Assembly: GCA_009777315.1 (NCBI GenBank)
Contig: WRMD01000002.1
Span: 10,401 to 74,400 of the forward strand
DNA: 64,000 nt
From: Candidatus Saccharimonadota bacterium
GTDB taxonomy: Bacteria > Patescibacteriota > Saccharimonadia > Saccharimonadales > Saccharimonadaceae
Reading direction: 5' to 3'
Position 1 is the stretch's first letter. Each line of letters begins with the position of its first letter. The notes under the pieces are model-generated. The model was not told the origin of the DNA, made no database searches, and saw nothing but the letters and a program-made list of their open reading frames with translations. Below are positions 1-64,000 of the stretch, piece after piece. The position numbers and the translations under genes are program-made.

Positions 1-120
1 ATCAGAGGCGGCAAAGGTCGGGCGGAACAAATCTAAGAAGGCGGCGGTGGCGAGGAGAAGCGCTACGGCTAGACTTACCGCTACAACAGTCCGTGATACC
101 CACGCCCTCCGATTATGCAT
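1..120 (-). CDS. 5' end of a secreted/membrane protein gene (partial, runs off window start)
   Basis: ATG at 118-120 (minus) followed by MHNRRAWVSRTVVAVSLAVALLLATAAFLDLF. This is a basic N-terminus plus a hydrophobic helix. Only 40 codons are visible. Confidence 0.35.
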   Translation of the reverse strand, partial: MHNRRAWVSRTVVAVSLAVALLLATAAFLDLFRPTFAASD

Positions 121-184
121 ATATCTATTATATCAAATCATGAGGGGATTTGGCCGAAGGATACTGAGTATAGCGAGGCGCTGA

Positions 185-2002
185 CTAGGCTTCGGCGTCA
201 TTGGCGAAGAAGGAGCCAGATTGGCGAGACCAGAGCTTGGCGTAGTGGCCGCCCTTTTTGAGGAGCTGGTCGTGGGAGCCGTCTTCGATGATTTTGCCGT
301 CCTCTAGGACGATGATGCGATCGAGGTCCATGACAGTGGAGAGACGGTGGGCGATGACGAGGGAGGTGCGACCCTGCATGAGGTTCTTGAGGGCGGCTTG
401 GATGGCGGCTTCGCTTTCGCTGTCGAGGGCGGAGGTAGCTTCGTCGAGGAGGAGGATGGGGGCGTCCTTAAGGATGGCGCGGGCGATGGCGATGCGTTGG
501 CGTTGGCCGCCGGAGAGTTTGACGCCGCGCTCACCGACTAAGGTTTCGTAGCCTTTAGGGAAGCTGTCGATGAAGTCGTCGGCGTGGGCGAGCTTGGCGG
601 CTTTGACTACTGCGCTATGGGGACCGCCGGGGTGGTGGTAGGAGATGTTGTCGGCGATGGAGCGGTGGAAGAGGGTGGATTCTTGGGGGACGTAGGCGAC
701 TTGTTCGCGGAGGGAGTTCTGGGTGACTTTGCGAATGTCTTGGCCGTCGATGGTGATGTCGCCGCTCGAGACGTCGGCGAAGCGGAGCATGAGCTTGGTG
801 AGGGTGGTCTTGCCGGAGCCGGAGACGCCGACGAGACCGACGCGTTGGCCGGCGGGAATCTTTAGGGTGAAATCTTGGAAGATGGGTGTAGACTGGCCGT
901 CGTGGGTGAAGGTGATGTTGTTGAAGGAGACGGTGCCTTTTTGGACTTGGAGGCGGACGTTGGAGTGGTCGAGGACTTCGGGGGTTTCGTCGAGGATGTT
1001 GGTCATGTCGACAGCGTCACCGAAGGCTTGGTTGATGTCTTTGATGCGGCCGTTGAGATCCCAAAGGCGGCCGAGTATGCTGTTGGTGTAGGTGTAGAGG
1101 AGGATGATGGTGCCGATGCTGATGCCGAACCACTGATTGCCGCCGACGGCGAAAATGATGATGACTGCCGCCATGATGACGGAAACGAGGCCGGCGACGG
1201 CGTGGCGGACGGTGGTGAATTTGAGAAGCGTGGTGCCGATGTCAAAGACTTTGTCGGTGGACTGCTTGAAGCGGGAACGTTCGGCGGCTTCGCGGGCGTA
1301 GCTTTTGACAGTGAGGACGTTGGTGATCATGTCGGCGAGGCGGCCGGATTTTTCGCTGTCGGCGCGGGATTCTTTTTGGCCGAGAAGGATGGAGCGGCGG
1401 TTGGCGATGACGATGAAGGTGGTGAAAACTGAGGCGACGATGGTGAGGATGAGGGCGTAGACCGGGACGAGGAAGGCGAGGACGCCGATAGAGACGATAG
1501 TCATGGTGAAGAGGGGGATGAAGTACCAGATAATGTTGTCGTGGAGGGTTTCGTAGGCGCGGACGAAGCGTTTGGTGTAGTTGACGATTTGGCCGCCGAA
1601 GCGGTTGTCGTGGAAGCGCATGGATTGCGCGGCGATGGCGTCAAAACAGAGGAGGTCGAGGTCGCGGAAGGCGTGGAGTTGCATTTTCCAGTGGATCCAA
1701 AGTTGGACACGGTAGATGATTTCGGTGGCAAGGAGGGCGCCGATGAAAAGGGCGATGAGCGGGGTGAAATCTTGCCAAAGGTGATCGGCTTGGTAGTCGC
1801 CGGTGGCGAGGCGGTCGATGATCTGCGAGAGGGCGAGCGGGCTCAAAATACTCTGAGCGAGGGTGGCAAGAATCGCGAGAATGGCGGTAGTGATCGTGGC
1901 GGCTTTGTGCCGCTTCAGAACTTGGAAAAAGTAATGAAGCGTCCGCCCGATGGGCATTTTGTCCTTGCGGCTTGAATCGCCGCCTGTGTTTTCGCTTGAC
2001 AT
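185..2002 (-). CDS. ABC exporter, fused permease/ATPase (MsbA-like type I exporter)
   Basis: 605 aa with an N-terminal 6-TM region. Walker A is GVSGSGKTT, the ABC signature is LSGGQRQR and Walker B is LLLDEATSALD. Confidence 0.9.
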   Translation of the reverse strand: MSSENTGGDSSRKDKMPIGRTLHYFFQVLKRHKAATITTAILAILATLAQSILSPLALSQIIDRLATGDYQADHLWQDFTPLIALFIGALLATEIIYRVQLWIHWKMQLHAFRDLDLLCFDAIAAQSMRFHDNRFGGQIVNYTKRFVRAYETLHDNIIWYFIPLFTMTIVSIGVLAFLVPVYALILTIVASVFTTFIVIANRRSILLGQKESRADSEKSGRLADMITNVLTVKSYAREAAERSRFKQSTDKVFDIGTTLLKFTTVRHAVAGLVSVIMAAVIIIFAVGGNQWFGISIGTIILLYTYTNSILGRLWDLNGRIKDINQAFGDAVDMTNILDETPEVLDHSNVRLQVQKGTVSFNNITFTHDGQSTPIFQDFTLKIPAGQRVGLVGVSGSGKTTLTKLMLRFADVSSGDITIDGQDIRKVTQNSLREQVAYVPQESTLFHRSIADNISYHHPGGPHSAVVKAAKLAHADDFIDSFPKGYETLVGERGVKLSGGQRQRIAIARAILKDAPILLLDEATSALDSESEAAIQAALKNLMQGRTSLVIAHRLSTVMDLDRIIVLEDGKIIEDGSHDQLLKKGGHYAKLWSRQSGSFFANDAEA

Positions 2003-2036
2003 AGCTATTTATTATATCATGTAAATGACTCGCTGA

Positions 2037-3164
2037 CTAGGCTTCGAGGCGGCGGGACATGGACTTCTTGTAGGCTTCGACGCCGGGCTGGTCGAAGGGG
2101 TTGACGCCTTGGAGGGTGGCGCTCGTGGCGCAGGCTTGCATAAAGAACATGATGAGTTCGCCGAGATGAAATGCGTCGAGACGTTCGAGGCGGAGGCGAG
2201 AGACGGGGACGCCGCCGGCAGAGTGGGCTTCGACAACGGCTTCCATGACGGCTTCTTGGGCGCGTTCGATTTCGGCGAGGGAGCGGTCGGAGAGGTCGGT
2301 GTAGAGTTCTTCGACTTCTAGCAGAGTTTCGATGACGGTGCGGCGGCCGTCTTGCATGTATTGGCCCATGGAGTGGAGGTCGGCGGAGTAGTTGAGGCCG
2401 ACCGGGAAGAGACCTTTATGGTCTTTGCCTTCGCTTTCGCCGAAGAGTTGTTGCCACCAGGCGATGAGGCCGAGGAGGCGGGGTTCAAAACCGGCGAGGG
2501 CTTCGATGGTGTGGGTATCGGCGAGGCCGGTGCGCCAGGCGGCGTAGTCGAGGGCGAGTTGGTGGTTGTCTTGTGCGGCGCCTTCGAGGAGGGCGGCAGT
2601 GTCGATGCCGGCGAGTTGGAGCGGGACGAGGCCGACGGGGGAGAGAACGCTGTAGCGGCCGCCGATGTTTTCGGGAAGGTCGTAGATTTGCCAATTTTTG
2701 GCGGTGGCGAGGTCGCGGAGAGTGCCTGTGCTACCGGTGGTGGCGATGACGCGCTTATTGGCTTCGGCTTCGCCGTATTTGTTGGTGAGGCGGTCGAGCC
2801 AGAAATCGAGGGCGAGGGCAGTTTCGCGGGTGGTGCCGGATTTGGAGATAACGTTGATGGCGAAGTCGCGGTCGCCGAGGGCTTGGACGGTATCGGCGAG
2901 TTCGCGGGTGCTGAAGCTGGTGCCGGAGAATAAAACTACCATGCCGTGGTCGGGTTTTAGCGCTTCGTAAATAGCGCGGGCGCCGAGATAGCTGCCGCCA
3001 ACGCCGATGACGATGAGAACTTGGGCGTTAAGCTGGGGTGGGGTGGTGAGTGGCGTGGGGTATAGCCAGCCGGTCATGTCGCGGTCGGGAAGCTCTTGCC
3101 AGATCTGCTCGGCCCGTTCGCGAAGGTCCTCGCGGATTTCGGTGCCGGGTGTGAACTTTATCAT
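2037..3164 (-). CDS. pgi: glucose-6-phosphate isomerase (short form)
   Basis: SKSGTTRET motif, GGRYSVLSPVGL (PGI signature 1) and NPFDQPGVEAYK (PGI signature 2). ATGA overlap with the upstream gene. Confidence 0.75.
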   Translation of the reverse strand: MIKFTPGTEIREDLRERAEQIWQELPDRDMTGWLYPTPLTTPPQLNAQVLIVIGVGGSYLGARAIYEALKPDHGMVVLFSGTSFSTRELADTVQALGDRDFAINVISKSGTTRETALALDFWLDRLTNKYGEAEANKRVIATTGSTGTLRDLATAKNWQIYDLPENIGGRYSVLSPVGLVPLQLAGIDTAALLEGAAQDNHQLALDYAAWRTGLADTHTIEALAGFEPRLLGLIAWWQQLFGESEGKDHKGLFPVGLNYSADLHSMGQYMQDGRRTVIETLLEVEELYTDLSDRSLAEIERAQEAVMEAVVEAHSAGGVPVSRLRLERLDAFHLGELIMFFMQACATSATLQGVNPFDQPGVEAYKKSMSRRLEA

Positions 3165-4450
3165 ACCTTCAATATATCATGGATTACTGACTGCATGATA
3201 TAGTTGGCGGAGAGGGCGCTAGTAGGGAGGTTGAGTTCTTGAATCGAGATGCCGGTGCGAGTGGCGAGAGCAATAGGTAGGAGAATCAGCTCGGCGTTCG
3301 GGGCGAGGAGGGTGGCGCCGAGGATTTGGTTTTTCTTGCCGGAGCCGCCTGTGGTGATGAGCTTTAATGAATCTCGCACGAAAACCTGGTAGCGCAGCTT
3401 GCGGCGCTTGCATTCTGATTCGGGGAGGCCGATCTGGGCGAGCTCCTCGTCGCCGAGGAGTAAGGTGTCGACTACGGAGTATTGCATGTAGGCTTTTTGC
3501 ATGCGGTTCATGATATTGATGACCGCGAGGCGAGCTTCTTGGAGTGAGCGAGCGGCTCCGGCGCGACCGCCGCGGCAGGAGCCGATAACGAAGACTTTTT
3601 TGTTGGTGGTGCGGAGGTTTTCGTCGACAGTAATTTGGCCGCGGACGACTTTGATGCCGGCGTTGTGGAGCTCGAGGTCGAGTTGAGGGGTGGCGCCCAT
3701 AGCGAGGATAATTTCGTCAGCGGCGTGCGTGCGGCCGTTCGAAAGGTGGACGACTTTGCGATCGCCTTGGCGTTGAAGGGCGACAGCCTGAGAGTTGGTA
3801 TGGGTGCGAACGCCGTAGCGCTTGCTGAGCTTAGTAGCGAACTGCTTGGCGATTTCGGTTTCGACGTCGGGCAGGATGCGGCTGGCTTTGTCGAGGAGGG
3901 TGACTTTGGAGCCGACGGCGGCGAAGAGGGAAGCGAGTTCGCAGCCGGCAGCGCCGGCACCAATGACGATGACTTCGCGTGGGGTGCGGCCGCGCTGGAG
4001 GGCGAGAGACGGGGTAAGCGTGTGGACACTCTCGATGTTAGCGAGGTCGAGCCGCGGAGCGGAACCAGTAGCGATGATGAAATGGCGAGCGGAGAGGCGG
4101 CGGTTGCCGACCGCAACGGAAGTCTTATCGATGAAATGAGCGGTGCCGTTGAAGATATTGATGCCGAGGTCGCGGAGCTTTTGAGGGGAGCGGCGTTCTT
4201 TGGTGACAGCTGCTTTGGCGCGACCGCGGAGAGTCATGAGGCTGGGGTGACGTCGGAGAGCGTTTTGCCCGCCGCTCTCGACGAGGGCTTCGTGCATGGC
4301 CGCCATTGGTACATCATAGTTAATATAGTTGCCGCCGAGCGACATCTTTTCGACTAGGGCGACTTTCATGCCTAGCTTCGCGGCTAGCTCCGCCGCGGTG
4401 ATGCCGGATAGTCCGCCACCGATTACGACTAAATCAAATTCACGTCCCAT
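3161..4450 (-). CDS. pyridine nucleotide-disulfide oxidoreductase family protein (dihydrolipoamide dehydrogenase-like, redox cysteines absent)
   Basis: N-terminal FAD fold DLVVIGGGLSGITAA and a second Rossmann motif VIVIGAGAAGCELA. The expected GGTCxNxGC motif reads GGNYINYDV. Confidence 0.7.
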   Translation of the reverse strand: MGREFDLVVIGGGLSGITAAELAAKLGMKVALVEKMSLGGNYINYDVPMAAMHEALVESGGQNALRRHPSLMTLRGRAKAAVTKERRSPQKLRDLGINIFNGTAHFIDKTSVAVGNRRLSARHFIIATGSAPRLDLANIESVHTLTPSLALQRGRTPREVIVIGAGAAGCELASLFAAVGSKVTLLDKASRILPDVETEIAKQFATKLSKRYGVRTHTNSQAVALQRQGDRKVVHLSNGRTHAADEIILAMGATPQLDLELHNAGIKVVRGQITVDENLRTTNKKVFVIGSCRGGRAGAARSLQEARLAVINIMNRMQKAYMQYSVVDTLLLGDEELAQIGLPESECKRRKLRYQVFVRDSLKLITTGGSGKKNQILGATLLAPNAELILLPIALATRTGISIQELNLPTSALSANYIMQSVIHDILKV

Positions 4451-4452
4451 AG

Positions 4453-4713
4453 TTATATTATTTTATCACGGTTACGGTAAAAATCGGCTAAATCGGGGTG
4501 AATCAGTTGGAGTTTGCTGGCGAGGAAGCGTTTGACATCGGTGTCGGTGGCGGAGCGATTCTTGGCGAGATAGGAGGCGAGGTGCCGAGAAACCTGCTCG
4601 GCAATTTGTTCGGCGTGGGCGGGGGCAATGCCGATAGAGAGAGCGTCGGTTTCGATGTCATTTTGGTAGTCGGCGGGGGTTTTGGGTGGTTTGGGTTTGA
4701 AGGGATTACGCAT
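4453..4713 (-). CDS. hypothetical small protein
   Basis: 86-aa ORF packed tightly between two same-strand genes (2-nt and 0-nt gaps). I recognise no motif. Confidence 0.45.
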   Translation of the reverse strand: MRNPFKPKPPKTPADYQNDIETDALSIGIAPAHAEQIAEQVSRHLASYLAKNRSATDTDVKRFLASKLQLIHPDLADFYRNRDKII

Positions 4714-5427
4714 CTAAATATACTCCAAGACTTTAAAGACGATGATGAAGCCGGCGAGGATGAGGTAGCCGCTGACGGCAGTGAGCTTGAGGAAGTTTTG
4801 GGATTTTTTGCGGAAGCGTTGGACGGTGGCGAGGTCGCCGCGGTCGCGGATGGTGAGGCGGAAGATAACGAGAGGGAGGATGACGATGACAGAGTAGGCG
4901 GCGAGGCCGAGGAGTTCGAGTTCGCGTGAGAGGGTAAGGATGGCGCTGCCGGCGAGGATGAGGAGAGGGAGGGCGAAGACGAGTTCGCCGAAGACGCTCA
5001 TGGTGCCGAGGAGGTAGGCTTCGGTGTTGTTGTTGGTTTTGTGGGCGCGGGAGTCGAGGAAGCGGGCGACGGGGCGGGGGAGCCAGAGTTCGGTGGATTT
5101 CGGGGAGCGGTAGTAGAAGCCGAAGGTGAAGAGGGCGAGCATGACGAGGACGGCGGCGAGAGTGGCGTAGGAGGCGGGGCCGAGGTCGCCGAGGTTGATG
5201 ATGAGATAGCAGATGGCGGCGAGGAGGACGAAGACGGCGAGGCCGACGCCGGAGATGAAGGAGCTGACGAGCATGTTGGTGCGGGCGGTGATGTGGCGCT
5301 TGTCGATGGAGCCGTGATAGAGAAGGATGGCGCAGCCGAGGCCGAGCTGGAGGGTGGCGTGGAGGAGGGCGGCAAGGCCGATGATTACTAGGCCTGGGAT
5401 TGTTGCCTCGGTCATCCAGTTTTCCAT
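4714..5427 (-). CDS. hypothetical polytopic membrane protein
   Basis: 237 aa with about 6 hydrophobic helices. TGcTATAAT lies 6 nt upstream of the ATG. Confidence 0.6.
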   Translation of the reverse strand: MENWMTEATIPGLVIIGLAALLHATLQLGLGCAILLYHGSIDKRHITARTNMLVSSFISGVGLAVFVLLAAICYLIINLGDLGPASYATLAAVLVMLALFTFGFYYRSPKSTELWLPRPVARFLDSRAHKTNNNTEAYLLGTMSVFGELVFALPLLILAGSAILTLSRELELLGLAAYSVIVILPLVIFRLTIRDRGDLATVQRFRKKSQNFLKLTAVSGYLILAGFIIVFKVLEYI

Positions 5428-5619
5428 AGATATATTATAGCATAAGGGAGATGCGTGCGCTTAGAGCACTCACAAAGCGTAAGCCCGCATGACACACTTC
5501 CTTCGCGCCCGTCGTTACGGGGCTCAGTCGTTTGCTGCTCCTCGTAGCGTCGCAGGAGTCATGCTCAGCTTACATCTTTGTACGTGCTCTAAGCCCCACA
5601 ATCAACATTACCTATAATA

Positions 5620-5824
5620 CCTCCCACCCCCTACGGGTAGACACAGCGGAGGGAATAACCCCAATGGTCACCATTAGCGAATGTGCCTGGTTGAGCAATA
5701 GTAAAAGTTACATCAGCACGAGCGGCAGTCAGTATGTTAGATGAACTCCACCAAAGCCCCCAGTCGGATTGACCAGCTAGACCATTATTCGGGGCAAAGT
5801 ATGCTGCCGCGACAGTGGCGAAGG
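5620..5824 (-). repeat. hypervariable cassette arm L1 (left arm of element 5620-6186)
   Basis: Outer boundary cctcccaccccctacgggtagacacagcggaggg at 5620-5653 and inner boundary gacagtggcgaagg at 5811-5824. Stop codon at 5631-5633 (minus). Open frame: FATVAAAYFAPNNGLAGQSDWGLWWSSSNILTAARADVTFTIAQPGTFANGDHWGYSLRCVYP*. Confidence 0.9.
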
Positions 5825-5960
5825 GAATGAGGATGACCCCTGTTGTAACAGGGGTGGGTGATTTTGGAGTATAATTCTTTCTATTGTACAGTATAGCACA
5901 CTCGATGTCAAAAGTCAAGAGATTATGCTTATCTTGGGTCAACTTGAAGCCTTCGAGATC

Positions 5961-6186
5961 CTCCTTCGCCACTGTCGGGGCGGGTGATTTCTTCGGCAGT
6001 AGTCTAGAAAACGGTTTTCGCAATCAATCCAGCCACCCGCATATTCATAACTCATCGCTCGACTCGGGCTTGGGACCTAGCATCGCCTACATGACCACTG
6101 TAGCAATTAGTCCAGGTACTCATGGTCCGACTGCAAAGTTTCGTGGCTTCTCCCTCCGCTGTGTCTACCCGTAGGGGGTGGGGAGG
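5961..6186 (+). repeat. hypervariable cassette arm R2 (right arm of element 5620-6186)
   Basis: Inner boundary ctccttcgccactgtc at 5961-5976 and outer boundary ending gtagggggtggggagg at 6186. TAG at 6172-6174. Open frame: FATVGAGDFFGSSLENGFRNQSSHPHIHNSSLDSGLGPSIAYMTTVAISPGTHGPTAKFRGFSLRCVYP*. Confidence 0.9.
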
Positions 6187-6221
6187 AGATTCTAGGGGTT
6201 CGGGTCTGATATACTGTCTGT

Positions 6222-7970
6222 ATGAGGTTTTTTCGGGCGGCTAAGAATTATGGGGTCGTGTATCGGTTTATGCTGTCTAGTTTTGGGCGGGAATGGCGGA
6301 TTTGGGTGGCGCTCATGGTGCGGACGATTTCTTGGGTGATTCGGACGACGGTGCAGCCGATTTTGCTGGCGATGGTTTTGGCTCAGCTGGCGCAGGGGGA
6401 CTTTGAGAGTTTGCCGAGGACGGTGCTATTTTTTGCTATTGTGTCTGTCGTGAGTGGGGTGATGTCGCCGATAGCGGCGGTGCTGGGGATCGCTGGAGAA
6501 AGTATTGCGTACAAGGGGGTGTCGCTTGGGTATTTTAAGAAGTTGGTGTCGCTTGATACGGGGTTTTTCGTGGATAATATGTCGGGGAAGCTGACGTCGT
6601 CGGCGAGGCAGTTTACGGATAATGTGATTGAGTTTAGCCGAGATTGGCGGGAAGATTATGTGCCGGTGCTGGCGGGGCTGATTCTGCCGATTGGGGTTAT
6701 CATGTGGAGCGATCCGCTGTTGGGAGTGTTGGTGATTGTTTTGACGGTGGTGATGTTTTGGCAGATTGCTACGATTTCGCATAAATATGAGCCGTACCGG
6801 GCTAGGGCCAGGAAAGTTTATCATCGAATATCTGGGTTTTTGAGTGACACTATAACTAACATCGTGGCGGTGAAAAGTTGTGCTCAGGAAGAGCATGCGA
6901 TGGCGGTCTTTGAAAAAGATGTGGATGAAGAAGTGAAAGTGTTCATTGATAAGGCCGTGGTAAAGCAGAAGTATTCTTTGCGGAAGGAGCTGGCGGCGGC
7001 GTTGTTTTTTGCGGCGCTCCTTGGGGCGACGGTTTTTAGGTATCAGCAAGGGAGTATCGATCTGACAATTGCGGTGCTGGTGGCGACGTATATGTTGACG
7101 ATTATGCAGAGTATTTATATGTTGCCGGGGCTGGTCGAGAGACATGACGATCGGGTGGAGATTTTGAGTGAGGGGTTGGCGGTCTTGGCGACGAAGAGTA
7201 AGTTGGAGGATCCTAGGAAACCGATTGTGTTGAAGAGGGCGAAGGGTGGGGTGAAGCTGGAGGATGTGAGGTTTGCCTATGGTAAACAGGAAGTTATAAA
7301 GGGGTTGAATTTGACTATTGCGGCTCGGCAAAAACTGGGGGTGGTGGGAGAAAGCGGGGCGGGGAAGAGTACGCTAGCGAATTTGATCTTGCGATTTGTT
7401 GATCCGATTAGCGGGGTGGTGACGTTGGATGGGCATGATCTAAGGGATTTTCGGCAGACTGATTTGCATCGAAATGTTGCTTATGTACCGCAGGAGCCAC
7501 TGCTATTGCATGATACGGTGCGGGCGAACTTGAAGCTGGCGGCGCCGAAAGCGGCGGAAGAGGATTTGTGGAAGGCGCTCAGGAAAGCGCATGCGGCGGA
7601 TTTTGTGAAAGAGTTGCCGGATGGGTTGGATTCGGTGGTGGGCGAACGGGGAGTGAAACTGTCCGGCGGGCAGAAGCAGCGGATTGTGATTGCTCGGTCG
7701 CTGTTGCAGGATGCGCCGGTGATGGTGCTGGACGAGGCGACCAGTGCGCTGGATAGTGAGAGTGAGCAGATTATTAAGGATTCGCTTAAGGATGTGCTTA
7801 GGGGGAAGACGGCGATTGTTATAGCGCATAGGTTGTCGACGCTGGCCGATATGGATAGGATTATTGTGATGAAGGATGGGAAAATTGTGGAGGATGGGAC
7901 GCACTTGTCGTTGCTGCGACGGGATGGAGTGTACGCGAAGATGTGGAAGCGGCAGATTCGGGAGTGTTAG
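6222..7970 (+). CDS. ABC exporter, fused permease/ATPase
   Basis: 582 aa. Walker A is GESGAGKST, signature is LSGGQKQR and Walker B is MVLDEATSALD. TGaTATACT lies 6 nt upstream of the ATG. Confidence 0.9.
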   Translation: MRFFRAAKNYGVVYRFMLSSFGREWRIWVALMVRTISWVIRTTVQPILLAMVLAQLAQGDFESLPRTVLFFAIVSVVSGVMSPIAAVLGIAGESIAYKGVSLGYFKKLVSLDTGFFVDNMSGKLTSSARQFTDNVIEFSRDWREDYVPVLAGLILPIGVIMWSDPLLGVLVIVLTVVMFWQIATISHKYEPYRARARKVYHRISGFLSDTITNIVAVKSCAQEEHAMAVFEKDVDEEVKVFIDKAVVKQKYSLRKELAAALFFAALLGATVFRYQQGSIDLTIAVLVATYMLTIMQSIYMLPGLVERHDDRVEILSEGLAVLATKSKLEDPRKPIVLKRAKGGVKLEDVRFAYGKQEVIKGLNLTIAARQKLGVVGESGAGKSTLANLILRFVDPISGVVTLDGHDLRDFRQTDLHRNVAYVPQEPLLLHDTVRANLKLAAPKAAEEDLWKALRKAHAADFVKELPDGLDSVVGERGVKLSGGQKQRIVIARSLLQDAPVMVLDEATSALDSESEQIIKDSLKDVLRGKTAIVIAHRLSTLADMDRIIVMKDGKIVEDGTHLSLLRRDGVYAKMWKRQIREC

Positions 7971-7977
7971 ATTATAT

Positions 7978-8054
7978 TGGTGGAGTTACAGGGACTCGAA
8001 CCCTGGACCTCTTCCATGCCATGGAAGCGCTCTAGCCAACTGAGCTACAACCCC
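7978..8054 (-). tRNA. tRNA-Ala (anticodon GGC)
   Basis: The reverse complement folds as a cloverleaf: GGGGTTG acceptor with G3:U70, anticodon loop AUGGCAU, T-loop GGTTCGAGTCC, encoded CCA. Confidence 0.9.
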
Positions 8055-8160
8055 ATGCGATGAATGATCCTCGAAGGGGCAATAAAAAAGACGCACTTGA
8101 TTCAATACAGTATCTTGCGCATCTTTTATGTGTCTATTATATCGTTTTAGTTATAGCATT

Positions 8161-8463
8161 TCAAGTATTTGACAAAGCCTTGGTCTGGTGCAGCTTCATG
8201 CGGCTAAAATCCATCGCTAGGTTCTTCGACTGCTTGCGGGCAGTGCGCATATTGTTCTCGATTGTTTTTTTGCCGTTGCCGAGCGGGCTCTTCAATTCCT
8301 ACTTTACGCCACCTATGTCTAGATCGGGAGTCTTATAGCTCTCGCGACGTAAAAACACGACATCGGACTTAAAGTATTTGTTCGCCAAAATTAATGCCGC
8401 ACGCATTTCGTGATCCTTAGGATGGTCAATTATATTGGTTTTTACGATGACTTTGTATTTCAT
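8161..8463 (-). pseudogene. small PD-(D/E)xK nuclease-like gene interrupted by one in-frame TAG
   Basis: Hand translation gives MKYKVIVKTNIIDHPKDHEMRAALILANKYFKSDVVFLRRESYKTPDLDIGGVK*ELKSPLGNGKKTIENNMRTARKQSKNLAMDFSRMKLHQTKALSNT*. The TAG is at 8299-8301. The motif PD..(x9)..ELK fits a restriction-endonuclease-like fold. The segment is AT-rich. Confidence 0.5.
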
Positions 8464-8536
8464 ATGCTTTAGGTAAAGCTTAACATGTTTCTCCTGGGGA
8501 GAAAGTGGTTGAGCTTTCTTTCCTTCGCCACTGTCC

Positions 8537-8625
8537 TGCTAAGAACACAGCGGTTTTCTTCCTTTCCTGAACTACGCTTAAAAAGTCAGGGAAACCCTGA
8601 ACTTTTAAGCACACTAATCTCTGCC
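8537..8625 (+). repeat. repeat module family C, copy 1 (preceded by an orphan arm inner boundary at 8520-8536)
   Basis: ctgctaagaacacagcggttttcttcctttcc...aaaaagtcagggaaaccctgaactttt aligns with 18627-18725. It contains the hairpin GTCAGG-gaaac-CCTGA. Confidence 0.6.
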
Positions 8626-8678
8626 GAGCAAATGGCCATTTGTGAGCGAGCCGGATAAGATGGGTGGGGAGGGATGGG

Positions 8679-9653
8679 TTAGTGTTCGCCTTCGGTGTGG
8701 AAGCGGTCGTGGATTTCTTTTAAGTGTTGGTCGGTGAGGTGGGTGTAGACTTGGGTGGTGGAGATGTCGGCGTGGCCGAGGAGGCCTTGGACGGAGCGGA
8801 GGTCGGCGCCATTCATGAGGAGGTCGGTGGCGAAGGAGTGGCGCATGGTGTGGGGGGTGACTTTTTTGGTGATGCCGGCGAGCTTGGAATACTTATCGAC
8901 GAGGCGCTGAACGGAGCGGGCGGTGAGGCGGGCTGAATTCTTGTCGTCTTTGTCGTCTTTTTCTTTGGGATTAGGGCTGGTGATCTTGTCGCGGTAGTTG
9001 ATGAAGAGGGCTTTGGATTGGTCGTTTCTGGTGGCGAGGTAGTCGGAGATGGTTTCGGCGGCGGAGGGGGAGAGGAAGACGGGGCGGTCTTTGTCGCCTT
9101 TGCCGCGGACGACGAATTCGCGGCGTTCGAGGTTGATTTGGCCGCGGTCGAGGGCGACGAGTTCGGAGACGCGGAGGCCGGAGGAAAAGAGGAGCTGGAG
9201 GATGGCTTGGTCGCGGAGGTTGTCGGGGGGGATTTCGTTTAGGATGCGTTCGACTTCGTCGATTTGGAGGAAGGAGACTTGGGGTCTGACGACTTTGGGG
9301 AGGTCGATTTTAGCGGCGTCGAGGGATTTGATGTCACGGCGAGCGAGGTATTTTAAGAATTGGCGGAGGGCGATGATGTAGTAGGTTTGGGTGCGGATGG
9401 AGAGGGTTTGGCCGCGGTCATCTTTGTAGCGGTTGAGGTAGAGGCGGTACTGGCGGATGAGGTCGGGGGTGATGTCGGAGGGTTTGGCGGAGGAATCTTG
9501 GTCGGGGTTTTTGGGGTCGGCGGGGCGGTGGTCGTCGGCGAATTGGGCGAAGCGTTCGAGGTAGAGGCGGTAGTTGGCGATGGTGCGGAGGGAGCGGCCG
9601 CGCTCGATTTCGAGAAATTCGAGGAAGTTGTCGATGAGGTCGGTGATGTACAT
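8679..9653 (-). CDS. tyrosine recombinase, XerC/XerD family
   Basis: 324 aa. Catalytic motifs are ARLTARSVQR, HTMRHSFAT and LLGHADISTTQVYTH (R-H-R-Y set). Confidence 0.85.
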   Translation of the reverse strand: MYITDLIDNFLEFLEIERGRSLRTIANYRLYLERFAQFADDHRPADPKNPDQDSSAKPSDITPDLIRQYRLYLNRYKDDRGQTLSIRTQTYYIIALRQFLKYLARRDIKSLDAAKIDLPKVVRPQVSFLQIDEVERILNEIPPDNLRDQAILQLLFSSGLRVSELVALDRGQINLERREFVVRGKGDKDRPVFLSPSAAETISDYLATRNDQSKALFINYRDKITSPNPKEKDDKDDKNSARLTARSVQRLVDKYSKLAGITKKVTPHTMRHSFATDLLMNGADLRSVQGLLGHADISTTQVYTHLTDQHLKEIHDRFHTEGEH

Positions 9654-9685
9654 GTATATATTATAGTATGTTCGCGGGGTTTTGG

Positions 9686-10311
9686 TTAAGCCTTTTTCCA
9701 GTCGCCGTGGGTGTGGCGGCCGCGGCCGTGGACGAACCAGTCGAGAGGGTCGCCGGTTTGGATGGCGTCGTAGAGGGTTTTAGCTGAATCGGTGAAGAGG
9801 CGGTCGCGGATAGTGGTGCGGATGTTCTTTTGGATTTTGCGGCCGAAGGTCTCGCCGCGGGCGGTGCTTTCTACGCACTCTAGCTCGCAGTCGAGATTGT
9901 CGGCGTCTTTGACGATTTGGCTGGCGAGAGTTTGGCGGGCTTCGTATTCGTGCCAGAGGGCGCGAAGCTCGGCGGAGAGAGTGATGTCGGTGGTTTGGTC
10001 GGTGATGGCGAGTTTTTCGTCGCGGGTGGTGTACATGCGGGACATGGATTGGACGTCGCCGGTGCGGGTTTCGGTGATGTCGTGCATGAGGGCGATTTTG
10101 ACGACGTGGCCAGTGTCGACGTTTTGGCTTGGGCGATGGTCCAGGCGAGGATGGCGACGCGGAAGGTGTGTTCGGCGTTGTTGGCGAGGGGCAGGCCGCC
10201 GATTTGGTTCCAGGTGCGGGCGACGTGGCGGAGGGTGCCTATTTCGAAGAGGAAATTGACGTCGTTATTGGCGGCGGGGGTTTTGCGCTTGACGGATTTG
10301 ATCTGTTTCAT
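9686..10311 (-). pseudogene. HD-domain phosphohydrolase (YfbR-like 5'-nucleotidase family) with an apparent 1-nt frameshift
   Basis: ORF 9880-10311 carries the N-terminal part (FLFEIGTLRHVARTW...NNAEHTFRVAILAWTIAQ). ORF 9686-10087 carries the rest (MHDITETRTGD...). The frames join at the TTTT run at 10122-10125. Confidence 0.6.
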
Positions 10312-10346
10312 GAGTTAAGTATAGCATAGGGGTGGTATCTGTTACG

Positions 10347-10355
10347 TGATATAAT
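10347..10355 (+). promoter_or_regulatory. extended -10 promoter (TGaTATAAT) for leaderless dnaG
   Basis: The -10 element ends 7 nt before the ATG at 10363 and there is no Shine-Dalgarno sequence between them. Confidence 0.5.
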
Positions 10356-10362
10356 ATATAGT

Positions 10363-12027
10363 ATGCAGGAGGCGAAAGAGGAGGTACGAGCCCGGTTGCC
10401 GGTGGAGGAGGTGGTCGGCTGGTATGTGGAGCTGAAGCGCGCGGGGAAGAACCTGAAGGCGCTGTCGCCCTTTACGAGTGAGAAGACGCCGTCGTTTATG
10501 GTGAGTCCGGATCGGGGGGTGTGGCATGATTATTCGAGTGGGAAGGGTGGGGATATTTTTAGCTTTGTGATGGAGATGGAAGGGCTGACTTTTGCCGAGG
10601 CGGTGAAGATGTTGGCGGACAAGTGCGGGGTGGTGTTGGCGCAGTATGACACGGGGGCGGATAGGGATTTGGCGACGAAGCGGAAGAGGTTGTATGCGGC
10701 GCTGGACCTCGCGGAAAAATACTATCAGTTTGCGCTCTCGAAAAATCCGGCGGTGATGGATTATGCGTTTTATAAGCGGAATATGAATCGGCAGACACTC
10801 AGGGATTTTCGGATTGGGTATGCGCCGGCGCAGGGGGACGCGCTGGTGAAGTTCCTCGCGAGCAAGGAGGTGACGAAGCAGGAGATGGAGGAGGCGGGGC
10901 TACTGAATCGGAAGGGGACGGATCTTTTTCGTGGACGGTTGATGATACCGCTGATGGATGCGGCGGGGAAGACGGTGGGGTTTACGGGGCGGATTTTGGA
11001 TGACAAGATTAAGAACGCGCCGAAATATCTGAATACGCCGGAGACGCTGCTGTATCATAAAAGTCGGCATATTTTTGGACTTTCGCAGGCGAAAAAGGCG
11101 TTGGTGCAGAGTGGGTTTGCGGTGCTGGTGGAGGGGAATATGGATGTGGTTTCCTCGCATCAGGCGGGGGTGGCGGAAGCGGTGGCGACGGCGGGGACGG
11201 CGATGACGCCGGAGCATTTGAAGGGGCTGGCGAGGTTTACGAAGGATATTCGGCTGGCGTATGATCGGGATGCGGCGGGGATAAGGGCGGCGGAGCGGGC
11301 GGTGGAGTTGGCGAGTAGTCTCGGGATCCGGCTAAGTGTGATTGCGGATTATCCGGCGAAGGATCCGGATGATTTGATACAGAAGGGGCCGGAGTTGTGG
11401 CAGGAGGCGGTGAGCAAGCCGAGGCCGGCGGTGGAGTGGTTGTTTGATGAGTATGCGAAGCGGTATGACTTAGGGACGGGGACGGGGAAGCGGGAATATG
11501 CGGAGGTGACGGCGGCGGTGATGCGGACTATAAAGGATGATATTGAGCGGGCGAGTTATGAGCAGTCGGTGGCGGAACGCTTGGCGGTGGATGCGGAACT
11601 AGTGAAGCAGAAAGTGTCGTCGAAAGCGGCGGGAGCTCCGAAGCGGCTACGGCGGGGGAGTCCGGAGCAGGTGGAAAAGCAGAGTTTGGTGGAGGAGACG
11701 TTGCTCGGGCTATTGCTATGGATGACTGAACGTGAAACTCCGATTGACTTGGCGGTGGCGGGCATAAGGGGAATGCTTGACAGGGCGGAGAAATTAGATT
11801 ACACTAGGAAACAGGAACTGATCCTGCGAGCCGAAGGGCGTTATGCCAGCTGGAGTCAAGAAGATTTCCAGGATGAGATAAAATCATTGCTCGCTCGTCA
11901 AGTAGATGAGGCGAAGCGTGCGGAAAAGCAAGAGTTGCTGAGTTTACTGGCCGAAGCGGAAGCGGAAGGCGATGATGTGGCGGTGATGGAACTGGTCAAA
12001 GCGTTAAACGAAATCAACAAAGGATAA
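10363..12027 (+). CDS. dnaG: DNA primase
   Basis: 554 aa. N-terminal primase zinc-binding-domain-like segment [13 protein letters not shown], and a TOPRIM core ([21 protein letters not shown]). Confidence 0.9.
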
Positions 12028-13226
12028 TGATGGATAATGAGTATTCGCCAAGTGAATTAGGGCTCGAGGAGAGGGCGGCGCCGGAAGATATTTTGAGTGA
12101 TATTGGCGAGCCGGATTTTACGGCGGAAGATATAGTGAGTGCGGCGGAGCTAGATATTGCGGCGAGTGGGATTGAGTTTTTTGCGGATGATTCGATTAAG
12201 ATTTATTTGAAGGAGATCGGGAATATTCCGATGCTGACGGCGGAGGAAGAGGATGTTTTGAGCAGGCAGATTTATGCGAATCGGGCGCGGCTGGCGGAGC
12301 TTTTGGCGAAGCAAAAAGGGATGCGGGCGACGGAGAAAGAAATCAAGCGAGTGGAGGATCGGTTGAGGCATCATCGGGCGATGAATCCGCCGCGGCAGGA
12401 TATAATTGTGCGGGGGGAGAAGCGGCTAGTGGAGCTAAGAAGAGAGCTGAAAAAGAAGTCGCTGAATATGACGGAGACGAAGGAGCTACGGAAATTGCAG
12501 AGGCCGAATCAGAGGATGGTGGAGGCGAACATGCGGCTGGTGGTGTCGATTGCAAAGCGGTATTTGAATCGGGGGTTGGAGCTTTTGGATTTGATACAGG
12601 AGGGGAATACGGGGTTGATTCGGGCGGTGGAGAAGTTTAACCCGGAGAAAGGGTTTAGGTTTTCGACGTATGCGACGTGGTGGGTGCGGCAGGCGATAAC
12701 GCGAGCGATTGCGGATCAGGCGCGGACGGTGCGAGTGCCGGTGCACATGGTGGAGACGATTAATAAGCTGGGGCGGATTCAGCGGCAGTTGTCGCAGGAA
12801 CTGAATCGTGACCCGACGATTGAAGAGTTGGCGAAAGAGATGGAAGTGGAGCCGGAGAAGGTGACGCAGATTTTGAAAGTGAAGCAGGATGCGGCGTCGC
12901 TTGATGCGTCGATTTCTCGGGATGATGACGAGGAGTCGTCGCTGTCGGATTTTATTGAGGATAAAAATCAGGACACACCGGAAGTTGCGACGACGAAGGT
13001 GATGCTGGTGGATCAGGTGGGGCAGGCGCTCGATTTGTTGACGGATCGTGAGCGGAAGATTATTCAGATGCGATTTGGTTTGGGTGGTAGTAGGGTGTAT
13101 ACGCTGGAGGAAGTGGGGGCGGAGTTTAGCGTGACGCGGGAGCGGATTAGGCAGATTGAGGGGAAGGCACTGGCGAAGTTGAAGAGGCATAAAGATAGTA
13201 AGAAGTTGATGGATTATTTGAAGTAA
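12027..13226 (+). CDS. rpoD: RNA polymerase sigma factor, primary sigma-70 type
   Basis: 399 aa. Region 2 is [17 protein letters not shown] and [27 protein letters not shown]. Region 4.2 is [19 protein letters not shown]. The start overlaps the dnaG stop by 1 nt. Confidence 0.9.
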
Positions 13227-13233
13227 GACCTAG

Positions 13234-13358
13234 CAAAAGAATTACATATACCCCCTCGCAAACAGAATAAATCCCGCCTGTCTTTACAGGGGGATTTTTC
13301 TTCCCCCTCGGCTAGCCGCCTGCGGGACGTTGCTCGAAAGTATATGTCAATTCTTTTG
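13234..13358 (+). repeat. repeat module family B, copy 1 (nested hairpins including an intrinsic terminator at 13271-13300)
   Basis: Outer stem caaaagaattacatatac / gtatatgtcaattcttttg. The core is caaacagaataa + hairpin + TTTTCTTCCCCCTC.GCT..CGCCT..CGGGACGTTG, shared with 18415-18544 and 31571-31722. It lies directly after rpoD. Confidence 0.65.
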
Positions 13359-13383
13359 CCCTAGCTTCTTTCTGCAAATCAAT

Positions 13384-13582
13384 CTCCTTCGCCGCTGTCT
13401 CATCGGGCTGGAATGCAGGAGAACAGTCAACTTCTTCATATTGGTGGCCCTCATCACTAGATTCAAGCACAAATCCTTCTAGCGGTGCCATACTAAGCTC
13501 GATTCTTTGGCCGAGTACCGCAAACAACCATAAGTCCTACGGCTTCTCCCTCCGCTGTGTCTACCCGTAGGGGGTGGGGAGG
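13384..13582 (+). repeat. hypervariable cassette arm R3 (solo)
   Basis: Inner boundary ctccttcgccgctgtc at 13384-13399 and TAG at 13568-13570. The outer boundary ends 3 nt before the stop of the next gene. Open frame: FAAVSSGWNAGEQSTSSYWWPSSLDSSTNPSSGAILSSILWPSTANNHKSYGFSLRCVYP*. Confidence 0.9.
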
Positions 13583-13585
13583 AGG

Positions 13586-13951
13586 CTAAAGAAATAGCAA
13601 GATGATTATAACTCCAAGTACGATTAAAAAGATATTAATCGCACGAGAGCTGCGCTCATTCGCTTTCTTGTAAGTTTCCTCTGAGGTTGCTCTGCTAACT
13701 GTTCTGCGAGTACGCAAAGATATGATTGCCATCACGGCAAAAACCACTACCATTATGGCGATGAGTGGTATCACCAAAACCATGAGAATCCCTAAATAGC
13801 CTGCGCCGTTCATAGCGGTAATCAGACCAAGAATCAGCAGTATCATTAGCGCCATAAGCACAAACCAGAGAATAGCAAATCTCGTCCATTTACGCACCAG
13901 CTTTTGCTGCTGGTAATGCCAAGGGAGTTCAGAAGATATCTCCAGACCCAT
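13586..13951 (-). CDS. hypothetical small membrane protein (AT-rich gene boxed between two arm termini)
   Basis: 121 aa with 3 hydrophobic helices. TGgTAGAAT lies 6 nt upstream of the ATG at 13951. Confidence 0.6.
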   Translation of the reverse strand: MGLEISSELPWHYQQQKLVRKWTRFAILWFVLMALMILLILGLITAMNGAGYLGILMVLVIPLIAIMVVVFAVMAIISLRTRRTVSRATSEETYKKANERSSRAINIFLIVLGVIIILLFL

Positions 13952-13974
13952 ACTCCCATTCTACCACACCACAT

Positions 13975-14189
13975 CCTCCCCACTCCCTACGGGTAGACAC
14001 AGCGGAGGGAAGTGCCATGATTCTTGTCCATCTGGTTGTCACCCGGGTGAGTAATAGTAGCAACTAAGTGAAAGAAGTTTGAACGCATACCGTTACTCTC
14101 GAATACGCCAGAAGTCCACCAGCGCGCCTCAGTACCCTGAAGCCATACTGAGGCGGGGCTGCTCACACCTCCCGTGACAGTGGCGAAGG
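13975..14189 (-). repeat. hypervariable cassette arm L4 (solo)
   Basis: Outer boundary cctccccactccctacgggtagacacagcggaggg at 13975-14009 and inner boundary at 14176-14189. Open frame: FATVTGGVSSPASVWLQGTEARWWTSGVFESNGMRSNFFHLVATITHPGDNQMDKNHGTSLRCVYP*. Confidence 0.9.
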
Positions 14190-14300
14190 AGGAACTTTAA
14201 GCATAATCCTATTGACTTTTCATCCCGCCTGTGCTCTACTCATGGTAGACTGGGGTGAATATACCTGACGGGTGGTATCGCAATATACTTTGTATGATAT

Positions 14301-14334
14301 AAAAACAGAAAAAGCCACGAGGGAATCTTCGTGG
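14301..14334 (-). terminator. hairpin terminator downstream of tRNA-Arg (usable on both strands)
   Basis: Stem ccacga/tcgtgg at 14315-14334 with T-runs on both sides. Confidence 0.5.
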
Positions 14335-14342
14335 ATTTTTCA

Positions 14343-14419
14343 TGGTGCACCCGGCGAGATTCGAACTTACGACCTTTGGCTCCGCAAGCCAACGCTCTAT
14401 CCAGCTGAGCTACGGGTGC
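14343..14419 (-). tRNA. tRNA-Arg (anticodon GCG)
   Basis: The reverse complement is GCACCCGTAGCTCAGCTGGATAGAGCGTTGGCTTGCGGAGCCAAAGGTCGTAAGTTCGAATCTCGCCGGGTGCACCA. The anticodon loop is UUGCGGA. There is one A-C mismatch in the T stem. Confidence 0.85.
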
Positions 14420-14546
14420 ATTTGTGGGAAGTAAACCCCACAAATTAGTAAAGTAAGGTGCGAGCCATATAGTATACGGCCCAAGCAAATTGTAGCACAA
14501 ATCAGGGAGATATGCTATACTAGCACCAGAAGAAAAAGGGGTTCCA

Positions 14547-15224
14547 ATGAAGCAAAGCAACAAAGGGGAGTGGCTCAATAAGTTTATCGCCTGGGTTTAT
14601 GGACGGCCGGGCAAAACATTGAAATTGGTGGCTGTAACTGGGGCGAACGCGAGTGAAGTTGTTGCTTTGTCGGCGGAGGTGCTAAAGGCAGACGGAAAGC
14701 CGACGGCGTATTTGGCGGCGCATGATTTTGAGATTTCGGGGCAGAAGCAGCATGATGAAAAACCGCTGAAGCCGAGCAGGGGACTTTATCAGCGGTTTCT
14801 GCAGGCGGCAAAGCGGGCGGGGGCAGAGTATGTAGTGATAGAATTGGCGCCAGAAGCGGTGGCGCGGAATTTCTTGGGCGATGAGCGATTCGCGGTGACG
14901 ATCGTGACGGACAATAGCAAAGTAGACAAGTTGCTGGAAGCGACGGCGGTGCCGGTGCTAAATAAGGATTTGGAATTGCCTGAGCGGCCGAACATGATAA
15001 GTTTCGGACGACATCGAAACGCGGATGCGCGGATTGATCGAGTGACACCATTCAAAAAAGGCACTGAGATTCAGGCGATGGCGCAGGGTAGGCGGACGGA
15101 GTTGGCTTCGTTTTTGACGACGGATTCGGCGCCGATGTCGATCGCGGCGGCGCTGGCGCTGGGGCTGGGGGTTGGGATTAACTTAGAAAAAATTGCGGAC
15201 GGGATTGCTAACTTAGACTCGTAG
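14547..15224 (+). CDS. Mur-ligase-like protein with degenerate P-loop (short)
   Basis: 225 aa. VAVTGANASEV sits where Mur ligases have TGTNGKTT, and VVIELAPEAV...AVTIVTDNS resembles the central domain. Confidence 0.4.
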   Translation: MKQSNKGEWLNKFIAWVYGRPGKTLKLVAVTGANASEVVALSAEVLKADGKPTAYLAAHDFEISGQKQHDEKPLKPSRGLYQRFLQAAKRAGAEYVVIELAPEAVARNFLGDERFAVTIVTDNSKVDKLLEATAVPVLNKDLELPERPNMISFGRHRNADARIDRVTPFKKGTEIQAMAQGRRTELASFLTTDSAPMSIAAALALGLGVGINLEKIADGIANLDS

Positions 15225-15244
15225 GCGGAAGAGAAGACATGCGA

Positions 15245-15268
15245 AAGGGCGCTGATTTACGCGCCCTT
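15245..15268. terminator. bidirectional hairpin terminator between convergent genes
   Basis: Stem aagggcgc-tgatttac-gcgccctt. Confidence 0.5.
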
Positions 15269-15296
15269 ATTCTGCTGTCCGTCGCTCAGCCTGGGA

Positions 15297-16352
15297 CTAG
15301 AGCGGGACAATGATGTTGCCGGTGGGTTGGTCAATTTCGAGGCGACGAATAGCCTCAGCGATGAGTGGCGCGGTAAGCGGGAGTCGCGTCGCGCGAGACT
15401 TTTTTTCGAACGCAGCCCAAACGAGCGGGTCTTTGGGTATCGAGTCGGTTGTGATGAGCTTGTTGACGTAGTGGTTGCGGAGATTGAACTCGGGCATGAG
15501 AAACTCTCCAGGCTCGTACGAAAGCTGCGCGTGAATAACTAGCGCGAATAGTCGCTCGGGACGACACTTCCACACTAGGTCGGAGTTTGCCATGAGCGTG
15601 GTGCAACGGTCGGCCTCGTCGTCGACGATTAAGACTGTCGCGCCCTCTAAGGCTTGTCGGTTGTGGTCGCTTAAGCTTAGCTTGACCGCGCCGGTATCAT
15701 CGGGGCGAACCTTGTCCATGATGATGAGCGGCGTGCCAGCAGCGGTAAATAGCTCCGCGCGGGCGGCACTGCTTTTGTCGGCTGCAACAATGACGTTATA
15801 CGGAATGTTGGCCTGGGCCCATTCGGATAGACTGGGTAAAGCTGACACCGTGTGGTAGTCGATGCCTTTGTCGGTGAAGTATTTGGTCGAGCCTACGTCG
15901 TGCAGGTCGAGCGAAATGACCGCACTTGCCCCGGCGTAGGCAAGGGAATTGGCGAACAGGTCTAGTCCGCACGAAACGCCGGGGGTGTTGGCGCTACTAC
16001 GAGAGTAGAGCACGTAAGGCATGACGACGGTGATTCGGAGAGTCGGGCTCAGTGAACGGAGGGCCGCCACCATGCACTCGACTTCCATCTTGCGGTCGTT
16101 GACCGGCGGGTTGGCTGCTTGCACGACGTAGACTTGGCTGAAGTCATGCGGCTCAACGCGCGCGAACGAACTAGTGTTCAAAAACCTGGTGTGCTTAGCC
16201 GTGGTCAAAATCGATGCAGGGAGCATCTCGCTAAGCTCTTTGGTTAGCTGGTCGGCACCGGGTGATGCCGAGATGAACGCGGACCTTTGCATTGCTGGTA
16301 TTTGGGGCACTGAACATCCCTCCACCCTTCTTAAGATTTGGTTTGTCGGCAA
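15297..16352 (-). CDS. phosphoribosyltransferase / PRPP synthetase-like protein
   Basis: 351 aa. It has a Prs-like layout with ITVVMPYVLYSRS and the PRTase loop VLIVDDEADRCTT. The start codon is uncertain (the track start is TTG). Confidence 0.55.
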   Translation of the reverse strand: MPTNQILRRVEGCSVPQIPAMQRSAFISASPGADQLTKELSEMLPASILTTAKHTRFLNTSSFARVEPHDFSQVYVVQAANPPVNDRKMEVECMVAALRSLSPTLRITVVMPYVLYSRSSANTPGVSCGLDLFANSLAYAGASAVISLDLHDVGSTKYFTDKGIDYHTVSALPSLSEWAQANIPYNVIVAADKSSAARAELFTAAGTPLIIMDKVRPDDTGAVKLSLSDHNRQALEGATVLIVDDEADRCTTLMANSDLVWKCRPERLFALVIHAQLSYEPGEFLMPEFNLRNHYVNKLITTDSIPKDPLVWAAFEKKSRATRLPLTAPLIAEAIRRLEIDQPTGNIIVPL

Positions 16353-16390
16353 CTTGTTAATGTGCCTCCACCCACCTCAAGTATACCACA

Positions 16391-16399
16391 TGATATAAT
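16391..16399 (+). promoter_or_regulatory. extended -10 promoter (TGaTATAAT), leaderless
   Basis: The -10 element ends 6 nt before the ATG at 16406. Confidence 0.5.
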
Positions 16400-16405
16400 A
16401 TAGAT

Positions 16406-16873
16406 ATGATAGGCCGTATGCTGGGTAGGATAGTGTTTGGCGTTTTGGTCGCGGTGGCGGCGGGGTTTTTGGCGTGGCGATTTTTGAATGAGCAGATTAA
16501 GGCGTGGACGGATGAGCACTTGCCGTGGCATTTGGTGGCGCGCTGGGTGTACGACTGTCGGGCGGTGGACGAGGCGATTGCGAAATATGACGACTGGGAT
16601 CAGCGGACGATGCGGGCGATTGCGCGGGCGGAAAGTAAGTGCGATGTGAACGCGCTGGGTGATACGGACTTGACGTTTGAGGAGGATGGGCGAATCTATG
16701 GGTATTCGGTGGGGGCAATGCAAGTGCGGATTTTGCCGGGGCGGGAGCATTGTGACACGTTTGACGTGGCGAAGAACGTGGAGTGCGCCAACTGGATTTA
16801 TGGTGAGCAGGGACTTGGGGCGTGGTCGGTGTGGCGGGATGGCCGCTACGAACGGTATTTAGAGCCGGAGTAG
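16406..16873 (+). CDS. lytic transglycosylase (SLT domain) with N-terminal anchor
   Basis: AIARAESKCDVNALGD...GYSVGAMQV, containing the catalytic Glu-Ser motif. Confidence 0.65.
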   Translation: MIGRMLGRIVFGVLVAVAAGFLAWRFLNEQIKAWTDEHLPWHLVARWVYDCRAVDEAIAKYDDWDQRTMRAIARAESKCDVNALGDTDLTFEEDGRIYGYSVGAMQVRILPGREHCDTFDVAKNVECANWIYGEQGLGAWSVWRDGRYERYLEPE

Positions 16874-16874
16874 G

Positions 16875-17714
16875 TCATTGGCCGGAAAGCGAGCCGACAC
16901 TAAAATGAATAAGCGCGATGCCGATGACGATTGCGAGAATAATGAAGATAGCTTCGATGACGCTGTGCTGTTCGGTGGTTTTGTTTAGGACCTTTTTGAG
17001 ATCGGGGCGAGGGATGCGCTCGGGTAGATGGCGGGGGAGAGTTTTTCCGATCCACTGCTTGATAGACGGGATGAACTCAGTGCGCATGGCGCGCATAGCG
17101 TAGGCTTTGTATTTGTTGATGTCGATTTCTTTGATGTTGGCGGTGCGTTTGACACGGTGGACGATATTCTGGAAGGTTTGGATGCGGACGTAGGTGGTGA
17201 CGGAATCGACAAGCATAATGATGAGGAGGATGGCGGCGAGCCAGATGCCGAAGCGGGCATAAATGTCGGCGGAAAGCTCGAGGAGCGGCGGGAGGAGGAA
17301 ATAGTAGAAAACGGTAATGCAGAGGCCCCAAAACAAAGAAGAGATGAGGGCGACACGGCCATGGAGGTCGAAGGGTTCTTCGGTGTAATCCCACCAGCGA
17401 ACGCCGAAGAGACGCTCGAGGACGACGCTGACTAGATACTCGACGACGGTGGCGGTGAGGGTGGCAATAATGAAGATGAAAAGAGGGGAGCCGGAGACAA
17501 GGCTGAGGACCGGGACGACAGCAACAACCGCGACGCCGTAGATTGGGCAGTAGGGACCGAGGAGGAAGCCGGCATTGACGATGCGGTGGCCGCGTTCGTG
17601 GTAGAGGGAGCGGAAGAAAACTTCCCAAATGTAGCCGGCGATGCTGACGACGATAAAGATGACTATGAGATCGTGGAGGCTGGGCACGTGTGCCGAATGG
17701 AGGAAGCTGAACAT
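16875..17714 (-). CDS. polytopic membrane protein (putative ABC-transporter type IV / CmpB-like family)
   Basis: 279 aa. The FLLGPYCPIYGV motif and the repeated helices resemble that family. The assignment is from memory. Confidence 0.5.
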   Translation of the reverse strand: MFSFLHSAHVPSLHDLIVIFIVVSIAGYIWEVFFRSLYHERGHRIVNAGFLLGPYCPIYGVAVVAVVPVLSLVSGSPLFIFIIATLTATVVEYLVSVVLERLFGVRWWDYTEEPFDLHGRVALISSLFWGLCITVFYYFLLPPLLELSADIYARFGIWLAAILLIIMLVDSVTTYVRIQTFQNIVHRVKRTANIKEIDINKYKAYAMRAMRTEFIPSIKQWIGKTLPRHLPERIPRPDLKKVLNKTTEQHSVIEAIFIILAIVIGIALIHFSVGSLSGQ

Positions 17715-17816
17715 CTAAACCTTTAGGGTCTTCATAATGGCTATATTCTAGCATAAGTATTCTGCGTGGTATAATAGTTGCATGTAGTTGATGGAGGAGA
17801 CAACGTGGAGAATGTG

Positions 17817-18392
17817 ATGAAAAGAGCGGCAACGAGGGTGTGGCAGTTGATAGTGTTGGGGGGAGCGGTGAGCATAGCGTTTGGGTTGTTTGCGGTTTTG
17901 TGGCCGGGGGCAACTTTGGCGACGCTGACTTCGGTGTTTGCGTTCTTTGTGATAGTGATGGGGGTAGTGTGGTTTGCGGACGCTTTCTATCGAGTCGGGA
18001 CGAGCCCGCTGTGGTGGATGCGGATGTTGCTGGCGCTGGTGGCGATTGTGGGCGGTGTGTACTTGCTGAGGAATCCGGATGCGGCGGCGGCGATGTTTGC
18101 GGTGCTTTTGGCGGTTTACATTTTGGTTCAGGCGCTATTTGACCTGGTGGTGGCGTCGTACGCGCAGAAGAAAAGCAATAAATACTTGCTGATAGCGGCG
18201 GGGCTTTTGGGCTTGGTGATGGGTGTGGTCGTGATGTGGCGGCCGCTGGAGGCGTCGGTGATATTCATGTGGATCTTCGGCGTGTATGCGCTGGTGCGAG
18301 GGATTTTGCTGGAAGTGTACGCGTTTCGAGTGAGGAAGAAGGTGAAGGAGTTGATAAAGCCGAGGGTGATAGAGGGGAAGGTGTCAAAATAA
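17817..18392 (+). CDS. HdeD/DUF308-like membrane protein
   Basis: The track ORF 17778-18392 opens with TTG. I prefer the ATG at 17817 (MKRAATRVW...), which has GGAG 7 nt upstream. The protein has repeated paired helices. Confidence 0.55.
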   Translation: MKRAATRVWQLIVLGGAVSIAFGLFAVLWPGATLATLTSVFAFFVIVMGVVWFADAFYRVGTSPLWWMRMLLALVAIVGGVYLLRNPDAAAAMFAVLLAVYILVQALFDLVVASYAQKKSNKYLLIAAGLLGLVMGVVVMWRPLEASVIFMWIFGVYALVRGILLEVYAFRVRKKVKELIKPRVIEGKVSK

Positions 18393-18414
18393 CCAGATAG
18401 CTTAAGCAAAAAGC

Positions 18415-18544
18415 TCATCAGGTACAGAATTTGCCCACAAACAGAATAAATCCATCCCATCGCCATGGGTGGATTTTTCTTCCCCCTCAGGCTGCCGCCT
18501 TCCGGGACGTTGTGAGGCAAATTGTACCTTGATACGGCTTTTGC
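18415..18544 (+). repeat. repeat module family B, copy 2 (terminator hairpin at 18450-18480)
   Basis: Outer stem ggtacagaatttgcc / ggcaaattgtacc plus aaaagc/gctttt. It has the same core as copies 1 and 3, and the inner hairpin has compensatory changes. Confidence 0.65.
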
Positions 18545-18597
18545 ATTACGATTACCAGACCTGGCCATCTTGATGCAAATCTTAACCTATCCTAACC

Positions 18598-18625
18598 CCT
18601 CCCCACCCCCTATGGGTAGACACAG
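18598..18625 (-). repeat. arm remnant L5 (outer boundary only, arm body deleted)
   Basis: cctccccaccccctatgggtagacacag is followed directly by family C module copy 2. Confidence 0.7.
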
Positions 18626-18626
18626 G

Positions 18627-18725
18627 GTCCAGCTAAGAGACACCTAGCGGTTTCTCTTCCTCTTCCCTTTTAGGTAAAGTCAAAAAGGCAGGAGTGAATC
18701 CTGACCTTTTTGACGAACTAAGAAG
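18627..18725 (+). repeat. repeat module family C, copy 2
   Basis: Aligns with 8537-8625 (gctaaga.acac..agcggttt.tcttcct...aaaaag.cagg...cctgac.tttt). Confidence 0.6.
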
Positions 18726-18792
18726 ACAAGGGTGAAGGGAACTTTATAAAGTTTCCTACCTCTGTTATAGAGTCGGCTTTATAAAGTTGCTC

Positions 18793-19001
18793 CTCCTTCG
18801 CCACTGTCCCGACTGGTCACTTCAACGGTAGCTTACGGGAGCAATCTATTGATTTGCGTTCGTGGGCTTCATCAGCTGGTCCGACAGCTTCTTCCCTTAC
18901 GGAGGTGCGGGGTACGTCTGTCATACCAGCTGATGTTACCGCTGGGTCTAGATATGCTGGTATCTCCCTCCGCTGTGTCTACCCGTAGGGGGGTGGGGAG
19001 G
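18793..19001 (+). repeat. hypervariable cassette arm R6
   Basis: Inner boundary at 18793-18808 and TAG at 18986-18988. There is one extra G in the G-run. Open frame: FATVPTGHFNGSLREQSIDLRSWASSAGPTASSLTEVRGTSVIPADVTAGSRYAGISLRCVYP*. Confidence 0.9.
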
Positions 19002-19003
19002 TG

Positions 19004-19012
19004 TGGTAAACT
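19004..19012 (+). promoter_or_regulatory. extended -10 promoter (TGgTAAACT) abutting the arm terminus, leaderless rnhA
   Basis: The context is ggggaggTGTGGTAAACTagttgcATG. The promoter ends 6 nt before the ATG at 19019. The same sequence context occurs at 32334-32342, 39519-39527 and 13958-13966 (minus). Confidence 0.5.
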
Positions 19013-19018
19013 AGTTGC

Positions 19019-19432
19019 ATGGATTATTATACGGACGGTAGCTGTGAGCCGAACCCGGGGCTGGGTGGCTGGGCGGTGGTGACGTTGGAGGGGCCGGTGG
19101 CGCTAGGTTGCGATGAAAACACGACGAATATACGGATGGAGGGGCTGGCGCTTTTGGCTGCTATTGAGCTGTGGGAAAAGGGTGACACTATTCATACGGA
19201 TAGTCAGTTTTGGTTGAATGTGTTGACGAAGTGGGCGCCGGTGTGGGAGGCGAAAGGTTGGGTGAAGAAGGGCGGGGCGATTGCTAACTTGGAGTTGGTG
19301 CAAAAACTTTATGCGGCGTTTCGAGAGAAGAATCCGGATATAATTTGGACGCGGGCGCATGTGGGGACGGCGGGTAATGAGTTGGCTGATGAATGGGCGA
19401 ATCGGGCGCGTGAAGGCGAGACGTTAGGCTAG
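19019..19432 (+). CDS. rnhA: ribonuclease HI
   Basis: 137 aa. Motifs are YTDGSC..NPG.GGW, MEGLALLAAIE, IHTDSQ and AHVGTAGNELADEWA. Confidence 0.85.
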   Translation: MDYYTDGSCEPNPGLGGWAVVTLEGPVALGCDENTTNIRMEGLALLAAIELWEKGDTIHTDSQFWLNVLTKWAPVWEAKGWVKKGGAIANLELVQKLYAAFREKNPDIIWTRAHVGTAGNELADEWANRAREGETLG

Positions 19433-19433
19433 T

Positions 19434-19663
19434 TCTCCCCACCCCCTACGGGTAGACACAGCGGAGGGACATGCCATAAAACCTAGCGTTACTGTTTACA
19501 CCGGGGACGATTCGAGGGGCATCTACAAGTGCGAAATGAACGTAGTCGTCAGAAGACAAGGATGCCGAATACCACTGCCCGTAATTAGACTGAAACGTCA
19601 GACCGTGGCCGAGGGCTGGGGCACCACCGGGAGCAAAGAAAGCCGTAGAGACAGTGGCGAAGG
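19434..19663 (-). repeat. hypervariable cassette arm L7 (left arm of element 19434-20011)
   Basis: The outer boundary starts 2 nt after the rnhA stop. The inner boundary is at 19650-19663. Open frame: FATVSTAFFAPGGAPALGHGLTFQSNYGQWYSASLSSDDYVHFALVDAPRIVPGVNSNARFYGMSLRCVYP*. Confidence 0.9.
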
Positions 19664-19791
19664 AAATGAAGACGACCTAAGCAGTTCAGCAAAGGTCGTC
19701 CTCAATACTACGATTATAGCAGTCTTATCTATAATTCCCATTTTCAAACCTTATCACGATATTCAACTCACATAAAGCATAACCCTTGTCC

Positions 19792-20011
19792 CTCCTTCGC
19801 CGCTGTCTCGGCAGATATCTTCAATCCTGGCGGCGGTCAATATGGTAGGCCAACAATCACACTTTGGTTTGCTTCGTCAGTTTTCTCGACCACTTGGGGG
19901 ACTCTCACGAACTTAAGCGACACGTCTATCTCCCCGGGCGCGAATAACCCGGGCAATTCTAAGTTCGCAGGCTTTACCCTCCGCTGTGTCTACCCGTAGG
20001 GGGTGGGGAGG
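19792..20011 (+). repeat. hypervariable cassette arm R8 (right arm of element 19434-20011)
   Basis: Inner boundary ctccttcgccgctgtc at 19792-19807 and TAG at 19997-19999. Open frame: FAAVSADIFNPGGGQYGRPTITLWFASSVFSTTWGTLTNLSDTSISPGANNPGNSKFAGFTLRCVYP*. Confidence 0.9.
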
Positions 20012-20022
20012 AAGTAGGGCGA

Positions 20023-21033
20023 TTAGTTTGGGGTGAGGGTGACGTCGTAGGGGTCGGCGGGCTTGGTGAATTCTGATTCGTAGTAGGCGCGGGCGGCGAC
20101 CATGGCGGCGTTGTCTGTGGAAAACTCGGGGGCGGGGAAGGTGGCGTTTGGGAAGGTCTGGTGGACGGCGGCGCGGAGGGCCTCAGATGACGCGACACCG
20201 CCGGCGACGATGATTTGTTTGGGGTGGTATTTTTCGGCGGCTTTGTGGAGTTTTTGGGCTAAAGTTTCGATGGCGGTGGCTTGGAAGCTGGCGGCGAGGT
20301 CGGTTTTTTGTTGTTCGGTGAGTTTGGCGGCGAGGTCGGCGGAAGGAGTGTCGAGGCCGACGCCTGCGAGCTTTTGGGCGGCGCGGAGAACGGCGGTTTT
20401 GAGGCCGGAGAAAGAAAAGTCGTAGGGGTTTTCGAGCTTCGCGATGGGGAGCGAAATGGTCGACTGCCCTGCCCTAGCCGCTTCGGCGACGGACGGGCCG
20501 CCGGGGTATGGAAGGCCGAGGATTTTGGCGACTTTGTCGAAGGCTTCGCCAACGGCGTCGTCGCGGGTTTGGCCAAGGACTTCGTAATTTTTGTGGGAGT
20601 GCATGAGGATGAGGCTAGTGTGGCCGCCAGAAACGACGAGAGCGAGGAGGGGGAACTCGTAGTCGTCTTGTTGGCCAAGTTGGGCGGCGTAGATGTGGGC
20701 GAGAATGTGGTCGATGGCGTAGAGAGTTCGATCGTGAGTGATGGCGAGGGTGCGGGCGGCGAGGGAGCCGACCATGAGGGAGCCGATGAGGCCGGGATGG
20801 GTGGTGACGGCGATAGCGTCAATGTCGGCCCAGCCGACGGGTTCGACGGCTTGGTTTACGACGGCATTGATGGCTTCGATGTGGGAGCGGGCGGCGACTT
20901 CGGGGATGACTCCGCCGGTGGCGGCGTGGATGTCGATTTGGGAGACGACGACGTTGGACAAGACTTCGCGGCCGTCTTTGACGATTGCGGCTGCGGTTTC
21001 GTCGCAGGAGGTTTCGATGCCGAGGATGTTCAT
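20023..21033 (-). CDS. tsaD: tRNA N6-adenosine threonylcarbamoyltransferase
   Basis: 336 aa. Motifs are GIETSCDETAAA, HIEAI and the Kae1/TsaD core. Confidence 0.9.
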   Translation of the reverse strand: MNILGIETSCDETAAAIVKDGREVLSNVVVSQIDIHAATGGVIPEVAARSHIEAINAVVNQAVEPVGWADIDAIAVTTHPGLIGSLMVGSLAARTLAITHDRTLYAIDHILAHIYAAQLGQQDDYEFPLLALVVSGGHTSLILMHSHKNYEVLGQTRDDAVGEAFDKVAKILGLPYPGGPSVAEAARAGQSTISLPIAKLENPYDFSFSGLKTAVLRAAQKLAGVGLDTPSADLAAKLTEQQKTDLAASFQATAIETLAQKLHKAAEKYHPKQIIVAGGVASSEALRAAVHQTFPNATFPAPEFSTDNAAMVAARAYYESEFTKPADPYDVTLTPN

Positions 21034-21701
21034 TAGGCGACTTCCCGTTCGATGACTTCGCCTTCGCTAACGATTTTGACATGGTCGCCGTCGATGCTGA
21101 TGGCGCCTTCGTCATCGCAGATGTATAATTTCTTGCCGTCGAGTTTTTGGAGGTTGCGGGCGGCGGTTTCTAGGTTTTTGGCGGTGACTTTGGGGAAGTA
21201 GGTATTGTTGAGATGGGGGATGAATTGGAAGTCGACCAGACCGAGGCCGTCGCTGGGGTAGCCGGGGAGATTTTCGTCGAAAAGGTCTTGGCAAGAGTTG
21301 GTGACGGTGGGGCTGAGGACGCAGGAGCCGGCGCTGGCGCCGGACCAGATTTTGGTTTCGAGGAGGCGGGGGAGTTCGGCTTCGAGGCCGGAATCTTTGA
21401 TGCATTTGCGGAGCCATTGCGTGTTGCCGCCTTCGAAATAGAACATGTCGGCCCATTCAAAACGGGGGAGGAAGTTTTCTTTGGTGATGCCGCTGATGTC
21501 GCAGACGTCGATTTCGAATCCTAGGTCTTTGAAGCGGATGATGTCTTCGACAAGCCAGTCGCTCATGTTGCCGCCTTCGTAGTTGCTGGCAGTGGTGCAG
21601 AAAAGGAGCTTGACGCCAGTGCGCTGGCCGCCGAGCAAGCGCCACATTTCGGCTTCGATAGTTTGGTTGCTGATGCCGCCAGATGTTAGTAGTGCTTTCA
21701 T
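21033..21701 (-). CDS. peptidase S51 (dipeptidase E-like)
   Basis: 222 aa. The nucleophile motif is WSGASAGS. The stop overlaps the tsaD start by 1 nt. Confidence 0.65.
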   Translation of the reverse strand: MKALLTSGGISNQTIEAEMWRLLGGQRTGVKLLFCTTASNYEGGNMSDWLVEDIIRFKDLGFEIDVCDISGITKENFLPRFEWADMFYFEGGNTQWLRKCIKDSGLEAELPRLLETKIWSGASAGSCVLSPTVTNSCQDLFDENLPGYPSDGLGLVDFQFIPHLNNTYFPKVTAKNLETAARNLQKLDGKKLYICDDEGAISIDGDHVKIVSEGEVIEREVA

Positions 21702-21781
21702 TTGATTATGCTCCGTTAGTTACTATATATTATATCATTGTTACGGGGTCTTTGCTGGATTTCTGCTCAGTTTCGGTGGGG

Positions 21782-21790
21782 TGATATAAT
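21782..21790 (+). promoter_or_regulatory. extended -10 promoter (TGaTATAAT), leaderless ung
   Basis: The -10 element ends 8 nt before the ATG at 21799. Confidence 0.45.
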
Positions 21791-21798
21791 GGTGGTAT

Positions 21799-22449
21799 AT
21801 GGCGATTGATAAATCTTGGGAAAAGCTGGTGAAGGCGGAGTGGGAGAAGCCGTATTTTTTAGCGCTGAGTGATTTTTTGAAGGAGGAGTATGCGGGGAAG
21901 AAGATTTATCCGCCGAAAGGGTTGGTGTTTAACGCGTTCACGAAGCCGCTGGACGAAGTAAAAGTGGTGATAATTGGGCAGGATCCGTATCATGGGCCGG
22001 GGCAGGCGCATGGCTTAAGTTTTTCGGTGAATGATGGGGTGGCGGTGCCGCCTTCGCTAAAGAATATGTATAAGGAAATTGAGGCGGATGTGGGGAATAA
22101 GCAGCCGGCGAGTGGGAATCTGGAGCGGTGGGCAAAGCAAGGGGTGCTGCTTTTGAATAATACGTTGACGGTGGAGGCAGGTAGGGCTGGGAGTCATCGC
22201 GGGAAGGGTTGGGAGGATTTTACGGCGGCGATGATTGGGGTGTTGAATGAGCGGGAGGGGTTGGTGTTTATGTTGTGGGGGCGGGACGCGCGGAATAAGA
22301 AAGTGATGCTGGACGCGTCGCGACATTTGATTTTGGAGGCGGCGCATCCGTCGCCACTCAGCGCGCATAACGGGTTTTTTGGGTGTAAGCATTTTAGCAA
22401 GGCGAACGCGTATTTGGAGGAACGGGGGAAGACGCCGATAGAGTGGTAG
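21799..22449 (+). CDS. ung: uracil-DNA glycosylase (family 1)
   Basis: Motifs GQDPYHGPGQAHGLSFSV and HPSPLSA. Confidence 0.9.
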   Translation: MAIDKSWEKLVKAEWEKPYFLALSDFLKEEYAGKKIYPPKGLVFNAFTKPLDEVKVVIIGQDPYHGPGQAHGLSFSVNDGVAVPPSLKNMYKEIEADVGNKQPASGNLERWAKQGVLLLNNTLTVEAGRAGSHRGKGWEDFTAAMIGVLNEREGLVFMLWGRDARNKKVMLDASRHLILEAAHPSPLSAHNGFFGCKHFSKANAYLEERGKTPIEW

Positions 22450-22635
22450 GCTTGTCTTGAAATAAACTAAGAAGTAGTATATAGTATAATCAGTTACTTT
22501 CAGGGTTACTGTTAATTTTTGTCGGTGGGGAGGATGGTTGATGAAAACACCGAAAGCGGTACCTTGAGAGATTGCTAGATTTTAAATCTTCTTGACGGAG
22601 TCGCCGTCAGCATAAAAATAATGGAGGGATTATTT

Positions 22636-23847
22636 ATGGCTAAAACAAGAAGCCGGCCGTTTAATACGGCCGAGGTGATAGGTATTGACGGATTATTCAA
22701 GAACCTACACCACAACACGGGCGCTGCGATTGATTTCAGAGTATTCAAGAACCTGCACGATGGGCTTATGGCGAAGAAAAAATGGTACGAGGCTTTCGGG
22801 CCTAACTGCGAGGTTGTTGTCGGGCCGTGGCACGATGACGACGCGGGTGTGTTGAAGATCACGCACGCGAACGGAGCCGTAACTTATGACGTGATTAAGA
22901 TGGAAAGCCACTGCTCACCGTCATCGGTTACGCCGTTTGATTCCGCCGCCACGGGAGTCGGTGGGGCTTGCCGCGACGTCATCGCGATGGGCGGGGTGCC
23001 GCTGTATATCACGGATTTCCTCGGGGTTATGCCTCTCGACAGAGAAATCATCGTAGGGCCTTGTGCTCTCAATCCGAAGGCCGTTGATGCGGACAGGAAT
23101 AAGGTTTGCGTTTGCGGAAAGTGTCGAGTGATGACCAGCGCGGCGAGAACTAACGAGATGGTGCGAGGGATGGAGGCAATGTGTAAAGCCTGGGACTTGA
23201 GCGTTGCGGCGGGCGGATTTTCGGCATCGTTTAAAGATGGTCTTGTGCCGGCGGTTGTTGTTACTGTCCGCGGAGAGCTGATTTCCGCTAAACCTTTGAT
23301 GAAGGCGGTGCAGAAACCTGGAAATAAAATTATCGTCATAGGCGCAACAGGCATGGATGGTAATGACACTGTCCATCGGACGCAAGGGATTGCCATGATT
23401 CCGGCGAAGGCTCTGTTTGAAGAAGAAATCATTTCGGCAAAAGGAGCAGTTGCCGCGGTTCGGTCGGGGTTTGTTGTATCGATGGCTGACTTCGGAGCGG
23501 CGGGGGTTGCAGCGGCAATCTCCGAGGGCGTTCGAAAGGGCGGTCTTGGAGCGGAAATTGATCTTGGTTTGTTGCCTATGATGAGCGGGGCCGACGAGAT
23601 TACGTCTCTCGGCAAACTTTATAACGAGACGCAAGCGCGGTATCGGATTGAGGTTGAGCCTCAGAATGTTGAGGAAGTTCTTGCGAGGATTGCCGACACG
23701 GGAGCTATTGCGAATGTTGTCGGCGAGATTACCGACGGCAGAGAAACAGTGTATAGAGACTGTGGCGAAGAGATTGCCGTTCTTCCGAACGAGCCTACCG
23801 ATGAAGACATGAGGGAAGTGGCTGAGGCCGTGGCCGCTATGACCTAA
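22636..23847 (+). CDS. AIR synthase-related (PurM/ThiL/HypE/PurL-like superfamily) protein
   Basis: Motifs HDDDAGVLKI and ATGVGGACRDVIAMGGVPL. An alternative start is at 22621, and GGAGGG at 22623-22628 favours 22636. The region is AT-richer than its neighbours. Confidence 0.55.
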   Translation: MAKTRSRPFNTAEVIGIDGLFKNLHHNTGAAIDFRVFKNLHDGLMAKKKWYEAFGPNCEVVVGPWHDDDAGVLKITHANGAVTYDVIKMESHCSPSSVTPFDSAATGVGGACRDVIAMGGVPLYITDFLGVMPLDREIIVGPCALNPKAVDADRNKVCVCGKCRVMTSAARTNEMVRGMEAMCKAWDLSVAAGGFSASFKDGLVPAVVVTVRGELISAKPLMKAVQKPGNKIIVIGATGMDGNDTVHRTQGIAMIPAKALFEEEIISAKGAVAAVRSGFVVSMADFGAAGVAAAISEGVRKGGLGAEIDLGLLPMMSGADEITSLGKLYNETQARYRIEVEPQNVEEVLARIADTGAIANVVGEITDGRETVYRDCGEEIAVLPNEPTDEDMREVAEAVAAMT

Positions 23848-23905
23848 AATCTACAATTTTGGTTGACAGAAGGGTTCTCTAACGAGGGCCCTTTTTCTGG
23901 CGCTC

Positions 23906-24128
23906 CTCCTTCGCCACTGTCTCGGCAGACTATTTTGCCCCAGCTAGAGGTTTAAGAGCTACATTCGTCGGATATTGGATGACGCCGTCTCTATGGTCCC
24001 AGGTATCTGCAAGTTTAGTCGTTGTGGTTGAAGACGCTATCCACCCGGCAATAGTTGCAAGCAACCTGACCGGACGCAAACTTGATGGCTGGACCCTTCG
24101 CTGTGTCTACCCGTAGGGGGTGGGGAGG
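23906..24128 (+). repeat. hypervariable cassette arm R9 (solo, next to tRNA-Ser)
   Basis: Inner boundary at 23906-23921 and TAG at 24114-24116. The Leu codon is ctt. Open frame: FATVSADYFAPARGLRATFVGYWMTPSLWSQVSASLVVVVEDAIHPAIVASNLTGRKLDGWTLRCVYP*. Confidence 0.9.
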
Positions 24129-24181
24129 AGTAGACTCGAGGCAGAGACAGATTAAGAGTTTTATGGTAAGATAATAGGGAC

Positions 24182-24271
24182 GGAGAGGTGTCCGAGTGGT
24201 TTAAGGAGCACGCTTGGAAAGCGTGTGTGCGGGCAACCGTACCTGGGGTTCGAATCCCCATCTCTCCGCCA
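24182..24271 (+). tRNA. tRNA-Ser (anticodon GGA)
   Basis: GGAGAGGTGTCCGAGTGG..., anticodon loop UUGGAAA, a long variable arm, T-loop GGTTCGAATCC and encoded CCA. Confidence 0.9.
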
Positions 24272-24277
24272 TTTGTG

Positions 24278-24886
24278 TTATTTCTTCTTAAACAACCAGA
24301 TCCCGCCAAAATTTTTGTCGCCGTGTTCTTGAATTGCTGCAAACATTTTTTCCGCTTTCACCCATCGCCACTGCGGACCACCCATAATCGGGTCCACCAC
24401 CTGAATCTCGTCACCTACCACCCTATCAAACACCACGCCATGCCCGTACTTATAATCGGTGTCATACGCCACTCCATAACGGAAGCATAGCAACGCATCA
24501 CCATCTGTTTGCTCGGTCTTTCGCAGTTGCACCAAAAGCTCTGTCACATCTTTTAGCTCACTTGCTAAAATTTGCTTATTTATGACTATTGGAATGCCTA
24601 ACTCTGTAAACGCCTTATCTGGGCTATATTGTGGACCATAGCCCCAACTCAATGGTTTCTCTCTCACTTCGGGATTATAGAACTTTGCCTCGTCTTCTGA
24701 CGGTACTACCAAGCCCATATAGTGACCCAGTTCTTCTTGAGGCTTCAGCGTCATACCATTCTTATTCATAATCATCGACATGCAAGCTGGTATACAGTGC
24801 CATGGTTGCTGAACTATTGGCACATAACGAGACTTCGGTATCACTGGTTTCTCCATATCCCTATTATAGCATAATTTATGGTACAA
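24278..24886 (-). CDS. papain-like cysteine peptidase (C39-like) candidate
   Basis: 202 aa. QQPWHCIPACMSMIM matches the Q-x5-C nucleophile context, and a later YGHGVVFD could supply the His. The gene is AT-rich. Confidence 0.4.
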   Translation of the reverse strand: MYHKLCYNRDMEKPVIPKSRYVPIVQQPWHCIPACMSMIMNKNGMTLKPQEELGHYMGLVVPSEDEAKFYNPEVREKPLSWGYGPQYSPDKAFTELGIPIVINKQILASELKDVTELLVQLRKTEQTDGDALLCFRYGVAYDTDYKYGHGVVFDRVVGDEIQVVDPIMGGPQWRWVKAEKMFAAIQEHGDKNFGGIWLFKKK

Positions 24887-24985
24887 TATCGGTAGAGGAC
24901 AGTAGTGGGCTGAGGTCGCTGGTCAGTATAATAGTTCGGACTTCGTTCAGACACTTCCGCCAAGCAGATAAATTACGAACGGGCC

Positions 24986-26368
24986 TCACATGGAGGCTTG
25001 TTTTGTATCTATCGAAAGGCTCAAATTTCGGTCTATAGTTAGGGTATTCACAAACACCTCATCGTGCGTAGCTACTAGAATTGCTCCCTTATATTCAGAC
25101 AATGCGCTTTCAATGTTCGCTCTCGCTCTGATGTCTAGGTGGTTGGTTAGCTCGTCAAGAATTAGCAAGTCTATCGGCGCCAAGATTATCTTTAATATAG
25201 CCAGCTTTGTAATCTGCCCTCGCGATAGCTTGCCAACAAGGATTGACATATCTGACGGCTCAAAATCCATAGTTGAAGCGGCTCGGAATATCTCACTTCT
25301 GTCGGCAGTGTCAATTTGGTCTATAAAACTCTCGTCAAGATTTAAGCCGAAAACATCTTGTGAGATATAGCCGAGCTTAAGGTTTGGGGCGAACTTTATC
25401 GTGCCACTATCTGCTTCAACTTCACCTAAAACGATCTTGAATAGAGTGCTTTTTCCTGTGCCGTTGCCTCCGACTACGCGGACTCGCTCGCCAGTTCTCA
25501 TCTCAAAGTCGAGATTGCTGAATAAGCACTTGCCACCATAGCTTTTGGCTAAATCTTCTACTTTTAGCAACTGTCGGTCGTGCGTGAAGTTAGCCGATAC
25601 CTGCGCAGAGTAGGCTTTGCGCTCTATCGGTTTTTGTATGTCATCTAGCTGTTCAAGTTTAGAGCTAACCGCTTTGATAATCTTGCCGGCGTGGCTCTCG
25701 GAGCTACTCTTGCCAGCACGAAACCTAGTCTTGCTTTCATCTCGTACCTTGTCAAAACTCCGATTGCCGACCTTGTTGGATTGGTTTTTTGCGACGGAGA
25801 TTTGCTTCAAGAGTTTTTGCTTTTCGCGGTTCGCTTTTTCGTAAGCGGAGCTTTGCTCGTTTTTGATTTGCTCCGTCCTTGTTAAAAAGTCCGAGTAGTT
25901 GCCGCTATATAGTTCGGTCTTCCCGTCTTTGATTTCTAGCACTTTGTCTGCCACTTGATCTGTGAAATTACGATCGTGGCTTACCAACAACACCAAACCA
26001 TCAAAATGTTGGAGTTCATTGTGGAGCCAAGCTTTCGCTTCTTGGTCTAGGTTATTCGTCGGCTCGTCTAGCAGTAAGACATTTGGTCGCTCATTGAAAA
26101 GAGCTTCTAGCTTCATTTTTGTTCGCTCTCCACCAGACTTGTCCGCCAAGTCCTCGTGGGTCTGTTTGAGATAGCCGACCTTGCCAATGGCTCGTACGTA
26201 GCCATCATCAGGCGTAAGTTCGCCAGCTATTAGTCGTAATAGCGTAGTTTTACCGGTTCCGTTGTCGCCAATGATAGCGATTTTCTCACTGCTTGACAGA
26301 TTGAGATTTAGACTATCAAAAAGAGTCTTGTTCGCGTGTGAAAATGTTAGATTTGAGATGTGTAGCAT
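24986..26368 (-). CDS. ABC-F type ATPase (two fused nucleotide-binding domains, no permease)
   Basis: 460 aa. The two Walker A motifs are GDNGTGKTT and GGNGTGKST, with signatures SGGERTK and LSRGQITK. The gene is AT-rich. Confidence 0.8.
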   Translation of the reverse strand: MLHISNLTFSHANKTLFDSLNLNLSSSEKIAIIGDNGTGKTTLLRLIAGELTPDDGYVRAIGKVGYLKQTHEDLADKSGGERTKMKLEALFNERPNVLLLDEPTNNLDQEAKAWLHNELQHFDGLVLLVSHDRNFTDQVADKVLEIKDGKTELYSGNYSDFLTRTEQIKNEQSSAYEKANREKQKLLKQISVAKNQSNKVGNRSFDKVRDESKTRFRAGKSSSESHAGKIIKAVSSKLEQLDDIQKPIERKAYSAQVSANFTHDRQLLKVEDLAKSYGGKCLFSNLDFEMRTGERVRVVGGNGTGKSTLFKIVLGEVEADSGTIKFAPNLKLGYISQDVFGLNLDESFIDQIDTADRSEIFRAASTMDFEPSDMSILVGKLSRGQITKLAILKIILAPIDLLILDELTNHLDIRARANIESALSEYKGAILVATHDEVFVNTLTIDRNLSLSIDTKQASM

Positions 26369-26475
26369 AAAATATCCTTCGTTTAGGTTGAGTTCTTCGG
26401 GCCAGGGATATTTAGCTATTCATAGTGTTATTATAGCACAAAGCTATAGTATAATCTAGTTGGAGTGAAAGTATT

Positions 26476-27165
26476 ATGAATACCCATAGTTTTACGGGCA
26501 AATCACAGGCCTACGCCATAGCACGTCCGAGCTATCCTGACGAGGCAATTAGATACATACGCTCACTTGTTCCAGTCGATGCGGTCTTTGCAGATATTGG
26601 TGCGGGTACAGGAAAGTTCTCAATTCTTATCGCTAAATGTGGGTATGAGGTGTTTGCTGTTGAGCCTAATGCGGACATGCGAGAGCAGCTTGTTACTACA
26701 CTTGCACCTTTCCCGAATGCACGAATTGTTGAGGGGGCAGCAGAGGCATCGACTCTTGCTGATAGCAGTATTGACGTCATTACTTGTGCGCAAGCACTCG
26801 GGTGGTTTAATCTGGATAAATTTAAGGCGGAATGCCGAAGAATTGGAAAACCGGGAGCTATTGTAATTTCTATACATAATGAAATGCCAGGTGACGATTT
26901 CGTGCCAAGCAATAATCGACTTACTAATAAACGAGCTGCTGAAGTGTTCTTTAAAGACCTAGTTTCCAAAAAATTTAGCAACCCGATTTCTTATACACGG
27001 GAGAAATGGCTTTCGTACAATGCGTCGATTTCGGATAACCCTCAGCCGCTTGACCAAGGATATGAGGTACATGTAACCGAGCTGAACGCAATTTTTGATA
27101 GCGAAAATGTTGCCGGTCTTCTTCGTCATAACTTGATTACTAGAGTGTGTAGCGGAATAATATAA
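26476..27165 (+). CDS. class I SAM-dependent methyltransferase
   Basis: Motif I is FADIGAGTGKFS. TATAAT lies about 20 nt upstream with a GGAG RBS. Confidence 0.7.
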   Translation: MNTHSFTGKSQAYAIARPSYPDEAIRYIRSLVPVDAVFADIGAGTGKFSILIAKCGYEVFAVEPNADMREQLVTTLAPFPNARIVEGAAEASTLADSSIDVITCAQALGWFNLDKFKAECRRIGKPGAIVISIHNEMPGDDFVPSNNRLTNKRAAEVFFKDLVSKKFSNPISYTREKWLSYNASISDNPQPLDQGYEVHVTELNAIFDSENVAGLLRHNLITRVCSGII

Positions 27166-27181
27166 TAACAAATGGTCAATT

Positions 27182-27946
27182 ATGAAAAATGCGGTTAGAA
27201 TCGGCGCCTGCCAGACACCAGAGATAATTGGTGATTCAGCTGCGGCGCTTGGTTGCATGTTGCAATTTGCAAAAGAGGCCGAGGGTAAAGAAGTAGACTT
27301 GCTGTTGTTCCCCGAGTGTTTTTTGACTGGGTATATATTGACCGAAGAGTACTTAGAGGAAAACGCGTTTGATTTTGCGTCCGAGGAGTTCGCGAAAATA
27401 CTTGAACGGCTGGCTGGCGTAAAACAGATAGTCGTTTTTGGCGCAATGGAGAAAGAGTCGGGAAAGTATTTTAACTCTGCTGTTGTGGTGGAAAAGGGTG
27501 AGATTGTTGGGGCTTATCGTAAGGTGCACCTTATAAACCCGAATGAAACAGCGTTGATCGCGGCGGGCGAAGATTTTCCAGCTTTCGAGGTCAAGGGGTT
27601 GAGGTATGGGATCAATATCTGCTACGATACGCAATTTGCGGAAGCGGCGGGAGTGGTGGCCGAGCAGGGCGCGCAGCTTTTGCTATCGCCGGCGCAAAAT
27701 ATGATACGGCGGGGGAATGCTGAGAAGTGGAAAGATAAGCACAGTGAGGTATGCGCGGAGAGAGTCAAAGAAACCGGCTTGTGGTTTGTCCGTTCGGACG
27801 TGACCGGCGTGCGTCCGGCAGATGAGAAGGGCGTGGAGCGCGTTGCGTATGGTCCGACGCTGGCGATGAATCCAAAAGCCGAAATTGTTGCGCGGGTGCC
27901 GCTTATGACTGAGGGTATGATTACGGTTGATATTCCTTTGGCGTAA
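27182..27946 (+). CDS. carbon-nitrogen hydrolase (nitrilase superfamily)
   Basis: The E-K-C triad context is LLFPECF, YRKVHL and GINICYD. Confidence 0.8.
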   Translation: MKNAVRIGACQTPEIIGDSAAALGCMLQFAKEAEGKEVDLLLFPECFLTGYILTEEYLEENAFDFASEEFAKILERLAGVKQIVVFGAMEKESGKYFNSAVVVEKGEIVGAYRKVHLINPNETALIAAGEDFPAFEVKGLRYGINICYDTQFAEAAGVVAEQGAQLLLSPAQNMIRRGNAEKWKDKHSEVCAERVKETGLWFVRSDVTGVRPADEKGVERVAYGPTLAMNPKAEIVARVPLMTEGMITVDIPLA

Positions 27947-27952
27947 ACTTAT

Positions 27953-28163
27953 CCTCCCCACCCCCTACGGGTAGACACAGCGGAGGGTAATGCCTATTTG
28001 TTTTGGCAGGGTATTTGTAGCCGGGCTGAACGAATTCTGTTGCATGTTAAGGCGCATAAAGTGCGTAGCCGAAGCCAAAGATGGTGTGTGCCAAGATGTA
28101 TGCGTAGATTGAGTCTGTAGGCCATTTGGAATATGAAGAGTATCTGCCGAGACAGTGGCGAAG
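27953..28163 (-). repeat. hypervariable cassette arm L10 (element 27953-28488)
   Basis: Outer boundary at 27953-27987 and inner boundary at 28151-28163. Open frame from track ORF 27965-28222: FATVSADTLHIPNGLQTQSTHTSWHTPSLASATHFMRLNMQQNSFSPATNTLPKQIGITLRCVYP*. Confidence 0.9.
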
Positions 28164-28184
28164 AGAAACTTTATAAAGTTTCTC
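28163..28184. repeat. 22-bp perfect palindrome gagaaactttataaagtttctc
   Basis: Self-complementary by inspection. A second core copy is at 28222-28237. Confidence 0.85.
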
Positions 28185-28265
28185 TCCCCACACTTACCCC
28201 TGCTAAATTGATCCAAATCCAAAACTTTATAAAGTTTCGACCTCTCCCCGGAGACTCCCGAAGCC

Positions 28266-28488
28266 CTCCTTCGCCACTGTCTCTACCGGGTTCTTTAGTC
28301 CTATAGCCTCTTATGCTGGTATGCGTAACCCGTCAGAGAATGCCACTTCGTGGACGGCGTCACTAGTCACGGTAATAAACTCTGCGGGTATGATGGTTAC
28401 TACAAATATCCGTCCGGGCGAAGGTTCTTTCGACACTAAAGCCTATGGCCTTTCCCTACGCTGTGTCTACCCGTAGGGGGTGGGGAGG
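28266..28488 (+). repeat. hypervariable cassette arm R11 (element 27953-28488)
   Basis: Inner boundary at 28266-28281 and TAG at 28474-28476. The Leu codon is cta. Open frame: FATVSTGFFSPIASYAGMRNPSENATSWTASLVTVINSAGMMVTTNIRPGEGSFDTKAYGLSLRCVYP*. Confidence 0.9.
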
Positions 28489-28532
28489 AGAAGAAGTTTA
28501 TGCTATGATATAGACAATGAGATGGAGGTAGG

Positions 28533-29258
28533 ATGGCGGTGATTGAGATTAAGAACTTGACGAAAAAGTTTGGGAAGTTTACGGCGCTACATAAAGTGAA
28601 TCTTTCGGTGAATGAGGGGGAGTGTTTTGGGTTTATTGGGCCGAACGGAGCGGGGAAATCGACGACGATACGAACGATTCTCGGGATTCTGAAGGCGACG
28701 GAAGGCAGCGTGCAAGTGTTTGGTAAGGACGCGTGGAAAGACGCGGTGGAGATACATAAGCGGATTGCGTATGTGCCGGGGGATGTGAATCTTTGGTCGA
28801 ATTTGACGGGCGGGGAAGTGATTGATTTGTTTGTGGCGCTCAGGGGGAAGCATAATCCGAAGCGGCGGGCGGAGTTGATAAAGAAGTTTCAACTGGATCC
28901 GACGAAAAAGTGTGGGACGTATAGTAAGGGGAACCGGCAGAAGGTGGCGTTGGTGGCGGCGCTGGCGAGTGATGTGGATTTATATATATTGGATGAGCCG
29001 ACGAGTGGGCTGGATCCGTTGATGGAGCAGGTGTTTCGGGGGGAGATTCAGCGGCTGAAGGAGGCGGGGAAGACGGTGTTTTTGAGTAGTCATATTTTGC
29101 AGGAAGTGGAGCTATTGTGTAGCCGAGTGGGGATTATTCGCGAGGGGCGGATCGTGGAAGTGGGGTTGCTGCATGAGATGAAGAAGCTGGCGGAAAAAGA
29201 ATCGAGCTTGGAAGAATTGTTTATGAAGCATTATGAAAAGGATGTGGAGGAGGGCTAG
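28533..29258 (+). CDS. ABC transporter ATP-binding protein
   Basis: Walker A is GPNGAGKST, signature is YSKGNRQK and Walker B is YILDEPTSGLD. Confidence 0.9.
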   Translation: MAVIEIKNLTKKFGKFTALHKVNLSVNEGECFGFIGPNGAGKSTTIRTILGILKATEGSVQVFGKDAWKDAVEIHKRIAYVPGDVNLWSNLTGGEVIDLFVALRGKHNPKRRAELIKKFQLDPTKKCGTYSKGNRQKVALVAALASDVDLYILDEPTSGLDPLMEQVFRGEIQRLKEAGKTVFLSSHILQEVELLCSRVGIIREGRIVEVGLLHEMKKLAEKESSLEELFMKHYEKDVEEG

Positions 29259-29261
29259 CCC

Positions 29262-30860
29262 ATGTTCGAGAAATTGGCGCGCGGGAGTGGACGGCTGAGC
29301 AGGTTTGTATTGAAGCGCGAGTGGCTCAGGATAGTGATATGGACCGTGTGTTTGGTCGGCATGAGCGTGGTGGTGGTGCTGGCGTTTACGCGGATGTTTG
29401 ACACGCCGGAGAGTCGACAGGAAATGGTGGTGGCGATGGAGAATCCGGCGATGGTGGCGATGGTGGGAAAGAGCGCAGGGTATGCGAACTATACGATTGG
29501 CGCGATGAACGCGCACATGATGATGGTGTTTATGGCGATTGCTATCGGCGTGATGAATATCTTTATGGTGGTGCGGCATACGCGGCGCGATGAGGAGCTG
29601 GGGCGGCAGGAGTTGATACGTAGTTTGCCGGTGGGGCATTTGGCGCCGCTGTCGGCGACGCTGATGGTGGCTGCGGCAGTAAACTTGGTGATTGGACTGG
29701 GTATTGGCTTGGCGATGGCGGGTCTGGGTGTGGCAAGCGTGGACTTTGCTGGATCGATCTTGTACGGGCTGGCGCTCGGAGCGGTGGGGCTGGTGTTTGC
29801 AGGGATCGCGGCGGTAACTGCGCAGTTGGCACAGACAGCGCGTGGGGCGACGAGTATCGCGATGGGGATATTGATAGTGAGTTATTTGGTGCGGGCGGTG
29901 GGGGATATGAATGCGGAATGGCTGTCGAGGCTGTCGCCGCTAGGGCTGGTGATGGAGACGGAAGCGGCGGTGAATAATATATGGTGGCCGGTGTGGGTGC
30001 TGATTGCGATAGCGGCAGTGCTGATGGTGGGGGCGTTATGGCTGAATGAAGTGCGGGATATGGATCAAGGATTCTTGCCGGCGCGGCCGGGGCGGGCGAA
30101 TGCGTCGAAATGGTTGCAGTCGCCGCTGGGGTTGTCGCTGCGGCTGATGCGTGGGTCGATAGTTGCGTGGGTGATAGTGATGCTACTGTTTGGTGCGTCG
30201 TATGGGTCGGTGCTGGGTGATACGGAAGCGTTTAGTGATACGATTGCGACGATGACGGGCGGGGTGGCGGCGGGTGAGGATTTAGCGGTGGCGTTCGTGA
30301 GTGTTTTGATGCTGATATTGTCGCTGTGCGCGTGTATACCGGGGCTGATAATGGCGCTGAAGTTGCGGGCTGAGGAAAGGCGCGGGCGGCTGGAGGCGAT
30401 ACTGGCGGGGTCGGTGGATAAAGGGAGGATTTTTTGGTCGTATGTGGGGCCGGCGCTGGATTTTAGTTTGGTGGCGATGGTGCTGGCGGTGGTCGGGCTG
30501 TGGAGTGCAGGGGTGGCGACGATGGAGACGCCGATTGCGTTTTGGGAGATGCTTAGGGCGGTGTTGGTGTTCTTGCCGGCGGTGTGGATGACGGTTGGGT
30601 TGGCGGCGTTTTTGATAGGGGTGGCGCCAAAGATTGCTTCGTGGGTGTGGGGGTTCTTTGTGGGGTCGTTTTTGGTGGTGTATGTCGGGAATATCGTTGG
30701 GCTGCCGGAGTGGGCAAAGAGGTTGACGCCGTTTGGCTGGGTATCTAATGCAATGGTAGAGGATATAAGCTGGGTGCCGTTGATCGTGACGACGGGGATC
30801 GCGGTGGCGCTGGTGCTAACTGGGGTATATGCGTATAGAAGACGGGAAATGGTGAGTTAA
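29262..30860 (+). CDS. ABC-2 type transporter permease
   Basis: 532 aa with about 12 hydrophobic helices. It lies 3 nt after the ATPase gene. Confidence 0.7.
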   Translation: MFEKLARGSGRLSRFVLKREWLRIVIWTVCLVGMSVVVVLAFTRMFDTPESRQEMVVAMENPAMVAMVGKSAGYANYTIGAMNAHMMMVFMAIAIGVMNIFMVVRHTRRDEELGRQELIRSLPVGHLAPLSATLMVAAAVNLVIGLGIGLAMAGLGVASVDFAGSILYGLALGAVGLVFAGIAAVTAQLAQTARGATSIAMGILIVSYLVRAVGDMNAEWLSRLSPLGLVMETEAAVNNIWWPVWVLIAIAAVLMVGALWLNEVRDMDQGFLPARPGRANASKWLQSPLGLSLRLMRGSIVAWVIVMLLFGASYGSVLGDTEAFSDTIATMTGGVAAGEDLAVAFVSVLMLILSLCACIPGLIMALKLRAEERRGRLEAILAGSVDKGRIFWSYVGPALDFSLVAMVLAVVGLWSAGVATMETPIAFWEMLRAVLVFLPAVWMTVGLAAFLIGVAPKIASWVWGFFVGSFLVVYVGNIVGLPEWAKRLTPFGWVSNAMVEDISWVPLIVTTGIAVALVLTGVYAYRRREMVS

Positions 30861-30863
30861 TTG

Positions 30864-30892
30864 TTGACAGTGGGAAAACGCTTATGTATACT
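30864..30892 (+). promoter_or_regulatory. sigma-70 type promoter TTGACA-N17-TATACT for the leaderless pilin gene
   Basis: The -35 element is at 30864-30869 and the -10 at 30887-30892. The -10 ends 6 nt before the ATG at 30899. Confidence 0.55.
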
Positions 30893-30898
30893 AATGTT

Positions 30899-31393
30899 AT
30901 GGACAAGAATGTAAAAAAGCGTGGGTTTACAATTATTGAAGTTGTGTTGGTGCTTGCGATTGCAGGCCTTATCTTCTTGATGGTGTTTATTGCGTTGCCA
31001 GCGCTGCAACGTAACCAACGAGATACGCAGCGAGAAAATGACTTAGGTCGGATGATGGCGGCGTTGACGCGGTTCCGTGCTAACAACAGGAACAGGCTTC
31101 CGGGTGAAGGGCAGCCGGGTGGTGTAACTGCGGTGAACCACTGGAATACCTTCCGGGATCGATATTTGATGGTGAACAACGATACGTTTGAGGATCCGCA
31201 GTCGGGTGTCGTGTACAACTTTACTGTTGTGAACGGTGCGGCTGGTGATCCGGGTGATGCCGGTAGCGGAAACCTGCGGGTACATATTGGCGCGCGATGT
31301 AATGGTGAAGCGGCTGAGGCTGTGGCTGGAAACCGAAACGTGGCGGTGCGAATGCGGCTTGAAGGTGGCGGTATTATTTGTCAGAGTAACTAG
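30899..31393 (+). CDS. type IV pilin-like protein (prepilin-type N-terminal cleavage/methylation motif)
   Basis: MDKNVKKRGFTIIEVVLVLAIAGLIFLMVF, i.e. G-F-T-x-x-E followed by a hydrophobic helix. The track ORF starts at 30884 and I prefer 30899. Confidence 0.7.
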   Translation: MDKNVKKRGFTIIEVVLVLAIAGLIFLMVFIALPALQRNQRDTQRENDLGRMMAALTRFRANNRNRLPGEGQPGGVTAVNHWNTFRDRYLMVNNDTFEDPQSGVVYNFTVVNGAAGDPGDAGSGNLRVHIGARCNGEAAEAVAGNRNVAVRMRLEGGGIICQSN

Positions 31394-31413
31394 TAGTTAG
31401 GTAGGAAGATTAG

Positions 31414-31438
31414 ACCCCGCTGTAAAGCGGGGTTTTCT
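31414..31438 (+). terminator. rho-independent terminator after the pilin gene
   Basis: Stem accccgc-tgtaaa-gcggggt followed by TTTCT. Confidence 0.7.
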
Positions 31439-31570
31439 AGTGCCTCAAATAAAGCTCTAGCAAAAGCCTCACCAAGGTACAGAATTACCGCCGCTCGACG
31501 GGTTCACTACCGTTCGGTGGACACTTCCAGATCCTCCACTTACTCGAGTATACGGGCTAGGCCGGAGTGC

Positions 31571-31722
31571 AAAGCTTTAAAACAAGCTGCCGGGTACAGA
31601 ATTTCTCCGCAAACAGAATAACTTCCGCCCATCGCCATGGGGGAAGTTTTCTTCCCCCTCAGGCTGCCGCCTTCCGGGACGTTGCCGGAGAAATTGTACC
31701 TCGGCGCGCTTGTTTTAAAGCT
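31571..31722 (+). repeat. repeat module family B, copy 3 (terminator hairpin at 31622-31651)
   Basis: Outer stems are aaagctttaaaacaagc / gcttgttttaaagct and ggtacagaatttctccg / cggagaaattgtacc. It has the same core as copies 1 and 2. Confidence 0.65.
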
Positions 31723-31733
31723 AGTGTCTTATA

Positions 31734-31948
31734 CCCCACCCCCTACGGGTAGACACAGCGGAGGGAATGGCCGTAATGCTTGTAGCGGCTTCCGGCTATA
31801 CCAGATTCTGTAGCGCTGATAGACACTCGCGTAAGAGCCGGGCGACTTGCTGCCACGTCAAGTGACGCGTTCATCCAGCGTTCTTGCTGAGATTGGCCAG
31901 TCACACCTTGTGACGACAGAAAGTAACTACTCGAGACAGTGGCGAAGG
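31734..31948 (-). repeat. hypervariable cassette arm L12 (element 31734-32331)
   Basis: The outer boundary starts ccccaccccctacggg, so the first 3 nt differ from consensus. The inner boundary is at 31935-31948. Open frame: FATVSSSYFLSSQGVTGQSQQERWMNASLDVAASRPALTRVSISATESGIAGSRYKHYGHSLRCVYP*. Confidence 0.9.
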
Positions 31949-32032
31949 AGGTCTAGCCCGCTAGCGCTCACGGGGGTAAGAAACTTTATAAAGCTTTGGA
32001 TTTAGGCTTATTTAACAGGGGTAAGTGTGAGG

Positions 32033-32056
32033 AGAGAAACTTTATAAAGTTTCTCT
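32033..32056. repeat. 24-bp perfect palindrome agagaaactttataaagtttctct
   Basis: Self-complementary by inspection. An imperfect copy is at 31980-31994. Confidence 0.85.
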
Positions 32057-32331
32057 TCGCCACTGTCTCGGAGGGGTTCTTTTGGTCGGGTACTGACATA
32101 CGGGAGCAGTCTGAGCTAACGCACTGGTGGTCTGGCTCGCTTTTCTCTAGCACAAGTCCTGCGCGTATCCGCTTAAGTGAAATAGCGATTGATCTGGCTA
32201 CTGGTACACACCAGAAAAACCATGGTAGATCCCTCCGCTGTGTCTACAGATACTCCTCCTACTCGCCTTGCAGGCTCGGACAGGACGCCCGAGGCAGGCA
32301 GAGCCTGACCTCGGGCTAGGGGGTGGGGAGG
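32053..32331 (+). repeat. hypervariable cassette arm R13 with an interrupted outer boundary
   Basis: The inner boundary ctcttcgccactgtc is at 32053-32067. The boundary is split after gtctac at 32247 by 69 nt and resumes with tagggggtggggagg at 32317. Frame from track ORF 31996-32319: FATVSEGFFWSGTDIREQSELTHWWSGSLFSSTSPARIRLSEIAIDLATGTHQKNHGRSLRCVY then RYSSYSPCRLGQDARGRQSLTSG*. Confidence 0.85.
32248..32316 (+). other. 69-nt insertion inside the arm outer boundary
   Basis: The sequence is agatactcctcctactcgccttgcaggctcggacaggacgcccgaggcaggcagagcctgacctcgggc. It contains the 8-bp hairpin gcccgagg...cctcgggc and replaces the ccg Pro codon. Confidence 0.8.
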
Positions 32332-32348
32332 TGTGGTAAAATAGGAGT

Positions 32349-32843
32349 ATGATAAAGGGTATGCGAGCTGGCTTGATAAGCGTGATGCTGGTGATGGCGA
32401 GCGGACAGGTGGTGGATGCCGCGACGATGGATCAGATCGTGAGAAATTGCGCGCGGGCGCAAGACCAGCTGACGGAAGTGGCGCTTAGTGACCAAGCGAT
32501 GGCGTTACAGCTGACACGAAACTATCACCACATCCTGGAGAATATGCTGATGCCGATGAATGAACGACTGATAAGAAACGGGCGGTTTGTAGAGCCGCTG
32601 GTGAGGACGTCGAGTGAAGTGGCGGCGACGATTGTGGAGTGGGAAGAAGATGTGACTTCATATATCAATAAACTACAGACGCTCAGAGCGGTGAACTGCG
32701 TGACGGAGCCGGAGATGTTTGCGGCGGGGTTAAGTGACACGCGGGCGGCGAGGGCGTGGCTGGTGTTGCAAAATCAGCAGATGTTGGATCTGCTGACGGA
32801 ATATCAAGCGGCGTTGCCGGCGATATGGGAGTCGGATATATGA
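32349..32843 (+). CDS. hypothetical secreted protein
   Basis: 164 aa with the signal-like N-terminus MIKGMRAGLISVMLVMASGQVVDA. TGgTAAAAT lies 6 nt upstream of the ATG. Confidence 0.5.
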   Translation: MIKGMRAGLISVMLVMASGQVVDAATMDQIVRNCARAQDQLTEVALSDQAMALQLTRNYHHILENMLMPMNERLIRNGRFVEPLVRTSSEVAATIVEWEEDVTSYINKLQTLRAVNCVTEPEMFAAGLSDTRAARAWLVLQNQQMLDLLTEYQAALPAIWESDI

Positions 32844-33178
32844 GTGAGTCGGGCGAGCCGGTAGCGGAAAAGAATACAGGATCGCGGAACTTATGGATGC
32901 TGTTTGGGCTGGCTGTGCTAGCGACCGGTGTGGTGGTAGCGGGGGGGCTAGCGTTGTATTATGGTTCGGGAACGTATTTGCTCGATCTGTCGCGACCGCG
33001 AGGGGAGTGGCTAGAGGTACTGCCGGAGGAGGATTGGAGCTTTAGGGCGGAAGGGGATCTCAACCAGCGGGATCTGTATGAGTTTATTGAGCAGTTTAGT
33101 GGGATGCGGGGAAGAATTAATGATAGCCGCGTGTTTGCCGGAGATGAGCTGACGGATGAGGGGCTGGGGTTACGATAA
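32840..33178 (+). CDS. hypothetical membrane-anchored protein
   Basis: ATGA overlap with the previous stop. The sequence begins MSESGEPVAEKNTGSRNLWMLFGLAVLATGVVVAGGLALYY. The track ORF starts at 32756 in the same frame. Confidence 0.45.
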   Translation: MSESGEPVAEKNTGSRNLWMLFGLAVLATGVVVAGGLALYYGSGTYLLDLSRPRGEWLEVLPEEDWSFRAEGDLNQRDLYEFIEQFSGMRGRINDSRVFAGDELTDEGLGLR

Positions 33179-33192
33179 TTTAAGGGGGAAGA

Positions 33193-34347
33193 ATGAAGAT
33201 ATATTTTATCGGGATAAAAGGGACGGGGCTGAAGCCGCTGGCTGAGTTCGCGAGGGAGGCGGGGATGGAAGTGGCCGGGTCGGATCGGGAGGAACGCGTG
33301 GGGGATTTTGCGGTGGCGGAGGCGGATTGGGTGGTGTATTCGAGCGCGATACCGGCGACGGATATTGAGCTGATGAAGGCGAAGGCGGCGGGGAAGCGGA
33401 TGAGCAAACGGCATGAGTTGATAAATGAGTTGATGGAGAAGCTGGGTCTAAAAATGCTGGCGGTGGCGGGGTCGCATGGGAAGACGACGACGGTGAGTAT
33501 GTTGGCGTGGGCGTGCCATAAGACGGGGCAAAAAGTGTCGTATTTGGTGGGAAGTGATTTGCCGTGGGAAGAGGGGAAGAGTGGGCATTATGAGGCGGGG
33601 TCGGAGTGGTTGATATATGAGGCGGATGAGTATGATAGGAACTTTTTAAACTTTCGGCCAGCGGTGGCGGGGATTACGACGGTGAGCTATGACCATCCGG
33701 ATATTTATGAGACGGAGGCGGATTATGTGGAGGCGTTTCGGCAGTTTCGGGAGCAGAGTGAGGTGGTGGTGGAGAATGTGCCAGTGGATGAGGGCTTAAC
33801 CTTGGCGGGGGAGCTTAGGCGATATGATGCGAGCTTGGCGATGGCGATGCTAAGGCTAGCGTATCCGGAAGTGACGCGAGATGCTTGGGTGGCGGCGCTG
33901 AATAGTTTTCCGTCGCCGGCGAGGAGGTTTGAGGAGATAGCGTCGTGCGTGGTGACGGATTACGCGCATCACCCAGAGGAGGTGGCGGCGACAATGAAGA
34001 TGGCTAAGGAAGTGGCGGCGGTGCGGGGCTTGCAGGGGGTGGTAGCGCTATATGAGCCACACCAAAACGCGCGGCAAGTGCAGATGATTGATGATTATGC
34101 GGAGGCGTTTAGTGGGGCGGCGCAGGTGCTCTGGCTGCCGACGTATTTGACGCGGGAGAAGGCGGGGCAGCGAGTGATACCGGCTGAGGAATTTGTAGAG
34201 AGGATAAAGGGTGTGCCGGCGGAAGCGGTAGAGATGGATGATAAGCTAGCGAGGCGGCTGTGGAAGATGCGACAGGATGGGTATTTGATTTTGTTGATGT
34301 CGGCAGGGCCGGCGGATGGGTGGTATAGGAAGGCGTGGAGGGTTTAG
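33193..34347 (+). CDS. Mur ligase family protein (MurC/Mpl-like)
   Basis: N-terminal IGIKGTGLKPLAEFA, P-loop AGSHGKTTT, and DEYDRNF. Confidence 0.7.
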   Translation: MKIYFIGIKGTGLKPLAEFAREAGMEVAGSDREERVGDFAVAEADWVVYSSAIPATDIELMKAKAAGKRMSKRHELINELMEKLGLKMLAVAGSHGKTTTVSMLAWACHKTGQKVSYLVGSDLPWEEGKSGHYEAGSEWLIYEADEYDRNFLNFRPAVAGITTVSYDHPDIYETEADYVEAFRQFREQSEVVVENVPVDEGLTLAGELRRYDASLAMAMLRLAYPEVTRDAWVAALNSFPSPARRFEEIASCVVTDYAHHPEEVAATMKMAKEVAAVRGLQGVVALYEPHQNARQVQMIDDYAEAFSGAAQVLWLPTYLTREKAGQRVIPAEEFVERIKGVPAEAVEMDDKLARRLWKMRQDGYLILLMSAGPADGWYRKAWRV

Positions 34348-35381
34348 TCTAGCAAGCCGGCGTCTTGAAGTATAACAACAAGGCCGTCGTATAGTAAATT
34401 AGGATTCTCGACTTGCCCGGTGGAGGATGGAGCGGCTCGAACGTTTAGGCTGACGCCGTTGATTTGAGCGGTGAGGAAGAGTAGGGTTTGCGCGCGAATG
34501 GTGTGGAAGTCGGAGGTCACGAGCACGATATTAGTGAACCCGCGGGAGGTAATTATCGGGAGGGAGAAGCGCATGTTCTCGATGGTGGTGCCGGAAGCTT
34601 GTTCGACGATGATTCGGCTTTCGGCGATGCCGTTGTCGATTAGCCACTGCTGCATTTGCTCGGCTTCGGTGGTGCCTCCCCTTGGCACACCGCCGGTGAC
34701 CAAGAAGGTTGGGTTGTCAAACTGGGCTGCGGTCGCGAGGGCTTTCTCGAGTCGACCGGTGAGGATGCTGGTCATTTGGCCATCGGGAGCTAGGGCGTGG
34801 CCGAGTATCATGATGAGAGGGCTACCGGAGGCGGGGCCAGGTGGAACGAGATGGTTTTGTTGTGATATATCGCTGAGGTAGGCGAGAGTGGCGGATACGG
34901 CGCTATACGTTTCGGGGCGAGCGTGACTTTGTAACGTGGCTAGTTTATCTTGGTAGGACGTGAGAAGCTGGCTGTCTTGGAGCATTTGGCGATGGAGGCG
35001 GAAAACGTCTTCGACTAAGTCAATGACTCTGGGCGGCTGGGGGCTGGGAGCGTTAGGGGCGGCGATGCTGGGTCGTGTGGCTGATGGTGCAGATATACGT
35101 CGAGTCTCCGCGTGAGTGGGCTCCTCGGGGATGTGCGGCAGGGTGTCGGGGTCCTGCCGCTGGACAGGATAGTCGTGTTGCAAGCGGCCGGAGAGTTCGT
35201 GCTGCTGGATGTCGTGCGGGGCTTCGGCGGAGGGTTGAGCCGCGTGGAGCCAAAAAGCGCCGCAGAGGAGGCCGGTGGCTGCTACAACCGCTGCTGTTAT
35301 TAAAGCCGGTCTACTAGTTGGTTTGTTTTTGGTTTTTAGCTTCTTGACTTTGACGGTTTTTGTGACTTTTTTAGGGTGCAT
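34344..35381 (-). CDS. DUF218 (YdcF/SanA-like) domain protein with N-terminal anchor and Pro-rich linker
   Basis: The core is LVTGGVPRGGTTEAEQMQQWL...IIVEQASGTTIENM. I prefer the ATG at 35381 (MHPKKV...) because TGcTACAAT ends 6 nt upstream. The track start is 35426. Confidence 0.6.
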   Translation of the reverse strand: MHPKKVTKTVKVKKLKTKNKPTSRPALITAAVVAATGLLCGAFWLHAAQPSAEAPHDIQQHELSGRLQHDYPVQRQDPDTLPHIPEEPTHAETRRISAPSATRPSIAAPNAPSPQPPRVIDLVEDVFRLHRQMLQDSQLLTSYQDKLATLQSHARPETYSAVSATLAYLSDISQQNHLVPPGPASGSPLIMILGHALAPDGQMTSILTGRLEKALATAAQFDNPTFLVTGGVPRGGTTEAEQMQQWLIDNGIAESRIIVEQASGTTIENMRFSLPIITSRGFTNIVLVTSDFHTIRAQTLLFLTAQINGVSLNVRAAPSSTGQVENPNLLYDGLVVILQDAGLLD

Positions 35382-35387
35382 GGGTTT

Positions 35388-35396
35388 ATTGTAGCA
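35388..35396 (-). promoter_or_regulatory. extended -10 promoter (TGcTACAAT), leaderless
   Basis: The reverse complement reads tgctacaat-aaaccc-ATG. Confidence 0.45.
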
Positions 35397-35449
35397 CAGA
35401 TTGTCGGTACGAGACGTAGGCGCCATAACCGTTTATGGTATACTTAGGT

Positions 35450-36394
35450 ATGAATAAGGTGGTAGTTATAGGCACAGGCAATGTGGGCATGAGTTATGCT
35501 TATGCGTTGCTGAACCAGAAGACCTCAGTAGATGAGCTTTTTTTGGTGGATATTAATCGGAAGGACGCGGAGGGCGAGGCGCTGGATTTGCACGACGCGC
35601 TGGGGTTTAGTCCGAGCACGTTTAAGATTAGGGCGGGGTCGTATGCGGACTGTAAAGACGCAAAGATGGTAGTGATCACGGCAGGGGCTCGGCAAGCGGA
35701 AGGTGAGACGCGGATGGATCTTTTGGTGAAAAATACGGCGATGGTCAAGGACATGGTGTCGCAGATTATGCGTGCCGGGTTTAATGGGATTTTTTTGGTG
35801 GTGACGAACCCGATGGATGTGATGACATATTTGGTGTGGCAGTATTCAGGACTACCGCATAGCCAGGTGATTGGTAGTGGAACGGTGCTGGATAGTAGCC
35901 GACTGATGTATGCGGTGGCGCATAAGATCAAGGTGAGTCCGCGGGATATTCACGCGTATGTGGTGGGCGAGCATGGAGATAGTGAGTTCGTGCCGTGGAG
36001 CGTAGGGACCGTGGGCTTAGAGAGTATCAGTATGTTCCTGGGGACGGATACGATGCGAGATATTGAGCATCGGGTGCGAAATCAGGCGTATGAGATTATT
36101 AAGCGGAAGGGTGCGACGCATTACGGAATCGGTGTGTGCATGGCGCGGATTACGCGGGCGATTTTGAATAACGAACGGGCGATTCTGCCGGTGTCGAACT
36201 ATGATCCGTATAGTAGGATTTATTTCGGCTGGCCGGCGATTGTCGAGCGGAATGGGGTGAAACGGCGAGTAGCGCTACGACTAATGGCGGGCGAGCAGAA
36301 GAAGCTGGAGAAGTCGGTGGCGACAATCAAGGAAGCGATTAAAGAGGCGCGAGCGGCGGAGAAATCTACCGGCGGGACGAGTGGAAAAGCTTGA
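35450..36394 (+). CDS. ldh: L-lactate dehydrogenase
   Basis: Motifs VVVIGTGNVGMSYAY, ITAGARQ and GEHGDSEF. TGgTATACT ends 5 nt before the ATG at 35450. The track start is 35435. Confidence 0.85.
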   Translation: MNKVVVIGTGNVGMSYAYALLNQKTSVDELFLVDINRKDAEGEALDLHDALGFSPSTFKIRAGSYADCKDAKMVVITAGARQAEGETRMDLLVKNTAMVKDMVSQIMRAGFNGIFLVVTNPMDVMTYLVWQYSGLPHSQVIGSGTVLDSSRLMYAVAHKIKVSPRDIHAYVVGEHGDSEFVPWSVGTVGLESISMFLGTDTMRDIEHRVRNQAYEIIKRKGATHYGIGVCMARITRAILNNERAILPVSNYDPYSRIYFGWPAIVERNGVKRRVALRLMAGEQKKLEKSVATIKEAIKEARAAEKSTGGTSGKA

Positions 36395-36677
36395 CGAACA
36401 AATACCGGGGCTAGGAGAGCGACCGGAAGTTCCGGAGGCGTTGACCGGCGCGGTGCCGGAAAAAGAGAAGCCGATAATCCCGCTGACGCCGACAACTGAA
36501 GTGAAAGTAGGTGATGTGGTGCTGGGGCCGGATGGGCTGCCGATTGAGGTGGTGTCGACTGAGGAAGCGGCGGAATATAATAAAGTGAAGCCGCGGAGCA
36601 AGGTGGGGTTTTTGCTCGGGGCGATAGTGGTGTTTGCAGTGGTGGCGTTTGTGATGATGAGGATGCTCGGTAGCTAG
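36381..36677 (+). CDS. hypothetical protein with C-terminal membrane helix
   Basis: 98-aa ORF with a GTG start that overlaps the ldh end. The C-terminus is FLLGAIVVFAVVAFVMM. Support is weak. Confidence 0.3.
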   Translation: MEKLDEQIPGLGERPEVPEALTGAVPEKEKPIIPLTPTTEVKVGDVVLGPDGLPIEVVSTEEAAEYNKVKPRSKVGFLLGAIVVFAVVAFVMMRMLGS

Positions 36678-36716
36678 AAAATTATTGCGTGTATTGCGGC
36701 CGGAAGGTCGCGTTGC

Positions 36717-37502
36717 TTAGAAGGTGAAGAAAAGCAGGTAGAAGGCGAGGCCGTTTTTGACGGCGTGGAGGAGGATGGGGGCATAGATAGTGCCGGTGAT
36801 TTCGCGGAGGCCGCAGGCGACGAGGGCGAGGGCAAAGGTGGCGACGGCGACGTTGAGTTGGCCGTGAGCGATGGCGAAGAGGAGGCTGGAGATAATGACG
36901 GCGGCTACGGTGGGAAGACCGCTCTTGAGCTTAGAGTAGAGGACACCGCGGAAGATGGCTTCTTCGAGGATAGGAACGACGACGACGAGGGCGAGAAAGG
37001 CAATGAAGAAATCGGCGCCGGAGCGGAGGAAACTGAAACCGCCGATATACTGATCTTGCTCCCAGTTGGCGCCGGGGAGGAGGCGTTGGAAGCCCCAAAG
37101 TAGACCGGCGGAAAGGAGAATGTAGGGGATCATGCCGGCGACGCCGAGGAAAATATCAGCCCAGGTGGGCCAGCCGGTGAGGCCGATTTCCTTGCGGGTG
37201 GTTTTGATTTTCTTGATGAGGTAGGGGGGGCCGATGGTGAAGAAGAGGACGAGGGCGTTGACGATGGTGGTGACGATGGCGGTGCCAAAAGGAGTGCTCA
37301 GGCGATGGGTGACTTCGTCGGGGAGAGCCCAGATGAAGGGGACGACGACGAGGTTGGCAAGGGCAAAGGAGGCGATGATCCAGAGGGTCCAATATAACCA
37401 GGCTAGCTTGGGTTGACGTTGGCTCGTTCTCCTAGACACAGAATCAGAATGACCCTCGCCTGTCGTCACGGGGAGGGTGACCTTATTAAAGTTGCGGCTC
37501 AT
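36717..37502 (-). CDS. CPBP family intramembrane glutamic endopeptidase (CAAX protease-like)
   Basis: Motifs EEAIFRGVLY and FAIAHG. Confidence 0.75.
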   Translation of the reverse strand: MSRNFNKVTLPVTTGEGHSDSVSRRTSQRQPKLAWLYWTLWIIASFALANLVVVPFIWALPDEVTHRLSTPFGTAIVTTIVNALVLFFTIGPPYLIKKIKTTRKEIGLTGWPTWADIFLGVAGMIPYILLSAGLLWGFQRLLPGANWEQDQYIGGFSFLRSGADFFIAFLALVVVVPILEEAIFRGVLYSKLKSGLPTVAAVIISSLLFAIAHGQLNVAVATFALALVACGLREITGTIYAPILLHAVKNGLAFYLLFFTF

Positions 37503-38779
37503 TAGAAGAGCCTTACTACGTCAAGAATGATGATGAGGCCGCCAAGGGCGAGGACGGCGACGAAGGAATAGGTGATGAGTTTTTGTTCGCGCTCTTCGGA
37601 GAGGGGCTTGCCGCGGAGTTTGGCGACGAGAAGCATGAGCCAGCGGCCGCCGTCGAGGGCGGGGATGGGGAGGAGGTTCATGACGGCGAGGGAGAGGGAG
37701 ATAATGGCGACGAGGAGGAGGATCATACTGGGGCCGGCGGCGGTGGCGTTCGGGAAGATGATGCCGATGATGCCGACGGGGCCAGTGACGCCGTCGCTCG
37801 CGGCGGAGATTTCGGCGCGGCCGGCTTCGCGGGTGTCGGAGGCAGGGTGGAACTGGCGGACGAGACCGGAACCGAGATTAGAAAAGATGGTGCCGACGCC
37901 GCGGATGGTTTCGCCGGTGAGCTGGGCGGTGAGGGCGATGCCGACGAGAGGGGCGCTCCAGGTGGCGTAGATGCGTTCGCTGGATTCGGCGGAGAGGCCG
38001 AGGTAGCCGCGGCCATCTTGGCCGTCGTTAAGGGTGACCGTTTTAGTAAACTCATAGGTATGCTGCGTACCGCATACGGCGGCGCCGTTAAAGGGTGGCA
38101 TGTCGGGGTCTTGGCAAGTGGTGCCGGTACGGCGGGCGATAACTTCGACGGTTTCGCCGGCGTGGGCGGCAGTGATGTTGGGGAGGACGGCGGCGCTAGG
38201 GACGGGCGTGCCGGCAACGCTGATGATTTCGTCGCCGAGACTGAAGCCGGCTTCGGCGGCGGGGGAGCCTTCGAGGAGGCGAGAGACGGTGACAGAGCTG
38301 GAGACGATGCGGGTGTCGGCGGGGATGTGGACTTGGTTGGCGAGGAGGCGAGGCATGCCGGTCCACATAAGGGTGGTGAAGATGAGGGCGGCGGTGAGGA
38401 GGTTCATGAGGACGCCACCGAAGAGGATGAGGGTTTTGGCTTTGAAGGTGGCGGCACCGAAAGAGCCTTTGGAGATGTCTTGGCTGGATTCGCCTTTCAT
38501 GCGGCAGAAGCCGCCGATGGGGAGCCAGTTGAGCGAGAAGATGAAGGGGCGAAGGCGGGGTTGGCCTTTTTTGGGTTTGGGGTCTTTGATTTTGTCGGAC
38601 TTTTTAAAGAGGTCGCGGAAGCGGCGGGTTTTCTTTTGCCAAGCCTTGGGTGGCATGCCGATGCCGAACTCTTCGACATAGACGCCGCCACGACGAGCCG
38701 CCCAAAAATGGCCGAGCTCGTGGAGAGTGACGATAAGGGTGAGGGCGATGAGCCCGATGATGATTCCGAGGAATAGCAT
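37502..38779 (-). CDS. rseP: site-2 protease, M50 family (RseP-like) with PDZ domain
   Basis: Motifs HELGHFWAARRGG and NLLPIPALDGG. I prefer the ATG at 38779 (MLFLGIII...) because TGTATAAT ends 6 nt upstream. The track start is 38830. Confidence 0.8.
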   Translation of the reverse strand: MLFLGIIIGLIALTLIVTLHELGHFWAARRGGVYVEEFGIGMPPKAWQKKTRRFRDLFKKSDKIKDPKPKKGQPRLRPFIFSLNWLPIGGFCRMKGESSQDISKGSFGAATFKAKTLILFGGVLMNLLTAALIFTTLMWTGMPRLLANQVHIPADTRIVSSSVTVSRLLEGSPAAEAGFSLGDEIISVAGTPVPSAAVLPNITAAHAGETVEVIARRTGTTCQDPDMPPFNGAAVCGTQHTYEFTKTVTLNDGQDGRGYLGLSAESSERIYATWSAPLVGIALTAQLTGETIRGVGTIFSNLGSGLVRQFHPASDTREAGRAEISAASDGVTGPVGIIGIIFPNATAAGPSMILLLVAIISLSLAVMNLLPIPALDGGRWLMLLVAKLRGKPLSEEREQKLITYSFVAVLALGGLIIILDVVRLF

Positions 38780-38785
38780 GTAATT

Positions 38786-38793
38786 ATTATACA
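38786..38793 (-). promoter_or_regulatory. -10 promoter (TGTATAAT), leaderless rseP
   Basis: The reverse complement reads ctgtataat-aattac-ATG. Confidence 0.45.
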
Positions 38794-38821
38794 GTACGAA
38801 TGGATCTTTGTCTCGCATCCT

Positions 38822-39032
38822 TCTCCCCACCCCCTACGGGTAGACACAGCGGAGGGATGCAGCCCAAGATTTAGAGTGTGTGTAGGTGGCAGTTGATATG
38901 CGAGAAGCTACAATGTCGCCTCTATTTGCCTGGTCGTCAGAGAAGAGGGAAGGGTGCCAAAAGTTAGCAGCGCCTGATTGAATGGTCACACCATTGGGCG
39001 CAAGGAAGTCGTTAGACGAGACAGTGGCGAAG
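38822..39032 (-). repeat. hypervariable cassette arm L14 (element 38822-39158)
   Basis: Outer boundary at 38822-38856 and inner boundary at 39020-39032. Open frame: FATVSSNDFLAPNGVTIQSGAANFWHPSLFSDDQANRGDIVASRISTATYTHSKSWAASLRCVYP*. Confidence 0.9.
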
Positions 39033-39058
39033 TTGGTCTAGCTCGCTAAAACTCACGG

Positions 39059-39158
39059 GAGTCGGTGTCGCAAATATCCACTCCGGTATGCATACGGGCA
39101 GCTTAGGCAAAGCTTTTGGCCATTCCCTTCGCTGTGTCTACCCGTAGGGGGTGGGGAG
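39059..39158 (+). repeat. truncated cassette arm R15 (C-terminal ~30 codons only)
   Basis: There is no inner boundary. The frame is ...GVGVANIHSGMHTGSLGKAFGHSLRCVYP* with TAG at 39145-39147. The Leu codon is ctt. Confidence 0.75.
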
Positions 39159-39172
39159 ATTTTGGCAAATTC

Positions 39173-39249
39173 TGGTGAGTCGGGTGGGACTCGAACCCAC
39201 GACACCCAGATTAAGAGTCTAGTGCTCTAACCAGCTGAGCTACCGACCC
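39173..39249 (-). tRNA. tRNA-Lys (anticodon CUU)
   Basis: The reverse complement is GGGTCGGTAGCTCAGCTGGTTAGAGCACTAGACTCTTAATCTGGGTGTCGTGGGTTCGAGTCCCACCCGACTCACCA. Confidence 0.9.
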
Positions 39250-39307
39250 ACAAGAATGTGGCAAAATCTGGGTAGATTATATCATATTCAGTTGATGAAG
39301 ACAATGG

Positions 39308-39517
39308 TCCCTTCGCCACTGTCACGGATAGCCAGTTTGTTGTGCAACAGGGTTTAGTTGGGCCGGGGACACGCGCTTTCTTTTGGACTTCATCTTTGAT
39401 TTCAAGTTCTAACCCAACTTACATATGGATTATGCCAACAGCAGTTGATATGTCGCGTTCTGATCGAGCCAAAGACCCTGGCTTCTCTCTCCGCTGTGTC
39501 TACCCGTAGGGGGTGGT
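39308..39517 (+). repeat. hypervariable cassette arm R16 (solo)
   Basis: Inner boundary tcccttcgccactgtc at 39308-39323 and TAG at 39507-39509. The G-tail is degenerate (gggggtggtgtg). Open frame: FATVTDSQFVVQQGLVGPGTRAFFWTSSLISSSNPTYIWIMPTAVDMSRSDRAKDPGFSLRCVYP*. Confidence 0.9.
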
Positions 39518-39534
39518 GTGTTAAAATATGGCAT

Positions 39535-39882
39535 ATGAGGAAGTCTTTTTTAATTATCCTTCACCTTGCGCTGACCATCGCTACATACACTTCTTGGCTC
39601 TGGCTGGGATGGGGTTTTGTTGCATTGATCGGCCTTGTGCATATCGCCTACCTAGAAGTTTACCAGGGGTGCCATCTGTCGAGGAAACAGTTCGGCAACT
39701 CGGAGGACAAATTTTACGAATGGTGGATGAGTAAGCTCGGCATCAAGGTCAAAGACCGCCAAAAGACGCGAATTTTCATGACTTACGTAGTGCCGCTTAT
39801 CGTCGCGGTCATTGCGCTTGTGTGGCAAGTTGTTTTGGGCTTCGCGCCGTTGCTGCAGATCCTCCCCACCCCCTATGGGTAG
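39535..39882 (+). CDS. hypothetical small membrane protein
   Basis: MRKSFLIILHLALTIATYTSWLWLGWGFVALIGLV... TGtTAAAAT ends 7 nt before the ATG. The last 7 codons and the stop (ILPTPYG*) lie inside arm terminus L17. Confidence 0.55.
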   Translation: MRKSFLIILHLALTIATYTSWLWLGWGFVALIGLVHIAYLEVYQGCHLSRKQFGNSEDKFYEWWMSKLGIKVKDRQKTRIFMTYVVPLIVAVIALVWQVVLGFAPLLQILPTPYG

Positions 39883-40072
39883 ACACAGCGGAGGGAGAAG
39901 CCGGTAGACTTGCCGCCAGTGCTACCGAGCATGTTAATTGAAGAAATATTTATAATTGGGTAGGCTGGAGGATTCGCTCCTGTCATAGACGCTGCCCACC
40001 ATGATGTGCGATCGGACATTTGAAAGACACCATTAGAAGCACTCATATAGCCACCCGAGACAGTGGCGAAGG
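39861..40072 (-). repeat. hypervariable cassette arm L17 (element 39861-40335)
   Basis: Outer boundary at 39861-39895 with the Pro codon cca (synonymous). Inner boundary at 40059-40072. Open frame: FATVSGGYMSASNGVFQMSDRTSWWAASMTGANPPAYPIINISSINMLGSTGGKSTGFSLRCVYP*. Confidence 0.9.
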
Positions 40073-40075
40073 AAA

Positions 40076-40101
40076 GTACGAAACTTTATAAAGTTTCGTA
40101 C
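40076..40101. repeat. 26-bp perfect palindrome gtacgaaactttataaagtttcgtac
   Basis: Self-complementary by inspection. Confidence 0.85.
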
Positions 40102-40125
40102 CCTCTCCCTGGAAACTCTCGAAGC

Positions 40126-40335
40126 CTCCTTCGCCACTGTCTCACAGGATATCCTGCTTGTTGCTACTGGCCTACTTAGTCAATCCGCTAGAGCAACATG
40201 GTGGTCAGCTGGTAATAATACCGGTACTACGTCATCAACTATTTCTATGGGAGTGGCTGATATAACTATGGCAGAATCCGGAGCCCTAAGATCTGACGGC
40301 AGATCCCTCCGCTGTGTCTATCCGTAGGGGGTGGG
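40126..40335 (+). repeat. hypervariable cassette arm R18 (element 39861-40335)
   Basis: Inner boundary at 40126-40141 and TAG at 40324-40326. The Tyr codon is tat (synonymous). Open frame: FATVSQDILLVATGLLSQSARATWWSAGNNTGTTSSTISMGVADITMAESGALRSDGRSLRCVYP*. Confidence 0.9.
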
Positions 40336-40338
40336 ACG

Positions 40339-40725
40339 TTACGGCCAGTCGTGAGGGGGTTCGTAGCAAACTTCAAAAGTGACTCCGGCGAGTGAGACTT
40401 TGTAGAGGTGGTAGGTGTAGGTGAGGAAGGGGGAGAGGTCTTCGATGGCGGTGGTTTCGAGGTCGGGGTATGTGGATTTGACGCGGGCGTGGCTGTTCTC
40501 GAATTCGTCTTGGCTGGCAAACTTGACGTGGATGGCGCCGGTGAGGGAGGTTTCGCCGTCCCAGTCGTCGGGTTGCCAGAGCCAAAGGTAAGATTCGTCC
40601 GGGAAGGCTACGACGGTCGCCGCGCCGTCGAGATCGCTGCGGATGGCGACGTCGGGGCGGATAATTTTAAGGAGTTGAATGAGCTTTTCGGTGGTGTCAG
40701 GTCGGCTTTTGAGAAATATATCCAT
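40339..40725 (-). CDS. hypothetical protein
   Basis: The track ORF 40339-40779 opens with a GTG inside an arm remnant. I prefer the ATG at 40725 (MDIFLKSRPDTTEKLIQLLK...). I recognise no motif. Confidence 0.45.
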   Translation of the reverse strand: MDIFLKSRPDTTEKLIQLLKIIRPDVAIRSDLDGAATVVAFPDESYLWLWQPDDWDGETSLTGAIHVKFASQDEFENSHARVKSTYPDLETTAIEDLSPFLTYTYHLYKVSLAGVTFEVCYEPPHDWP

Positions 40726-40773
40726 AATTATTGATAGCTTATCGTAATAGTTGGGCGACGTCAAGCGAGTACG

Positions 40774-40788
40774 CTCCACCCCCTACGG
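40774..40788 (-). repeat. arm remnant L19 (15 nt of outer boundary)
   Basis: The sequence is ctccaccccctacgg. Confidence 0.5.
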
Positions 40789-40823
40789 ATGACAATTGCT
40801 GTCAAAACTGCTGTCAAACTAGA

Positions 40824-40859
40824 GAATAAAATAATTTCACAAAAATACAAGTGTGAAAT
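40824..40859 (-). terminator. hairpin terminator downstream of tRNA-Ala(UGC)
   Basis: Stem atttcaca/tgtgaaat at 40834-40859, followed on the minus strand by TATTTTATT. Confidence 0.5.
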
Positions 40860-40874
40860 AACAGAAGTAAATTG

Positions 40875-40951
40875 TGGTGGAGCAACAGGGACTCGAACCC
40901 TGGACCCCCTGCTTGCAAAGCAGGTGCTCTAGCCAACTGAGCTATTGCCCC
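40875..40951 (-). tRNA. tRNA-Ala (anticodon UGC)
   Basis: The reverse complement is GGGGCAATAGCTCAGTTGGCTAGAGCACCTGCTTTGCAAGCAGGGGGTCCAGGGTTCGAGTCCCTGTTGCTCCACCA. It has the G3:U70 pair. Confidence 0.9.
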
Positions 40952-40993
40952 ACTGAGACAGATTATATCACGATGTTTGCGAAATGCAAAGGG

Positions 40994-41272
40994 CTATTCG
41001 ATGATGTCGCCGGTGTGGGTGCTGACGCGAACTTCATGGATGAAGCCGTTTTGGAAGACTTCGACGGACCAGACGCGACGCCAATTTGCGAGCTTGATTT
41101 CGGGCGGGTTGGCGCGGTCGCCACCGATGTGTTCTATGGCGATTTGACGGGCTTCGTCGGCGGATATTTTGGCGGCTAAGGGATAGAAGAAAGCCGTGGC
41201 AGCGCAGATGATAGCAATAACGGCGAGGGCAAGGCTGAGTAGGGCAAGGATAAGCTTGTTTTTGCTGGGCAT
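40994..41272 (-). CDS. PepSY domain protein with N-terminal anchor
   Basis: ISADEARQIAIEHIGG...VWSVEV...HEVRVSTHTGDII. Confidence 0.6.
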   Translation of the reverse strand: MPSKNKLILALLSLALAVIAIICAATAFFYPLAAKISADEARQIAIEHIGGDRANPPEIKLANWRRVWSVEVFQNGFIHEVRVSTHTGDIIE

Positions 41273-41274
41273 GG

Positions 41275-41829
41275 CTAGACTTTCATGATTTCGGCGGATT
41301 TTTCGGAGAAAATGCCGTCAATTTTGGCGGTGAACTCGTGGGTAGCGTCGTCGATTTGCTTCTCGTAGCGTTTGAGCTCGTCCTCGCCGGCGGTTTTGGC
41401 TTCTTTGAGGGATTTGATGGCTTTCCTGGCATCTTCGCGGACGTTCCTTAGGGCAACTTTGGCGGCTTCGACCTTTTCGTTAGCGGTTTTGACGATTTCT
41501 TTGCGGCGTTCTTCGGTGAGGGGCGGGACAGGGACGCGAATAATGCGGCCGTCATCGGAAGGGTTGAGGCCGAGGGTGGGGTCGTTCCTGATAGCGCTTG
41601 TGATAGCTTCGATTTGTGAGGGGTCGAACGGGGTGATAACGAGCATAGTGGCATCGCTGACGGTGACATTAGCGGCGTGGGCGAGGGGGGTCGGGTTGCC
41701 ATACATGAGGACTTTGACCTCAGCTAGCATGTCGGGATGGGCGCGCCCGGTGCGGATTTTTTTCATTTCGCCGGTGAAGTGGGTCTCCACGTCCTGCATT
41801 TTGGTTTTCCATTGATCTAGATTGAACAT
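41275..41829 (-). CDS. frr: ribosome recycling factor
   Basis: 184 aa from the internal ATG (MFNLDQWKTKMQDVETHFTGEMKKIRTGRAHPDML...). The track ORF extends to 42093 across the rplY promoter, which is implausible. Confidence 0.9.
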   Translation of the reverse strand: MFNLDQWKTKMQDVETHFTGEMKKIRTGRAHPDMLAEVKVLMYGNPTPLAHAANVTVSDATMLVITPFDPSQIEAITSAIRNDPTLGLNPSDDGRIIRVPVPPLTEERRKEIVKTANEKVEAAKVALRNVREDARKAIKSLKEAKTAGEDELKRYEKQIDDATHEFTAKIDGIFSEKSAEIMKV

Positions 41830-41893
41830 ATCTTCTGCACACTCCTTTACATCTATTGTATCATATGCTATAATTGGCACAAATAGGAGAAAT

Positions 41894-42601
41894 ATGAGCG
41901 AGAAACTAGTGGCGGTCACCCGCACCGCAGCAGGTAAGCAAGCCAAAAAACTCCGGGCTAAAGGTCTGGTGATTGGGGTAATTTCAGGGAAAGGCGTGGA
42001 GCCGATGCTCTGGCAGGCGGAATATCTGCCGGCTGAGCGGGCGCTTGTGGGTGCCGGATACGCGACGCCGCTGGATGTGTCGATTGATGGCAAGGATTTT
42101 TTGTCGATGGTGAAGAACGTGGAGTTGCAGCCGGCGACGGGGAAGATCTTGAATGTTGAGTTGCAGGCGATTTCGAAGGATTCGATCGTTTGGGCTGAGA
42201 CGCCGATTGAGTTGATCGGCCTAGGTCAGAGCGAGGCCGAGAAGATGAAGTTGAATATCTTGCAGGTGCTTGAGACGCTGGAAGTGAAGGCGAAACCGGC
42301 CGACCTACCAGAGGCGATCGAGGTTGACGTGACCAAGCTCGCGACTGTGGATGACCGAATTACGTTGGCGGATGTGGTGTTGCCGAAGGGTGTGGAACTA
42401 GCGGATAAAGAGCTGTCGATGGATACGGTGATTGCGAATGTTTACGACGCGGCGGCTGAGGCGGCGGCGGAAGAAGCGCGAGAGGCGCAAGCTAAGGCAG
42501 AGGCTGAGGCGGCGGCTACGGTTGAAGGTGGTGCGACAACTGAGGGGGGTGGTGCGCCGGCGGCTGAAGGCGCAGAAGCGGCTCCGGCGGCTGAAAAATA
42601 G
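41894..42601 (+). CDS. rplY: ribosomal protein L25/Ctc family
   Basis: The sequence begins MSEKLVAVTRTAAGKQAKKLRAKGLVIGVISGKG and has an Ala/Glu-rich tail. AGGAGA lies 4-9 nt upstream, and TGcTATAAT is upstream of that. Confidence 0.85.
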   Translation: MSEKLVAVTRTAAGKQAKKLRAKGLVIGVISGKGVEPMLWQAEYLPAERALVGAGYATPLDVSIDGKDFLSMVKNVELQPATGKILNVELQAISKDSIVWAETPIELIGLGQSEAEKMKLNILQVLETLEVKAKPADLPEAIEVDVTKLATVDDRITLADVVLPKGVELADKELSMDTVIANVYDAAAEAAAEEAREAQAKAEAEAAATVEGGATTEGGGAPAAEGAEAAPAAEK

Positions 42602-42619
42602 CCTAGCGTAGAGTTTCAG

Positions 42620-42646
42620 AACCCCCTTGGTTTGCGAGGGGGTTTT
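42620..42646 (+). terminator. rho-independent terminator after rplY
   Basis: Stem aaccccct-tggtttgcg-agggggtt followed by TT. Confidence 0.7.
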
Positions 42647-42793
42647 GGCTGGTTTCGCCTTCGTGTGTTTTACGTGATTTCTCGTGGGCGAAAATTGTAT
42701 AATGCTGATGCTTGACTGGGGGCGGGGAGTGCGATAGTATAGAGGTAGCTGCTACAAAGCTATTTGTGTAGCAGGCAGTGAACCTTTCGGTTT

Positions 42794-43009
42794 CTAGGTT
42801 GATAATTTTCTCGGGCAAACGAGAGAGGCCGGTACTAGAGTTTCTAGTGCCCTTTCTGGGAGACTGCGAAGTCGCTTACCAGAATGTTCATGGATGCTGA
42901 TTTTATGCGTCCTGTGGTCTATGCTCCTTGGAGCTACACGTTGCCAGAGTTTATATATATCAAGTCTCTCCCCCAGCCCCCGCATGATTGTGACAAGTTT
43001 CTTGTTCAT
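42794..43009 (-). CDS. hypothetical small basic protein (71 aa)
   Basis: The ATG at 43009 is preceded by GGAGG with a 7-nt spacer. The sequence is MNKKLVTIMRGLGERLDIYKLWQRVAPRSIDHRTHKISIHEHSGKRLRSLPERALETLVPASLVCPRKLST. The N-terminal extension in the track ORF is not supported. Confidence 0.35.
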   Translation of the reverse strand: MNKKLVTIMRGLGERLDIYKLWQRVAPRSIDHRTHKISIHEHSGKRLRSLPERALETLVPASLVCPRKLST

Positions 43010-43207
43010 TGAAACGCCTCCTTTCTGAATATGAGTATAAGTACATGACACCATGGTCGGTATCGGTATCGGGGAATACGGTAAAAGTAAGTAACCCGCG
43101 GGGGCGGGAGAGATGTCACAAGACAGAGGGTCATGATCGCTCACGAACGATCAGAGCGGTCATGACTCGACCGTAAACTTTGGCTTCCTAAAGCCTTGAA
43201 ACCATAG

Positions 43208-43227
43208 ATGCATGTTGCAACATGCAT
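43208..43227. repeat. 20-bp perfect palindrome atgcatgttgcaacatgcat
   Basis: Self-complementary by inspection. It could be an operator or a hairpin. Confidence 0.8.
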
Positions 43228-43229
43228 GA

Positions 43230-43258
43230 GCGCCCTGCTGCAGAGGGCGCTTTTCTTT
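43230..43258 (+). terminator. rho-independent terminator
   Basis: Stem gcgccct-gctgcag-agggcgc followed by TTTTCTTT. Confidence 0.65.
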
Positions 43259-43277
43259 CCCTAAGAAACCAAGGTTT

Positions 43278-43485
43278 CCTCCCCACCCCCTACGGGTAGA
43301 CACAGCGGAGGGAGAGACCTATCCATGAATTGTTAGCGTATGTACCCGGGTAGATAATTGGAGGGCCCACCCATGTATAGATTGCGGTTGCTAAAGAAGA
43401 TAATGATGATAACCACCAGTGTTCGTTTTCGGTTCGTAAGCCAGACATACCGGTCTGAAGCCAACCCGTAGTGACAGTGGCGAAG
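43278..43485 (-). repeat. hypervariable cassette arm L20 (element 43278-43818)
   Basis: Outer boundary at 43278-43312 and inner boundary at 43473-43485. Open frame: FATVTTGWLQTGMSGLRTENEHWWLSSLSSLATAIYTWVGPPIIYPGTYANNSWIGLSLRCVYP*. Confidence 0.9.
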
Positions 43486-43602
43486 TTGGTCTAGCTCGCT
43501 AAAGCTCGCGATAAAGCAGACAAAATGTCATTTTGATCTGCTTTATGCCTACCGGCGTTCGCTAGCGCTCACGGGGGTAAGAAACTTTATAAAGTTCCGA
43601 CT

Positions 43603-43818
43603 CTCCTTCGCCACTGTCACTACGGACTATTTCACCGGCGGATCAGGACTTGTATTCAGAGACCCTGCGTATGCATATTGGTGGGGCTCATCGCTAACTT
43701 CGACTACCGGTATAGGCAATACCCATATCGGCGGACCTACTCTACGCCCAGGTACAGAAGGCGTAGGTAGATACTTCGGCTTCTCCCTCCGCTGTGTCTA
43801 CCCGTAGGGGGTGGGGAG
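43603..43818 (+). repeat. hypervariable cassette arm R21 (element 43278-43818)
   Basis: Inner boundary at 43603-43618 and TAG at 43805-43807. Open frame: FATVTTDYFTGGSGLVFRDPAYAYWWGSSLTSTTGIGNTHIGGPTLRPGTEGVGRYFGFSLRCVYP*. Confidence 0.9.
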
Positions 43819-43833
43819 ATCCAGTAAAGTGGG

Positions 43834-44964
43834 TTAGTGGATATACCAGTAGGGCTGGCCAGGGCCTTGGACGGCATCGAGCTGGAAGGTGAAGAAGCTG
43901 ACGCGGTTGAAGCCACCGAGGCGGCCGTCGACGGTTAGGCCGCGGCGAGCGTTCATTTCGGAGATGGTGAGGGTGTTGTTGACGATGTCGATGGATTCGA
44001 CGACGGCGACGTGGCCAAGGCCACCACCGACACCACCAACGTTTTGCATGATGGAGCCGACGGTCGGATAGCGGTTGACGGTGAAGCCATCGGCAGTAGC
44101 GCGAACTGCCCAAGTGGCGGCGTTGCCCCAGTGAGGACGGACGTCGAGGCCGAGTTCGCGGCGGCGGGCGTAAGAATACCAGGTGCAGTTACCCCAGGCG
44201 TAGGGGTTGTTGCCGCGGAGGGAGAGGGTTGGCTGGCGGATGGGAGCGACAAACTCCGGGCGTTCGTTGGGCGGGAGGATGCCGTTTGGGATGAGGATGC
44301 GTTCGCCGGGGATGAGGCGGACGATGCCTTCGACGCGGAGGTTGTTGTGGAGGACGATTTGCTCGGTAACGCCTTGGTAGCGTTCGGCGATGCGGGGGAG
44401 CTCGTCGTTTTGGCGGACAGTATAGATGACGCCGTCCATGACCGGAACAAAAATGTCGACACCGTCGGTGAGAGTATTGATGGAGATGGGGATGCTATTG
44501 GCCCAACGGAGGGTTTGAGCGGTGATGCTGTGGCGGGCAGCGACGGTGGGAACGTCGTCGCCGGGGAGAACGCGATAGGAGCGGCCGAGATGGGTGGCGA
44601 AGCCGCCGGGAGGGACGACCGGGCGCTCGATGGCGCCGCTTCCTAGAACAGTATCGCGAAGGATCATGAGCGAGGTGGCGGTGAGGGCGGCGTTGGCGCG
44701 TACGGGGAGGTTGGCGGTGGAAGCAAGCTCGGCGACGATGGTGGTCTCGATGATATTGCTGTGGCTAGCTTCGTAGGTGAGGCGGTCGTTGCTAGAGAAG
44801 AAAGCGTCCATGTTGGTGGCGGTCATGTTGCGCTCGGAGCAAAAAACCAGGCCGACAACGATGACGACGAAGGCAATACTATGCCCGATCAAACGACGAA
44901 GTGCGCGGCCGCGCTTGGTGCGAGGGCTGCGGACTCCTTTGAAAAACTGCAAAATTGATTGCAT
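43834..44964 (-). CDS. peptidoglycan hydrolase with two LysM domains and a C-terminal CHAP domain
   Basis: LysM-like YRVLPGDDVPTVAARHSI and YTVRQNDELPRIAERY. The CHAP domain is GNCTWYSYARR...GHVAVVES. TGgTATAAT ends 7 nt before the ATG. Confidence 0.8.
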   Translation of the reverse strand: MQSILQFFKGVRSPRTKRGRALRRLIGHSIAFVVIVVGLVFCSERNMTATNMDAFFSSNDRLTYEASHSNIIETTIVAELASTANLPVRANAALTATSLMILRDTVLGSGAIERPVVPPGGFATHLGRSYRVLPGDDVPTVAARHSITAQTLRWANSIPISINTLTDGVDIFVPVMDGVIYTVRQNDELPRIAERYQGVTEQIVLHNNLRVEGIVRLIPGERILIPNGILPPNERPEFVAPIRQPTLSLRGNNPYAWGNCTWYSYARRRELGLDVRPHWGNAATWAVRATADGFTVNRYPTVGSIMQNVGGVGGGLGHVAVVESIDIVNNTLTISEMNARRGLTVDGRLGGFNRVSFFTFQLDAVQGPGQPYWYIH

Positions 44965-45002
44965 ACTCTATATTATACCATTTTTAATGGGCTATGACTA
45001 GC

Positions 45003-45884
45003 TTAACCGGCTCCGCAGCGAACTTTGCAATAATTACGGATGTTGGCTTGGTGCTCGGCGAGGGTGCGGGCGAAGCGGGTCTGACCGTCGTCGTCCGAAA
45101 TGAAGAAGCAGTAACTATTCTCGCTTGGGTTGGCGGTGGCGAGAAGGGTGGCGCCGGAGGGGTTGCTGATGGGGCCAGGTGGGAGGCCGACGTGTAGGCG
45201 GGTGTTGTAGGGCGAGTTGAAGTTGAGAGCGGTGGCGACTTCGGCGGTGGTGGTGGGTCGGGGGTTGCCGGCGAGCATCCAGCCATAGATGAAGGTGGGG
45301 TCGGCGCCGAGGCGGGGGTTGCCGATTTGGGACTGGCAGCGGCCTTGGAGGCGATTGAGGAGGAGACCGGCGACCATCTCGCGGTCGGAGGCGGCGGTGA
45401 CTTCGCGCTCGACGATGGAGGCGAGGATGATGCCTTCGTAGAGGGTGAGGTTTTGACGCTCAAAAGCGGCGGTGAGCTGGTGGCGAGTTGTGAAGGTCTG
45501 GAGCTCGCGCATGGCGCGCTGGATGACGTCGGCAGGAGTGGCGGTCTCAAAAAACTCGTAGGTCTCGGGAAAAATGAGGCCTTCGGCGGTGTTGCCCTCG
45601 GGTCGGCCGAAGAAGCCATCGAGGGGGGTGGGTTCGCGCATGGCGGTTTGCCACTCGGAGCTGCCGAAACGAGCGTCAAAAGCGACGGCGAGAGAGAACA
45701 TGTCACTGCCGGGGACAATCATGGCGCGGAAGGTAGCGGCCTTTTCGTTTTCGATTTGCTCTTGTTCGAGGCGGCGTTGCTCGCGCTCGTTGAGCTGGCG
45801 CTGGATGAAGAGCGCCATGAGGGCACCGGTGAGAATAATCATAATGATGAGAATAACTGTGAGGAGGCGGAGGGTTCTATGCAT
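45003..45884 (-). CDS. mltG: endolytic murein transglycosylase (YceG/MltG family)
   Basis: N-terminal anchor, LASIVEREV, and YCFFISDDDGQTRFARTLAEH. Confidence 0.8.
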   Translation of the reverse strand: MHRTLRLLTVILIIMIILTGALMALFIQRQLNEREQRRLEQEQIENEKAATFRAMIVPGSDMFSLAVAFDARFGSSEWQTAMREPTPLDGFFGRPEGNTAEGLIFPETYEFFETATPADVIQRAMRELQTFTTRHQLTAAFERQNLTLYEGIILASIVEREVTAASDREMVAGLLLNRLQGRCQSQIGNPRLGADPTFIYGWMLAGNPRPTTTAEVATALNFNSPYNTRLHVGLPPGPISNPSGATLLATANPSENSYCFFISDDDGQTRFARTLAEHQANIRNYCKVRCGAG

Positions 45885-46248
45885 GGTGATTCCTTTCTAG
45901 CCAATCTTGGAGGATAATCCGAGCGGCTTCTTTGTCTATGTCCATTTTATCATATGGACGACCGGTTGTGTCAAGATTCTCGCGAGCGAGGACAGAGGTG
46001 AGAGATTCGTCTTGAAAAACTACCTCATAGGGGAGCCCGCTGGCTACGGCGCGGACGGTGGCGGTTTGCTTGGTTTCTTCGCCGGAAGAGTTGCGAGGGA
46101 GGCCGACGACAATGAGGTCGGGGGCTGCTTCTTCGAGCGTGGCGAGGAGGTCGTCAGGGGAAACAGTCGCGAGCGGGATGGCGATTTTGCCGGAGGCCTT
46201 GGCTATACCCACCCGCTTTTCGCCGATGTCGAGCGCGACGATGTTCAT
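45877..46248 (-). CDS. ruvX: Holliday junction resolvase-like protein YqgF/RuvX
   Basis: Motifs IVALDIGEKRVGIA and GLPRNSSGEE. Confidence 0.85.
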   Translation of the reverse strand: MNIVALDIGEKRVGIAKASGKIAIPLATVSPDDLLATLEEAAPDLIVVGLPRNSSGEETKQTATVRAVASGLPYEVVFQDESLTSVLARENLDTTGRPYDKMDIDKEAARIILQDWLERNHHA

Positions 46249-46249
46249 A

Positions 46250-47854
46250 CTAATCGCCCATTCTGATCTCGACCGTGATGTGATCGAACTGGGTAGGGAC
46301 GCGATTGACCCAGAAGAAGTTGAAGCGAACGGTAGCGTTTGTGATGTCGCGGCTTTGGATGGCGCGATTGGCGTCGCTGGCGCTCCGACCGGCGACGGCT
46401 TCCTTGACGGAATCTTCGGAGATGTCGGGGCCGACGACGGTGGTGGTTTGGAGGCGGGAGGTCATTTGATTGTTAGCTTCGGAGAAATTGCCGAAGAACA
46501 TGCGGTCAAAGCCGAGGTCGAAGATTTTGGTGCTGTCTTCGCCAGCGACGCGCTCTTCTTCACGGATGCGGATGAAGGTTTCGAGGTCGGCGCGATTGAC
46601 GCCGTAACCGGTGAAGGTGGTGGTTTGGCGGATAGTAATGCGTTGGTCGGACCCGACTTCGGCGTCGACGGCGGCAGAACTGGTCGGATCGCTAGTAGAG
46701 GAGGTGAAGGCGGCGCGCGGCAGGGCGATAAGATCGGCGGCGAAGTTGTTGGCGAGCTCGGTTTCGGCGGCTTGGCGGTTGACAACAGGGAGGGCGGCAA
46801 GGGCGGAGTCGTAGTCGCTTTGAGAGACGATAGTGATAGTGCGTTTACTGCCGCCGGTGATGCTCATGGCAGTGGCGGTAAAGTTGTGGGGAGTGCCGGC
46901 CAAGGTAATGGAAAAGGCGCCGCCACTGGTGCGATTGAATTCGTCGCCGAGGGCGGTGGCACGGACGTTCAGTGTTACCTGACCAGAGTTGGCTGTGGTG
47001 GCTTCAGTGGTGCGATAAGTGTGGCTGCCGATGGTGATGGCGGTGTTGGAAGGGATGTTGGCAGGGAGCCCGGCGTAAGTGAAGGTGATCTGACCGCTGG
47101 CGTACTCGCCGATTTCACGACTACCTGTAGCAGTGAACTCGTATTCGCTGACTTTTTCGAGGGTCTCGGAGTGAAGAAGGAAGACGCCGGCTTCTGGGTT
47201 GGCCTCGCCAGCGTTACGAGTGAAGGAAATGGGTTCGTTGAAATTGTGGCGGCTGGTGCGGGCAGTAATCTCGATGGTAGCGCGGGCGGGAACAAAAACG
47301 ATGACGCTAATGATGGCAAGAATGATAACACCGATGGGGATGAGAACGAAGCGGGCGTATTTTTTAAACCAGTCCTTGAAGGATTTGACCTCTTGAGTTT
47401 CGGTGGACTTTTTGGTGTCGGCGAGCTTAACCTTGGGGACGAGGTTGCCGTCGCTGAGCGGATCAGTAGCAGCGACATCGGCAGCAGCTTCGTCTTCGAG
47501 GTCGGTGAATCCGATGGGGGGGGCGGGGTCGTCTGGCTCGTCGATGGTGCTCCCGTGACTGTCAGCTTGGTCGGGTTTAGGCGGTAGGACGGGCTTGTCA
47601 CGAAGGGACTTGGCGACGGGCAGGCCGACTTGGCCGGCTAAAGGCAAAATCTCGGGGTTGTTGCTGACGAGGACGATGGATTTTTTGCCGCGGGTGGCAA
47701 CACGAGAGAGGAGGCGGATGTTGACGATGTTGCGTAGGGCGCCGAGAGACTTCGGTAGAACTAAAACGACTAATTGAGATTTAGCGCGGGTGACTTTGGC
47801 GGAAATGGTGGTAATATCATCAGCCAAATCTAGGTAGATGGTTTCTTTAGTCAT
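46250..47854 (-). CDS. hypothetical membrane-anchored protein (between ruvX and ftsA)
   Basis: 534 aa with one TM helix (FVLIPIGVIILAIISVIVFV) and an extracytoplasmic Thr/Ser-rich region. The 509-aa plus-strand ORF is a low-complexity shadow. Confidence 0.6.
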   Translation of the reverse strand: MTKETIYLDLADDITTISAKVTRAKSQLVVLVLPKSLGALRNIVNIRLLSRVATRGKKSIVLVSNNPEILPLAGQVGLPVAKSLRDKPVLPPKPDQADSHGSTIDEPDDPAPPIGFTDLEDEAAADVAATDPLSDGNLVPKVKLADTKKSTETQEVKSFKDWFKKYARFVLIPIGVIILAIISVIVFVPARATIEITARTSRHNFNEPISFTRNAGEANPEAGVFLLHSETLEKVSEYEFTATGSREIGEYASGQITFTYAGLPANIPSNTAITIGSHTYRTTEATTANSGQVTLNVRATALGDEFNRTSGGAFSITLAGTPHNFTATAMSITGGSKRTITIVSQSDYDSALAALPVVNRQAAETELANNFAADLIALPRAAFTSSTSDPTSSAAVDAEVGSDQRITIRQTTTFTGYGVNRADLETFIRIREEERVAGEDSTKIFDLGFDRMFFGNFSEANNQMTSRLQTTTVVGPDISEDSVKEAVAGRSASDANRAIQSRDITNATVRFNFFWVNRVPTQFDHITVEIRMGD

Positions 47855-47863
47855 AAGTATATT

Positions 47864-49075
47864 CTAACTTGACAGAGAGTCCTTTGCAACCCACAGCAAG
47901 CCGATGGCAGTGATGAAGGAATGGTCGATTTCTTCGATGCCGCGGTTCTTGATACCAGGGAGAGCGGAGGGGTCGATGAGCTTGACTTCGGGGGTTTTGG
48001 CGAAAGGGAGATCTTCGAGGAAAGAGTCCGACTTCAGGACTTCGGTGATTTGGTCGAGGCTGGCACCGCCGCCACAGAGGAGGATCTTGCTAGGGAGGTG
48101 GTCGAGGCCACCGAACTCTTCGAGAGACATGCCGACGCCGGCTTGCCAGATGGTGAGGCTAGGCTGGACTGCGGCTAGGATCCTTTCGCGGGTGGCGTCG
48201 CTGAGGGCGTCGCTGCCGAGGGCGAGTTTGCACTTTTCGGCCGCGGCCATGTCGAGGTCCATGGAGTCGGCGATTTGACGGGTGAAGGAGCGGCCGCCGA
48301 TGGCGAAGGATTTGGTGCCTTCGACGCCGCCGTTAGAAACGACCGCGACGTCGGTGGTGCCGCCGCCGATGTCGAGAATGATAGTGGTGATATTGGAGGC
48401 GGTTTGGTCGCCGACGACAGCGCGGAAAACGGCGAAGGGCTCGGTGGCGATGGCGAGGAGGTCGAGGTCAAGTTCGCGGCAGACGGCTTCCATGGGGCCG
48501 ATGTGGACGAGGGGGGCGAAGGCGGTGTAGATTTGGACGGCGATTTCTTTGCCGGGGAAACCGATGGGGTTGGTGACTTTGTAGCCGTCGATGTCCATAC
48601 CGACAAGGGCGGAGTTGATGAGGCGGATTTTGGTGTCGCGGTTGGTCTCGCGGTTGATTTGTTTTTCGGTGTTTTCGAGGGCGCGATTTTCGACCTTTTG
48701 GAGGATTGAATGCATTTCGTCTTCGGCGATGGGGGTTTCGTGGTTTTTGCGGCGGTAGGTAATGGTGGTGGCGGAGGCTTTGACGAGTTCGCCGGCGACA
48801 CCAACGACGGTTTTTCTGAGGGGTTGGCCGATTTGGCGTTCGAGTTCGGAGATGGCTTTTTCGCAGGCTACGGTAACAGCACGAATGTCGGCGATAGCGC
48901 CGTCGTGCATGGCGCCGGCCTCCTGGCGGACTTTGTTAGCACCGAGGATTTCGATGCGGTCGTCGAGCTTGGCGGCGAGGACTTTAACGAATTCGGTGCC
49001 GATGTCGAGCGCGAGGACGGCTTCGCCCTTAGTGGGCTTGAGCTTGGATAGCCTCTCTACAATCTTGTTCCGCAT
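47864..49075 (-). CDS. ftsA: cell division protein FtsA (actin-like ATPase)
   Basis: Motifs LALDIGTEFVKV, ILDIGGGTTDVAVV and LCGGGASL. I prefer the ATG at 49075 because TGaTACAAT ends 8 nt upstream. The track start is 49276. Confidence 0.8.
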   Translation of the reverse strand: MRNKIVERLSKLKPTKGEAVLALDIGTEFVKVLAAKLDDRIEILGANKVRQEAGAMHDGAIADIRAVTVACEKAISELERQIGQPLRKTVVGVAGELVKASATTITYRRKNHETPIAEDEMHSILQKVENRALENTEKQINRETNRDTKIRLINSALVGMDIDGYKVTNPIGFPGKEIAVQIYTAFAPLVHIGPMEAVCRELDLDLLAIATEPFAVFRAVVGDQTASNITTIILDIGGGTTDVAVVSNGGVEGTKSFAIGGRSFTRQIADSMDLDMAAAEKCKLALGSDALSDATRERILAAVQPSLTIWQAGVGMSLEEFGGLDHLPSKILLCGGGASLDQITEVLKSDSFLEDLPFAKTPEVKLIDPSALPGIKNRGIEEIDHSFITAIGLLWVAKDSLSS

Positions 49076-49321
49076 GTGGTTATATTGTATCACATTATGC
49101 TCCTGCCCGCCATTAATCGCAACATGGGTGACTCTCTGGGCTCGGTCGCTGGCTCGGTTTCTCGGACACAGCATCATTTTAATCCGTCGCCACGGACTAA
49201 AATGTGCTTTTACCTCGTGCTGCCGCACTCCGGGACATTCCTCAAAATCCGACCAGCATCCCGAGCCCGAGGTCATCCCGTTGCTAATCCTGCGGGCTAG
49301 AAGATAAGTTTGCTACATCTA

Positions 49322-49539
49322 CCCCGCCACCCCCTACAGGTAGACACAGCGGAGGGGGTGGCCACGGAACTTATGGCTGCCCGAACGGACTCCCGGGTCA
49401 ATAACAGTGGCGCTAACACCTGTGTAGCTCGGTGTTGTTGCGGAGAAAAGTGAAGAGGAACGCGGAACGAACCATGTGGATTGACCAATTAGGCCGCCAC
49501 TAGCAGGATTAAAGGCGTCTGATGAGGCAGTGGCGAAGG
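49322..49539 (-). repeat. hypervariable cassette arm L22 (element 49322-49769)
   Basis: This is the most diverged boundary (ccccgccaccccctacagg, giving RCVYL*). The inner boundary is ggcagtggcgaagg. Frame from track ORF 49334-49558: FATASSDAFNPASGGLIGQSTWFVPRSSSLFSATTPSYTGVSATVIDPGVRSGSHKFRGHPLRCVYL*. Confidence 0.85.
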
Positions 49540-49546
49540 CTCGCTC

Positions 49547-49769
49547 CTCCTTCGCCACTGTCGCGAATGGATTCTTTTACATTATTGCTCCTCTAGGGCC
49601 CGGGTTGAATAACCAGTCTGATCATGTATATTGGTGGAACTCTTCACTGGCTTCATCATCAAACATAGCTAACTCCGGTATGACCGTAGCACATCTGCAT
49701 GCGGGGGCGAACAGTAGCGTCAAGTTTATTGGCTTCTCCCTCCGCTGTGTCTACCCGTAGGGGGTGGGG
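49547..49769 (+). repeat. hypervariable cassette arm R23 (element 49322-49769, only 7 nt of spacer)
   Basis: Inner boundary at 49547-49562 and TAG at 49758-49760. Open frame: FATVANGFFYIIAPLGPGLNNQSDHVYWWNSSLASSSNIANSGMTVAHLHAGANSSVKFIGFSLRCVYP*. Confidence 0.9.
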
Positions 49770-49803
49770 CAAACTCGGGCTGGGGGTGTGATAAGATAAA
49801 CAT

Positions 49804-50301
49804 ATGCGTGATAGTTTGAGTGAGCTTTATAAAGCGAATCGGTGGATTGTGGGGAGTGTCCTAGGGATACTATTAATTGCGCTAGTGGTGGTGTGGCCGG
49901 TACTGGTGAGACCGAATATCATTATAACGCAGGTGGGACATACGACGCAGCAGTTTGTAGCGCCGTGCCGGCAGCCGGTGCTGACAATTAATTCGCGGAG
50001 TGGGTTGTACGCGACGCGCGAGATAAATACTTGCGTGGGGCATGAGCGGCTAGATGGGACGGTGAGCAGGCGGGGGATGTTGTCGATAGCGAGGCGGGCG
50101 GATGTGGCGAATATGCTCAGGGAAATTGAGCGGGATCCGGCGCCGAGAATGGTGATGCCGAGATGTAGGGTGGGGATGTGCGAGCCGTCGCGGATATACG
50201 GAGTAGAGACGCCGGTGGGGAACGCGGCGATGTACTATTTTGTGGATGAGGACTTTATGAGTGACGTGATGCGGTTGTTGCGCGAGATGTCGCATAATTA
50301 A
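49804..50301 (+). CDS. hypothetical membrane-anchored protein
   Basis: 165 aa with an N-terminal helix WIVGSVLGILLIALVVVWPVLV. TGaTAAGAT ends 6 nt before the ATG. Confidence 0.5.
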   Translation: MRDSLSELYKANRWIVGSVLGILLIALVVVWPVLVRPNIIITQVGHTTQQFVAPCRQPVLTINSRSGLYATREINTCVGHERLDGTVSRRGMLSIARRADVANMLREIERDPAPRMVMPRCRVGMCEPSRIYGVETPVGNAAMYYFVDEDFMSDVMRLLREMSHN

Positions 50302-50313
50302 ATCGCAAATAAA

Positions 50314-50709
50314 CTAAGTAGAGGGTGGAGTTTTGGTGAGATGGCAGGCGGCGGTTTTGCTGAAGGCGCCGGCGCGCTTCATGAACTTGGCGAACCAGAA
50401 AATGGAGAAGGCGATGATGAGGAAGTTGATGACGTTTTGGAGGAAGACGCCGTAGGTGACGACAGCTTCGCCGACGGTGAACTCGAGGCCGGAGATGTCG
50501 CGGCCGCCGAGGAGAACACCGACGAGCGGCATGATGATGTTGTTGACTAGAGAGTTGACGATTTGGCCGAAAGCGGCGCCGATGACAACGGCGACAGCGA
50601 GATCGACGACGTTGCGCTGCTCGATGAAGGCGATGAACTCAGAGACCCAGCCTTGTTTTGGCGGCGGGGTTGGTGCTTTGGGGGTTTTGCCAGCTTGGGA
50701 TTTGCTCAT
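50314..50709 (-). CDS. mscL: large-conductance mechanosensitive channel
   Basis: FIEQRNVVDLAVAVVIGAAFGQIVNSLVNNIIMPLVG. Confidence 0.85.
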   Translation of the reverse strand: MSKSQAGKTPKAPTPPPKQGWVSEFIAFIEQRNVVDLAVAVVIGAAFGQIVNSLVNNIIMPLVGVLLGGRDISGLEFTVGEAVVTYGVFLQNVINFLIIAFSIFWFAKFMKRAGAFSKTAACHLTKTPPST

Positions 50710-50743
50710 AAAATAATACTCCTTAATACTATATAATTATAGC

Positions 50744-52936
50744 ATGACGGAGGTGGAGGTGAGAAGATGGTTTGCCGAGAGTGTACGGGAGGACGGCGAG
50801 GCGTTTTTGTTGGATGCGGAGCAGGCGCGGGCGGTGGCGAACGGAAATAAAAATCTGCTGGTGATGGCGCGGGCGGGAGCGGGGAAGACAAGGACGCTGG
50901 TGGCGAAAATGGTGTACTTAATCGCGCAGTGCGAGGTGCCGGCGGATGAGATTGTGGCGTTTGTGTTTAACAGCGACGCGAGGGATGAGATAAATCGACG
51001 GATGCGGCGGATGACAGTGGACGGGCGGAAGTTGGCGGGCGCGACGAGGGCGACTACGTTTCACGCGTACGCGAATAACTTGGTGCAGACGAGGGCGGGG
51101 GAGAATCGGGGGGAGATTTTGGCGGATAGCAAGGCGCGGGGCGGGCCGATGCGGATGCAGTTTATCCAGGAGATTGTGAATGGGTTGGATCAGCGGAAGA
51201 TTTATCGGCATTTTCGGGATGAGTCGTGGCGGGTGAATCGGGGGAGGTATTTTAGTGAGGCGGATTATTATGAGGCGCTTAGGAGTACGTCGTATGAGAC
51301 GCTGGACGGGAAAATGATGAAGAGTAATGACGAAAAAGTGATCGCGGATTTTTTGTTTGAGCATGACGTGAAGTATGTGTATGAAAAAACGTTTTATACG
51401 AAAGTGCGGGGGCGAGACGTGGTAAGGCCGGATTTTTATTTGCCGGATTATGGAATTGTTTGGGAGCATTGGGCGGTGACAGGGCGAGAAAGCCCAGGTG
51501 AAGTTGAGAAAATAAACGCAAGTGGAGTGGTGGGGAAATATCGGGAGTATTGCGAGAATAAAGCGTGGAAGCGGGGGTGGTATGGAAGCGCGGCGGCGAA
51601 AGAAATGGGGTGCCGGGAGGTGATCGAAACAGTGGCGGGGTGGGCGGCGCGGGAGGAGATGGAGGAGCGGCTGAGGCGAGTGCTTTTGGAACGTGGGGTG
51701 CGAGTGGAGAAGCTGCCGGAAGAGGAGAGGCTGAGGCGAGCGCGGGAACGGCAGGTGAAGAAGTTTACGAAAATGATTACGCAGTTTATCGACCGGGCGG
51801 AGCAGGAATACTTGGGGGATGAGGCGGGGCTAAAGAGTCGGGTGGCGGGAGTGGCGGAGACGCGGGTGAAGGCGTTTTTGGAGATTGGTTACGCGGCGTT
51901 TAGTGAATATGTGAAGCGGCTGGAAGGGGACGCGCGGTGGGGGATGGACTTCGCGATGCTAATGAAACGGGCAGCGGAAGTACTGGACGAAGAGAAGGTG
52001 GAATGCGAGAAAACGCGGTGGATTTTGATTGATGAGTACCAGGATTTTTCGCCGCTGATGATGGGGTTAGTGAACGCGATGCGAGCAAAGAATCCGGAAT
52101 GTAACGTGATGGCGGTGGGGGATGATTGGCAGGCGGTGAATCGGTTTGCGGGGGCGGATGGGAGGTATTATCGGAACTTTGAGGAGTATTTTAGCGAGGA
52201 TGCGGAGCGGCTGGAGGTGACGACGAATTATCGGTGCGCGAAAGATATCGTGGCGAACGCGAAGAGGTTTGTGACGAAATCGATGGGGGAGAGCGGGCGG
52301 ATAAAGTCGGGAATGGAGGCCGATGGGGAGTTGTTTTTGTGTGACTGCGCGGGGGTGTTTTTGGAAAATCGAGCAGGTGAGGACCGGGCGGCGGAACGGG
52401 CTCGGGATGACATATATGCTAAGGCGATGAAGGTGAGCAACGAAAGAAGCCCGGACAGGCGGGCGGTGCAGATGCTGAAAATGGTGGCGGGAATTGTAGC
52501 AGAGAATCGAGGAAAGCAAGTGCTTCTGCTACATAGAAATAACGAGACATCGTTTTGGTTTGTGAGTTTGCGCGAGTTTGAGCGGCGACTTAGAGAGGTG
52601 TTGGTGAGGCAGGGCGTGATGAGTGCGCCGGAGTTTAAAGAAACAGTGAGAACGATGACGATGCATCGAGCCAAAGGGCTAGAGGCGGAGGTGGTGATAC
52701 TGCTAGAAGTAGACGCGGGGGTGATACCGATGTATCATCCGGATGTCGCGCTAATGGGAATCTTCGGCGAAAGTGAGGCGACAGCGCTGGAAGATCAGCA
52801 AAAGCTATACTACGTGGCGCTAACGAGAGCGCGTGAAAAGCTGTACGTGTGCTATCGGAAACCGAGAACAGGAGATAGCCTCGCCGTGTCTAGCTTCATA
52901 GAAAACATGGCAGGTTATTTGATGGCAAAAAGATAG
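50744..52936 (+). CDS. UvrD/Rep/PcrA-type SF1 helicase with an internal nuclease-like insert
   Basis: Walker A ARAGAGKTRT, DEYQDFSP, TMHRAKGLEAEVV and YVALTRAREKLY. The insert around VRPDFYLPDYGIVWEHW looks like a Vsr/PD-(D/E)xK module. Confidence 0.8.
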   Translation: MTEVEVRRWFAESVREDGEAFLLDAEQARAVANGNKNLLVMARAGAGKTRTLVAKMVYLIAQCEVPADEIVAFVFNSDARDEINRRMRRMTVDGRKLAGATRATTFHAYANNLVQTRAGENRGEILADSKARGGPMRMQFIQEIVNGLDQRKIYRHFRDESWRVNRGRYFSEADYYEALRSTSYETLDGKMMKSNDEKVIADFLFEHDVKYVYEKTFYTKVRGRDVVRPDFYLPDYGIVWEHWAVTGRESPGEVEKINASGVVGKYREYCENKAWKRGWYGSAAAKEMGCREVIETVAGWAAREEMEERLRRVLLERGVRVEKLPEEERLRRARERQVKKFTKMITQFIDRAEQEYLGDEAGLKSRVAGVAETRVKAFLEIGYAAFSEYVKRLEGDARWGMDFAMLMKRAAEVLDEEKVECEKTRWILIDEYQDFSPLMMGLVNAMRAKNPECNVMAVGDDWQAVNRFAGADGRYYRNFEEYFSEDAERLEVTTNYRCAKDIVANAKRFVTKSMGESGRIKSGMEADGELFLCDCAGVFLENRAGEDRAAERARDDIYAKAMKVSNERSPDRRAVQMLKMVAGIVAENRGKQVLLLHRNNETSFWFVSLREFERRLREVLVRQGVMSAPEFKETVRTMTMHRAKGLEAEVVILLEVDAGVIPMYHPDVALMGIFGESEATALEDQQKLYYVALTRAREKLYVCYRKPRTGDSLAVSSFIENMAGYLMAKR

Positions 52937-53062
52937 CTAGAGACCGAGGATACGGGCTTCGAGCAACTTGATGCGTTCGTGCAATAACTCAATGTGGTCC
53001 TTTAGCATGTCGATATCGCCCATAACCTCGACAACCTTATCGGCCAAATCTTTGTTGGTCAT
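52937..53062 (-). CDS. hypothetical 41-aa coiled-coil peptide
   Basis: MTNKDLADKVVEVMGDIDMLKDHIELLHERIKLLEARILGL*. AAGGA lies 7 nt upstream. It is below the track size cutoff and was found by hand. Confidence 0.3.
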   Translation of the reverse strand: MTNKDLADKVVEVMGDIDMLKDHIELLHERIKLLEARILGL

Positions 53063-53247
53063 ACGTCGTCCTTAATGTGCCTTATATTTATATTGCGGTG
53101 TTGCCGGCAACAAAAAACGACACCGCAAGGTGTTCTAACCCTATTGCAAACCAACTTTCGCCAAATTTGCTTATGCGGTGTCGTTTTAGATGGCGAGTCG
53201 CGGCTCTATTTCTTGAGTGCAGTTTAGTTTGACCGTAGTGTTAGAAC
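53063..53247 (-). ncRNA. candidate structured leader / attenuator RNA upstream of the 41-aa ORF
   Basis: On the minus strand a 14-bp stem AAAACGACACCGCA/UGCGGUGUCGUUUU is followed by UUGUUG. A competing ACACCGCAA copy lies downstream. There is a 10-bp long-range helix GUGUUCUAAC/GUUAGAACAC, and an inner hairpin with G-U pairs that work only on this strand. Confidence 0.3.
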
Positions 53248-53253
53248 ACTTTC

Positions 53254-53282
53254 ATTCTATCAGTATTAGAAAAGGTAGTCAA
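53254..53282 (-). promoter_or_regulatory. sigma-70 type promoter TTGACT-N17-TAGAAT (minus strand)
   Basis: The reverse complement of 53254-53282 reads ttgact accttttctaatactga tagaat. Confidence 0.5.
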
Positions 53283-53330
53283 TAGTTATACCATAATTAA
53301 GCATAAGCGTTTGGCAGACCTCGAGCGAGA

Positions 53331-53339
53331 TGATATAAT
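53331..53339 (+). promoter_or_regulatory. extended -10 promoter (TGaTATAAT), leaderless obg
   Basis: The -10 element ends 6 nt before the ATG at 53346. Confidence 0.5.
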
Positions 53340-53345
53340 TTATAT

Positions 53346-54644
53346 ATGTTTATAGATACAGCGACGGTTATGGCTCAGGCAGGTAAGGGTGGGGACGGAG
53401 CGGTAAGTTTCCGCAAGGAAATCTATGTAGATAAGGGGGGGCCGGACGGTGGTAATGGGGGACGAGGCGGAGATGTGGTGTTTGAGGCGAGCAAAGATGA
53501 GAATACTTTGCTGGATTTTCGGTATCAGCCGGAGCTAAAAGCGAAGGATGGGGCTCGGGGAGCGAAACGACAGGCGGCTGGGAGGAGCGGGGAAGATTTG
53601 GTGGTTAAGGTTCCAGTGGGGACGATGGTGCGAGATGGCGAAGAGGTGATTGCGGATTTGGTGGAGGACGGGCAGAGGGCAGTGGTGGCAAAAGGCGGGG
53701 CGGGGGGATTTGGCAACGCGCATTTTAAGAGTTCGGTGCGGCAGGCACCGCGGACGGCAGAGCTGGGTGAACCGGGGGAAGATCGGACTTTGCAGTTGGA
53801 ACTGAAGTTGCTCGCGGATGTGGGGATCGTTGGGTTTCCGAACGCGGGGAAGTCGACATTTCTTAGTGTAGTGTCGAATGCGAAGCCGGAAATCGCGGAC
53901 TACGCGTTTACGACATTGGTGCCGAACTTGGGGGTGGCGACGATAGATAATTATGATATTTTGTTCGCGGATATCCCGGGGTTGATTGAGGGAGCGAGTG
54001 AGGGTAAGGGCTTAGGCGACGCGTTTCTCCGGCATGTAGAAAGGACGCGAGTGCTGCTGCATTTGGTCGACGTGTATAGTGAGGATGTCGGGGCGAGTTA
54101 TAAGACGATTCGGGAGGAACTAGCGAAGTATAGCGTGGAGCTAACTGACGTGCCGGAGGTAGTGGCGCTGACGAAATGCGAGGGGATGGATGAGGAGATT
54201 TTGGAAGCGCAGAAGGCGGCTTTGCGTGAAGTGACGGCGGCGCCGGTTATGGCGATTTCGGCGCAGGCGCATCAGGGGTTGAAAGAACTGCTGCGTGAAG
54301 TGCGGAAATTGCTGGAGAAGTCGCTAGCCGAGAAGCCGGTGGTGAAAAAAGAAGAGCCGGATGTAGAGATGATTACTTTGCCGGAGGAGAAAAAAGACGA
54401 CGCGTGGCAAGTGCGGCGGGAGGGTGAAGGAGAGAGCGCGGTGTTTGTGGTGACAGGGAAGCGGGTCGAGAAGTTTGCAGTGATGGCGGATCCGGATAAT
54501 TATGACTCGATGAATCGGTTGAGGGATATTTTGAAGAAATGGGGGATACGGGCAGAGCTCGGGCGACTGGGAGCGACGGGAGAGTCGATAGTGAGGATTG
54601 GCGTGCGGGAGTTGCCACTGGTGGAGCCGGAACGTGAATACTAA
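53346..54644 (+). CDS. obg: GTPase Obg/CgtA
   Basis: N-terminal Gly-rich Obg fold (GKGGDGAVSFRKE, GGNGGRGGDV), G1 motif GFPNAGKST and DIPGLIEGA. Confidence 0.9.
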   Translation: MFIDTATVMAQAGKGGDGAVSFRKEIYVDKGGPDGGNGGRGGDVVFEASKDENTLLDFRYQPELKAKDGARGAKRQAAGRSGEDLVVKVPVGTMVRDGEEVIADLVEDGQRAVVAKGGAGGFGNAHFKSSVRQAPRTAELGEPGEDRTLQLELKLLADVGIVGFPNAGKSTFLSVVSNAKPEIADYAFTTLVPNLGVATIDNYDILFADIPGLIEGASEGKGLGDAFLRHVERTRVLLHLVDVYSEDVGASYKTIREELAKYSVELTDVPEVVALTKCEGMDEEILEAQKAALREVTAAPVMAISAQAHQGLKELLREVRKLLEKSLAEKPVVKKEEPDVEMITLPEEKKDDAWQVRREGEGESAVFVVTGKRVEKFAVMADPDNYDSMNRLRDILKKWGIRAELGRLGATGESIVRIGVRELPLVEPEREY

Positions 54645-56613
54645 TGAGGGGGAGAAGGTGGGCATAGAGGTAGAAGTGCGGCCTGTGGAGGTGCAGCAGC
54701 CGCGAAAAAATAAAATACGGGCGTTAATGATAGGGCTGTGGGTGGCGGTGGGCGTGATGGTGCTACTCATCGCGGGGATAGCTGGCATGATGTGGGCGCA
54801 GAGACAGCGGGCTGAGCAGGCCGGCGTGATGGTTGATGAGGAAGAGGAGCCGGTGGAGACGGTTTGGGATAAGCTAGTGCCGGTGGTAGGATGGGATGAT
54901 GCGAGGGTTGGGTTGACCGGCGCGGAGGTGGCGGAGTTCAGGGCGGGGGAGTCAGATTTTGAGATGGTACCGCTACGGGAAGTAGACCGGACGCGGAGAT
55001 TATTGATGGTGGATGGGGTGTTTGCGCTGGATGAGGTGCCACAAGAGGAGGTGCTGACGATAAATCAAACGGGGACGACGGCGCTAGCGCGGGGGATGCA
55101 ACGAGTGCTGGAACAGGTGGGCGATCCGCTACATTTTACACAGCATATTGGGGAGTTTTTGGCGCGGGCGGACTATACGCATACGAGTAACGAAGTGAGT
55201 TTTTTGGCGGGGTGCCAGCCGTCTGGGATGTCGTTTTGTGCGCCGATGGCGATGCTGGAAGTATTAAAGGATAGCGGGATGAATATAATATCGCTGACGG
55301 GAAATCATGGCGTGGATCGGGGGGCGGCGGCGATGATAAATACACTGGATATTTATGAAGAGTTGGGTTGGCATATTGTGGGAGGCGGGAGGAACTTGGA
55401 GGAGGCAAGGCAGCCGCTGATAATTGATGCTAAGGGCGTGGATATTGCATGGTTGGGGTATAACAATGTGAACTTAGCGGGCGACGTGCAAGCGGCGGCG
55501 GCGAATCGGCCGGGGGCGAATCCGTTTTCTTGGGCACAGGCAGAGGCAGATATAGCGGCGGCGAAGGAGGCGGGGAAATTTGTGATTGTGGACATACAGT
55601 ATTTGGAGTGTTGGTCGTACCCGCAGGGGTACGTGGAGTATACGCAGTGCGACCCGCCGATGCCGGGGCAGACGACGATGTTTAGGCGGCTGGCGGATTT
55701 GGGGGCGGATTTGGTGGTGGGGGTGAGCGCACATCAGCCGCAGACTTTTGAGTTGTATGATGGGAGGTTGCTGTTTTATGGGCTGGGGAATCTGTTTTTT
55801 GACCAGCATAACTGGCCGGGGACGGAACGAGGTTTGATATTGACGCATTATTTCGTGGAGGGGCGACATGTGCAGACGCGGGTGACGCCAACGCGGTTTG
55901 ATAGGATGATGGCGCCATGGAAGCTAGACCAGGAGACGGCTGAGTGGTTCTTGGCGAGGTTGATACGGGCGAGACCGACGCCGGCGGTGGCGGCCGGAAC
56001 ACCGATAGAGCGAGCAGTGAGCTCTTGGGCGGGGACGCAAGACGTGAGTGTGGCGATCTATGATTTGGTGGAGGGGAAGTGGCTGGTACGGCATCGGAGT
56101 GATGTATCACGGGATGGGGCGAGCTTGTATAAGCTTGGGGTGGCTATACGTGGGTATCAAGCGGTGGATCAGGGAGAGCGACGGCTGGCTGATAACCTGA
56201 TGCCGGGACGGACGTGGGGGGATTGTTTGGTGGCGGCAGTGGCGACGAGTAATAGCCCGTGTGCGGAGGCTTTGCATGCGCGGCTAATTGGCGGGGCGGT
56301 GCAATTAGCGACGACGGCTGAGCAGACGACTGAGGTGCTGAGGCAGATATGGCGAGGGGAGGATTTGTCGACGGAAAGTAGGAAGATGTTGATGGATTCG
56401 ATGCGGGGGAGGCCGGAGCTATATGAGCGGGGCTTGCCGAGTAGCCTTCAGGGGACGGTGTATGGTGCGGTGGGGTGGAGTCCGACGGCTTGGAATGACG
56501 CGGTAATTGTGACGGATGGTGATAAGGCGTATGCGATTACGGTCCTTTCCGCGGGAATGGGCTTCTCGAACGTGCGGACACTAGGGCAACAGTTGAACGG
56601 ATTGCTGTTTTAG
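54598..56613 (+). CDS. CapA-like metallophosphatase domain fused to a serine beta-lactamase/transpeptidase-like domain, N-terminal anchor
   Basis: The PGA_cap-like part is SLTGNHGVDRG...VGVSAHQPQ. The C-terminal part has SLYK (SxxK) and SNS motifs. The start is uncertain because the track ORF overlaps obg by 47 nt; GTG candidates are at about 54633 and 54657. Confidence 0.6.
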   Translation: MACGSCHWWSRNVNTNEGEKVGIEVEVRPVEVQQPRKNKIRALMIGLWVAVGVMVLLIAGIAGMMWAQRQRAEQAGVMVDEEEEPVETVWDKLVPVVGWDDARVGLTGAEVAEFRAGESDFEMVPLREVDRTRRLLMVDGVFALDEVPQEEVLTINQTGTTALARGMQRVLEQVGDPLHFTQHIGEFLARADYTHTSNEVSFLAGCQPSGMSFCAPMAMLEVLKDSGMNIISLTGNHGVDRGAAAMINTLDIYEELGWHIVGGGRNLEEARQPLIIDAKGVDIAWLGYNNVNLAGDVQAAAANRPGANPFSWAQAEADIAAAKEAGKFVIVDIQYLECWSYPQGYVEYTQCDPPMPGQTTMFRRLADLGADLVVGVSAHQPQTFELYDGRLLFYGLGNLFFDQHNWPGTERGLILTHYFVEGRHVQTRVTPTRFDRMMAPWKLDQETAEWFLARLIRARPTPAVAAGTPIERAVSSWAGTQDVSVAIYDLVEGKWLVRHRSDVSRDGASLYKLGVAIRGYQAVDQGERRLADNLMPGRTWGDCLVAAVATSNSPCAEALHARLIGGAVQLATTAEQTTEVLRQIWRGEDLSTESRKMLMDSMRGRPELYERGLPSSLQGTVYGAVGWSPTAWNDAVIVTDGDKAYAITVLSAGMGFSNVRTLGQQLNGLLF

Positions 56614-57360
56614 TTATTTTACTTTTTTGAGCTGGTAGTAGACGGAGGGGCCGAAGCGGAAGGGGGCGAGGGCGCGTTGGGAGAACTTCTCGATGCTCAT
56701 GAGGAATTTGGTGGAGAAAGTGCGTTTGAGGCGGTTACTACGAAGATTGCTGACGGAGAGGATTTTTTGGACCTTGAGACCGTGGGCGGCAAAGAGGGCT
56801 TCGGCGTATTTGGGGTGGTAGTTATAGAAGCCTTTGCCGGTGATGTCGATGGAGTCGTGGGAGAATGGGTTGACTTTGGAGCGGCCGAACCAGTAGCGGA
56901 AGACGCGAGGAAGAGTGCGTTTGTTGGCGAGCTCGATGACAGCGATGCCGCCGGGTTTAAGGATGCGGGAAATCTCGGAAACGACCTGGTCGAAGTCGCT
57001 GAAGTGGTGGGTGGCGCGGACCATCATGAGAGCGTCGCAGGAGGCGTCTTGGAAGGGCATTTGGTAGGCGTCGCCTTGCTGGGTGTGGAGCTTGGCGCCG
57101 TAGTGTTTCTTGGCTTGATTTAAGAGATCTTTAGAGTAGTCGAAAAGGGTGACTTTGCCGTAGCCGCGGTTTAGATACTCGTCAGCGAGACGACCATAAC
57201 CGCCGGCAACGTCGATGAAGTTGGCGGCCTTTTTAGGGAGGAGGCGCTGGATGGCGAGGCGGTCGGCTTGGTCTTCGTATTCGCGTTTGCCGTTGCCCCA
57301 GAAGTCGTCGGCATAGTCGTAACCGTCGTAATCGATAACTTTTGCTTTTGCTTTAGACAT
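56614..57360 (-). CDS. class I SAM-dependent methyltransferase
   Basis: Motif I is FIDVAGGYGRLADEY. Confidence 0.75.
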   Translation of the reverse strand: MSKAKAKVIDYDGYDYADDFWGNGKREYEDQADRLAIQRLLPKKAANFIDVAGGYGRLADEYLNRGYGKVTLFDYSKDLLNQAKKHYGAKLHTQQGDAYQMPFQDASCDALMMVRATHHFSDFDQVVSEISRILKPGGIAVIELANKRTLPRVFRYWFGRSKVNPFSHDSIDITGKGFYNYHPKYAEALFAAHGLKVQKILSVSNLRSNRLKRTFSTKFLMSIEKFSQRALAPFRFGPSVYYQLKKVK

Positions 57361-57395
57361 ATATGTTAGATTATACGCTATTTAGAGTCGGATGG

Positions 57396-58112
57396 CTAAT
57401 TTGAGAGGCTGCCGGGAGCGTTGAGGGCGGCGGTGACACGGATGGTACTGGTGTAAGTACCAACCGACGTCGCAGCGGTAGTGTGGACACCAAAGCGGAT
57501 AGGGGTGTTGCGCTGGACAGCGGTAGTGGGAATGGTGTTGACGTTTTTGATTTCGGTAGCAGTGAGCGGGATGGCGGCGTAAGTAAGAGAAGACCCGGAA
57601 CCCTCGCCGGAGCCACAGGCGGTGAAACCGTTAGCCACGCCTTGCATATATGTAGCGCCGGGGATACAGAAGCCCCAGGTGTCACCGGCCGGCATGCTAG
57701 GCGTCTGGATGGTGGCGGTTGTAGACGGGATAACATTAGCCGGAATAGTAGTGTGGATTAGATTGTTGGTGGCATTAGTGGTCTGCATGGTGAGGTTGTA
57801 GCCGGTGGGGTTGTCGGTATCGACGGTGGCGTTAATACAGGCATAGTAAAGCTGGTCGCCTGGCGTGGGGCTGATGGGGACGACGCCGCTAGCTTTGGCT
57901 GGGCAGTCGCTATAAGCGTCGCCTAGGGTGAGCGTGATACTATAATCGAGGACTACGCGCATGCCGACGGCACCCGAAACGGGAGCTGCATGAGAAGGCT
58001 GAAAATGTCCGATCAATGTGGCGGAAAGGGCAAGAAAAACGCCCAAACCTGCCATGCTAAATAATATAAAATCCCACGGACCCCGAAAGAATCCCTTATT
58101 AACCTCTATCAT
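57396..58112 (-). CDS. hypothetical secreted protein (beta-rich)
   Basis: Signal/anchor ILFSMAGLGVFLALSATLIG and a C-terminal VGTYTSTIRVTA-type strand motif. TGtTACAAT ends 8 nt before the ATG. Confidence 0.5.
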   Translation of the reverse strand: MIEVNKGFFRGPWDFILFSMAGLGVFLALSATLIGHFQPSHAAPVSGAVGMRVVLDYSITLTLGDAYSDCPAKASGVVPISPTPGDQLYYACINATVDTDNPTGYNLTMQTTNATNNLIHTTIPANVIPSTTATIQTPSMPAGDTWGFCIPGATYMQGVANGFTACGSGEGSGSSLTYAAIPLTATEIKNVNTIPTTAVQRNTPIRFGVHTTAATSVGTYTSTIRVTAALNAPGSLSN

Positions 58113-58201
58113 TGTCTACTATTGTAACATTAACCATTAGCTGAATACAAGGCCTTACGCCAATGAATGTCGTAGAGTTGTCCACACCTTGAAAATAATT
58201 C

Positions 58202-58277
58202 TGGTGCCCAGGGAGCGAGTCGAACGCACAACCTTCTCCTTAGGACGGAGCTGCTCTATCCATTGAGCTACCCGGGC
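58202..58277 (-). tRNA. tRNA-Arg (anticodon CCU)
   Basis: The reverse complement is GCCCGGGTAGCTCAATGGATAGAGCAGCTCCGTCCTAAGGAGAAGGTTGTGCGTTCGACTCGCTCCCTGGGCACCA. Confidence 0.85.
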
Positions 58278-58294
58278 GTGTATATACTATAGCA

Positions 58295-58843
58295 TCATCG
58301 AGTGAACTTGTCGAGGGGCATTTGGTAGTCCATGAGCTCGTGAGCGCCGAACCAGTGGTCGATTTCTTTTTCGGCTTCTTCGACTGAGCCGGAGGCGTGG
58401 ATGAGGTTGGGGATGCCTTTTTGTTTTTTGTCGGCGTAGCCGAAAGAAATGTGGGAATAGTCGCCGCGGATGGTACCCATGTCGGCGGCTTTAGGCTCGG
58501 TGGTGCCGACGATTTTGCGGATGATGGCGACGGCTTCGACGCCCTCAAAAACGAAGGCGATGACGGGGCCGGAGACCATGTACTGAAGGGTGACGTCGAA
58601 TTTGTCTTGGCCGCGGCGGGTGATCATTTGGCCGATGTCTTCGTAGTGCTTGTAGTAATGGTCGCGGTCGGGGTTGACCATCTTGGTGGCGATGATTTTG
58701 AGGCCGACACGCTCGAAGCGCGAGAGGATCTCGCCGACGATGCCGCGCTGAACGGCGTCTGGCTTGAACACTACCAGGCTCTGCTCCACCAACTCGTCGC
58801 GGGTTGGTTTGACTGCTGTTTTGGCGCTATCTTTGTCGCTCAT
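58295..58843 (-). CDS. ndk: nucleoside diphosphate kinase
   Basis: Motifs LVVFKPDAVQRGIVGEILSRFE and NLIHASGS. The second ATG is preferred because of the AGGAGAG RBS. The track start is 58849. Confidence 0.85.
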   Translation of the reverse strand: MSDKDSAKTAVKPTRDELVEQSLVVFKPDAVQRGIVGEILSRFERVGLKIIATKMVNPDRDHYYKHYEDIGQMITRRGQDKFDVTLQYMVSGPVIAFVFEGVEAVAIIRKIVGTTEPKAADMGTIRGDYSHISFGYADKKQKGIPNLIHASGSVEEAEKEIDHWFGAHELMDYQMPLDKFTR

Positions 58844-58892
58844 AATCATCTCTCCTTTTACTAAAGAGATTATAGCACAACAGGGGAGGGGA

Positions 58893-61800
58893 TTAGAAGC
58901 GGGGGGCGACTTCGCGAGAAAAGGTCATGAAGGCCTGGGAGTAGTTTTGACTTTGAGCGGCGGCCCAGAGGTAGGTGTCGGAGCGGAGGTTGAAGATTTC
59001 GCTGGGCGGGTAGTTGGTGGCGGAATTGTCGAAGTGGGAGCGGTAGAGGCGGACTTGGTTGGCGATATGGGGGCCGTTGAGACGGAGCTGGCCGGTACAG
59101 ACATCACCGCTGAGCATGCTGATGTTCATCGGGGTGCCGTTGTGTTCGGAGCAGGTATTGATGGTGCCGGAGTTAGATGGAGGAACCATACCGGGGCCGC
59201 GATTGAGGCCGGCCAGCAGCCAGGAATCGACGCGGGAGACGGTGTCAATGATGTTTATGTTGTGGGCGAAAGTGAGAAGCTGGGGGATTTGGTGGATGCT
59301 GGTGTGAGGGCCGTTGTGGTAGACAACGTCTGAGCGGAAGGTAACGATGCCGGTGCTGTCGAGGATGATAGTGCGGCCTTGCGGGATGACCCAGCCTGAG
59401 TTAGTGGTGATGTTCATGTTGCCGCCGCGGATATATATAGTGCTGGCGGCGGTCGCGCCGACGACGCTGGATAGGTTGATGTCGCCGCTCATACTAAAGC
59501 CTTGCCAGCCCTCTGGGAGATCGGCCATGTCGCGGTTGGAGTAGCGGATGGAGATGTTTTCGGCGAGACTGGAGCCGACGTTGGCGCTGCCGAGAGCTGC
59601 CATGGTGCCGACGGTACAGTTGGTGTTGGCGAGAGTTTGCATGGAGAAGCGACAGGCATTGGTGATGACGCCAAAGCCGGAACCGGCGGGGGTGACGATG
59701 CTGGGGTTGCCGCCGGCAAAGGCGGCACCGCTGCCGAGGGCGGAAATGGTGCCCTGGCCGCCTTGACCGAGCGCGGCGTATTCGACCCATGAGCCCCAAG
59801 CGCTGACGGGATTATTGCGGACTTGGATGCCGGCGCGAACCGGGCCGGCGCTGAAGAAGTTGGCAGCCCAGACTTGGGTGGATGGCTTCTCGCCGATAGC
59901 TACACAAGTTGGGGTGCTGTGCCAGGCCATGTCGACATTGGTATCGTTCCAGCCTTGGTCGCCGTAGAGACTGCCACTTCCGGCAGAGCGGTTACCAACG
60001 TTGAAGCGGCGGATGGACATAGCGACACAGAACTTGGTGCCGATGGGGTGGTCGGACAATGGCGGAGTGACGCCGGGGAAGAACGAAACGACCGGGACAT
60101 TGTTTTGGGATACGGCGGTGTTACTGTTACTGACGTTGAATGGGCCGGTGCCTTCGGAGCCGGGAGCGGCTAGAGAACAGCCGAAGATGTTGCCGGGAGT
60201 ATAGCTGCCCCAAACGGCTTGACAATGGTCGTTGGCTGACGAGCCCCACCGGTTGTTTTGCTCTGGTGCGTTGTTGAAGGGGAAGGAAGGGACGTTGTAA
60301 TTGACATACCAAGAGACGATGCGCCAAGCGGAGTCGGGGCGGGTTTGGGTGGCGTAGGCGGAGCCGCCGACATCGCCGTTGACTTCGGGGCGGATGGTAA
60401 CACTGGCGTTAAACTCGATCGGGGTACCGGCGAGGACGATGGGGGCCGGAGCATCAAGGTAAAGATTGCCGGAGAGGCTGTAGTTGTAGGGGATGCCGAA
60501 GGAAGCGGTGGACTGGATGGGGCCGGGATTGGATCGCTTGACCCAGGAGTAGCGGTTTTCGAAGTAGGAGGCGGAAAGGGTGCCGGAGGAAGTACAGGTA
60601 CCGGTGTTGGATGTGTTGCCAGAAGAGCAGATGGTGGCGTTGGATGGGGTCTGGGTGCCGTAGTAGTTACAACCGCGGGTTTCGGTGGATTGGCAGCAGC
60701 TGGAGCACCAACCGCTGGGGTTTGAGAGGGTGGGAGTGGCGCAGTAACCGGAGGTCCAAATGGGGCAGGAGGCGGTGGCGGCAGAGTTGGGTGAGGTGGC
60801 AGTAGCCGGGGTGTTGTTGCGGGGGCGGAAGGTGTAATTATATTGGTGTTGGTTTTGGCGGCAGACGATGTTGCTGCCACCTGGGACACCGGGACCGCCG
60901 ACAAAATCGTTGGTGCCGGCGCCATCGCTACAGTTTTGGAAGCGCTTGCTGACGGCGTCTTGGACGGAAATAGTGTGTTGGATGTCGCGACGACCGAGAA
61001 GAGCGTTGGAGACGGTGTGGCCGGAGCCGCGCGGGTTCTGGGTGCCGGAATTGATGACGTTTTGGCCTGGTGAGGTAGGCTCCATGCCGGATTGGCCGTT
61101 TTGATTAGTGATGGTCCAAGCGTTGCGAAGGTCGGGGCTGGGGCCGGGATGGATGGTGTTAAGTTGGAGCTGAGTGCCGGGTGGGTTGGAGGCGACGCAA
61201 TTGTTGGCTAGGTTGGATTCGCCGGTAGCGCCACAGCGGGTGTGGGTGATATTAAATGAAGGGAAGTTGGAGCGGTTGGACGGGGTGGTGCGGGTGTGAA
61301 GGGCGACGAGCTGGCCAGTCCAGCCGAAAGCGATGGTGTTGCCGGGGCGGGCGTAGGCGCGCTCGGCGCTGGTATTGGTGCTGGCGCAACCGAGCTGGCC
61401 AGTGAGCCAAGAGCCGGTGGTCTGACCGGCGAGACCGGCGTGACAAGCGACATCGGCCTGGCGAGCGACCGAACCGTTAATAATAGCCTGGGCACGGATG
61501 TGACTGGAGAAGACTTCTGCGGACGGAGTAGCAGTGGGTGGGTCGCCGGGGTCGCCACCGGGGATTTCGGGCGGGTCGGCGCCACGGGTGATGGTGACTT
61601 CGGCAAAGGAGGTGGGGTTGAGAGTTTGAGTCTGCCGGATGGTGCAGGAGGTAGTGCCGCCGGGGCTGGGAGCGGCGATGTTGACGGTGACGGGAGTGGT
61701 GGTGCTGGTGCGTTCTTCGGCGCCACCAACCAAAGTGACCGTATCACTGGCTGGCGTTGCTGGAATAATACTACAGCTGCCAGAAGAGGTAGCGGAAACT

Positions 61801-63659
61801 GTCCACTCGATGTCTGCCGGTTCAGTACCGTCGTCAATGCGCTGAGCATCATGATGAAAGCCGACGCTACAGGCGACGTTACCCTCGACGTTATTTGGAA
61901 TGGTGATGGAGCTTTGGGCGGAACTGTTCCACCCTGAAACGTTGGGGCTAGAAGGCTGGGTGTTGGTGCCGGGGCAGGAGGCGGTGACGGCGGAGCGAGT
62001 CTGAAAGACCGGGTCGATAACTTCAGGGTAAATAAATATCATACTGACGTTTTGCTGCTGGTTGAGAGCTGGAGTCCAAGGCAAAGGGCCGGGAGTACGC
62101 ACGGCCGCGTTGGCAATACTGTGGACGATGGCGGCTTGAGTAGCCGTAGGCTCGGCGGCGTGTAGTAGCGCCGGAGGAAAGTTACTATAAGGCCCCTCTG
62201 GGTGCGAGATCATGGTGTCAGGAAAGAAATCACCTGTGCCTGGCTTTGGACCCTGGCAGTTGTGCATAATACTAATATAAGTGTCTGAACCAATACTGTA
62301 AGTGCCGGACGCGTTAGCACAGTTGCCGAATGAAAGCTGAGGGGCGTATGACCAGCCTTTAAGGTCGAGACCAGACGCCGTGCGGGCGGCGAAGTTGAGC
62401 CGGAGAGGGTGAGCGTCACAAATGGCCTGCGTATAGCCACCGCCGGGAGGAGAACGACGGAGGTTGTGCTCTTGACGAGAGGCGTGAACGTCCGCAGATA
62501 GCAGCCCGACGCGGCTGGCGGTGTCGGTGACGAGGGCGTAGGCGGTATGACCGATGCTATGGAGAAGGACGGAAATTCGGGTGTAAGCATAGCGATTCAT
62601 CATGGTGTCTAGGAACTGCTCCCAGCTGAGATAATCGCCACCGGAGAGGCTCTCCAGGCGAATAATGTTAATCATGCCGGCGGTGGAGGTAAAGATGTCA
62701 GTAAACTCGCCGACCTCGGTGAGCTCGGAAGCTTTATCCCAGATGCGGATTGTTGGGCCAGGGTTTGCGGCAAGGCTGTCGATTGGGATATCTCTGAGAC
62801 AACCGTCTTCGCTCTCTAGGCAGGCAACACTACCGGCTACAATGGCCGGTTCTTGTTCAAGCAGCATCCATGCCTCGCTGTTATCTACGCCGTCATTGAT
62901 AAAGTCGATGTCAGCGTGACGAGCGATTTCGCTGGCAGATAAACCTTGCTCAAGCATAGGCACAAACTCGTCGCGCAACCGCTGGCGGACAGCATCGAAG
63001 GCGGCTAGAGTGCCCTCTTCGTCTTGGTTCATGAAGTAGGGGGTGACAACTTGGGCACCGATATAGATGATGTCGCGCTGGCTGATGATGCAGGTGTCCA
63101 TTTTGTCCTGGAGAACGATGTTTTCCATGCGGACGCGGAGGAAGTAGCCGGGGCCGCCGAGCATGCTGTCGATTTGTTCGTCGGCTTCGGACTCGCTAAG
63201 ATTACGACCGAAAGCACGCATGATGTCTTGCGGGGTCATTTCGACGTGGCAGGTGTCGCTATTGTAAAGTTTGAGGGAGGCGTTTAAAACGAGGTCTTCG
63301 AGAGCTTGGCGCTCGACATCCTGCTCGAGGACAATGTTGGGGTTTAACGTGAGGTGGTGGCGGAAATCTTCGGCATTACGCTCGATTTGCTCCTGAGTGA
63401 TGGTGATGTCGCCGATGACGATGTCAGCAAGGCGAACTTGGCGGTCAGGCAGGAGGAAGGCGAGAGCGAGAACCACGAGAAGGATGACGCCAAGGCCGCC
63501 GCCAACCCAAGGGGCGAACTTTTTGAATAATGATAGTGCTTTTTGCTTTTTCTGATCGCCAAAGACGTCGCTGTTTGTGTTATTTGGCGCGGACGCCATC
63601 GGGGTAGGACCACTCGGCGCTGCCGATGGAGTTGCCCCTGTACCATTTACCTCATCCAT
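58893..63659 (-). CDS. giant (1588 aa) membrane-anchored extracellular protein
   Basis: N-terminal TM helix GGGLGVILLVVLALAFLL, a SurA_N-like segment, and long Ser/Thr/Asn/Gly/Cys-rich regions. The C-terminal repeats suggest a beta-helix. TGcTATAAT ends 7 nt before the ATG. Confidence 0.75.
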   Translation of the reverse strand: MDEVNGTGATPSAAPSGPTPMASAPNNTNSDVFGDQKKQKALSLFKKFAPWVGGGLGVILLVVLALAFLLPDRQVRLADIVIGDITITQEQIERNAEDFRHHLTLNPNIVLEQDVERQALEDLVLNASLKLYNSDTCHVEMTPQDIMRAFGRNLSESEADEQIDSMLGGPGYFLRVRMENIVLQDKMDTCIISQRDIIYIGAQVVTPYFMNQDEEGTLAAFDAVRQRLRDEFVPMLEQGLSASEIARHADIDFINDGVDNSEAWMLLEQEPAIVAGSVACLESEDGCLRDIPIDSLAANPGPTIRIWDKASELTEVGEFTDIFTSTAGMINIIRLESLSGGDYLSWEQFLDTMMNRYAYTRISVLLHSIGHTAYALVTDTASRVGLLSADVHASRQEHNLRRSPPGGGYTQAICDAHPLRLNFAARTASGLDLKGWSYAPQLSFGNCANASGTYSIGSDTYISIMHNCQGPKPGTGDFFPDTMISHPEGPYSNFPPALLHAAEPTATQAAIVHSIANAAVRTPGPLPWTPALNQQQNVSMIFIYPEVIDPVFQTRSAVTASCPGTNTQPSSPNVSGWNSSAQSSITIPNNVEGNVACSVGFHHDAQRIDDGTEPADIEWTVSATSSGSCSIIPATPASDTVTLVGGAEERTSTTTPVTVNIAAPSPGGTTSCTIRQTQTLNPTSFAEVTITRGADPPEIPGGDPGDPPTATPSAEVFSSHIRAQAIINGSVARQADVACHAGLAGQTTGSWLTGQLGCASTNTSAERAYARPGNTIAFGWTGQLVALHTRTTPSNRSNFPSFNITHTRCGATGESNLANNCVASNPPGTQLQLNTIHPGPSPDLRNAWTITNQNGQSGMEPTSPGQNVINSGTQNPRGSGHTVSNALLGRRDIQHTISVQDAVSKRFQNCSDGAGTNDFVGGPGVPGGSNIVCRQNQHQYNYTFRPRNNTPATATSPNSAATASCPIWTSGYCATPTLSNPSGWCSSCCQSTETRGCNYYGTQTPSNATICSSGNTSNTGTCTSSGTLSASYFENRYSWVKRSNPGPIQSTASFGIPYNYSLSGNLYLDAPAPIVLAGTPIEFNASVTIRPEVNGDVGGSAYATQTRPDSAWRIVSWYVNYNVPSFPFNNAPEQNNRWGSSANDHCQAVWGSYTPGNIFGCSLAAPGSEGTGPFNVSNSNTAVSQNNVPVVSFFPGVTPPLSDHPIGTKFCVAMSIRRFNVGNRSAGSGSLYGDQGWNDTNVDMAWHSTPTCVAIGEKPSTQVWAANFFSAGPVRAGIQVRNNPVSAWGSWVEYAALGQGGQGTISALGSGAAFAGGNPSIVTPAGSGFGVITNACRFSMQTLANTNCTVGTMAALGSANVGSSLAENISIRYSNRDMADLPEGWQGFSMSGDINLSSVVGATAASTIYIRGGNMNITTNSGWVIPQGRTIILDSTGIVTFRSDVVYHNGPHTSIHQIPQLLTFAHNINIIDTVSRVDSWLLAGLNRGPGMVPPSNSGTINTCSEHNGTPMNISMLSGDVCTGQLRLNGPHIANQVRLYRSHFDNSATNYPPSEIFNLRSDTYLWAAAQSQNYSQAFMTFSREVAPRF

Positions 63660-63666
63660 ATAGATT

Positions 63667-63675
63667 ATTATAGCA
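63667..63675 (-). promoter_or_regulatory. extended -10 promoter (TGcTATAAT), leaderless giant gene
   Basis: The reverse complement reads tgctataat-aatctat-ATG. Confidence 0.45.
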
Positions 63676-63701
63676 TAGACGCTTTAAGGGTAAAAAGTAT
63701 T

Positions 63702-63725
63702 AGGGCTCCCGAAAATGGGAGCCCT
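63702..63725 (-). terminator. hairpin terminator after the upstream minus-strand gene
   Basis: Stem agggctccc-gaaaat-gggagccct. The minus strand continues AATACTTTTT. Confidence 0.55.
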
Positions 63726-63735
63726 TTCATAGTGT

Positions 63736-64000
63736 TTAGGTGACACCAACAATGGTAACAGCCTGAGCATTGCCATCCCAGCTAGCAGCAGCGCCGAGTG
63801 CTTGAGCGACATAAGCTAAGGGAACGAAGGTACGGTCACCAACAAGGGCTGGAGTGCCCATATCGCCCGGTAAAGGAACGCCGACGACGAGGGAGAGGCT
63901 GACATTACCTTTAGCGATGGTGACAGTCTGGGTAGCTCCGTCCCAACTGACCTCGGCTCCGAGAGCCTCGGCAATGAGGCGAAGGGGAACCATGGTGCGG
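63736..64000 (-). CDS. 3' end of a protein with copper-amine-oxidase N-terminal-like (stalk) repeats, partial
   Basis: Repeated motif AEALGAEVSWDGATQTVTI / AQALGAAASWDGNAQAVTI. The gene continues beyond the window end. Confidence 0.5.
   Translation of the reverse strand, partial: RTMVPLRLIAEALGAEVSWDGATQTVTIAKGNVSLSLVVGVPLPGDMGTPALVGDRTFVPLAYVAQALGAAASWDGNAQAVTIVGVT

Follow-up and report, generated by a model that had tools for sequence, protein, structure and literature searches.

The window, by which we mean the whole 64-kb stretch of DNA that was analysed, contains 20 full-length arms, one truncated arm and two remnants of a dispersed family of short cassettes related to the lectin-like FISUMP (Fibrobacter succinogenes major paralogous) domain. 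A preliminary description of the same DNA had arrived at this count, with the remnant at 8521..8675 missing from its list. The arms lie in intergenic gaps near gene ends, dispersed among housekeeping genes, and take up about one tenth of a 44-kb region of the core chromosome; a profile search of the window gave zero copies before 5.6 kb or after 49.8 kb, and both the intergenic location and these limits are as described before. A gene for a Xer-type tyrosine recombinase, the only recombinase gene in the window, is located inside the cassette-rich region. The features are listed below; unless other evidence is given, a cassette was identified by its boundaries, open frame and profile match.

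5619..5825, minus strand: silent cassette, 64 codons plus stop codon and G-rich tail, left arm of pair 1 (boundaries, open frame PFATV...YSLRCVYP-stop, profile match E 4.5e-24)
5962..6186, plus strand: silent cassette, 70 codons, right arm of pair 1 (boundaries, open frame, profile match E 3.5e-24)
8521..8675, plus strand: atypical remnant with an exact 5' 15-mer, 135 nt unrelated to FISUMP, a stop codon and then GGGTGGGGAGG
8679..9653, minus strand: Xer-type tyrosine recombinase, context only (Pfam Phage_integrase, 5.6e-42)
13385..13582, plus strand: solo silent cassette, 61 codons
13975..14190, minus strand: solo silent cassette, 67 codons
18598..18632, minus strand: remnant of a lost left arm, degenerate 3' boundary alone with 6 mismatches (boundary match)
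18794..19001, plus strand: silent cassette, 64 codons, one extra G in the tail
19434..19664, minus strand: silent cassette, 72 codons, left arm of pair (also identical in ENA contig L026)
19793..20011, plus strand: silent cassette, 68 codons, right arm of pair (also ENA contig comparison)
23895..24128, plus strand: solo silent cassette, 69 codons, with the longest 5' extension, TTCTGGCGCTCC (open frame, upstream comparison with P0034)
27953..28165, minus strand: silent cassette, 66 codons, left arm of pair
28267..28488, plus strand: silent cassette, 69 codons, right arm of pair
31731..31949, minus strand: silent cassette, 68 codons, left arm of pair
32053..32331, plus strand: cassette disrupted by a hairpin-containing insertion of about 70 nt (open frame, profile)
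38822..39034, minus strand: silent cassette, 66 codons, left arm of pair
39035..39159 (start approximate), plus strand: truncated cassette that retains no more than the 3' boundary and profile positions 24-66 (boundary, profile)
39309..39521, plus strand: solo silent cassette, 66 codons
39861..40073, minus strand: silent cassette, 66 codons, left arm of pair
40127..40339, plus strand: silent cassette, 66 codons, right arm of pair
43278..43487, minus strand: silent cassette, 65 codons, left arm of pair
43604..43819, plus strand: silent cassette, 67 codons, right arm of pair
49322..49540, minus strand: silent cassette, 68 codons, left arm of minimal pair (7-bp spacer)
49548..49772, plus strand: silent cassette, 70 codons, right arm of minimal pair
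57396..58112, minus strand: 238-aa gene homologous to the N-terminal domain of P0034/P0032, without cassette, context only (tblastn 33% over 190 aa, 44% over 149 aa)

The invariance claimed for the boundaries is real. At the 5' end, TCCTTCGCCACTGTC has 23 matches in the 64-kb window with at most 2 mismatches, against 0.22 expected by chance; at the 3' end, a 35-mer has 17 matches with at most 3 mismatches, against 0.00 expected. Looser boundary matching was needed to recover every arm on the earlier list. Both blocks are nearly invariant, synonymous and non-coding sites included, and the 35-mer is near-identical between copies at third codon positions as well as over the 12 nt that follow its stop codon, a G-rich, non-coding tail conserved at the DNA level. 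Homology between loci ends at the cassette boundaries; the sequence beyond the 35-mer is unique to each copy, with no target-site duplication at the flanks. Arm lengths range from 198 to 231 nt and differ by multiples of 3, the exception being the arm with an extra G in its tail. The insertion in the cassette at 32053..32331 sits inside the 3' boundary, between CTGTGTCTAC and TAGGGGGTGGGGAGG, and the remnant at 8521..8675 abuts the stop codon of the recombinase gene, leaving a gap of 3 nt.

Pairs of arms are divergent, with the geometry reported earlier and inner spacers of 7-136 bp. Most of these spacers measure 53-136 bp; in the minimal pairs (7-10 bp) the two 15-mers form a perfect inverted repeat around the spacer, and a cruciform is possible. 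The proposal that a pair constitutes a two-armed element with terminal inverted repeats is not upheld: each arm is an independent coding cassette, solo arms are as intact as paired ones, and the termini are inverted solely as a result of the divergent orientation of two cassettes. What had been taken for an outer terminal repeat is the conserved coding end of the cassette, with its stop codon and the 12-nt tail. The 35-mer with its flanks folds with −7.2 kcal/mol (z = -0.73 relative to shuffles), forming no significant hairpin.

In 19 cassettes, comprising 1272 codons, frame 1 contains 0 stops, whereas the other five frames contain 48-83 each. Every arm is such an open frame, 66-77 codons long, with a translation of the pattern SFATV...WW.SSL...G.SLRCVYP-stop (the stop codon being inside the 35-mer) and a coding-like composition at codon positions 1 and 2. 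The interiors had been called hypervariable, which is true of the DNA, as the longest stretch in common between 57 unique cassettes is 13 nt (one same-locus pair excepted); as proteins they are homologous, with 29-42% identity to a reference arm. The profile built from the cassettes aligns to the last 66 of the 430 columns of a full-length family (hhalign 99.5%, E 3.6e-22). This family matches PF09603 and TIGR02145 (FISUMP), with PF09603 precomputed for six relatives and a score of 50.3 bits for family member P0035 against TIGR02145, for which the cut-off is 41.65 bits; a single cassette matches positions 112-174 of the 176 of TIGR02145 with an E-value of 0.019, below the cut-off. The arms are protein-coding cassettes for the C-terminal third of the FISUMP (PF09603/TIGR02145) lectin-like domain. 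The multiple-of-3 length differences, the open frame in every arm, the protein-level homology of the interiors and the occurrence outside the window had escaped the preliminary description.

The cassettes are presumably silent in place. An in-frame start codon and an upstream open reading frame are missing in most of them, several have a stop 1-4 codons upstream, and of 75 profile matches in the window and 24 loci, none is preceded by the remainder of the domain, a different paralogue in L014 excepted. One full-length gene of the cassette type was found in the same genome by a search of 1.84 billion representatives. Its product, P0034 (MCL2095134.1), belongs to the Candidatus Saccharibacteria MAG FWH13, which also contains the window proteins MCL2094600-646. 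It is a surface protein of 877 aa in which an N-terminal domain and IPT/TIG repeats accompany a FISUMP-like domain with the C-terminus FWRSSFATV...SLRCVYP-stop, sharing the boundary motifs of the cassettes, a match known at the protein level only. The 5' extension of the cassette at 23895..24128 encodes FWRS, which precedes SFATV in P0034; in other copies identity to this extension reaches 0-15 nt upstream, a ragged edge that fits the tract endpoints of homologous recombination and not a fixed crossover site. The donor of the present C-terminus of P0034 is not among the approximately 38 cassettes of the same genome (best identity 47%, shared peptides of at most 5 residues). Full-length FISUMP paralogues are numerous in Saccharibacteria.

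Window positions 16019-22432 recur at 100% (6414/6414), and positions 1-5471 at 99.98%, in ENA contigs of sample ERZ27257348; an assembly artefact was therefore rejected. Arms, and with them the boundaries for which an artefact had been considered, are reproduced at 100% identity in other assemblies, and one locus with two cassettes is 100% identical in three assemblies; the silent copies are thus stable. Outside the window, the family is present in contigs L023, L024 and L027 of the same sample and in 21 JGI termite-gut contigs. The presence of about 38 cassettes in about 111 kb of a reduced genome suggests that they are maintained by selection.

The cassettes are most likely an ordered library of different C-terminal ends for a single lectin-like surface protein of a termite-gut epibiont, Candidatus Saccharibacteria. 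Probably they act as silent donors, and gene conversion transfers copies of them to a single expression gene, as it does for pilS, vls and p44. The preliminary description had matched the arms to no known class; silent donor cassettes of recombinational antigenic or ligand variation, a class it had not considered, fit. Each cassette encodes its own variant of the final 66-77 residues of the FISUMP domain and would not require a promoter. The conserved TCCTTCGCCACTGTC, extended upstream in some copies, would serve as 5' homology arm, and the 35-nt stretch, in which the final 7 codons are followed by the stop codon and GGGGTGGGGAGG, as 3' homology arm. Homologous, non-reciprocal recombination would then copy one archived cassette into the expression gene, replacing the presumed ligand-binding end of the adhesin and leaving the silent copies unchanged. 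For an obligate epibiont, the likely payoff is a surface lectin whose antigenicity or binding specificity changes rapidly. As expected for a gene-conversion system, the variable core is bounded by homology blocks conserved at the DNA level; the recombination event itself, its direction and enzymes, and the biological role are inferred.

Several known systems resemble such a library. In Anaplasma, the msp2/p44 family consists of many truncated, start-less "functional pseudogenes" scattered around a small genome in either orientation, with a hypervariable core between short conserved stretches shared with one full-length expression gene. Start-less dispersed copies in either orientation, a hypervariable core, conserved edges and one full-length gene are all found here too. 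The differences are that Anaplasma is a rickettsial pathogen and the present organism a patescibacterial epibiont of the termite gut, that the protein there is porin-like and in the outer membrane, whereas here it is a FISUMP lectin-like adhesin, and that an internal region is swapped there, while the exchange proposed here concerns the C-terminal end with its stop codon; head-to-head pairs are also typical of the arms described here. In Borrelia, 17-bp repeats bound the exchanged region of vls, and in Neisseria a G4-forming sequence adjoins that of pilE. With Neisseria pilE/pilS and Borrelia vlsE/vls the cassettes share silent, promoterless copies, probably one expression locus, and short conserved bounding repeats, and with pilE a G-rich element beside the exchanged region, although the tail here has three G-runs only and a G-quadruplex is not established. 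The vls cassettes, in contrast, are about 90% identical and form one array beside vlsE, whereas the interiors here lack DNA similarity and the copies are dispersed singly or in pairs. The vls system is described in PMC2632889 and PMC11499132 as well. As for reduced genomes, a sizeable share of the DNA is given to dispersed partial copies of an adhesin gene here as in Mycoplasma genitalium, where these copies (MgPar) recombine with the adhesin gene. The MgPar copies, however, are long mosaics that resemble the expression gene, without sharp invariant boundaries or head-to-head pairs.

Gene conversion does not account for everything. The 15-nt core of the 5' homology is short for RecA-dependent exchange, which counts against it, as does the lack of a donor for the present P0034 C-terminus among the same-genome cassettes, and it does not explain the head-to-head pairing, the scatter between housekeeping genes or the abutting of gene ends; no two cassettes are similar, and the origin of the repertoire is therefore left unexplained as well. 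It is possible, if rather doubtful, that Saccharibacteria have a dedicated, programmed cassette-exchange system of an undescribed kind. A specialised mechanism, and not general homologous recombination, would then transfer unrelated lectin tails to one adhesin gene from a genome-wide archive of possibly at least 100, placed head-to-head in almost every intergenic gap, giving the epibiont a means to choose or change its bacterial host. The Xer-type recombinase could belong to such a mechanism, and so could the palindromic junction at the 5' end and the G-rich tail, which does not vary. If the system existed, it would be a recombination-based counterpart of the diversity-generating retroelements (DGRs) that diversify the same fold in other Patescibacteria.

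Site-specific exchange of the same library, in which a tyrosine recombinase (8679..9653 or another) would act on the 15-bp 5' site as in the shufflon Rci/sfx or the phage Gin/Cin tail-fibre systems and link a cassette to the constant gene through inversion or cassette exchange, is unlikely. The 15-mers of minimal pairs, around their 7-10 bp spacer, do have a lox/dif-like geometry, and the Xer-type recombinase in the cassette-rich region is 3 nt from a remnant with an exact 15-mer. Most pair spacers, however, are far from minimal, solo arms have one site only and the 5' homology edge is ragged, not fixed. Inversion also gives no reason for the conserved 3' 35-mer. With cassettes scattered among essential genes, it would turn round long pieces of the chromosome, but the strand skew keeps one sign over almost the whole 64 kb. 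By its score the recombinase is an ordinary Xer equivalog (NCBIfam NF040815, 232 bits, cut-off 220 bits), and tyrosine-recombinase-like neighbours are weak matches that adjoin cassettes in only two other loci, L011 and L021. Shufflons and phage Gin/Cin/Min systems likewise have alternative C-terminal segments in both orientations and a short conserved junction of constant and variable parts. Theirs are compact clusters of convergent segments beside a constant gene and an invertase, with 3' ends that are not conserved, whereas the arms here are dispersed, with the 3' end best conserved. Shufflon or invertase switching was rejected in view of this dispersal, the lack of a fixed crossover and the Xer type of the only recombinase.

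Still less probable is a selfish, MITE-like element that captured a gene fragment and spread into intergenic gaps without host function. The 35-bp inverted termini of the pairs and the dispersed, intergenic copies near gene ends are what it would predict, and shortness and dispersal between genes are common to MITEs, REP/BIME and attC elements. Target-site duplications and, in the window, a transposase are nevertheless absent; the interiors are unrelated as DNA, whereas recent transposition would leave them alike; arms that stand alone, with a single terminus, are intact; every copy keeps its frame open; and the supposed terminus, with its insignificant fold (z = -0.7), belongs to a gene family as the conserved end of its coding sequence. 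A MITE was rejected on the unrelated, coding interiors, the missing target-site duplication and the intact solo arms, REP/BIME on the boundary without stable hairpin, and an integron attC on the lack of an integron integrase and of a one-directional array. The earlier exclusion of REP/BIME, MITE, CRISPR and attC elements therefore stands, as does the report of no transposase, reverse transcriptase or target-site duplication in the window (Pfam on 53 ORFs; flanks).

A relation to DGRs, with the cassettes as variable-region or template-like segments that rewrite the C-terminus of a target with FISUMP/C-type-lectin fold and the G-rich tail as an IMH-like element, is highly improbable. The IMH, where retrohoming is initiated, is located at the 3' end of a DGR variable region (Bordetella phage BPP-1), and C-terminal diversification followed by a conserved G-rich stretch resembles a variable region with its IMH. 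The scaffold class is the same, as DGRs have been reported to act on FISUMP domains, and Patescibacteria frequently carry DGRs (PMC11661182). No reverse transcriptase (RVT family) was found by Pfam among the 53 window ORFs or in the precomputed annotations of L023, L024 and L027, however, nor is there a template/variable pair, with at most 13 nt shared between interiors; assignment to the DGR class was rejected on these grounds. Differences affect all four bases, not adenine-templated positions alone, in-frame indels are common and lengths vary, and the silent copies are 100% stable across assemblies, so that the diversity here is an archive of fixed alternatives and is not made anew. There is equally little to be said for decayed fragments of full-length FISUMP paralogues, or small independent genes, without programmed exchange: despite the many paralogues and the ORFs of 60-120 aa sometimes predicted on cassettes, random loss would not cut more than 57 copies at the same nucleotide, all open and with 35 identical nt (12 of them non-coding), the start codon is missing in most copies, and one third of a lectin-like domain would be unlikely to fold alone.

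Silent-cassette variation is a known kind of system; its probable occurrence in Patescibacteria, with a FISUMP adhesin, would be new. A literature search found no report of a recombinational variation system or of such cassettes for Patescibacteria, and we know of no such system described for them. On the question of how ultrasmall epibionts (Patescibacteria/CPR) recognise and switch their bacterial hosts, the cassette library offers a concrete candidate host-binding or immune-evasion determinant with a testable switching mechanism. The FISUMP fold, a reported DGR target in other genomes, may also be diversified from a cassette archive. As a practical point, the cassettes are easily taken for non-coding repeats; where gene callers do predict ORFs on them, automatic annotation shows short hypothetical genes.

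The 15-mer that forms the conserved 5' boundary of the cassettes (TCCTTCGCCACTGTC) matches the window at 23 places with at most two mismatches, against 0.22 expected from shuffled sequences, and the 35-mer of the 3' boundary at 17 places with at most three mismatches, against 0.00 expected. All the arms listed in the preliminary description were found again once matching was loosened, but one atypical remnant was absent from that list. The window contains 20 full-length arms, one truncated arm and two remnants, the incomplete copies being:

~39035-39159, truncated arm
18598-18632, remnant, 3' boundary alone
8521-8675, atypical remnant, with an exact 15-mer

The cassette-free ends described earlier were also seen with a protein profile derived from the arms, all of whose matches in the window fall between 5.6 and 49.8 kb. 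The repeats are not the assembly artefact that had been considered, as contigs of ENA assembly ERZ27257348 reproduce the window sequence (6414 of 6414 positions identical for 16019-22432, and 99.98% identity for 1-5471).

Measured from boundary to boundary, the arms are 198, 207, 210, 213 (five arms), 216, 219, 222, 225 or 231 nt long, all divisible by three; the exception is an arm whose tail has an additional G. The frame starting at the first base of the 15-mer is open in every arm, begins with SFATV and ends with G-x-SLRCVYP, with the TAG stop codon falling within the 35-mer. In 19 arms (1272 codons) this frame contains no stops, against 48-83 for each of the five other frames. The translations are 29-42% identical to one reference arm and conserve Phe2, Ala3, Val5, WW.SSL, PG, K..G and LRCVYP. 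The interiors had been called hypervariable: among 57 unique cassettes, once a pair representing a single locus from two samples is left out, the longest stretch common to the interiors of any two is 13 nt. The open frame in all arms and the alignment at the protein level make the interior a diverged protein-coding segment. In a profile-profile comparison, the cassette alignment matched the last 66 of the 430 columns of the alignment of full-length relatives (99.5% probability, E 3.6e-22). These relatives carry PF09603, and one exceeds the TIGR02145 cut-off; the arms therefore correspond to the C-terminal third of the FISUMP lectin-like domain, with the first two thirds missing. AlphaFold gave no usable model for the full domain (pLDDT 31, with 9 sequences in the alignment), and a sequence search of the PDB revealed no relative. 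Rfam and tRNA scans of the window returned 6 tRNAs only and no RNA family on the arms. A reading of the arms as small-RNA genes or 5' leaders was dropped, since a near-consensus promoter is present in one spacer only (5911->5883) and some cassettes are convergent to gene ends.

The final seven codons, the stop codon and a non-coding stretch of 12 bases (GGGGTGGGGAGG) make up the 35-mer, which is near-invariant among all copies, third codon positions included. Beyond it, likeness ends within a few bases, at slightly differing points in each copy. The 5' edge is ragged: upstream of the core, identity to TTCTGGCGCTCC, which codes for FWRS, the residues just before SFATV in the full-length protein P0034, runs for 0 to 15 nt depending on the copy. 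The window cassette at 23907 reads PFFWRS before SFATV, and one cassette of locus L012 reads VWRS. We take this graded edge to be the mark of homologous-exchange end-points, unlike a fixed site-specific crossover. The 3' flank and boundary at window 31563-31783 resemble those of loci L012 and L007 (95% and 81%), with unrelated interiors and upstream regions, and homology between different loci breaks off at the cassette boundaries. These three sites were rejected as one orthologous locus with replaced cassettes because the shared flank is itself a repeat. Locus L012 holds unrelated genes of a type IV secretion system, and one protein encoded there is also on an ENA contig; this locus more likely represents a different position in the same genome or in one related to it. 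A two-cassette locus is 100% identical in three assemblies, which are perhaps not fully independent samples; the silent copies are stable.

The cassettes cannot be expressed in place. An in-frame upstream ATG, GTG or TTG is absent for most arms, and in several a stop codon precedes SFATV by one to four codons. In the pair with a 7-bp spacer, upstream extension of either frame would run antisense through the partner arm. The profile gave 75 matches in the window and 24 other loci, none of which extends upstream into the remaining domain, except for a conventional paralogue in L014, which ends in SVRCVFP and differs in its DNA at both boundaries. Host genes have a GC3 of 0.64-0.71, with a third-position GC skew of +0.70 for plus-strand genes and -0.68, on the coding strand, for minus-strand genes, so that the plus strand is strongly G-rich from genes of both orientations. 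In cassettes of either orientation, GC3 is 0.45 and the skew lies between -0.1 and -0.2; ordinary intergenic DNA has a GC content of 0.45 and a skew of +0.08. At codon positions 1 and 2 the cassettes retain a coding periodicity, while position 3 resembles non-coding DNA, a composition consistent with long-term silence. The missing strand skew was set aside as a sign of rapid turnover, given that intergenic DNA is equally skew-free and the silent copies are stable.

The strand asymmetry of the region is extreme, with a GC skew of about +0.3 on average over the 64 kb (per-gene values for 38 genes), despite genes being divided about equally between strands and unique intergenic DNA being almost skew-free. 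The sole large gene without strand skew (-0.02) encodes an ABC-F type ATPase (24986-26368, minus strand); the surrounding GC content is lower (0.46), and a recent acquisition or inversion of the gene is possible.

By exact look-up, the proteins of the window correspond to MCL2094600-MCL2094646, from an 84.5-kb contig of a Candidatus Saccharibacteria MAG with locus tags FWH13_*. The 25-mer core of the 3' boundary was found elsewhere only in 21 JGI contigs, which from their sample names we take to be termite-gut metagenomes, and in one MAG contig; a scan of viral contigs for it gave no match. When 1.84 billion representative proteins were searched with the profile, the matches comprised many short ORFs called on cassettes, together with long proteins carrying the module at their extreme end. 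Of the long proteins examined, only P0034 (877 amino acids) has cassette-type boundaries, matching at the protein level with the ending ...TFWRSSFATVTTG...FRGHSLRCVYP. This protein corresponds to MCL2095134.1 (annotation: IPT/TIG domain-containing protein), encoded on an 18.5-kb contig of the same MAG as the window. The others belong to a broad Saccharibacteria surface family with an N-terminal domain, IPT/TIG repeats and at least one FISUMP-like module, ending in (A/S/T)VRCV(F/W/Y)P; a search with the C-terminal 240 amino acids of P0034 found conventional paralogues only, ending in VRCVFP. The window contributes 21 cassettes, L024, shown to be from the same genome, 8, and L027 and L023, counted as the same sample, 5 and 4, making about 38 in about 111 kb. 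The genome thus holds one full-length cassette-type gene and many cassettes. Mosaic segments were not found among the 57 unique cassettes. No donor of the present ending of P0034 is among the ~38 cassettes in ~111 kb, which is uninformative, as most of the genome lies outside this set.

Two short ORFs from other metagenomes, P0054 and P0063, are cassette-like with variant ends (SFATV...TLRCIFP and AFATV...SLRCLFP), which suggests related cassette systems with boundary sequences of their own in other lineages. The sole genome-collection match to the 25-mer is a 3.2-kb cassette contig binned as Defluviitaleaceae (L001, WRAN01000031.1). A 10.6-kb contig (L002, JGI Ga0209755_10008909; GC 0.47, skew-free) has cassettes with the same boundaries, some degenerate, and also codes for a GH36 melibiase, an EF-G-like protein and a two-component system. 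For these two contigs, either the binning is wrong or the cassette family extends beyond the FWH13 lineage.

An archive, one expression-type gene, two homology blocks, ragged edges and stable donors together make up the anatomy of recombinational variation systems, and gene conversion, in which silent cassettes are copied into one expression gene, is in our judgement a reasonably probable explanation. A cassette would be copied non-reciprocally into that gene between both boundaries, and the terminal portion of the lectin-like domain, probably its ligand-binding part, would thereby be swapped. We infer the recombination step, its direction, the enzymes and the biological role alike. Saccharibacteria live attached to other bacteria, making it plausible that the system serves to alter the binding targets of the cell or to evade something that recognises the protein. 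Established systems with this anatomy are Neisseria pilE/pilS, Borrelia vlsE/vls, Anaplasma msp2/p44 and Mycoplasma MgPar. The vls system has been described (PMC2632889, PMC11499132).

The tightest pairs suggest a different route, site-specific exchange by a tyrosine recombinase. Their 5' cores face each other as an inverted repeat of 14-15 bp with 7-10 bp in between, a lox-like geometry, and an Xer-type tyrosine recombinase gene (8679-9653) lies 3 nt from the atypical remnant bearing the exact 15-mer. However, spacers are mostly 53-136 bp, solo arms carry a single site, the 5' edge is ragged, and such exchange would need no 3' block. The recombinase scores as an ordinary Xer, and no comparable one lies beside cassettes at the other loci, with weak partial matches in L011 and L021 only. 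A link to diversity-generating retroelements is worth considering, as FISUMP is a reported target class of these elements, in which Patescibacteria are rich (PMC11661182), but no reverse transcriptase was found among the 53 window ORFs or the annotated neighbouring loci, the 57 unique cassettes contain no template/variable pair, and their differences involve indels and all four bases. As the preliminary description held, the arms match neither MITEs, failing for want of target-site duplication, with dissimilar interiors and a coding frame, nor REP-like hairpins, which are excluded because the 35-mer folds no better than shuffled sequence; random gene decay cannot produce identical truncation points plus open frames in all copies.

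Gene conversion leaves three things unexplained. One is the frequency of head-to-head joining, where the 7-10 bp between the 5' cores of the tightest pairs are the RS-codon extension of one partner. Another is the placement in nearly every intergenic gap, a few bases from gene ends, of a core-chromosome region where dnaG, rpoD, the RRF gene, ruvX, obg and tRNAs are among the neighbours. The third is the origin of a repertoire with no two similar members. Literature searches for antigenic variation, gene conversion or silent cassettes in Saccharibacteria or Patescibacteria, and for cassettes in connection with termites, gave nothing relevant. The kind of system is already known, and the phylum is new. 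Also new are the protein scaffold, a fold reported elsewhere as a retroelement target; the exchanged part, a C-terminal end with stop codon and G-rich tail; and the dispersed head-to-head layout with unrelated interiors.

Another family of repeats, each about 110 nt long, occurs at:

window 13257-13343
window 18421-18529
window 31593-31701
L012 11190-11294
L007 ~800-920

It contains a terminator-like hairpin (ATCCCGCC...GGGGGGAT, then a T-run), with compensatory changes among copies, and a conserved CCCCCTCAGGCTGCCGCCTTCCGGGACGTTG after the hairpin. Copies are located after rpoD, a DUF308 gene and a pilin-like gene, directly adjoined by a cassette in two cases. An 18-bp perfect palindrome, GAAACTTTATAAAGTTTC, is present once or twice in the longer spacers that separate divergent cassettes (some 12 of the 58 upstream regions), and could be a small element inserted on its own or a site bound by a protein. 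It lies in:

28166-28266, spacer
31950-32052, spacer
40074-40126, spacer
43488-43603, spacer
18633-18793, spacer
L004, L018 and L022

The spacer at 5826-5961 contains a module 85% identical to one upstream of a cassette in L012 (10845-10958), with a near-consensus promoter, TTGACA-17-TACAAT (5911->5883, minus strand), and a hairpin, ACCCCTGTTGTAACAGGGGT. Promoter and hairpin are both aimed into a cassette, so that this cassette would be transcribed and might form the leader of the operon starting at 5427.

The cassette at 32053-32331 has an insertion of about 70 nt (32251-32320) with its own inverted repeat (GCCCGAGG...CCTCGGGC), splitting the 3' boundary between CTGTGTCTAC and TAGGGGGTGGGGAGG and lengthening the frame by 23 codons. 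Genes next to the elements make use of their sequence. At 32340-32349, a cassette-tail GGAGG lies about 10 nt ahead of the start codon of the next gene and may be its ribosome-binding site. The ORF at 39445/39528-39882 (plus strand) terminates at a stop codon that falls within a reverse-complemented 35-mer. Cassette-rich regions also contain surface-machinery genes (28533-31393 and 47864-49276), encoding a prepilin-type protein (30884-31393) and a PilM/FtsA-like protein, and L012 carries a type IV secretion set at 2341-10008 (VirB4/TraG-like, PrgI and T4SS pilin).

Follow-up and report, generated by a model that had tools for sequence, protein, structure and literature searches.

Twenty complete copies of a short element, which we call an arm, lie dispersed among the genes of a 64,000-nt stretch from a small symbiotic bacterium of the Saccharibacteria (the window, to which all unlabeled positions refer). 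As judged from sequence comparison, the arms are homologous to the C-terminal part of the FISUMP domain (PF09603/TIGR02145) and lack its N-terminal half; they represent pieces of the domain and do not count as family members by themselves. The explanation we prefer, and consider probable, is that the arms form a dispersed archive of silent C-terminal cassettes that are swapped whole into a FISUMP adhesin gene, although neither the expression gene nor the recombination mechanism has been observed.

Anatomy and inventory of the arms

We identified 20 complete arms in the window and one further arm with a split 3' end. Each arm consists of a 5' site of 12-17 nt, 162-195 nt of sequence that cannot be aligned between arms, and a 3' block of 28-45 nt. 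The 5' site, TTCGCCACTGTC, encodes FATV, and its extended form, (CC TCC) TTC GCC ACT GTC, encodes (SS)FATV. The 3' block, GG(C/T)TTCTCC CTC CGC TGT GTC TAC CCG TAG GGGGTGGGGAGGA, encodes GFSLRCVYP and a stop; the end common to the arms is SLRCVYP-stop, then GGGGTGG. The 28-nt form of the block, CTCCGCTGTGTCTACCCGTAGGGGGTGG, occurs 20 times in the window with up to 3 mismatches (0 expected), and the 5' site occurs 22 times (0.26 expected). A MAFFT alignment of the 20 arms gives the consensus xSFATVSxxxFxxxxGLxxQSxxxxWWxSSLxS...IxPGxxxxxKxxGxSLRCVYP, in which columns F3, A4, L60, R61, C62, V63, and Y64 are invariant and S30 and G57 are conserved in at least 90%. An earlier interpretation of this DNA from its letters alone (the sequence-only reading) had arrived at an agreeing consensus. 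The peptide it quoted is exact: the minus-strand ORF at 39873-40085 translates to ...SFATVSGGYMSASNGVFQMSDRTSWWAASMTGANPPAYPIINISSINMLGSTGGKSTGFSLRCVYP followed by a stop.

The lengths of all arms are divisible by 3. Amino acid identity between arms is 25% over all pairs and 27% within head-to-head pairs, and on this comparison we rejected recent inverted duplication as the source of the pairs. No 14-mer is common to the variable parts of 51 distinct arms. Arm elements make up 8.1% of the window, the remainder of which is filled with housekeeping genes. The arms are exclusively intergenic, often lie 12-50 nt from genes, and are interspersed with essential or housekeeping genes over at least 45 kb. 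The features are as follows.

5624-5822, minus strand: arm; its upstream spacer module is also found in L012 and L029 beside unrelated cassettes
5965-6181, plus strand: arm, identical to database protein P0001
8524-8535, plus strand: lone 5' site leading into a non-arm remnant; it is found 144 nt past the stop codon of an Xer-type recombinase gene (8679-9653, minus strand)
13388-13577, plus strand: arm with 5' site variant FAAV; it faces the arm at 13980-14187 tail-to-tail
13980-14187, minus strand: arm, identical to P0004 and 100% identical in JGI contig L032
18797-18995, plus strand: arm with the palindrome motif (18740-18753) 57 nt upstream
19439-19661, minus strand: arm with 5' site and 3' block
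19796-20006, plus strand: arm with the FAAV variant
23910-24123, plus strand: arm; a possible partner 5' site (23758-23769, 1 mismatch) lies within the 3' end of ORF 22621-23847, and a minus-strand arm is absent
27958-28162, minus strand: arm with 5' site and 3' block
28163-28269, no strand: spacer with two copies of the palindrome AACTTTATAAAGTT (28167-28180, 28223-28236)
28270-28483, plus strand: arm with 5' site and 3' block
31736-31946, minus strand: arm; its downstream flank module is also found in L012, L007, and L004 beside unrelated cassettes
31947-32055, no strand: spacer with two palindrome copies (31982-31995, 32038-32051)
32056-32332, plus strand: arm with split 3' block, carrying an in-frame insertion of ~66 nt (about 32248-32313) between GTCTAC and TAGGGGGTGG
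38827-39031, minus strand: arm with 5' site and 3' block
39085-39154, plus strand: 5'-truncated arm, of which the last ~20 codons and the 3' block are left
39312-39516, plus strand: arm, tail-to-tail with the arm at 39866-40070, with a 349-bp segment between them
39866-40070, minus strand: the arm singled out by the sequence-only reading, with 5' site 40059-40070, a 177-nt variable cassette, and 3' block 39866-39893; phmmer match to residues 244-310 of P0024, E 5e-7
40071-40129, no strand: central spacer of a head-to-head pair, with a 26-nt perfect palindrome, GTACGAAACTTTATAAAGTTTCGTAC (40076-40101), and a 33-nt linker in common with the arm at 28270
40130-40334, plus strand: partner arm of this pair, with a cassette unrelated to that of 39866-40070 (24% amino acid identity)
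43283-43484, minus strand: arm with 5' site and 3' block
43607-43814, plus strand: arm with a palindrome (43583-43596) ~10 nt upstream of its 5' site
49327-49537, minus strand: arm with 5' variant FATA, whose cassette recurs in an unrelated context (L029:4529-4732)
49551-49767, plus strand: arm, 13 nt from its partner arm

Relationship of the arms to the FISUMP domain

The sequence-only reading had assigned the arm peptides to FISUMP, and profile and intermediate-sequence evidence bear this assignment out. Direct HMM searches with the arm translations went only part of the way: two of 20 arms matched PF09603 (best E 0.028) and three of 20 matched TIGR02145 (best E 3.3e-4), and although these were the sole recurrent families among single-arm matches, the matches were weak and no single arm reached the curated thresholds. 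Such sub-threshold scores are expected for one third of a domain. A profile built from the arms aligned with the last 67 residues of a partial full-domain protein (L014:1-426) at an hhalign probability of 98.9% and E 1.8e-17, and this protein in turn matches positions 64-186 of 187 in PF09603 (E 6.9e-8). A phmmer search with P0024, a protein annotated as FISUMP by NCBI, matched 19 of the window arms, always at P0024 residues ~244-310. P0024 itself scores 40.0 against PF09603 (cut-off, 33.9) and 50.3 against TIGR02145 (cut-off, 41.65), and the full-length relative P0014 passes both with scores of 61.6 and 92.9, respectively. The likeness to DUF1566 that the same reading proposed was not recovered, as there was no DUF1566 match for any arm or full-length relative (E up to 10 or 0.01).

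The arms contain the C-terminal FISUMP motif (an aromatic-WW-SS core strand ... G-F-S-V/L-R-C-V), and the equivalent columns (W270, S273, G293, G302, R306, and C307) are invariant in full-length proteins. The reported absence of the N-terminal half from the window held up: we found neither a phmmer match to P0024 residues 1-243 nor a CP.GW.xP motif there. The invariant cysteine of the RC motif is kept in the arms, and the other invariant cysteine of the domain (in CP.GW) sits in the missing half.

A natural full-length protein with an arm-type end exists, on the evidence of a predicted protein from a related Ca. Saccharibacteria MAG (P0030, MCL2095134.1, 877 aa), with the sharing of sites apparent at the protein level only. 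P0030 combines IPT/TIG with FISUMP and has a signal-peptide-like N-terminus, the full FISUMP N-terminal half, and the arm-type end ...FWRSSFATVTTGHL...FRGHSLRCVYP. The same MAG, FWH13, also contains a stand-alone arm, P0002. We modeled the arm-type full domain of P0030 with AF2 (30 sequences) and obtained a model of moderate quality (pLDDT 60.5, pTM 0.70); an earlier model of P0024 (22 sequences) was unusable (pLDDT 41.8). A Foldseek search of the PDB with the P0030-domain model gave nothing significant (best E 0.27), with several C-type lectins among the non-significant matches. In BFVD, the top match was a phage "Fibrobacter succinogenes major paralogous domain" protein (E 3.6e-3, weak), and the weak matches also included DUF1566 and C-type-lectin proteins. 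The weak BFVD match to this predicted structure agrees with the FISUMP assignment; a C-type-lectin fold of the arms is not demonstrated.

Other searches for relatives were limited in yield. Neither the arm profile nor the full-domain profile retrieved a relative in sequence searches of the PDB. Word-index homology searches returned 8 short ORFs only for the arm profile, 2 partial proteins only for the L014 protein, and only itself for P0030. An expression gene, or any FISUMP N-terminal half, was absent from the 64-kb window and from ~50 kb of further contigs from a sample holding the same strain. Arm-type DNA boundaries were absent from the three full-length FISUMP genes whose DNA we read (L014, L024, and L025). 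A scan for the 3' block in viral contigs gave nothing.

Boundary conservation, coding constraint, and genomic setting

The 3' codons CTC CGC TGT GTC TAC CCG TAG are identical in all 20 arms, whereas full-length paralogues end in VRCVFP, encoded by other codons. Conservation of the arm boundaries thus extends to synonymous positions, and comparison of the arms establishes that these boundaries, as far as alignment can tell, act at the DNA level. One case of exchange is a pair of loci, L003 and L008, which are identical at 77 of 77 nt up to the last base of TTCGCCACTGTC, have unrelated interiors, and are identical again from CCCTCC on. In the same two loci, an orthologous flank (83% identity) adjoins oppositely oriented arms. 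Several flank modules are common to arms with unrelated cassettes. The window cassette at 49334-49537 and that at L029:4529-4732 are the same (88% nucleotide identity), with flanks that are unrelated right up to both sites; their homology starts 2 nt before the 5' site. Read from these alignments, cassettes and flanks were exchanged in the past, with inferred breakpoints exactly at the two sites. This fits the earlier description of the variation as indels and wholesale replacement, in that variable parts range from 162 to 195 nt, share no 14-mer, and are exchanged whole between conserved boundaries. We looked for mosaicism between arms of the pilS/vls kind and found none; with no internal framework in the arms, segmental mosaics as in pilE or vlsE are not expected. 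No target-site duplications were seen at arm ends.

The arms maintain their open reading frames and are under purifying selection. The 1063 variable codons contain no stop in frame, compared with 43-79 stops in each of the other five frames, and the frame is kept in 52 of 53 distinct arms (the window and 26 loci). The 24 nucleotide differences between the two copies of the recurring cassette described above include 19 at third positions, corresponding to 18 synonymous and 4 non-synonymous codon changes (pN/pS 0.07). Between strains that are 97-99% identical, arms differ at 0/428, 1/250, and 0/437 positions, compared with 2.4%, 2.8%, and 0.5% outside arms; such stability is what would be expected of archived donors. 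Promoter and terminator scans around the arm at 39866-40070 were uninformative (5 promoter-like sites versus 1.6 expected, no terminator).

We note that the arms are not equilibrated to their chromosomal location, as their third positions ignore an extreme strand bias. For resident genes, the GC3 skew of the coding strand is +0.70 when they lie on the plus strand and -0.67 when they lie on the minus strand, and their GC3 is 65-71%; the arms have skews of -0.13 and -0.23 regardless of orientation and a GC3 of 46%. This contrast was replicated in L026. The sole recombinase in the window is an Xer-type tyrosine recombinase that passes the XerA cut-off and is probably a housekeeping dimer resolvase. 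No dedicated recombinase or reverse transcriptase was found next to arms in the scanned ORFs of the window (about 50 ORFs for the reverse transcriptase domain) or of L002, L012, L026, L028, and L029. The window contains no transposase, and an Rfam scan found tRNAs only.

A proposed archive of C-terminal cassettes and its alternatives

In the archive model, each cassette, which is without promoter or start codon, would supply an alternative for the last ~65 residues of a FISUMP (C-type-lectin-like) domain, putatively its final strands and ligand-facing loops. Recombination at the two sites would shift the ~170-nt block between them as one unit, among archive loci and, by inference, into a full-length expression gene, or a small number of them, located outside the archive in the same genome. 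The product of such a gene would be a secreted IPT/TIG and FISUMP protein like P0030, and the gene is expected to have CCTCCTTCGCCACTGTC marking the junction and CTCCGCTGTGTCTACCCGTAGGGGGTGG marking the stop. A swap would then replace the binding end of a surface adhesin and leave the remainder of the protein untouched. Transfer into an expression gene of this genome, the responsible enzyme, and the function served (specificity of an epibiont for hosts or ligands) are all inferred. Several observations count against the archive: (i) the strictly conserved 5' site, at 12-17 nt, is short for RecA-dependent exchange; (ii) no expression gene has been seen, and L014, L024, and L025 are without arm-type DNA boundaries; (iii) no dedicated recombinase or reverse transcriptase adjoins any arm; (iv) in the absence of population data, short-term switching has not been shown, and orthologous arms are stable between close strains; and (v) the arms lack a common internal framework. 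The archive model also leaves the head-to-head pairing and the central palindrome unexplained.

A rival explanation is shufflon-type switching. Here the 5' sites would be crossover sites at which reciprocal inversion fuses an arm to a constant N-terminal part, as in R64 pilV/Rci and Mu Gin, and AAACTTTATAAAGTTT would be an accessory or binding site. The 5' sites do occur as inverted pairs, 13-142 nt apart and in frame exactly at the constant/variable junction; the 14-16-nt palindrome (AAACTTTATAAAGTTT) has 7 copies, each 3-57 nt upstream of a 5' site; and the tail-to-tail units at 13388-14187, 18797-19661, and 39312-40070 have the layout of invertible segments with inward-reading ends. The breakpoints exactly at the site edge, the orthologous flank beside oppositely oriented arms in L003 and L008, and the lone 5' site located 144 nt beyond the stop codon of the tyrosine recombinase gene also speak for inversion. 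However, inversions between arms spread over at least 45 kb would flip essential genes, and recombination between sites in direct repeat would delete essential DNA. The strand-bias data contradict inversion of the DNA between arms: every resident gene has kept a strong excess of G on the plus strand (skew, +0.15 to +0.51), which means that no inversion of this kind became fixed. Furthermore, the recombinase is of the Xer type and probably housekeeping, arms in five other loci (L002, L012, L026, L028, and L029) have no recombinase beside them, there is no compact cluster of segments with a dedicated recombinase and an expressed gene beside it, the N-terminal half is absent from the window, and a conserved 3' block would be unnecessary. 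We consider a shufflon unlikely and, rather than reciprocal inversion, favor non-reciprocal copying through gene conversion or cassette exchange.

The arms might instead be selfish palindromic repeats of the MITE or REPIN kind, which at one time captured a FISUMP 3' end and spread by themselves through intergenic DNA without benefit to the host; this would fit the near-perfect to perfect 28-45-nt terminal inverted repeats of head-to-head pairs, their folding as long hairpins (z = -9.4 for the pair 39866-40070/40130-40334 as single-stranded DNA), the intergenic locations, a composition unlike that of the surrounding chromosome, the presence of one cassette in unrelated contexts, and the lack of an associated expression gene. 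We consider it unlikely too, as a non-coding repeat would not keep 1063 stop-free codons or a pN/pS of 0.07. In addition, only the arm ends are conserved, with interiors at 25% amino acid identity and no common 14-mer, unlike copies of a transposing family; paired arms are no more alike than random ones; target-site duplications are not evident; and the window is without transposase. It is hardly tenable that the arms are small genes of their own or pseudogene fragments in decay. Gene callers did predict ORFs of 59-121 aa on such arms in public data, but neither a start codon nor a ribosome-binding site nor any upstream sequence is conserved among the arms, and half of a disulfide-bonded domain would be unlikely to fold alone. 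Decay is excluded by the open frames, the pN/pS of 0.07, and divergence below that of the flanks. The remaining alternative, in which the arms are variable regions or templates rewritten by the reverse transcriptase of a diversity-generating retroelement (DGR), is close to refuted. CPR bacteria are reportedly rich in DGRs, the segment is a DGR target in DUF1566/Fib_succ_major-type proteins, and the 3' block ends, IMH-like, in a G/C-rich run beside the stop codon. Against this, the variants that a DGR makes from one template are distinguished only at the positions of its adenines, whereas arms differ by indels and share no 14-mer; the two copies of the recurring cassette differ by mostly synonymous, not adenine-directed, changes; and no reverse transcriptase domain was present in the scanned ORFs of the window or the five other loci.

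Stored C-terminal ends beginning at a short conserved junction are also found in the orphan modules of CdiA/Rhs, which lack the N-terminal part and start at a junction motif (VENN, PxxxxDPxGL) permitting recombination into the main gene. Those modules are located downstream of the main gene and specify unrelated toxin folds together with immunity genes, whereas the arms are versions of one half-domain, dispersed and without a partner gene. Neisseria pilS copies resemble the arms in being dispersed, promoter-less partial copies without the N-terminal part that are kept translatable, in having a variable part flanked by short conserved sequences including a 3'-end block, and in serving a surface adhesin, pilE, through RecA-dependent gene conversion. 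Unlike the arms, pilS has an internal conserved framework and donates segments (mosaics); only the two ends of the arms are conserved, so the whole block must move. The arms further differ in their head-to-head palindromic pairs, in encoding a lectin-like domain rather than a pilin, and in that their expression site is unobserved. Borrelia vls cassettes are likewise silent and kept as open frames, and the donor and vlsE expression site are mutually inverted with a hairpin-capable inverted repeat between them, which we count as a likeness; the cassette region is bounded by 17-bp repeats. However, vls is one contiguous plasmid array beside vlsE with segmental recombination, and the arms are scattered among housekeeping genes without internal homology. 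Mycoplasma genitalium, like the genome studied here, is reduced and devotes several percent of its DNA to dispersed, non-expressed partial adhesin copies (MgPars of mgpB/mgpC), but these are kilobase-sized and alignable to the expression genes, in contrast to ~200-nt units with site-like boundaries. The R64 shufflon (pilV/Rci) and the Mu/P1 Gin/Cin systems share with the arms alternative adhesin C-termini, an in-frame junction site, and inverted repeats; they are compact, adjoin an expressed gene and a recombinase, and need no conserved 3' block, whereas the arms are dispersed.

The DGR targets of the CLec2 class, whose variable regions overlap DUF1566/DUF823/Fib_succ_major (Wu et al. 2018, PMC5758913), belong to the same domain family as the arms. 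That study backs the statement of the sequence-only reading that the C-terminal segment is the part diversified by DGRs. CLec2 targets such as Legionella LdtA are surface-exposed ligand-binding proteins whose diversified C-terminal segment, like the arms, ends at the stop. The difference lies in how variation arises: in the CLec2 DGRs a single region is rewritten when a template undergoes adenine-directed mutagenic reverse transcription, and the arms are pre-existing stored cassettes with indels and no reverse transcriptase. As this domain is hypervariated by DGRs in other bacteria, its C-terminal surface is marked as a specificity determinant.

We found no description of such cassettes in Saccharibacteria or Patescibacteria in the literature. 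Attachment to host cells is the way of life of Saccharibacteria and other CPR bacteria, and how they recognize hosts and change host range is largely unknown. If the archive model is correct, the surface that DGRs diversify would have a second, independent source of variation in a library of binding ends that are already made and selected, on which ~8% of the DNA is spent in a genome with little to spare, and cassette-based surface variation would extend from a few pathogens (Neisseria, Borrelia, Mycoplasma, and Treponema) to environmental ultra-small symbionts. The exact-edge breakpoints, palindromic pairing, and short boundary sites may indicate an undescribed recombination mechanism. It is possible, though we hold this only tentatively and think it the less likely outcome, that the arms represent a new type of programmed whole-cassette exchange in Saccharibacteria of this lineage: an archive spanning the genome, which at the density of the window could number hundreds of units, of palindromically paired half-domains with two different short sites, many with AAACTTTATAAAGTTT beside them, swapped into a FISUMP adhesin gene by site-specific or hairpin-dependent recombination and not by ordinary gene conversion. 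Such a system would be a recombinational counterpart of DGRs acting on the same lectin-type binding surface, retargeting the attachment protein of an epibiont.

A scan of genome collections returned a single contig, which is Saccharibacteria-like and was binned as Defluviitaleaceae. The window also encodes a 1588-aa protein. The same strain is present in the samples behind JGI 3300002469 (100% identity) and ENA ERZ27257348 (99.98%).

Arms and their arrangement in the window

The arms, each consisting of a 5' site (encoding FATV), a variable cassette and a 3' block (encoding SLRCVYP-stop), are delimited by two short conserved sequences. The 28-nt 3' block, CTCCGCTGTGTCTACCCGTAGGGGGTGG, occurs 20 times in the window with at most three mismatches (none expected), and its conservation mostly reaches GG(C/T)TTCTCC on the upstream side and GGAGGA on the downstream side. 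For the 12-nt 5' site, TTCGCCACTGTC, generally preceded by CCTCC, there are 22 occurrences where 0.26 would be expected. The cassettes between the two sites are 162-195 nt long, in every case a multiple of three, and blastn gave no alignment of these stretches from arm to arm. A palindrome of 14-16 nt, AAACTTTATAAAGTTT, is present in seven copies, each 3-57 nt upstream of a 5' site. Arm elements total 5174 nt (8.1% of the window) and are exclusively intergenic, among the usual housekeeping genes of a small genome (DnaG, RpoD, TsaD, LDH, RseP, RRF, L25, Obg, UvrD, ABC transporters and tRNAs). The majority of arms are paired head to head across spacers of 13-142 nt; tail-to-tail arrangements occur three times, and a small number of arms are solo or truncated. 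We focused on one head-to-head pair:

39866-40070, minus strand: arm with the open frame FATVSGGYMSASNGVFQMSDRTSWWAASMTGANPPAYPIINISSINMLGSTGGKSTGFSLRCVYP-stop
40130-40334, plus strand: partner arm

The peptide quoted in the sequence-only reading is the exact translation of the first of these. The 59-nt spacer contains a 26-nt perfect palindrome, and as single-stranded DNA the pair (39866-40334) folds into a single long hairpin (dG -105.8 kcal/mol, z = -9.4 relative to shuffles), in which good pairing is limited to the outer ends, both 5' sites and the centre. Both strands of the 3' block contain TAG. An ORF between two arms that may encode a small membrane protein (39445-39882, plus strand, ending ...LLQILPTPYG-stop; no Pfam match) takes its stop codon from the reverse complement of the neighboring arm's 3' block.

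We note several features near other arms. The 3' block of the arm at 32056 is split by an in-frame insertion of ~66 nt with hairpin potential (32248-32313), exactly between GTCTAC and TAGGGGGTGG, with the CCG codon replaced. The arm pair at 31736-32332 has a prepilin-type (N_methyl) gene (30884-31393, plus strand) ~340 nt upstream of it; cultivated Saccharibacteria attach to their hosts by type IV pili (PMC11623550). A second repeat family, ~90-110 nt long and 81-86% identical, adjoins arms:

13257-13343, plus strand: second repeat
18421-18529, plus strand: second repeat
31593-31701, plus strand: second repeat

Further copies are on related contigs (L012:11180-11324, reverse complement; L007:781-1008). 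The repeat has a core, CAAACAGAATAA, followed by a hairpin, TTCCGCCCAT-CGCC-ATGGGGGAA, and then by TTTTCTTCCCCCTC...GGGACGTT. The hairpin shows compensatory changes from copy to copy, and the repeat looks like a structured RNA or terminator module; no Rfam family matched at gathering score.

Relationship of the arms to the FISUMP domain

The arm peptides had been likened to the C-terminal half of a FISUMP (Fib_succ_major) or DUF1566-type lectin-fold domain. DUF1566 was not detected. PF09603 and TIGR02145 were the only families to match more than one arm, and single arms matched them weakly (2 of 20, best E 0.028, and 3 of 20, best E 3.3e-4, respectively). The FISUMP similarity is nevertheless firm on three other lines of evidence. 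(i) On an arm-bearing metagenome contig, a real gene is represented by its 3' end (L014:1-426; ...CPTGWRVP...EWAVL...FGAVSAG...GFSVRCVFP-stop), which covers positions 64-186 of the 187 in PF09603 (E 6.9e-8); the arm profile aligned to its last 67 residues with a probability of 98.9% (E 1.8e-17). (ii) When 1.84 billion representatives were searched exhaustively with HMMER, the arm profile matched 357 proteins at E <1e-3. Some are short ORFs, i.e., arms of other genomes; others are long and often multi-domain, and the matched segment is invariably the end of a ~300-residue domain. Two of these proteins, P0024 and P0014, exceed both curated family cut-offs, and database annotation assigns P0024 to FISUMP (NCBI) and P0026, another database protein, to TIGR02145 (JGI). 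(iii) A phmmer comparison of P0024 with the six frames of the window matched 19 arms, all to residues ~244-310, and found no match to residues 1-243. The CP.GW.xP motif was not found in the window either, as anticipated by the earlier statement that the N-terminal half is missing from it. Hence, the arms are the last third of a FISUMP domain whose remainder is absent from the window.

The lectin fold itself is not established. An arm-type full domain modeled with AF2 (pLDDT 60.5, pTM 0.70) had its top BFVD match in a phage protein with a FISUMP annotation (E 3.6e-3, probability 1.0), a weak match that agrees with the family assignment; a search of the PDB with the model gave nothing significant, with several C-type lectins among the weak matches. 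The further proposal that diversity-generating retroelements (DGRs) diversify this C-terminal segment in this domain family is backed by published work (Wu et al. 2018, PMC5758913).

P0030 (MCL2095134.1; Candidatus Saccharibacteria, 877 aa) starts with a signal-peptide-like sequence, has a complete FISUMP N-terminal half (...RRMMDGKCWMMTNL...LCPAGWRIPVGR...NEWAILNGS...) and ends ...FWRSSFATVTTGHL...FRGHSLRCVYP, with both arm boundaries present at the protein level. Judged from its sequence, it is a natural full-length protein with an arm-type end, whose boundaries are known from protein and not from DNA. Its MAG also has a stand-alone arm (P0002) and the ordinary FISUMP protein P0024.

Cassette exchange, coding constraint and composition

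The codons for LRCVYP-stop are identical across all 20 arms; in full-length paralogues, other codons specify almost the same residues and the G-run is missing. Two related loci, L003:1-290 and L008:2514-2803, match at 77/77 nt ending on the final base of the 5' site, are unrelated over the next ~175 nt and are identical again once CCCTCC of the 3' block is reached. Arms with unrelated cassettes share upstream spacer modules or downstream flank modules, several of each kind. The converse, one cassette in different flanks, is seen at 49334-49537 and L029:4529-4732, where the two copies are 88% identical; homology spans from two bases ahead of the 5' site to GGGGGTGG, and both flanks are unrelated. 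Together, these cases imply whole-unit cassette exchange with breakpoints in the two conserved sites. The arm boundaries are thus DNA-level features and past exchange sites. The suggestion that variation arises by indels and wholesale replacement agrees with this exchange and with the unalignable 162-195-nt cassettes.

No in-frame stop occurs in 19 arms (1063 variable codons), compared with 43-79 in each of the other five frames. An unbiased scan of all 5'-site/3'-block pairs in the window and 26 related loci yielded 53 distinct arms, all but one (52/53) in frame and open. The strongest coding result comes from the cassette found twice: 19 of its 24 differences fall at third codon positions, and 18 codon changes are synonymous and four non-synonymous (pS 0.38, pN 0.027, pN/pS 0.07). 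This ratio indicates purifying selection on the protein sequence of a fragment that lacks a start codon, a conserved upstream region and the N-terminal half. Between strains 97-99% identical, arms differed at 0/428, 1/250 and 0/437 positions versus 2.4%, 2.8% and 0.5% in their flanks.

Strand asymmetry of the chromosome is extreme, with a third-position GC skew, in coding orientation, of +0.70 for plus-strand and -0.67 for minus-strand genes. The arms do not follow it (plus arms -0.13, 95% CI -0.26 to -0.01; minus arms -0.23, -0.36 to -0.09), also in related locus L026, and their GC3 is 46% versus 65-71% in resident genes. Arm sequence thus has not come to equilibrium with the position and orientation it now has, a pattern that fits moved or overwritten cassettes and not old fixed residents. 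The intact bias of the housekeeping segments implies that the DNA between arms has not been inverted, which argues against large reciprocal inversions as a routine mechanism.

GC skew is +0.15 to +0.45 in all 2-kb bins of the window except one, and just +0.15 in intergenic DNA. A segment at about 24200-27200, flanked by an arm (23910-24123) and an arm pair (27958-28483), differs from the remaining window in its GC content (44-46%) and absence of strand skew, and is probably a recent acquisition. It contains:

24986-26368: ABC-F ATPase
26476-27165: methyltransferase

Interpretation and candidate machinery

The simplest account, and in our judgment the probable one, is that the arms make up an archive of silent cassettes for the C-terminus of a FISUMP-domain surface protein, exchanged whole at the two boundary sites. 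Homology, incompleteness, selection, DNA-level boundaries, past exchange and a natural fusion are demonstrated; by inference, a fusion gene in this genome would receive arms, transfer into it would be non-reciprocal, and the function may be a change of ligand or host specificity. Across ~115 kb of sequence from this genome and its close relatives, there were about 36 arms but not one N-terminal half, so any expression gene must be rare.

Head-to-head pairing, the central palindrome and the enzyme are left unexplained by this account. Shufflon-type inversion would suit the inverted in-frame sites and the palindrome, but dispersal among essential genes and the intact strand bias make it unlikely. 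Terminal inverted repeats and intergenic spread would fit a selfish MITE-like repeat; coding constraint and unalignable interiors do not fit one, and we regard this reading as rather doubtful. That the arms are stand-alone peptides or pseudogenes is highly improbable given the absence of a conserved start and the pN/pS of 0.07. Although DGRs act on this very segment in the family, the indels, the substitution pattern and the lack of a reverse transcriptase in the scanned ORFs leave membership of a DGR scarcely credible.

Silent cassettes feeding an expressed surface protein are known in Neisseria, Borrelia, Mycoplasma and Treponema, and C-terminal swapping is known in shufflons and orphan CdiA/Rhs modules. 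For Saccharibacteria or Patescibacteria, full-text literature searches turned up no account of cassettes of this kind. The novelty of the silent-cassette archive proposed here lies in its domain (a lectin-like binding end of DGR type), its host group, the replacement of entire units, which lack internal homology, between two short sites, its palindromic pairing and its genome-wide scatter. The recombination mechanism, too, stands a real chance of being new. One recombinase gene is present in the window, with a solitary site nearby:

8679-9653: Xer-type tyrosine recombinase, over the XerA cut-off
8524-8606: solitary 5' site and short non-arm remnant, 144 nt downstream of the recombinase stop codon (also in related locus L020)

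No recombinase or reverse transcriptase accompanied arms at the other loci examined. In the window, the 600-bp region at the solitary 5' site and recombinase gene is atypical in composition (GC 0.44, skew 0.04).

Two ORFs of the window remain to be mentioned: one of 534 aa (46250-47854, minus strand), which is flanked by MltG/YceG and FtsA-like cell-division genes and matches Baseplate_J weakly (E 3.5e-6), and a separate one of 1588 aa (58893-63659, minus strand) without a Pfam match. Elsewhere, an arm pair lies beside an XRE-type regulator-like ORF (L001, WRAN01000031.1; L010; L021) on a contig assigned to a 'Defluviitaleaceae' MAG, probably through mis-binning of Saccharibacteria DNA. On another related contig (L028:599-8817), an arm pair adjoins a type I restriction-modification locus that includes two HsdS-like genes, and Mrr and other defense-type genes are present as well.
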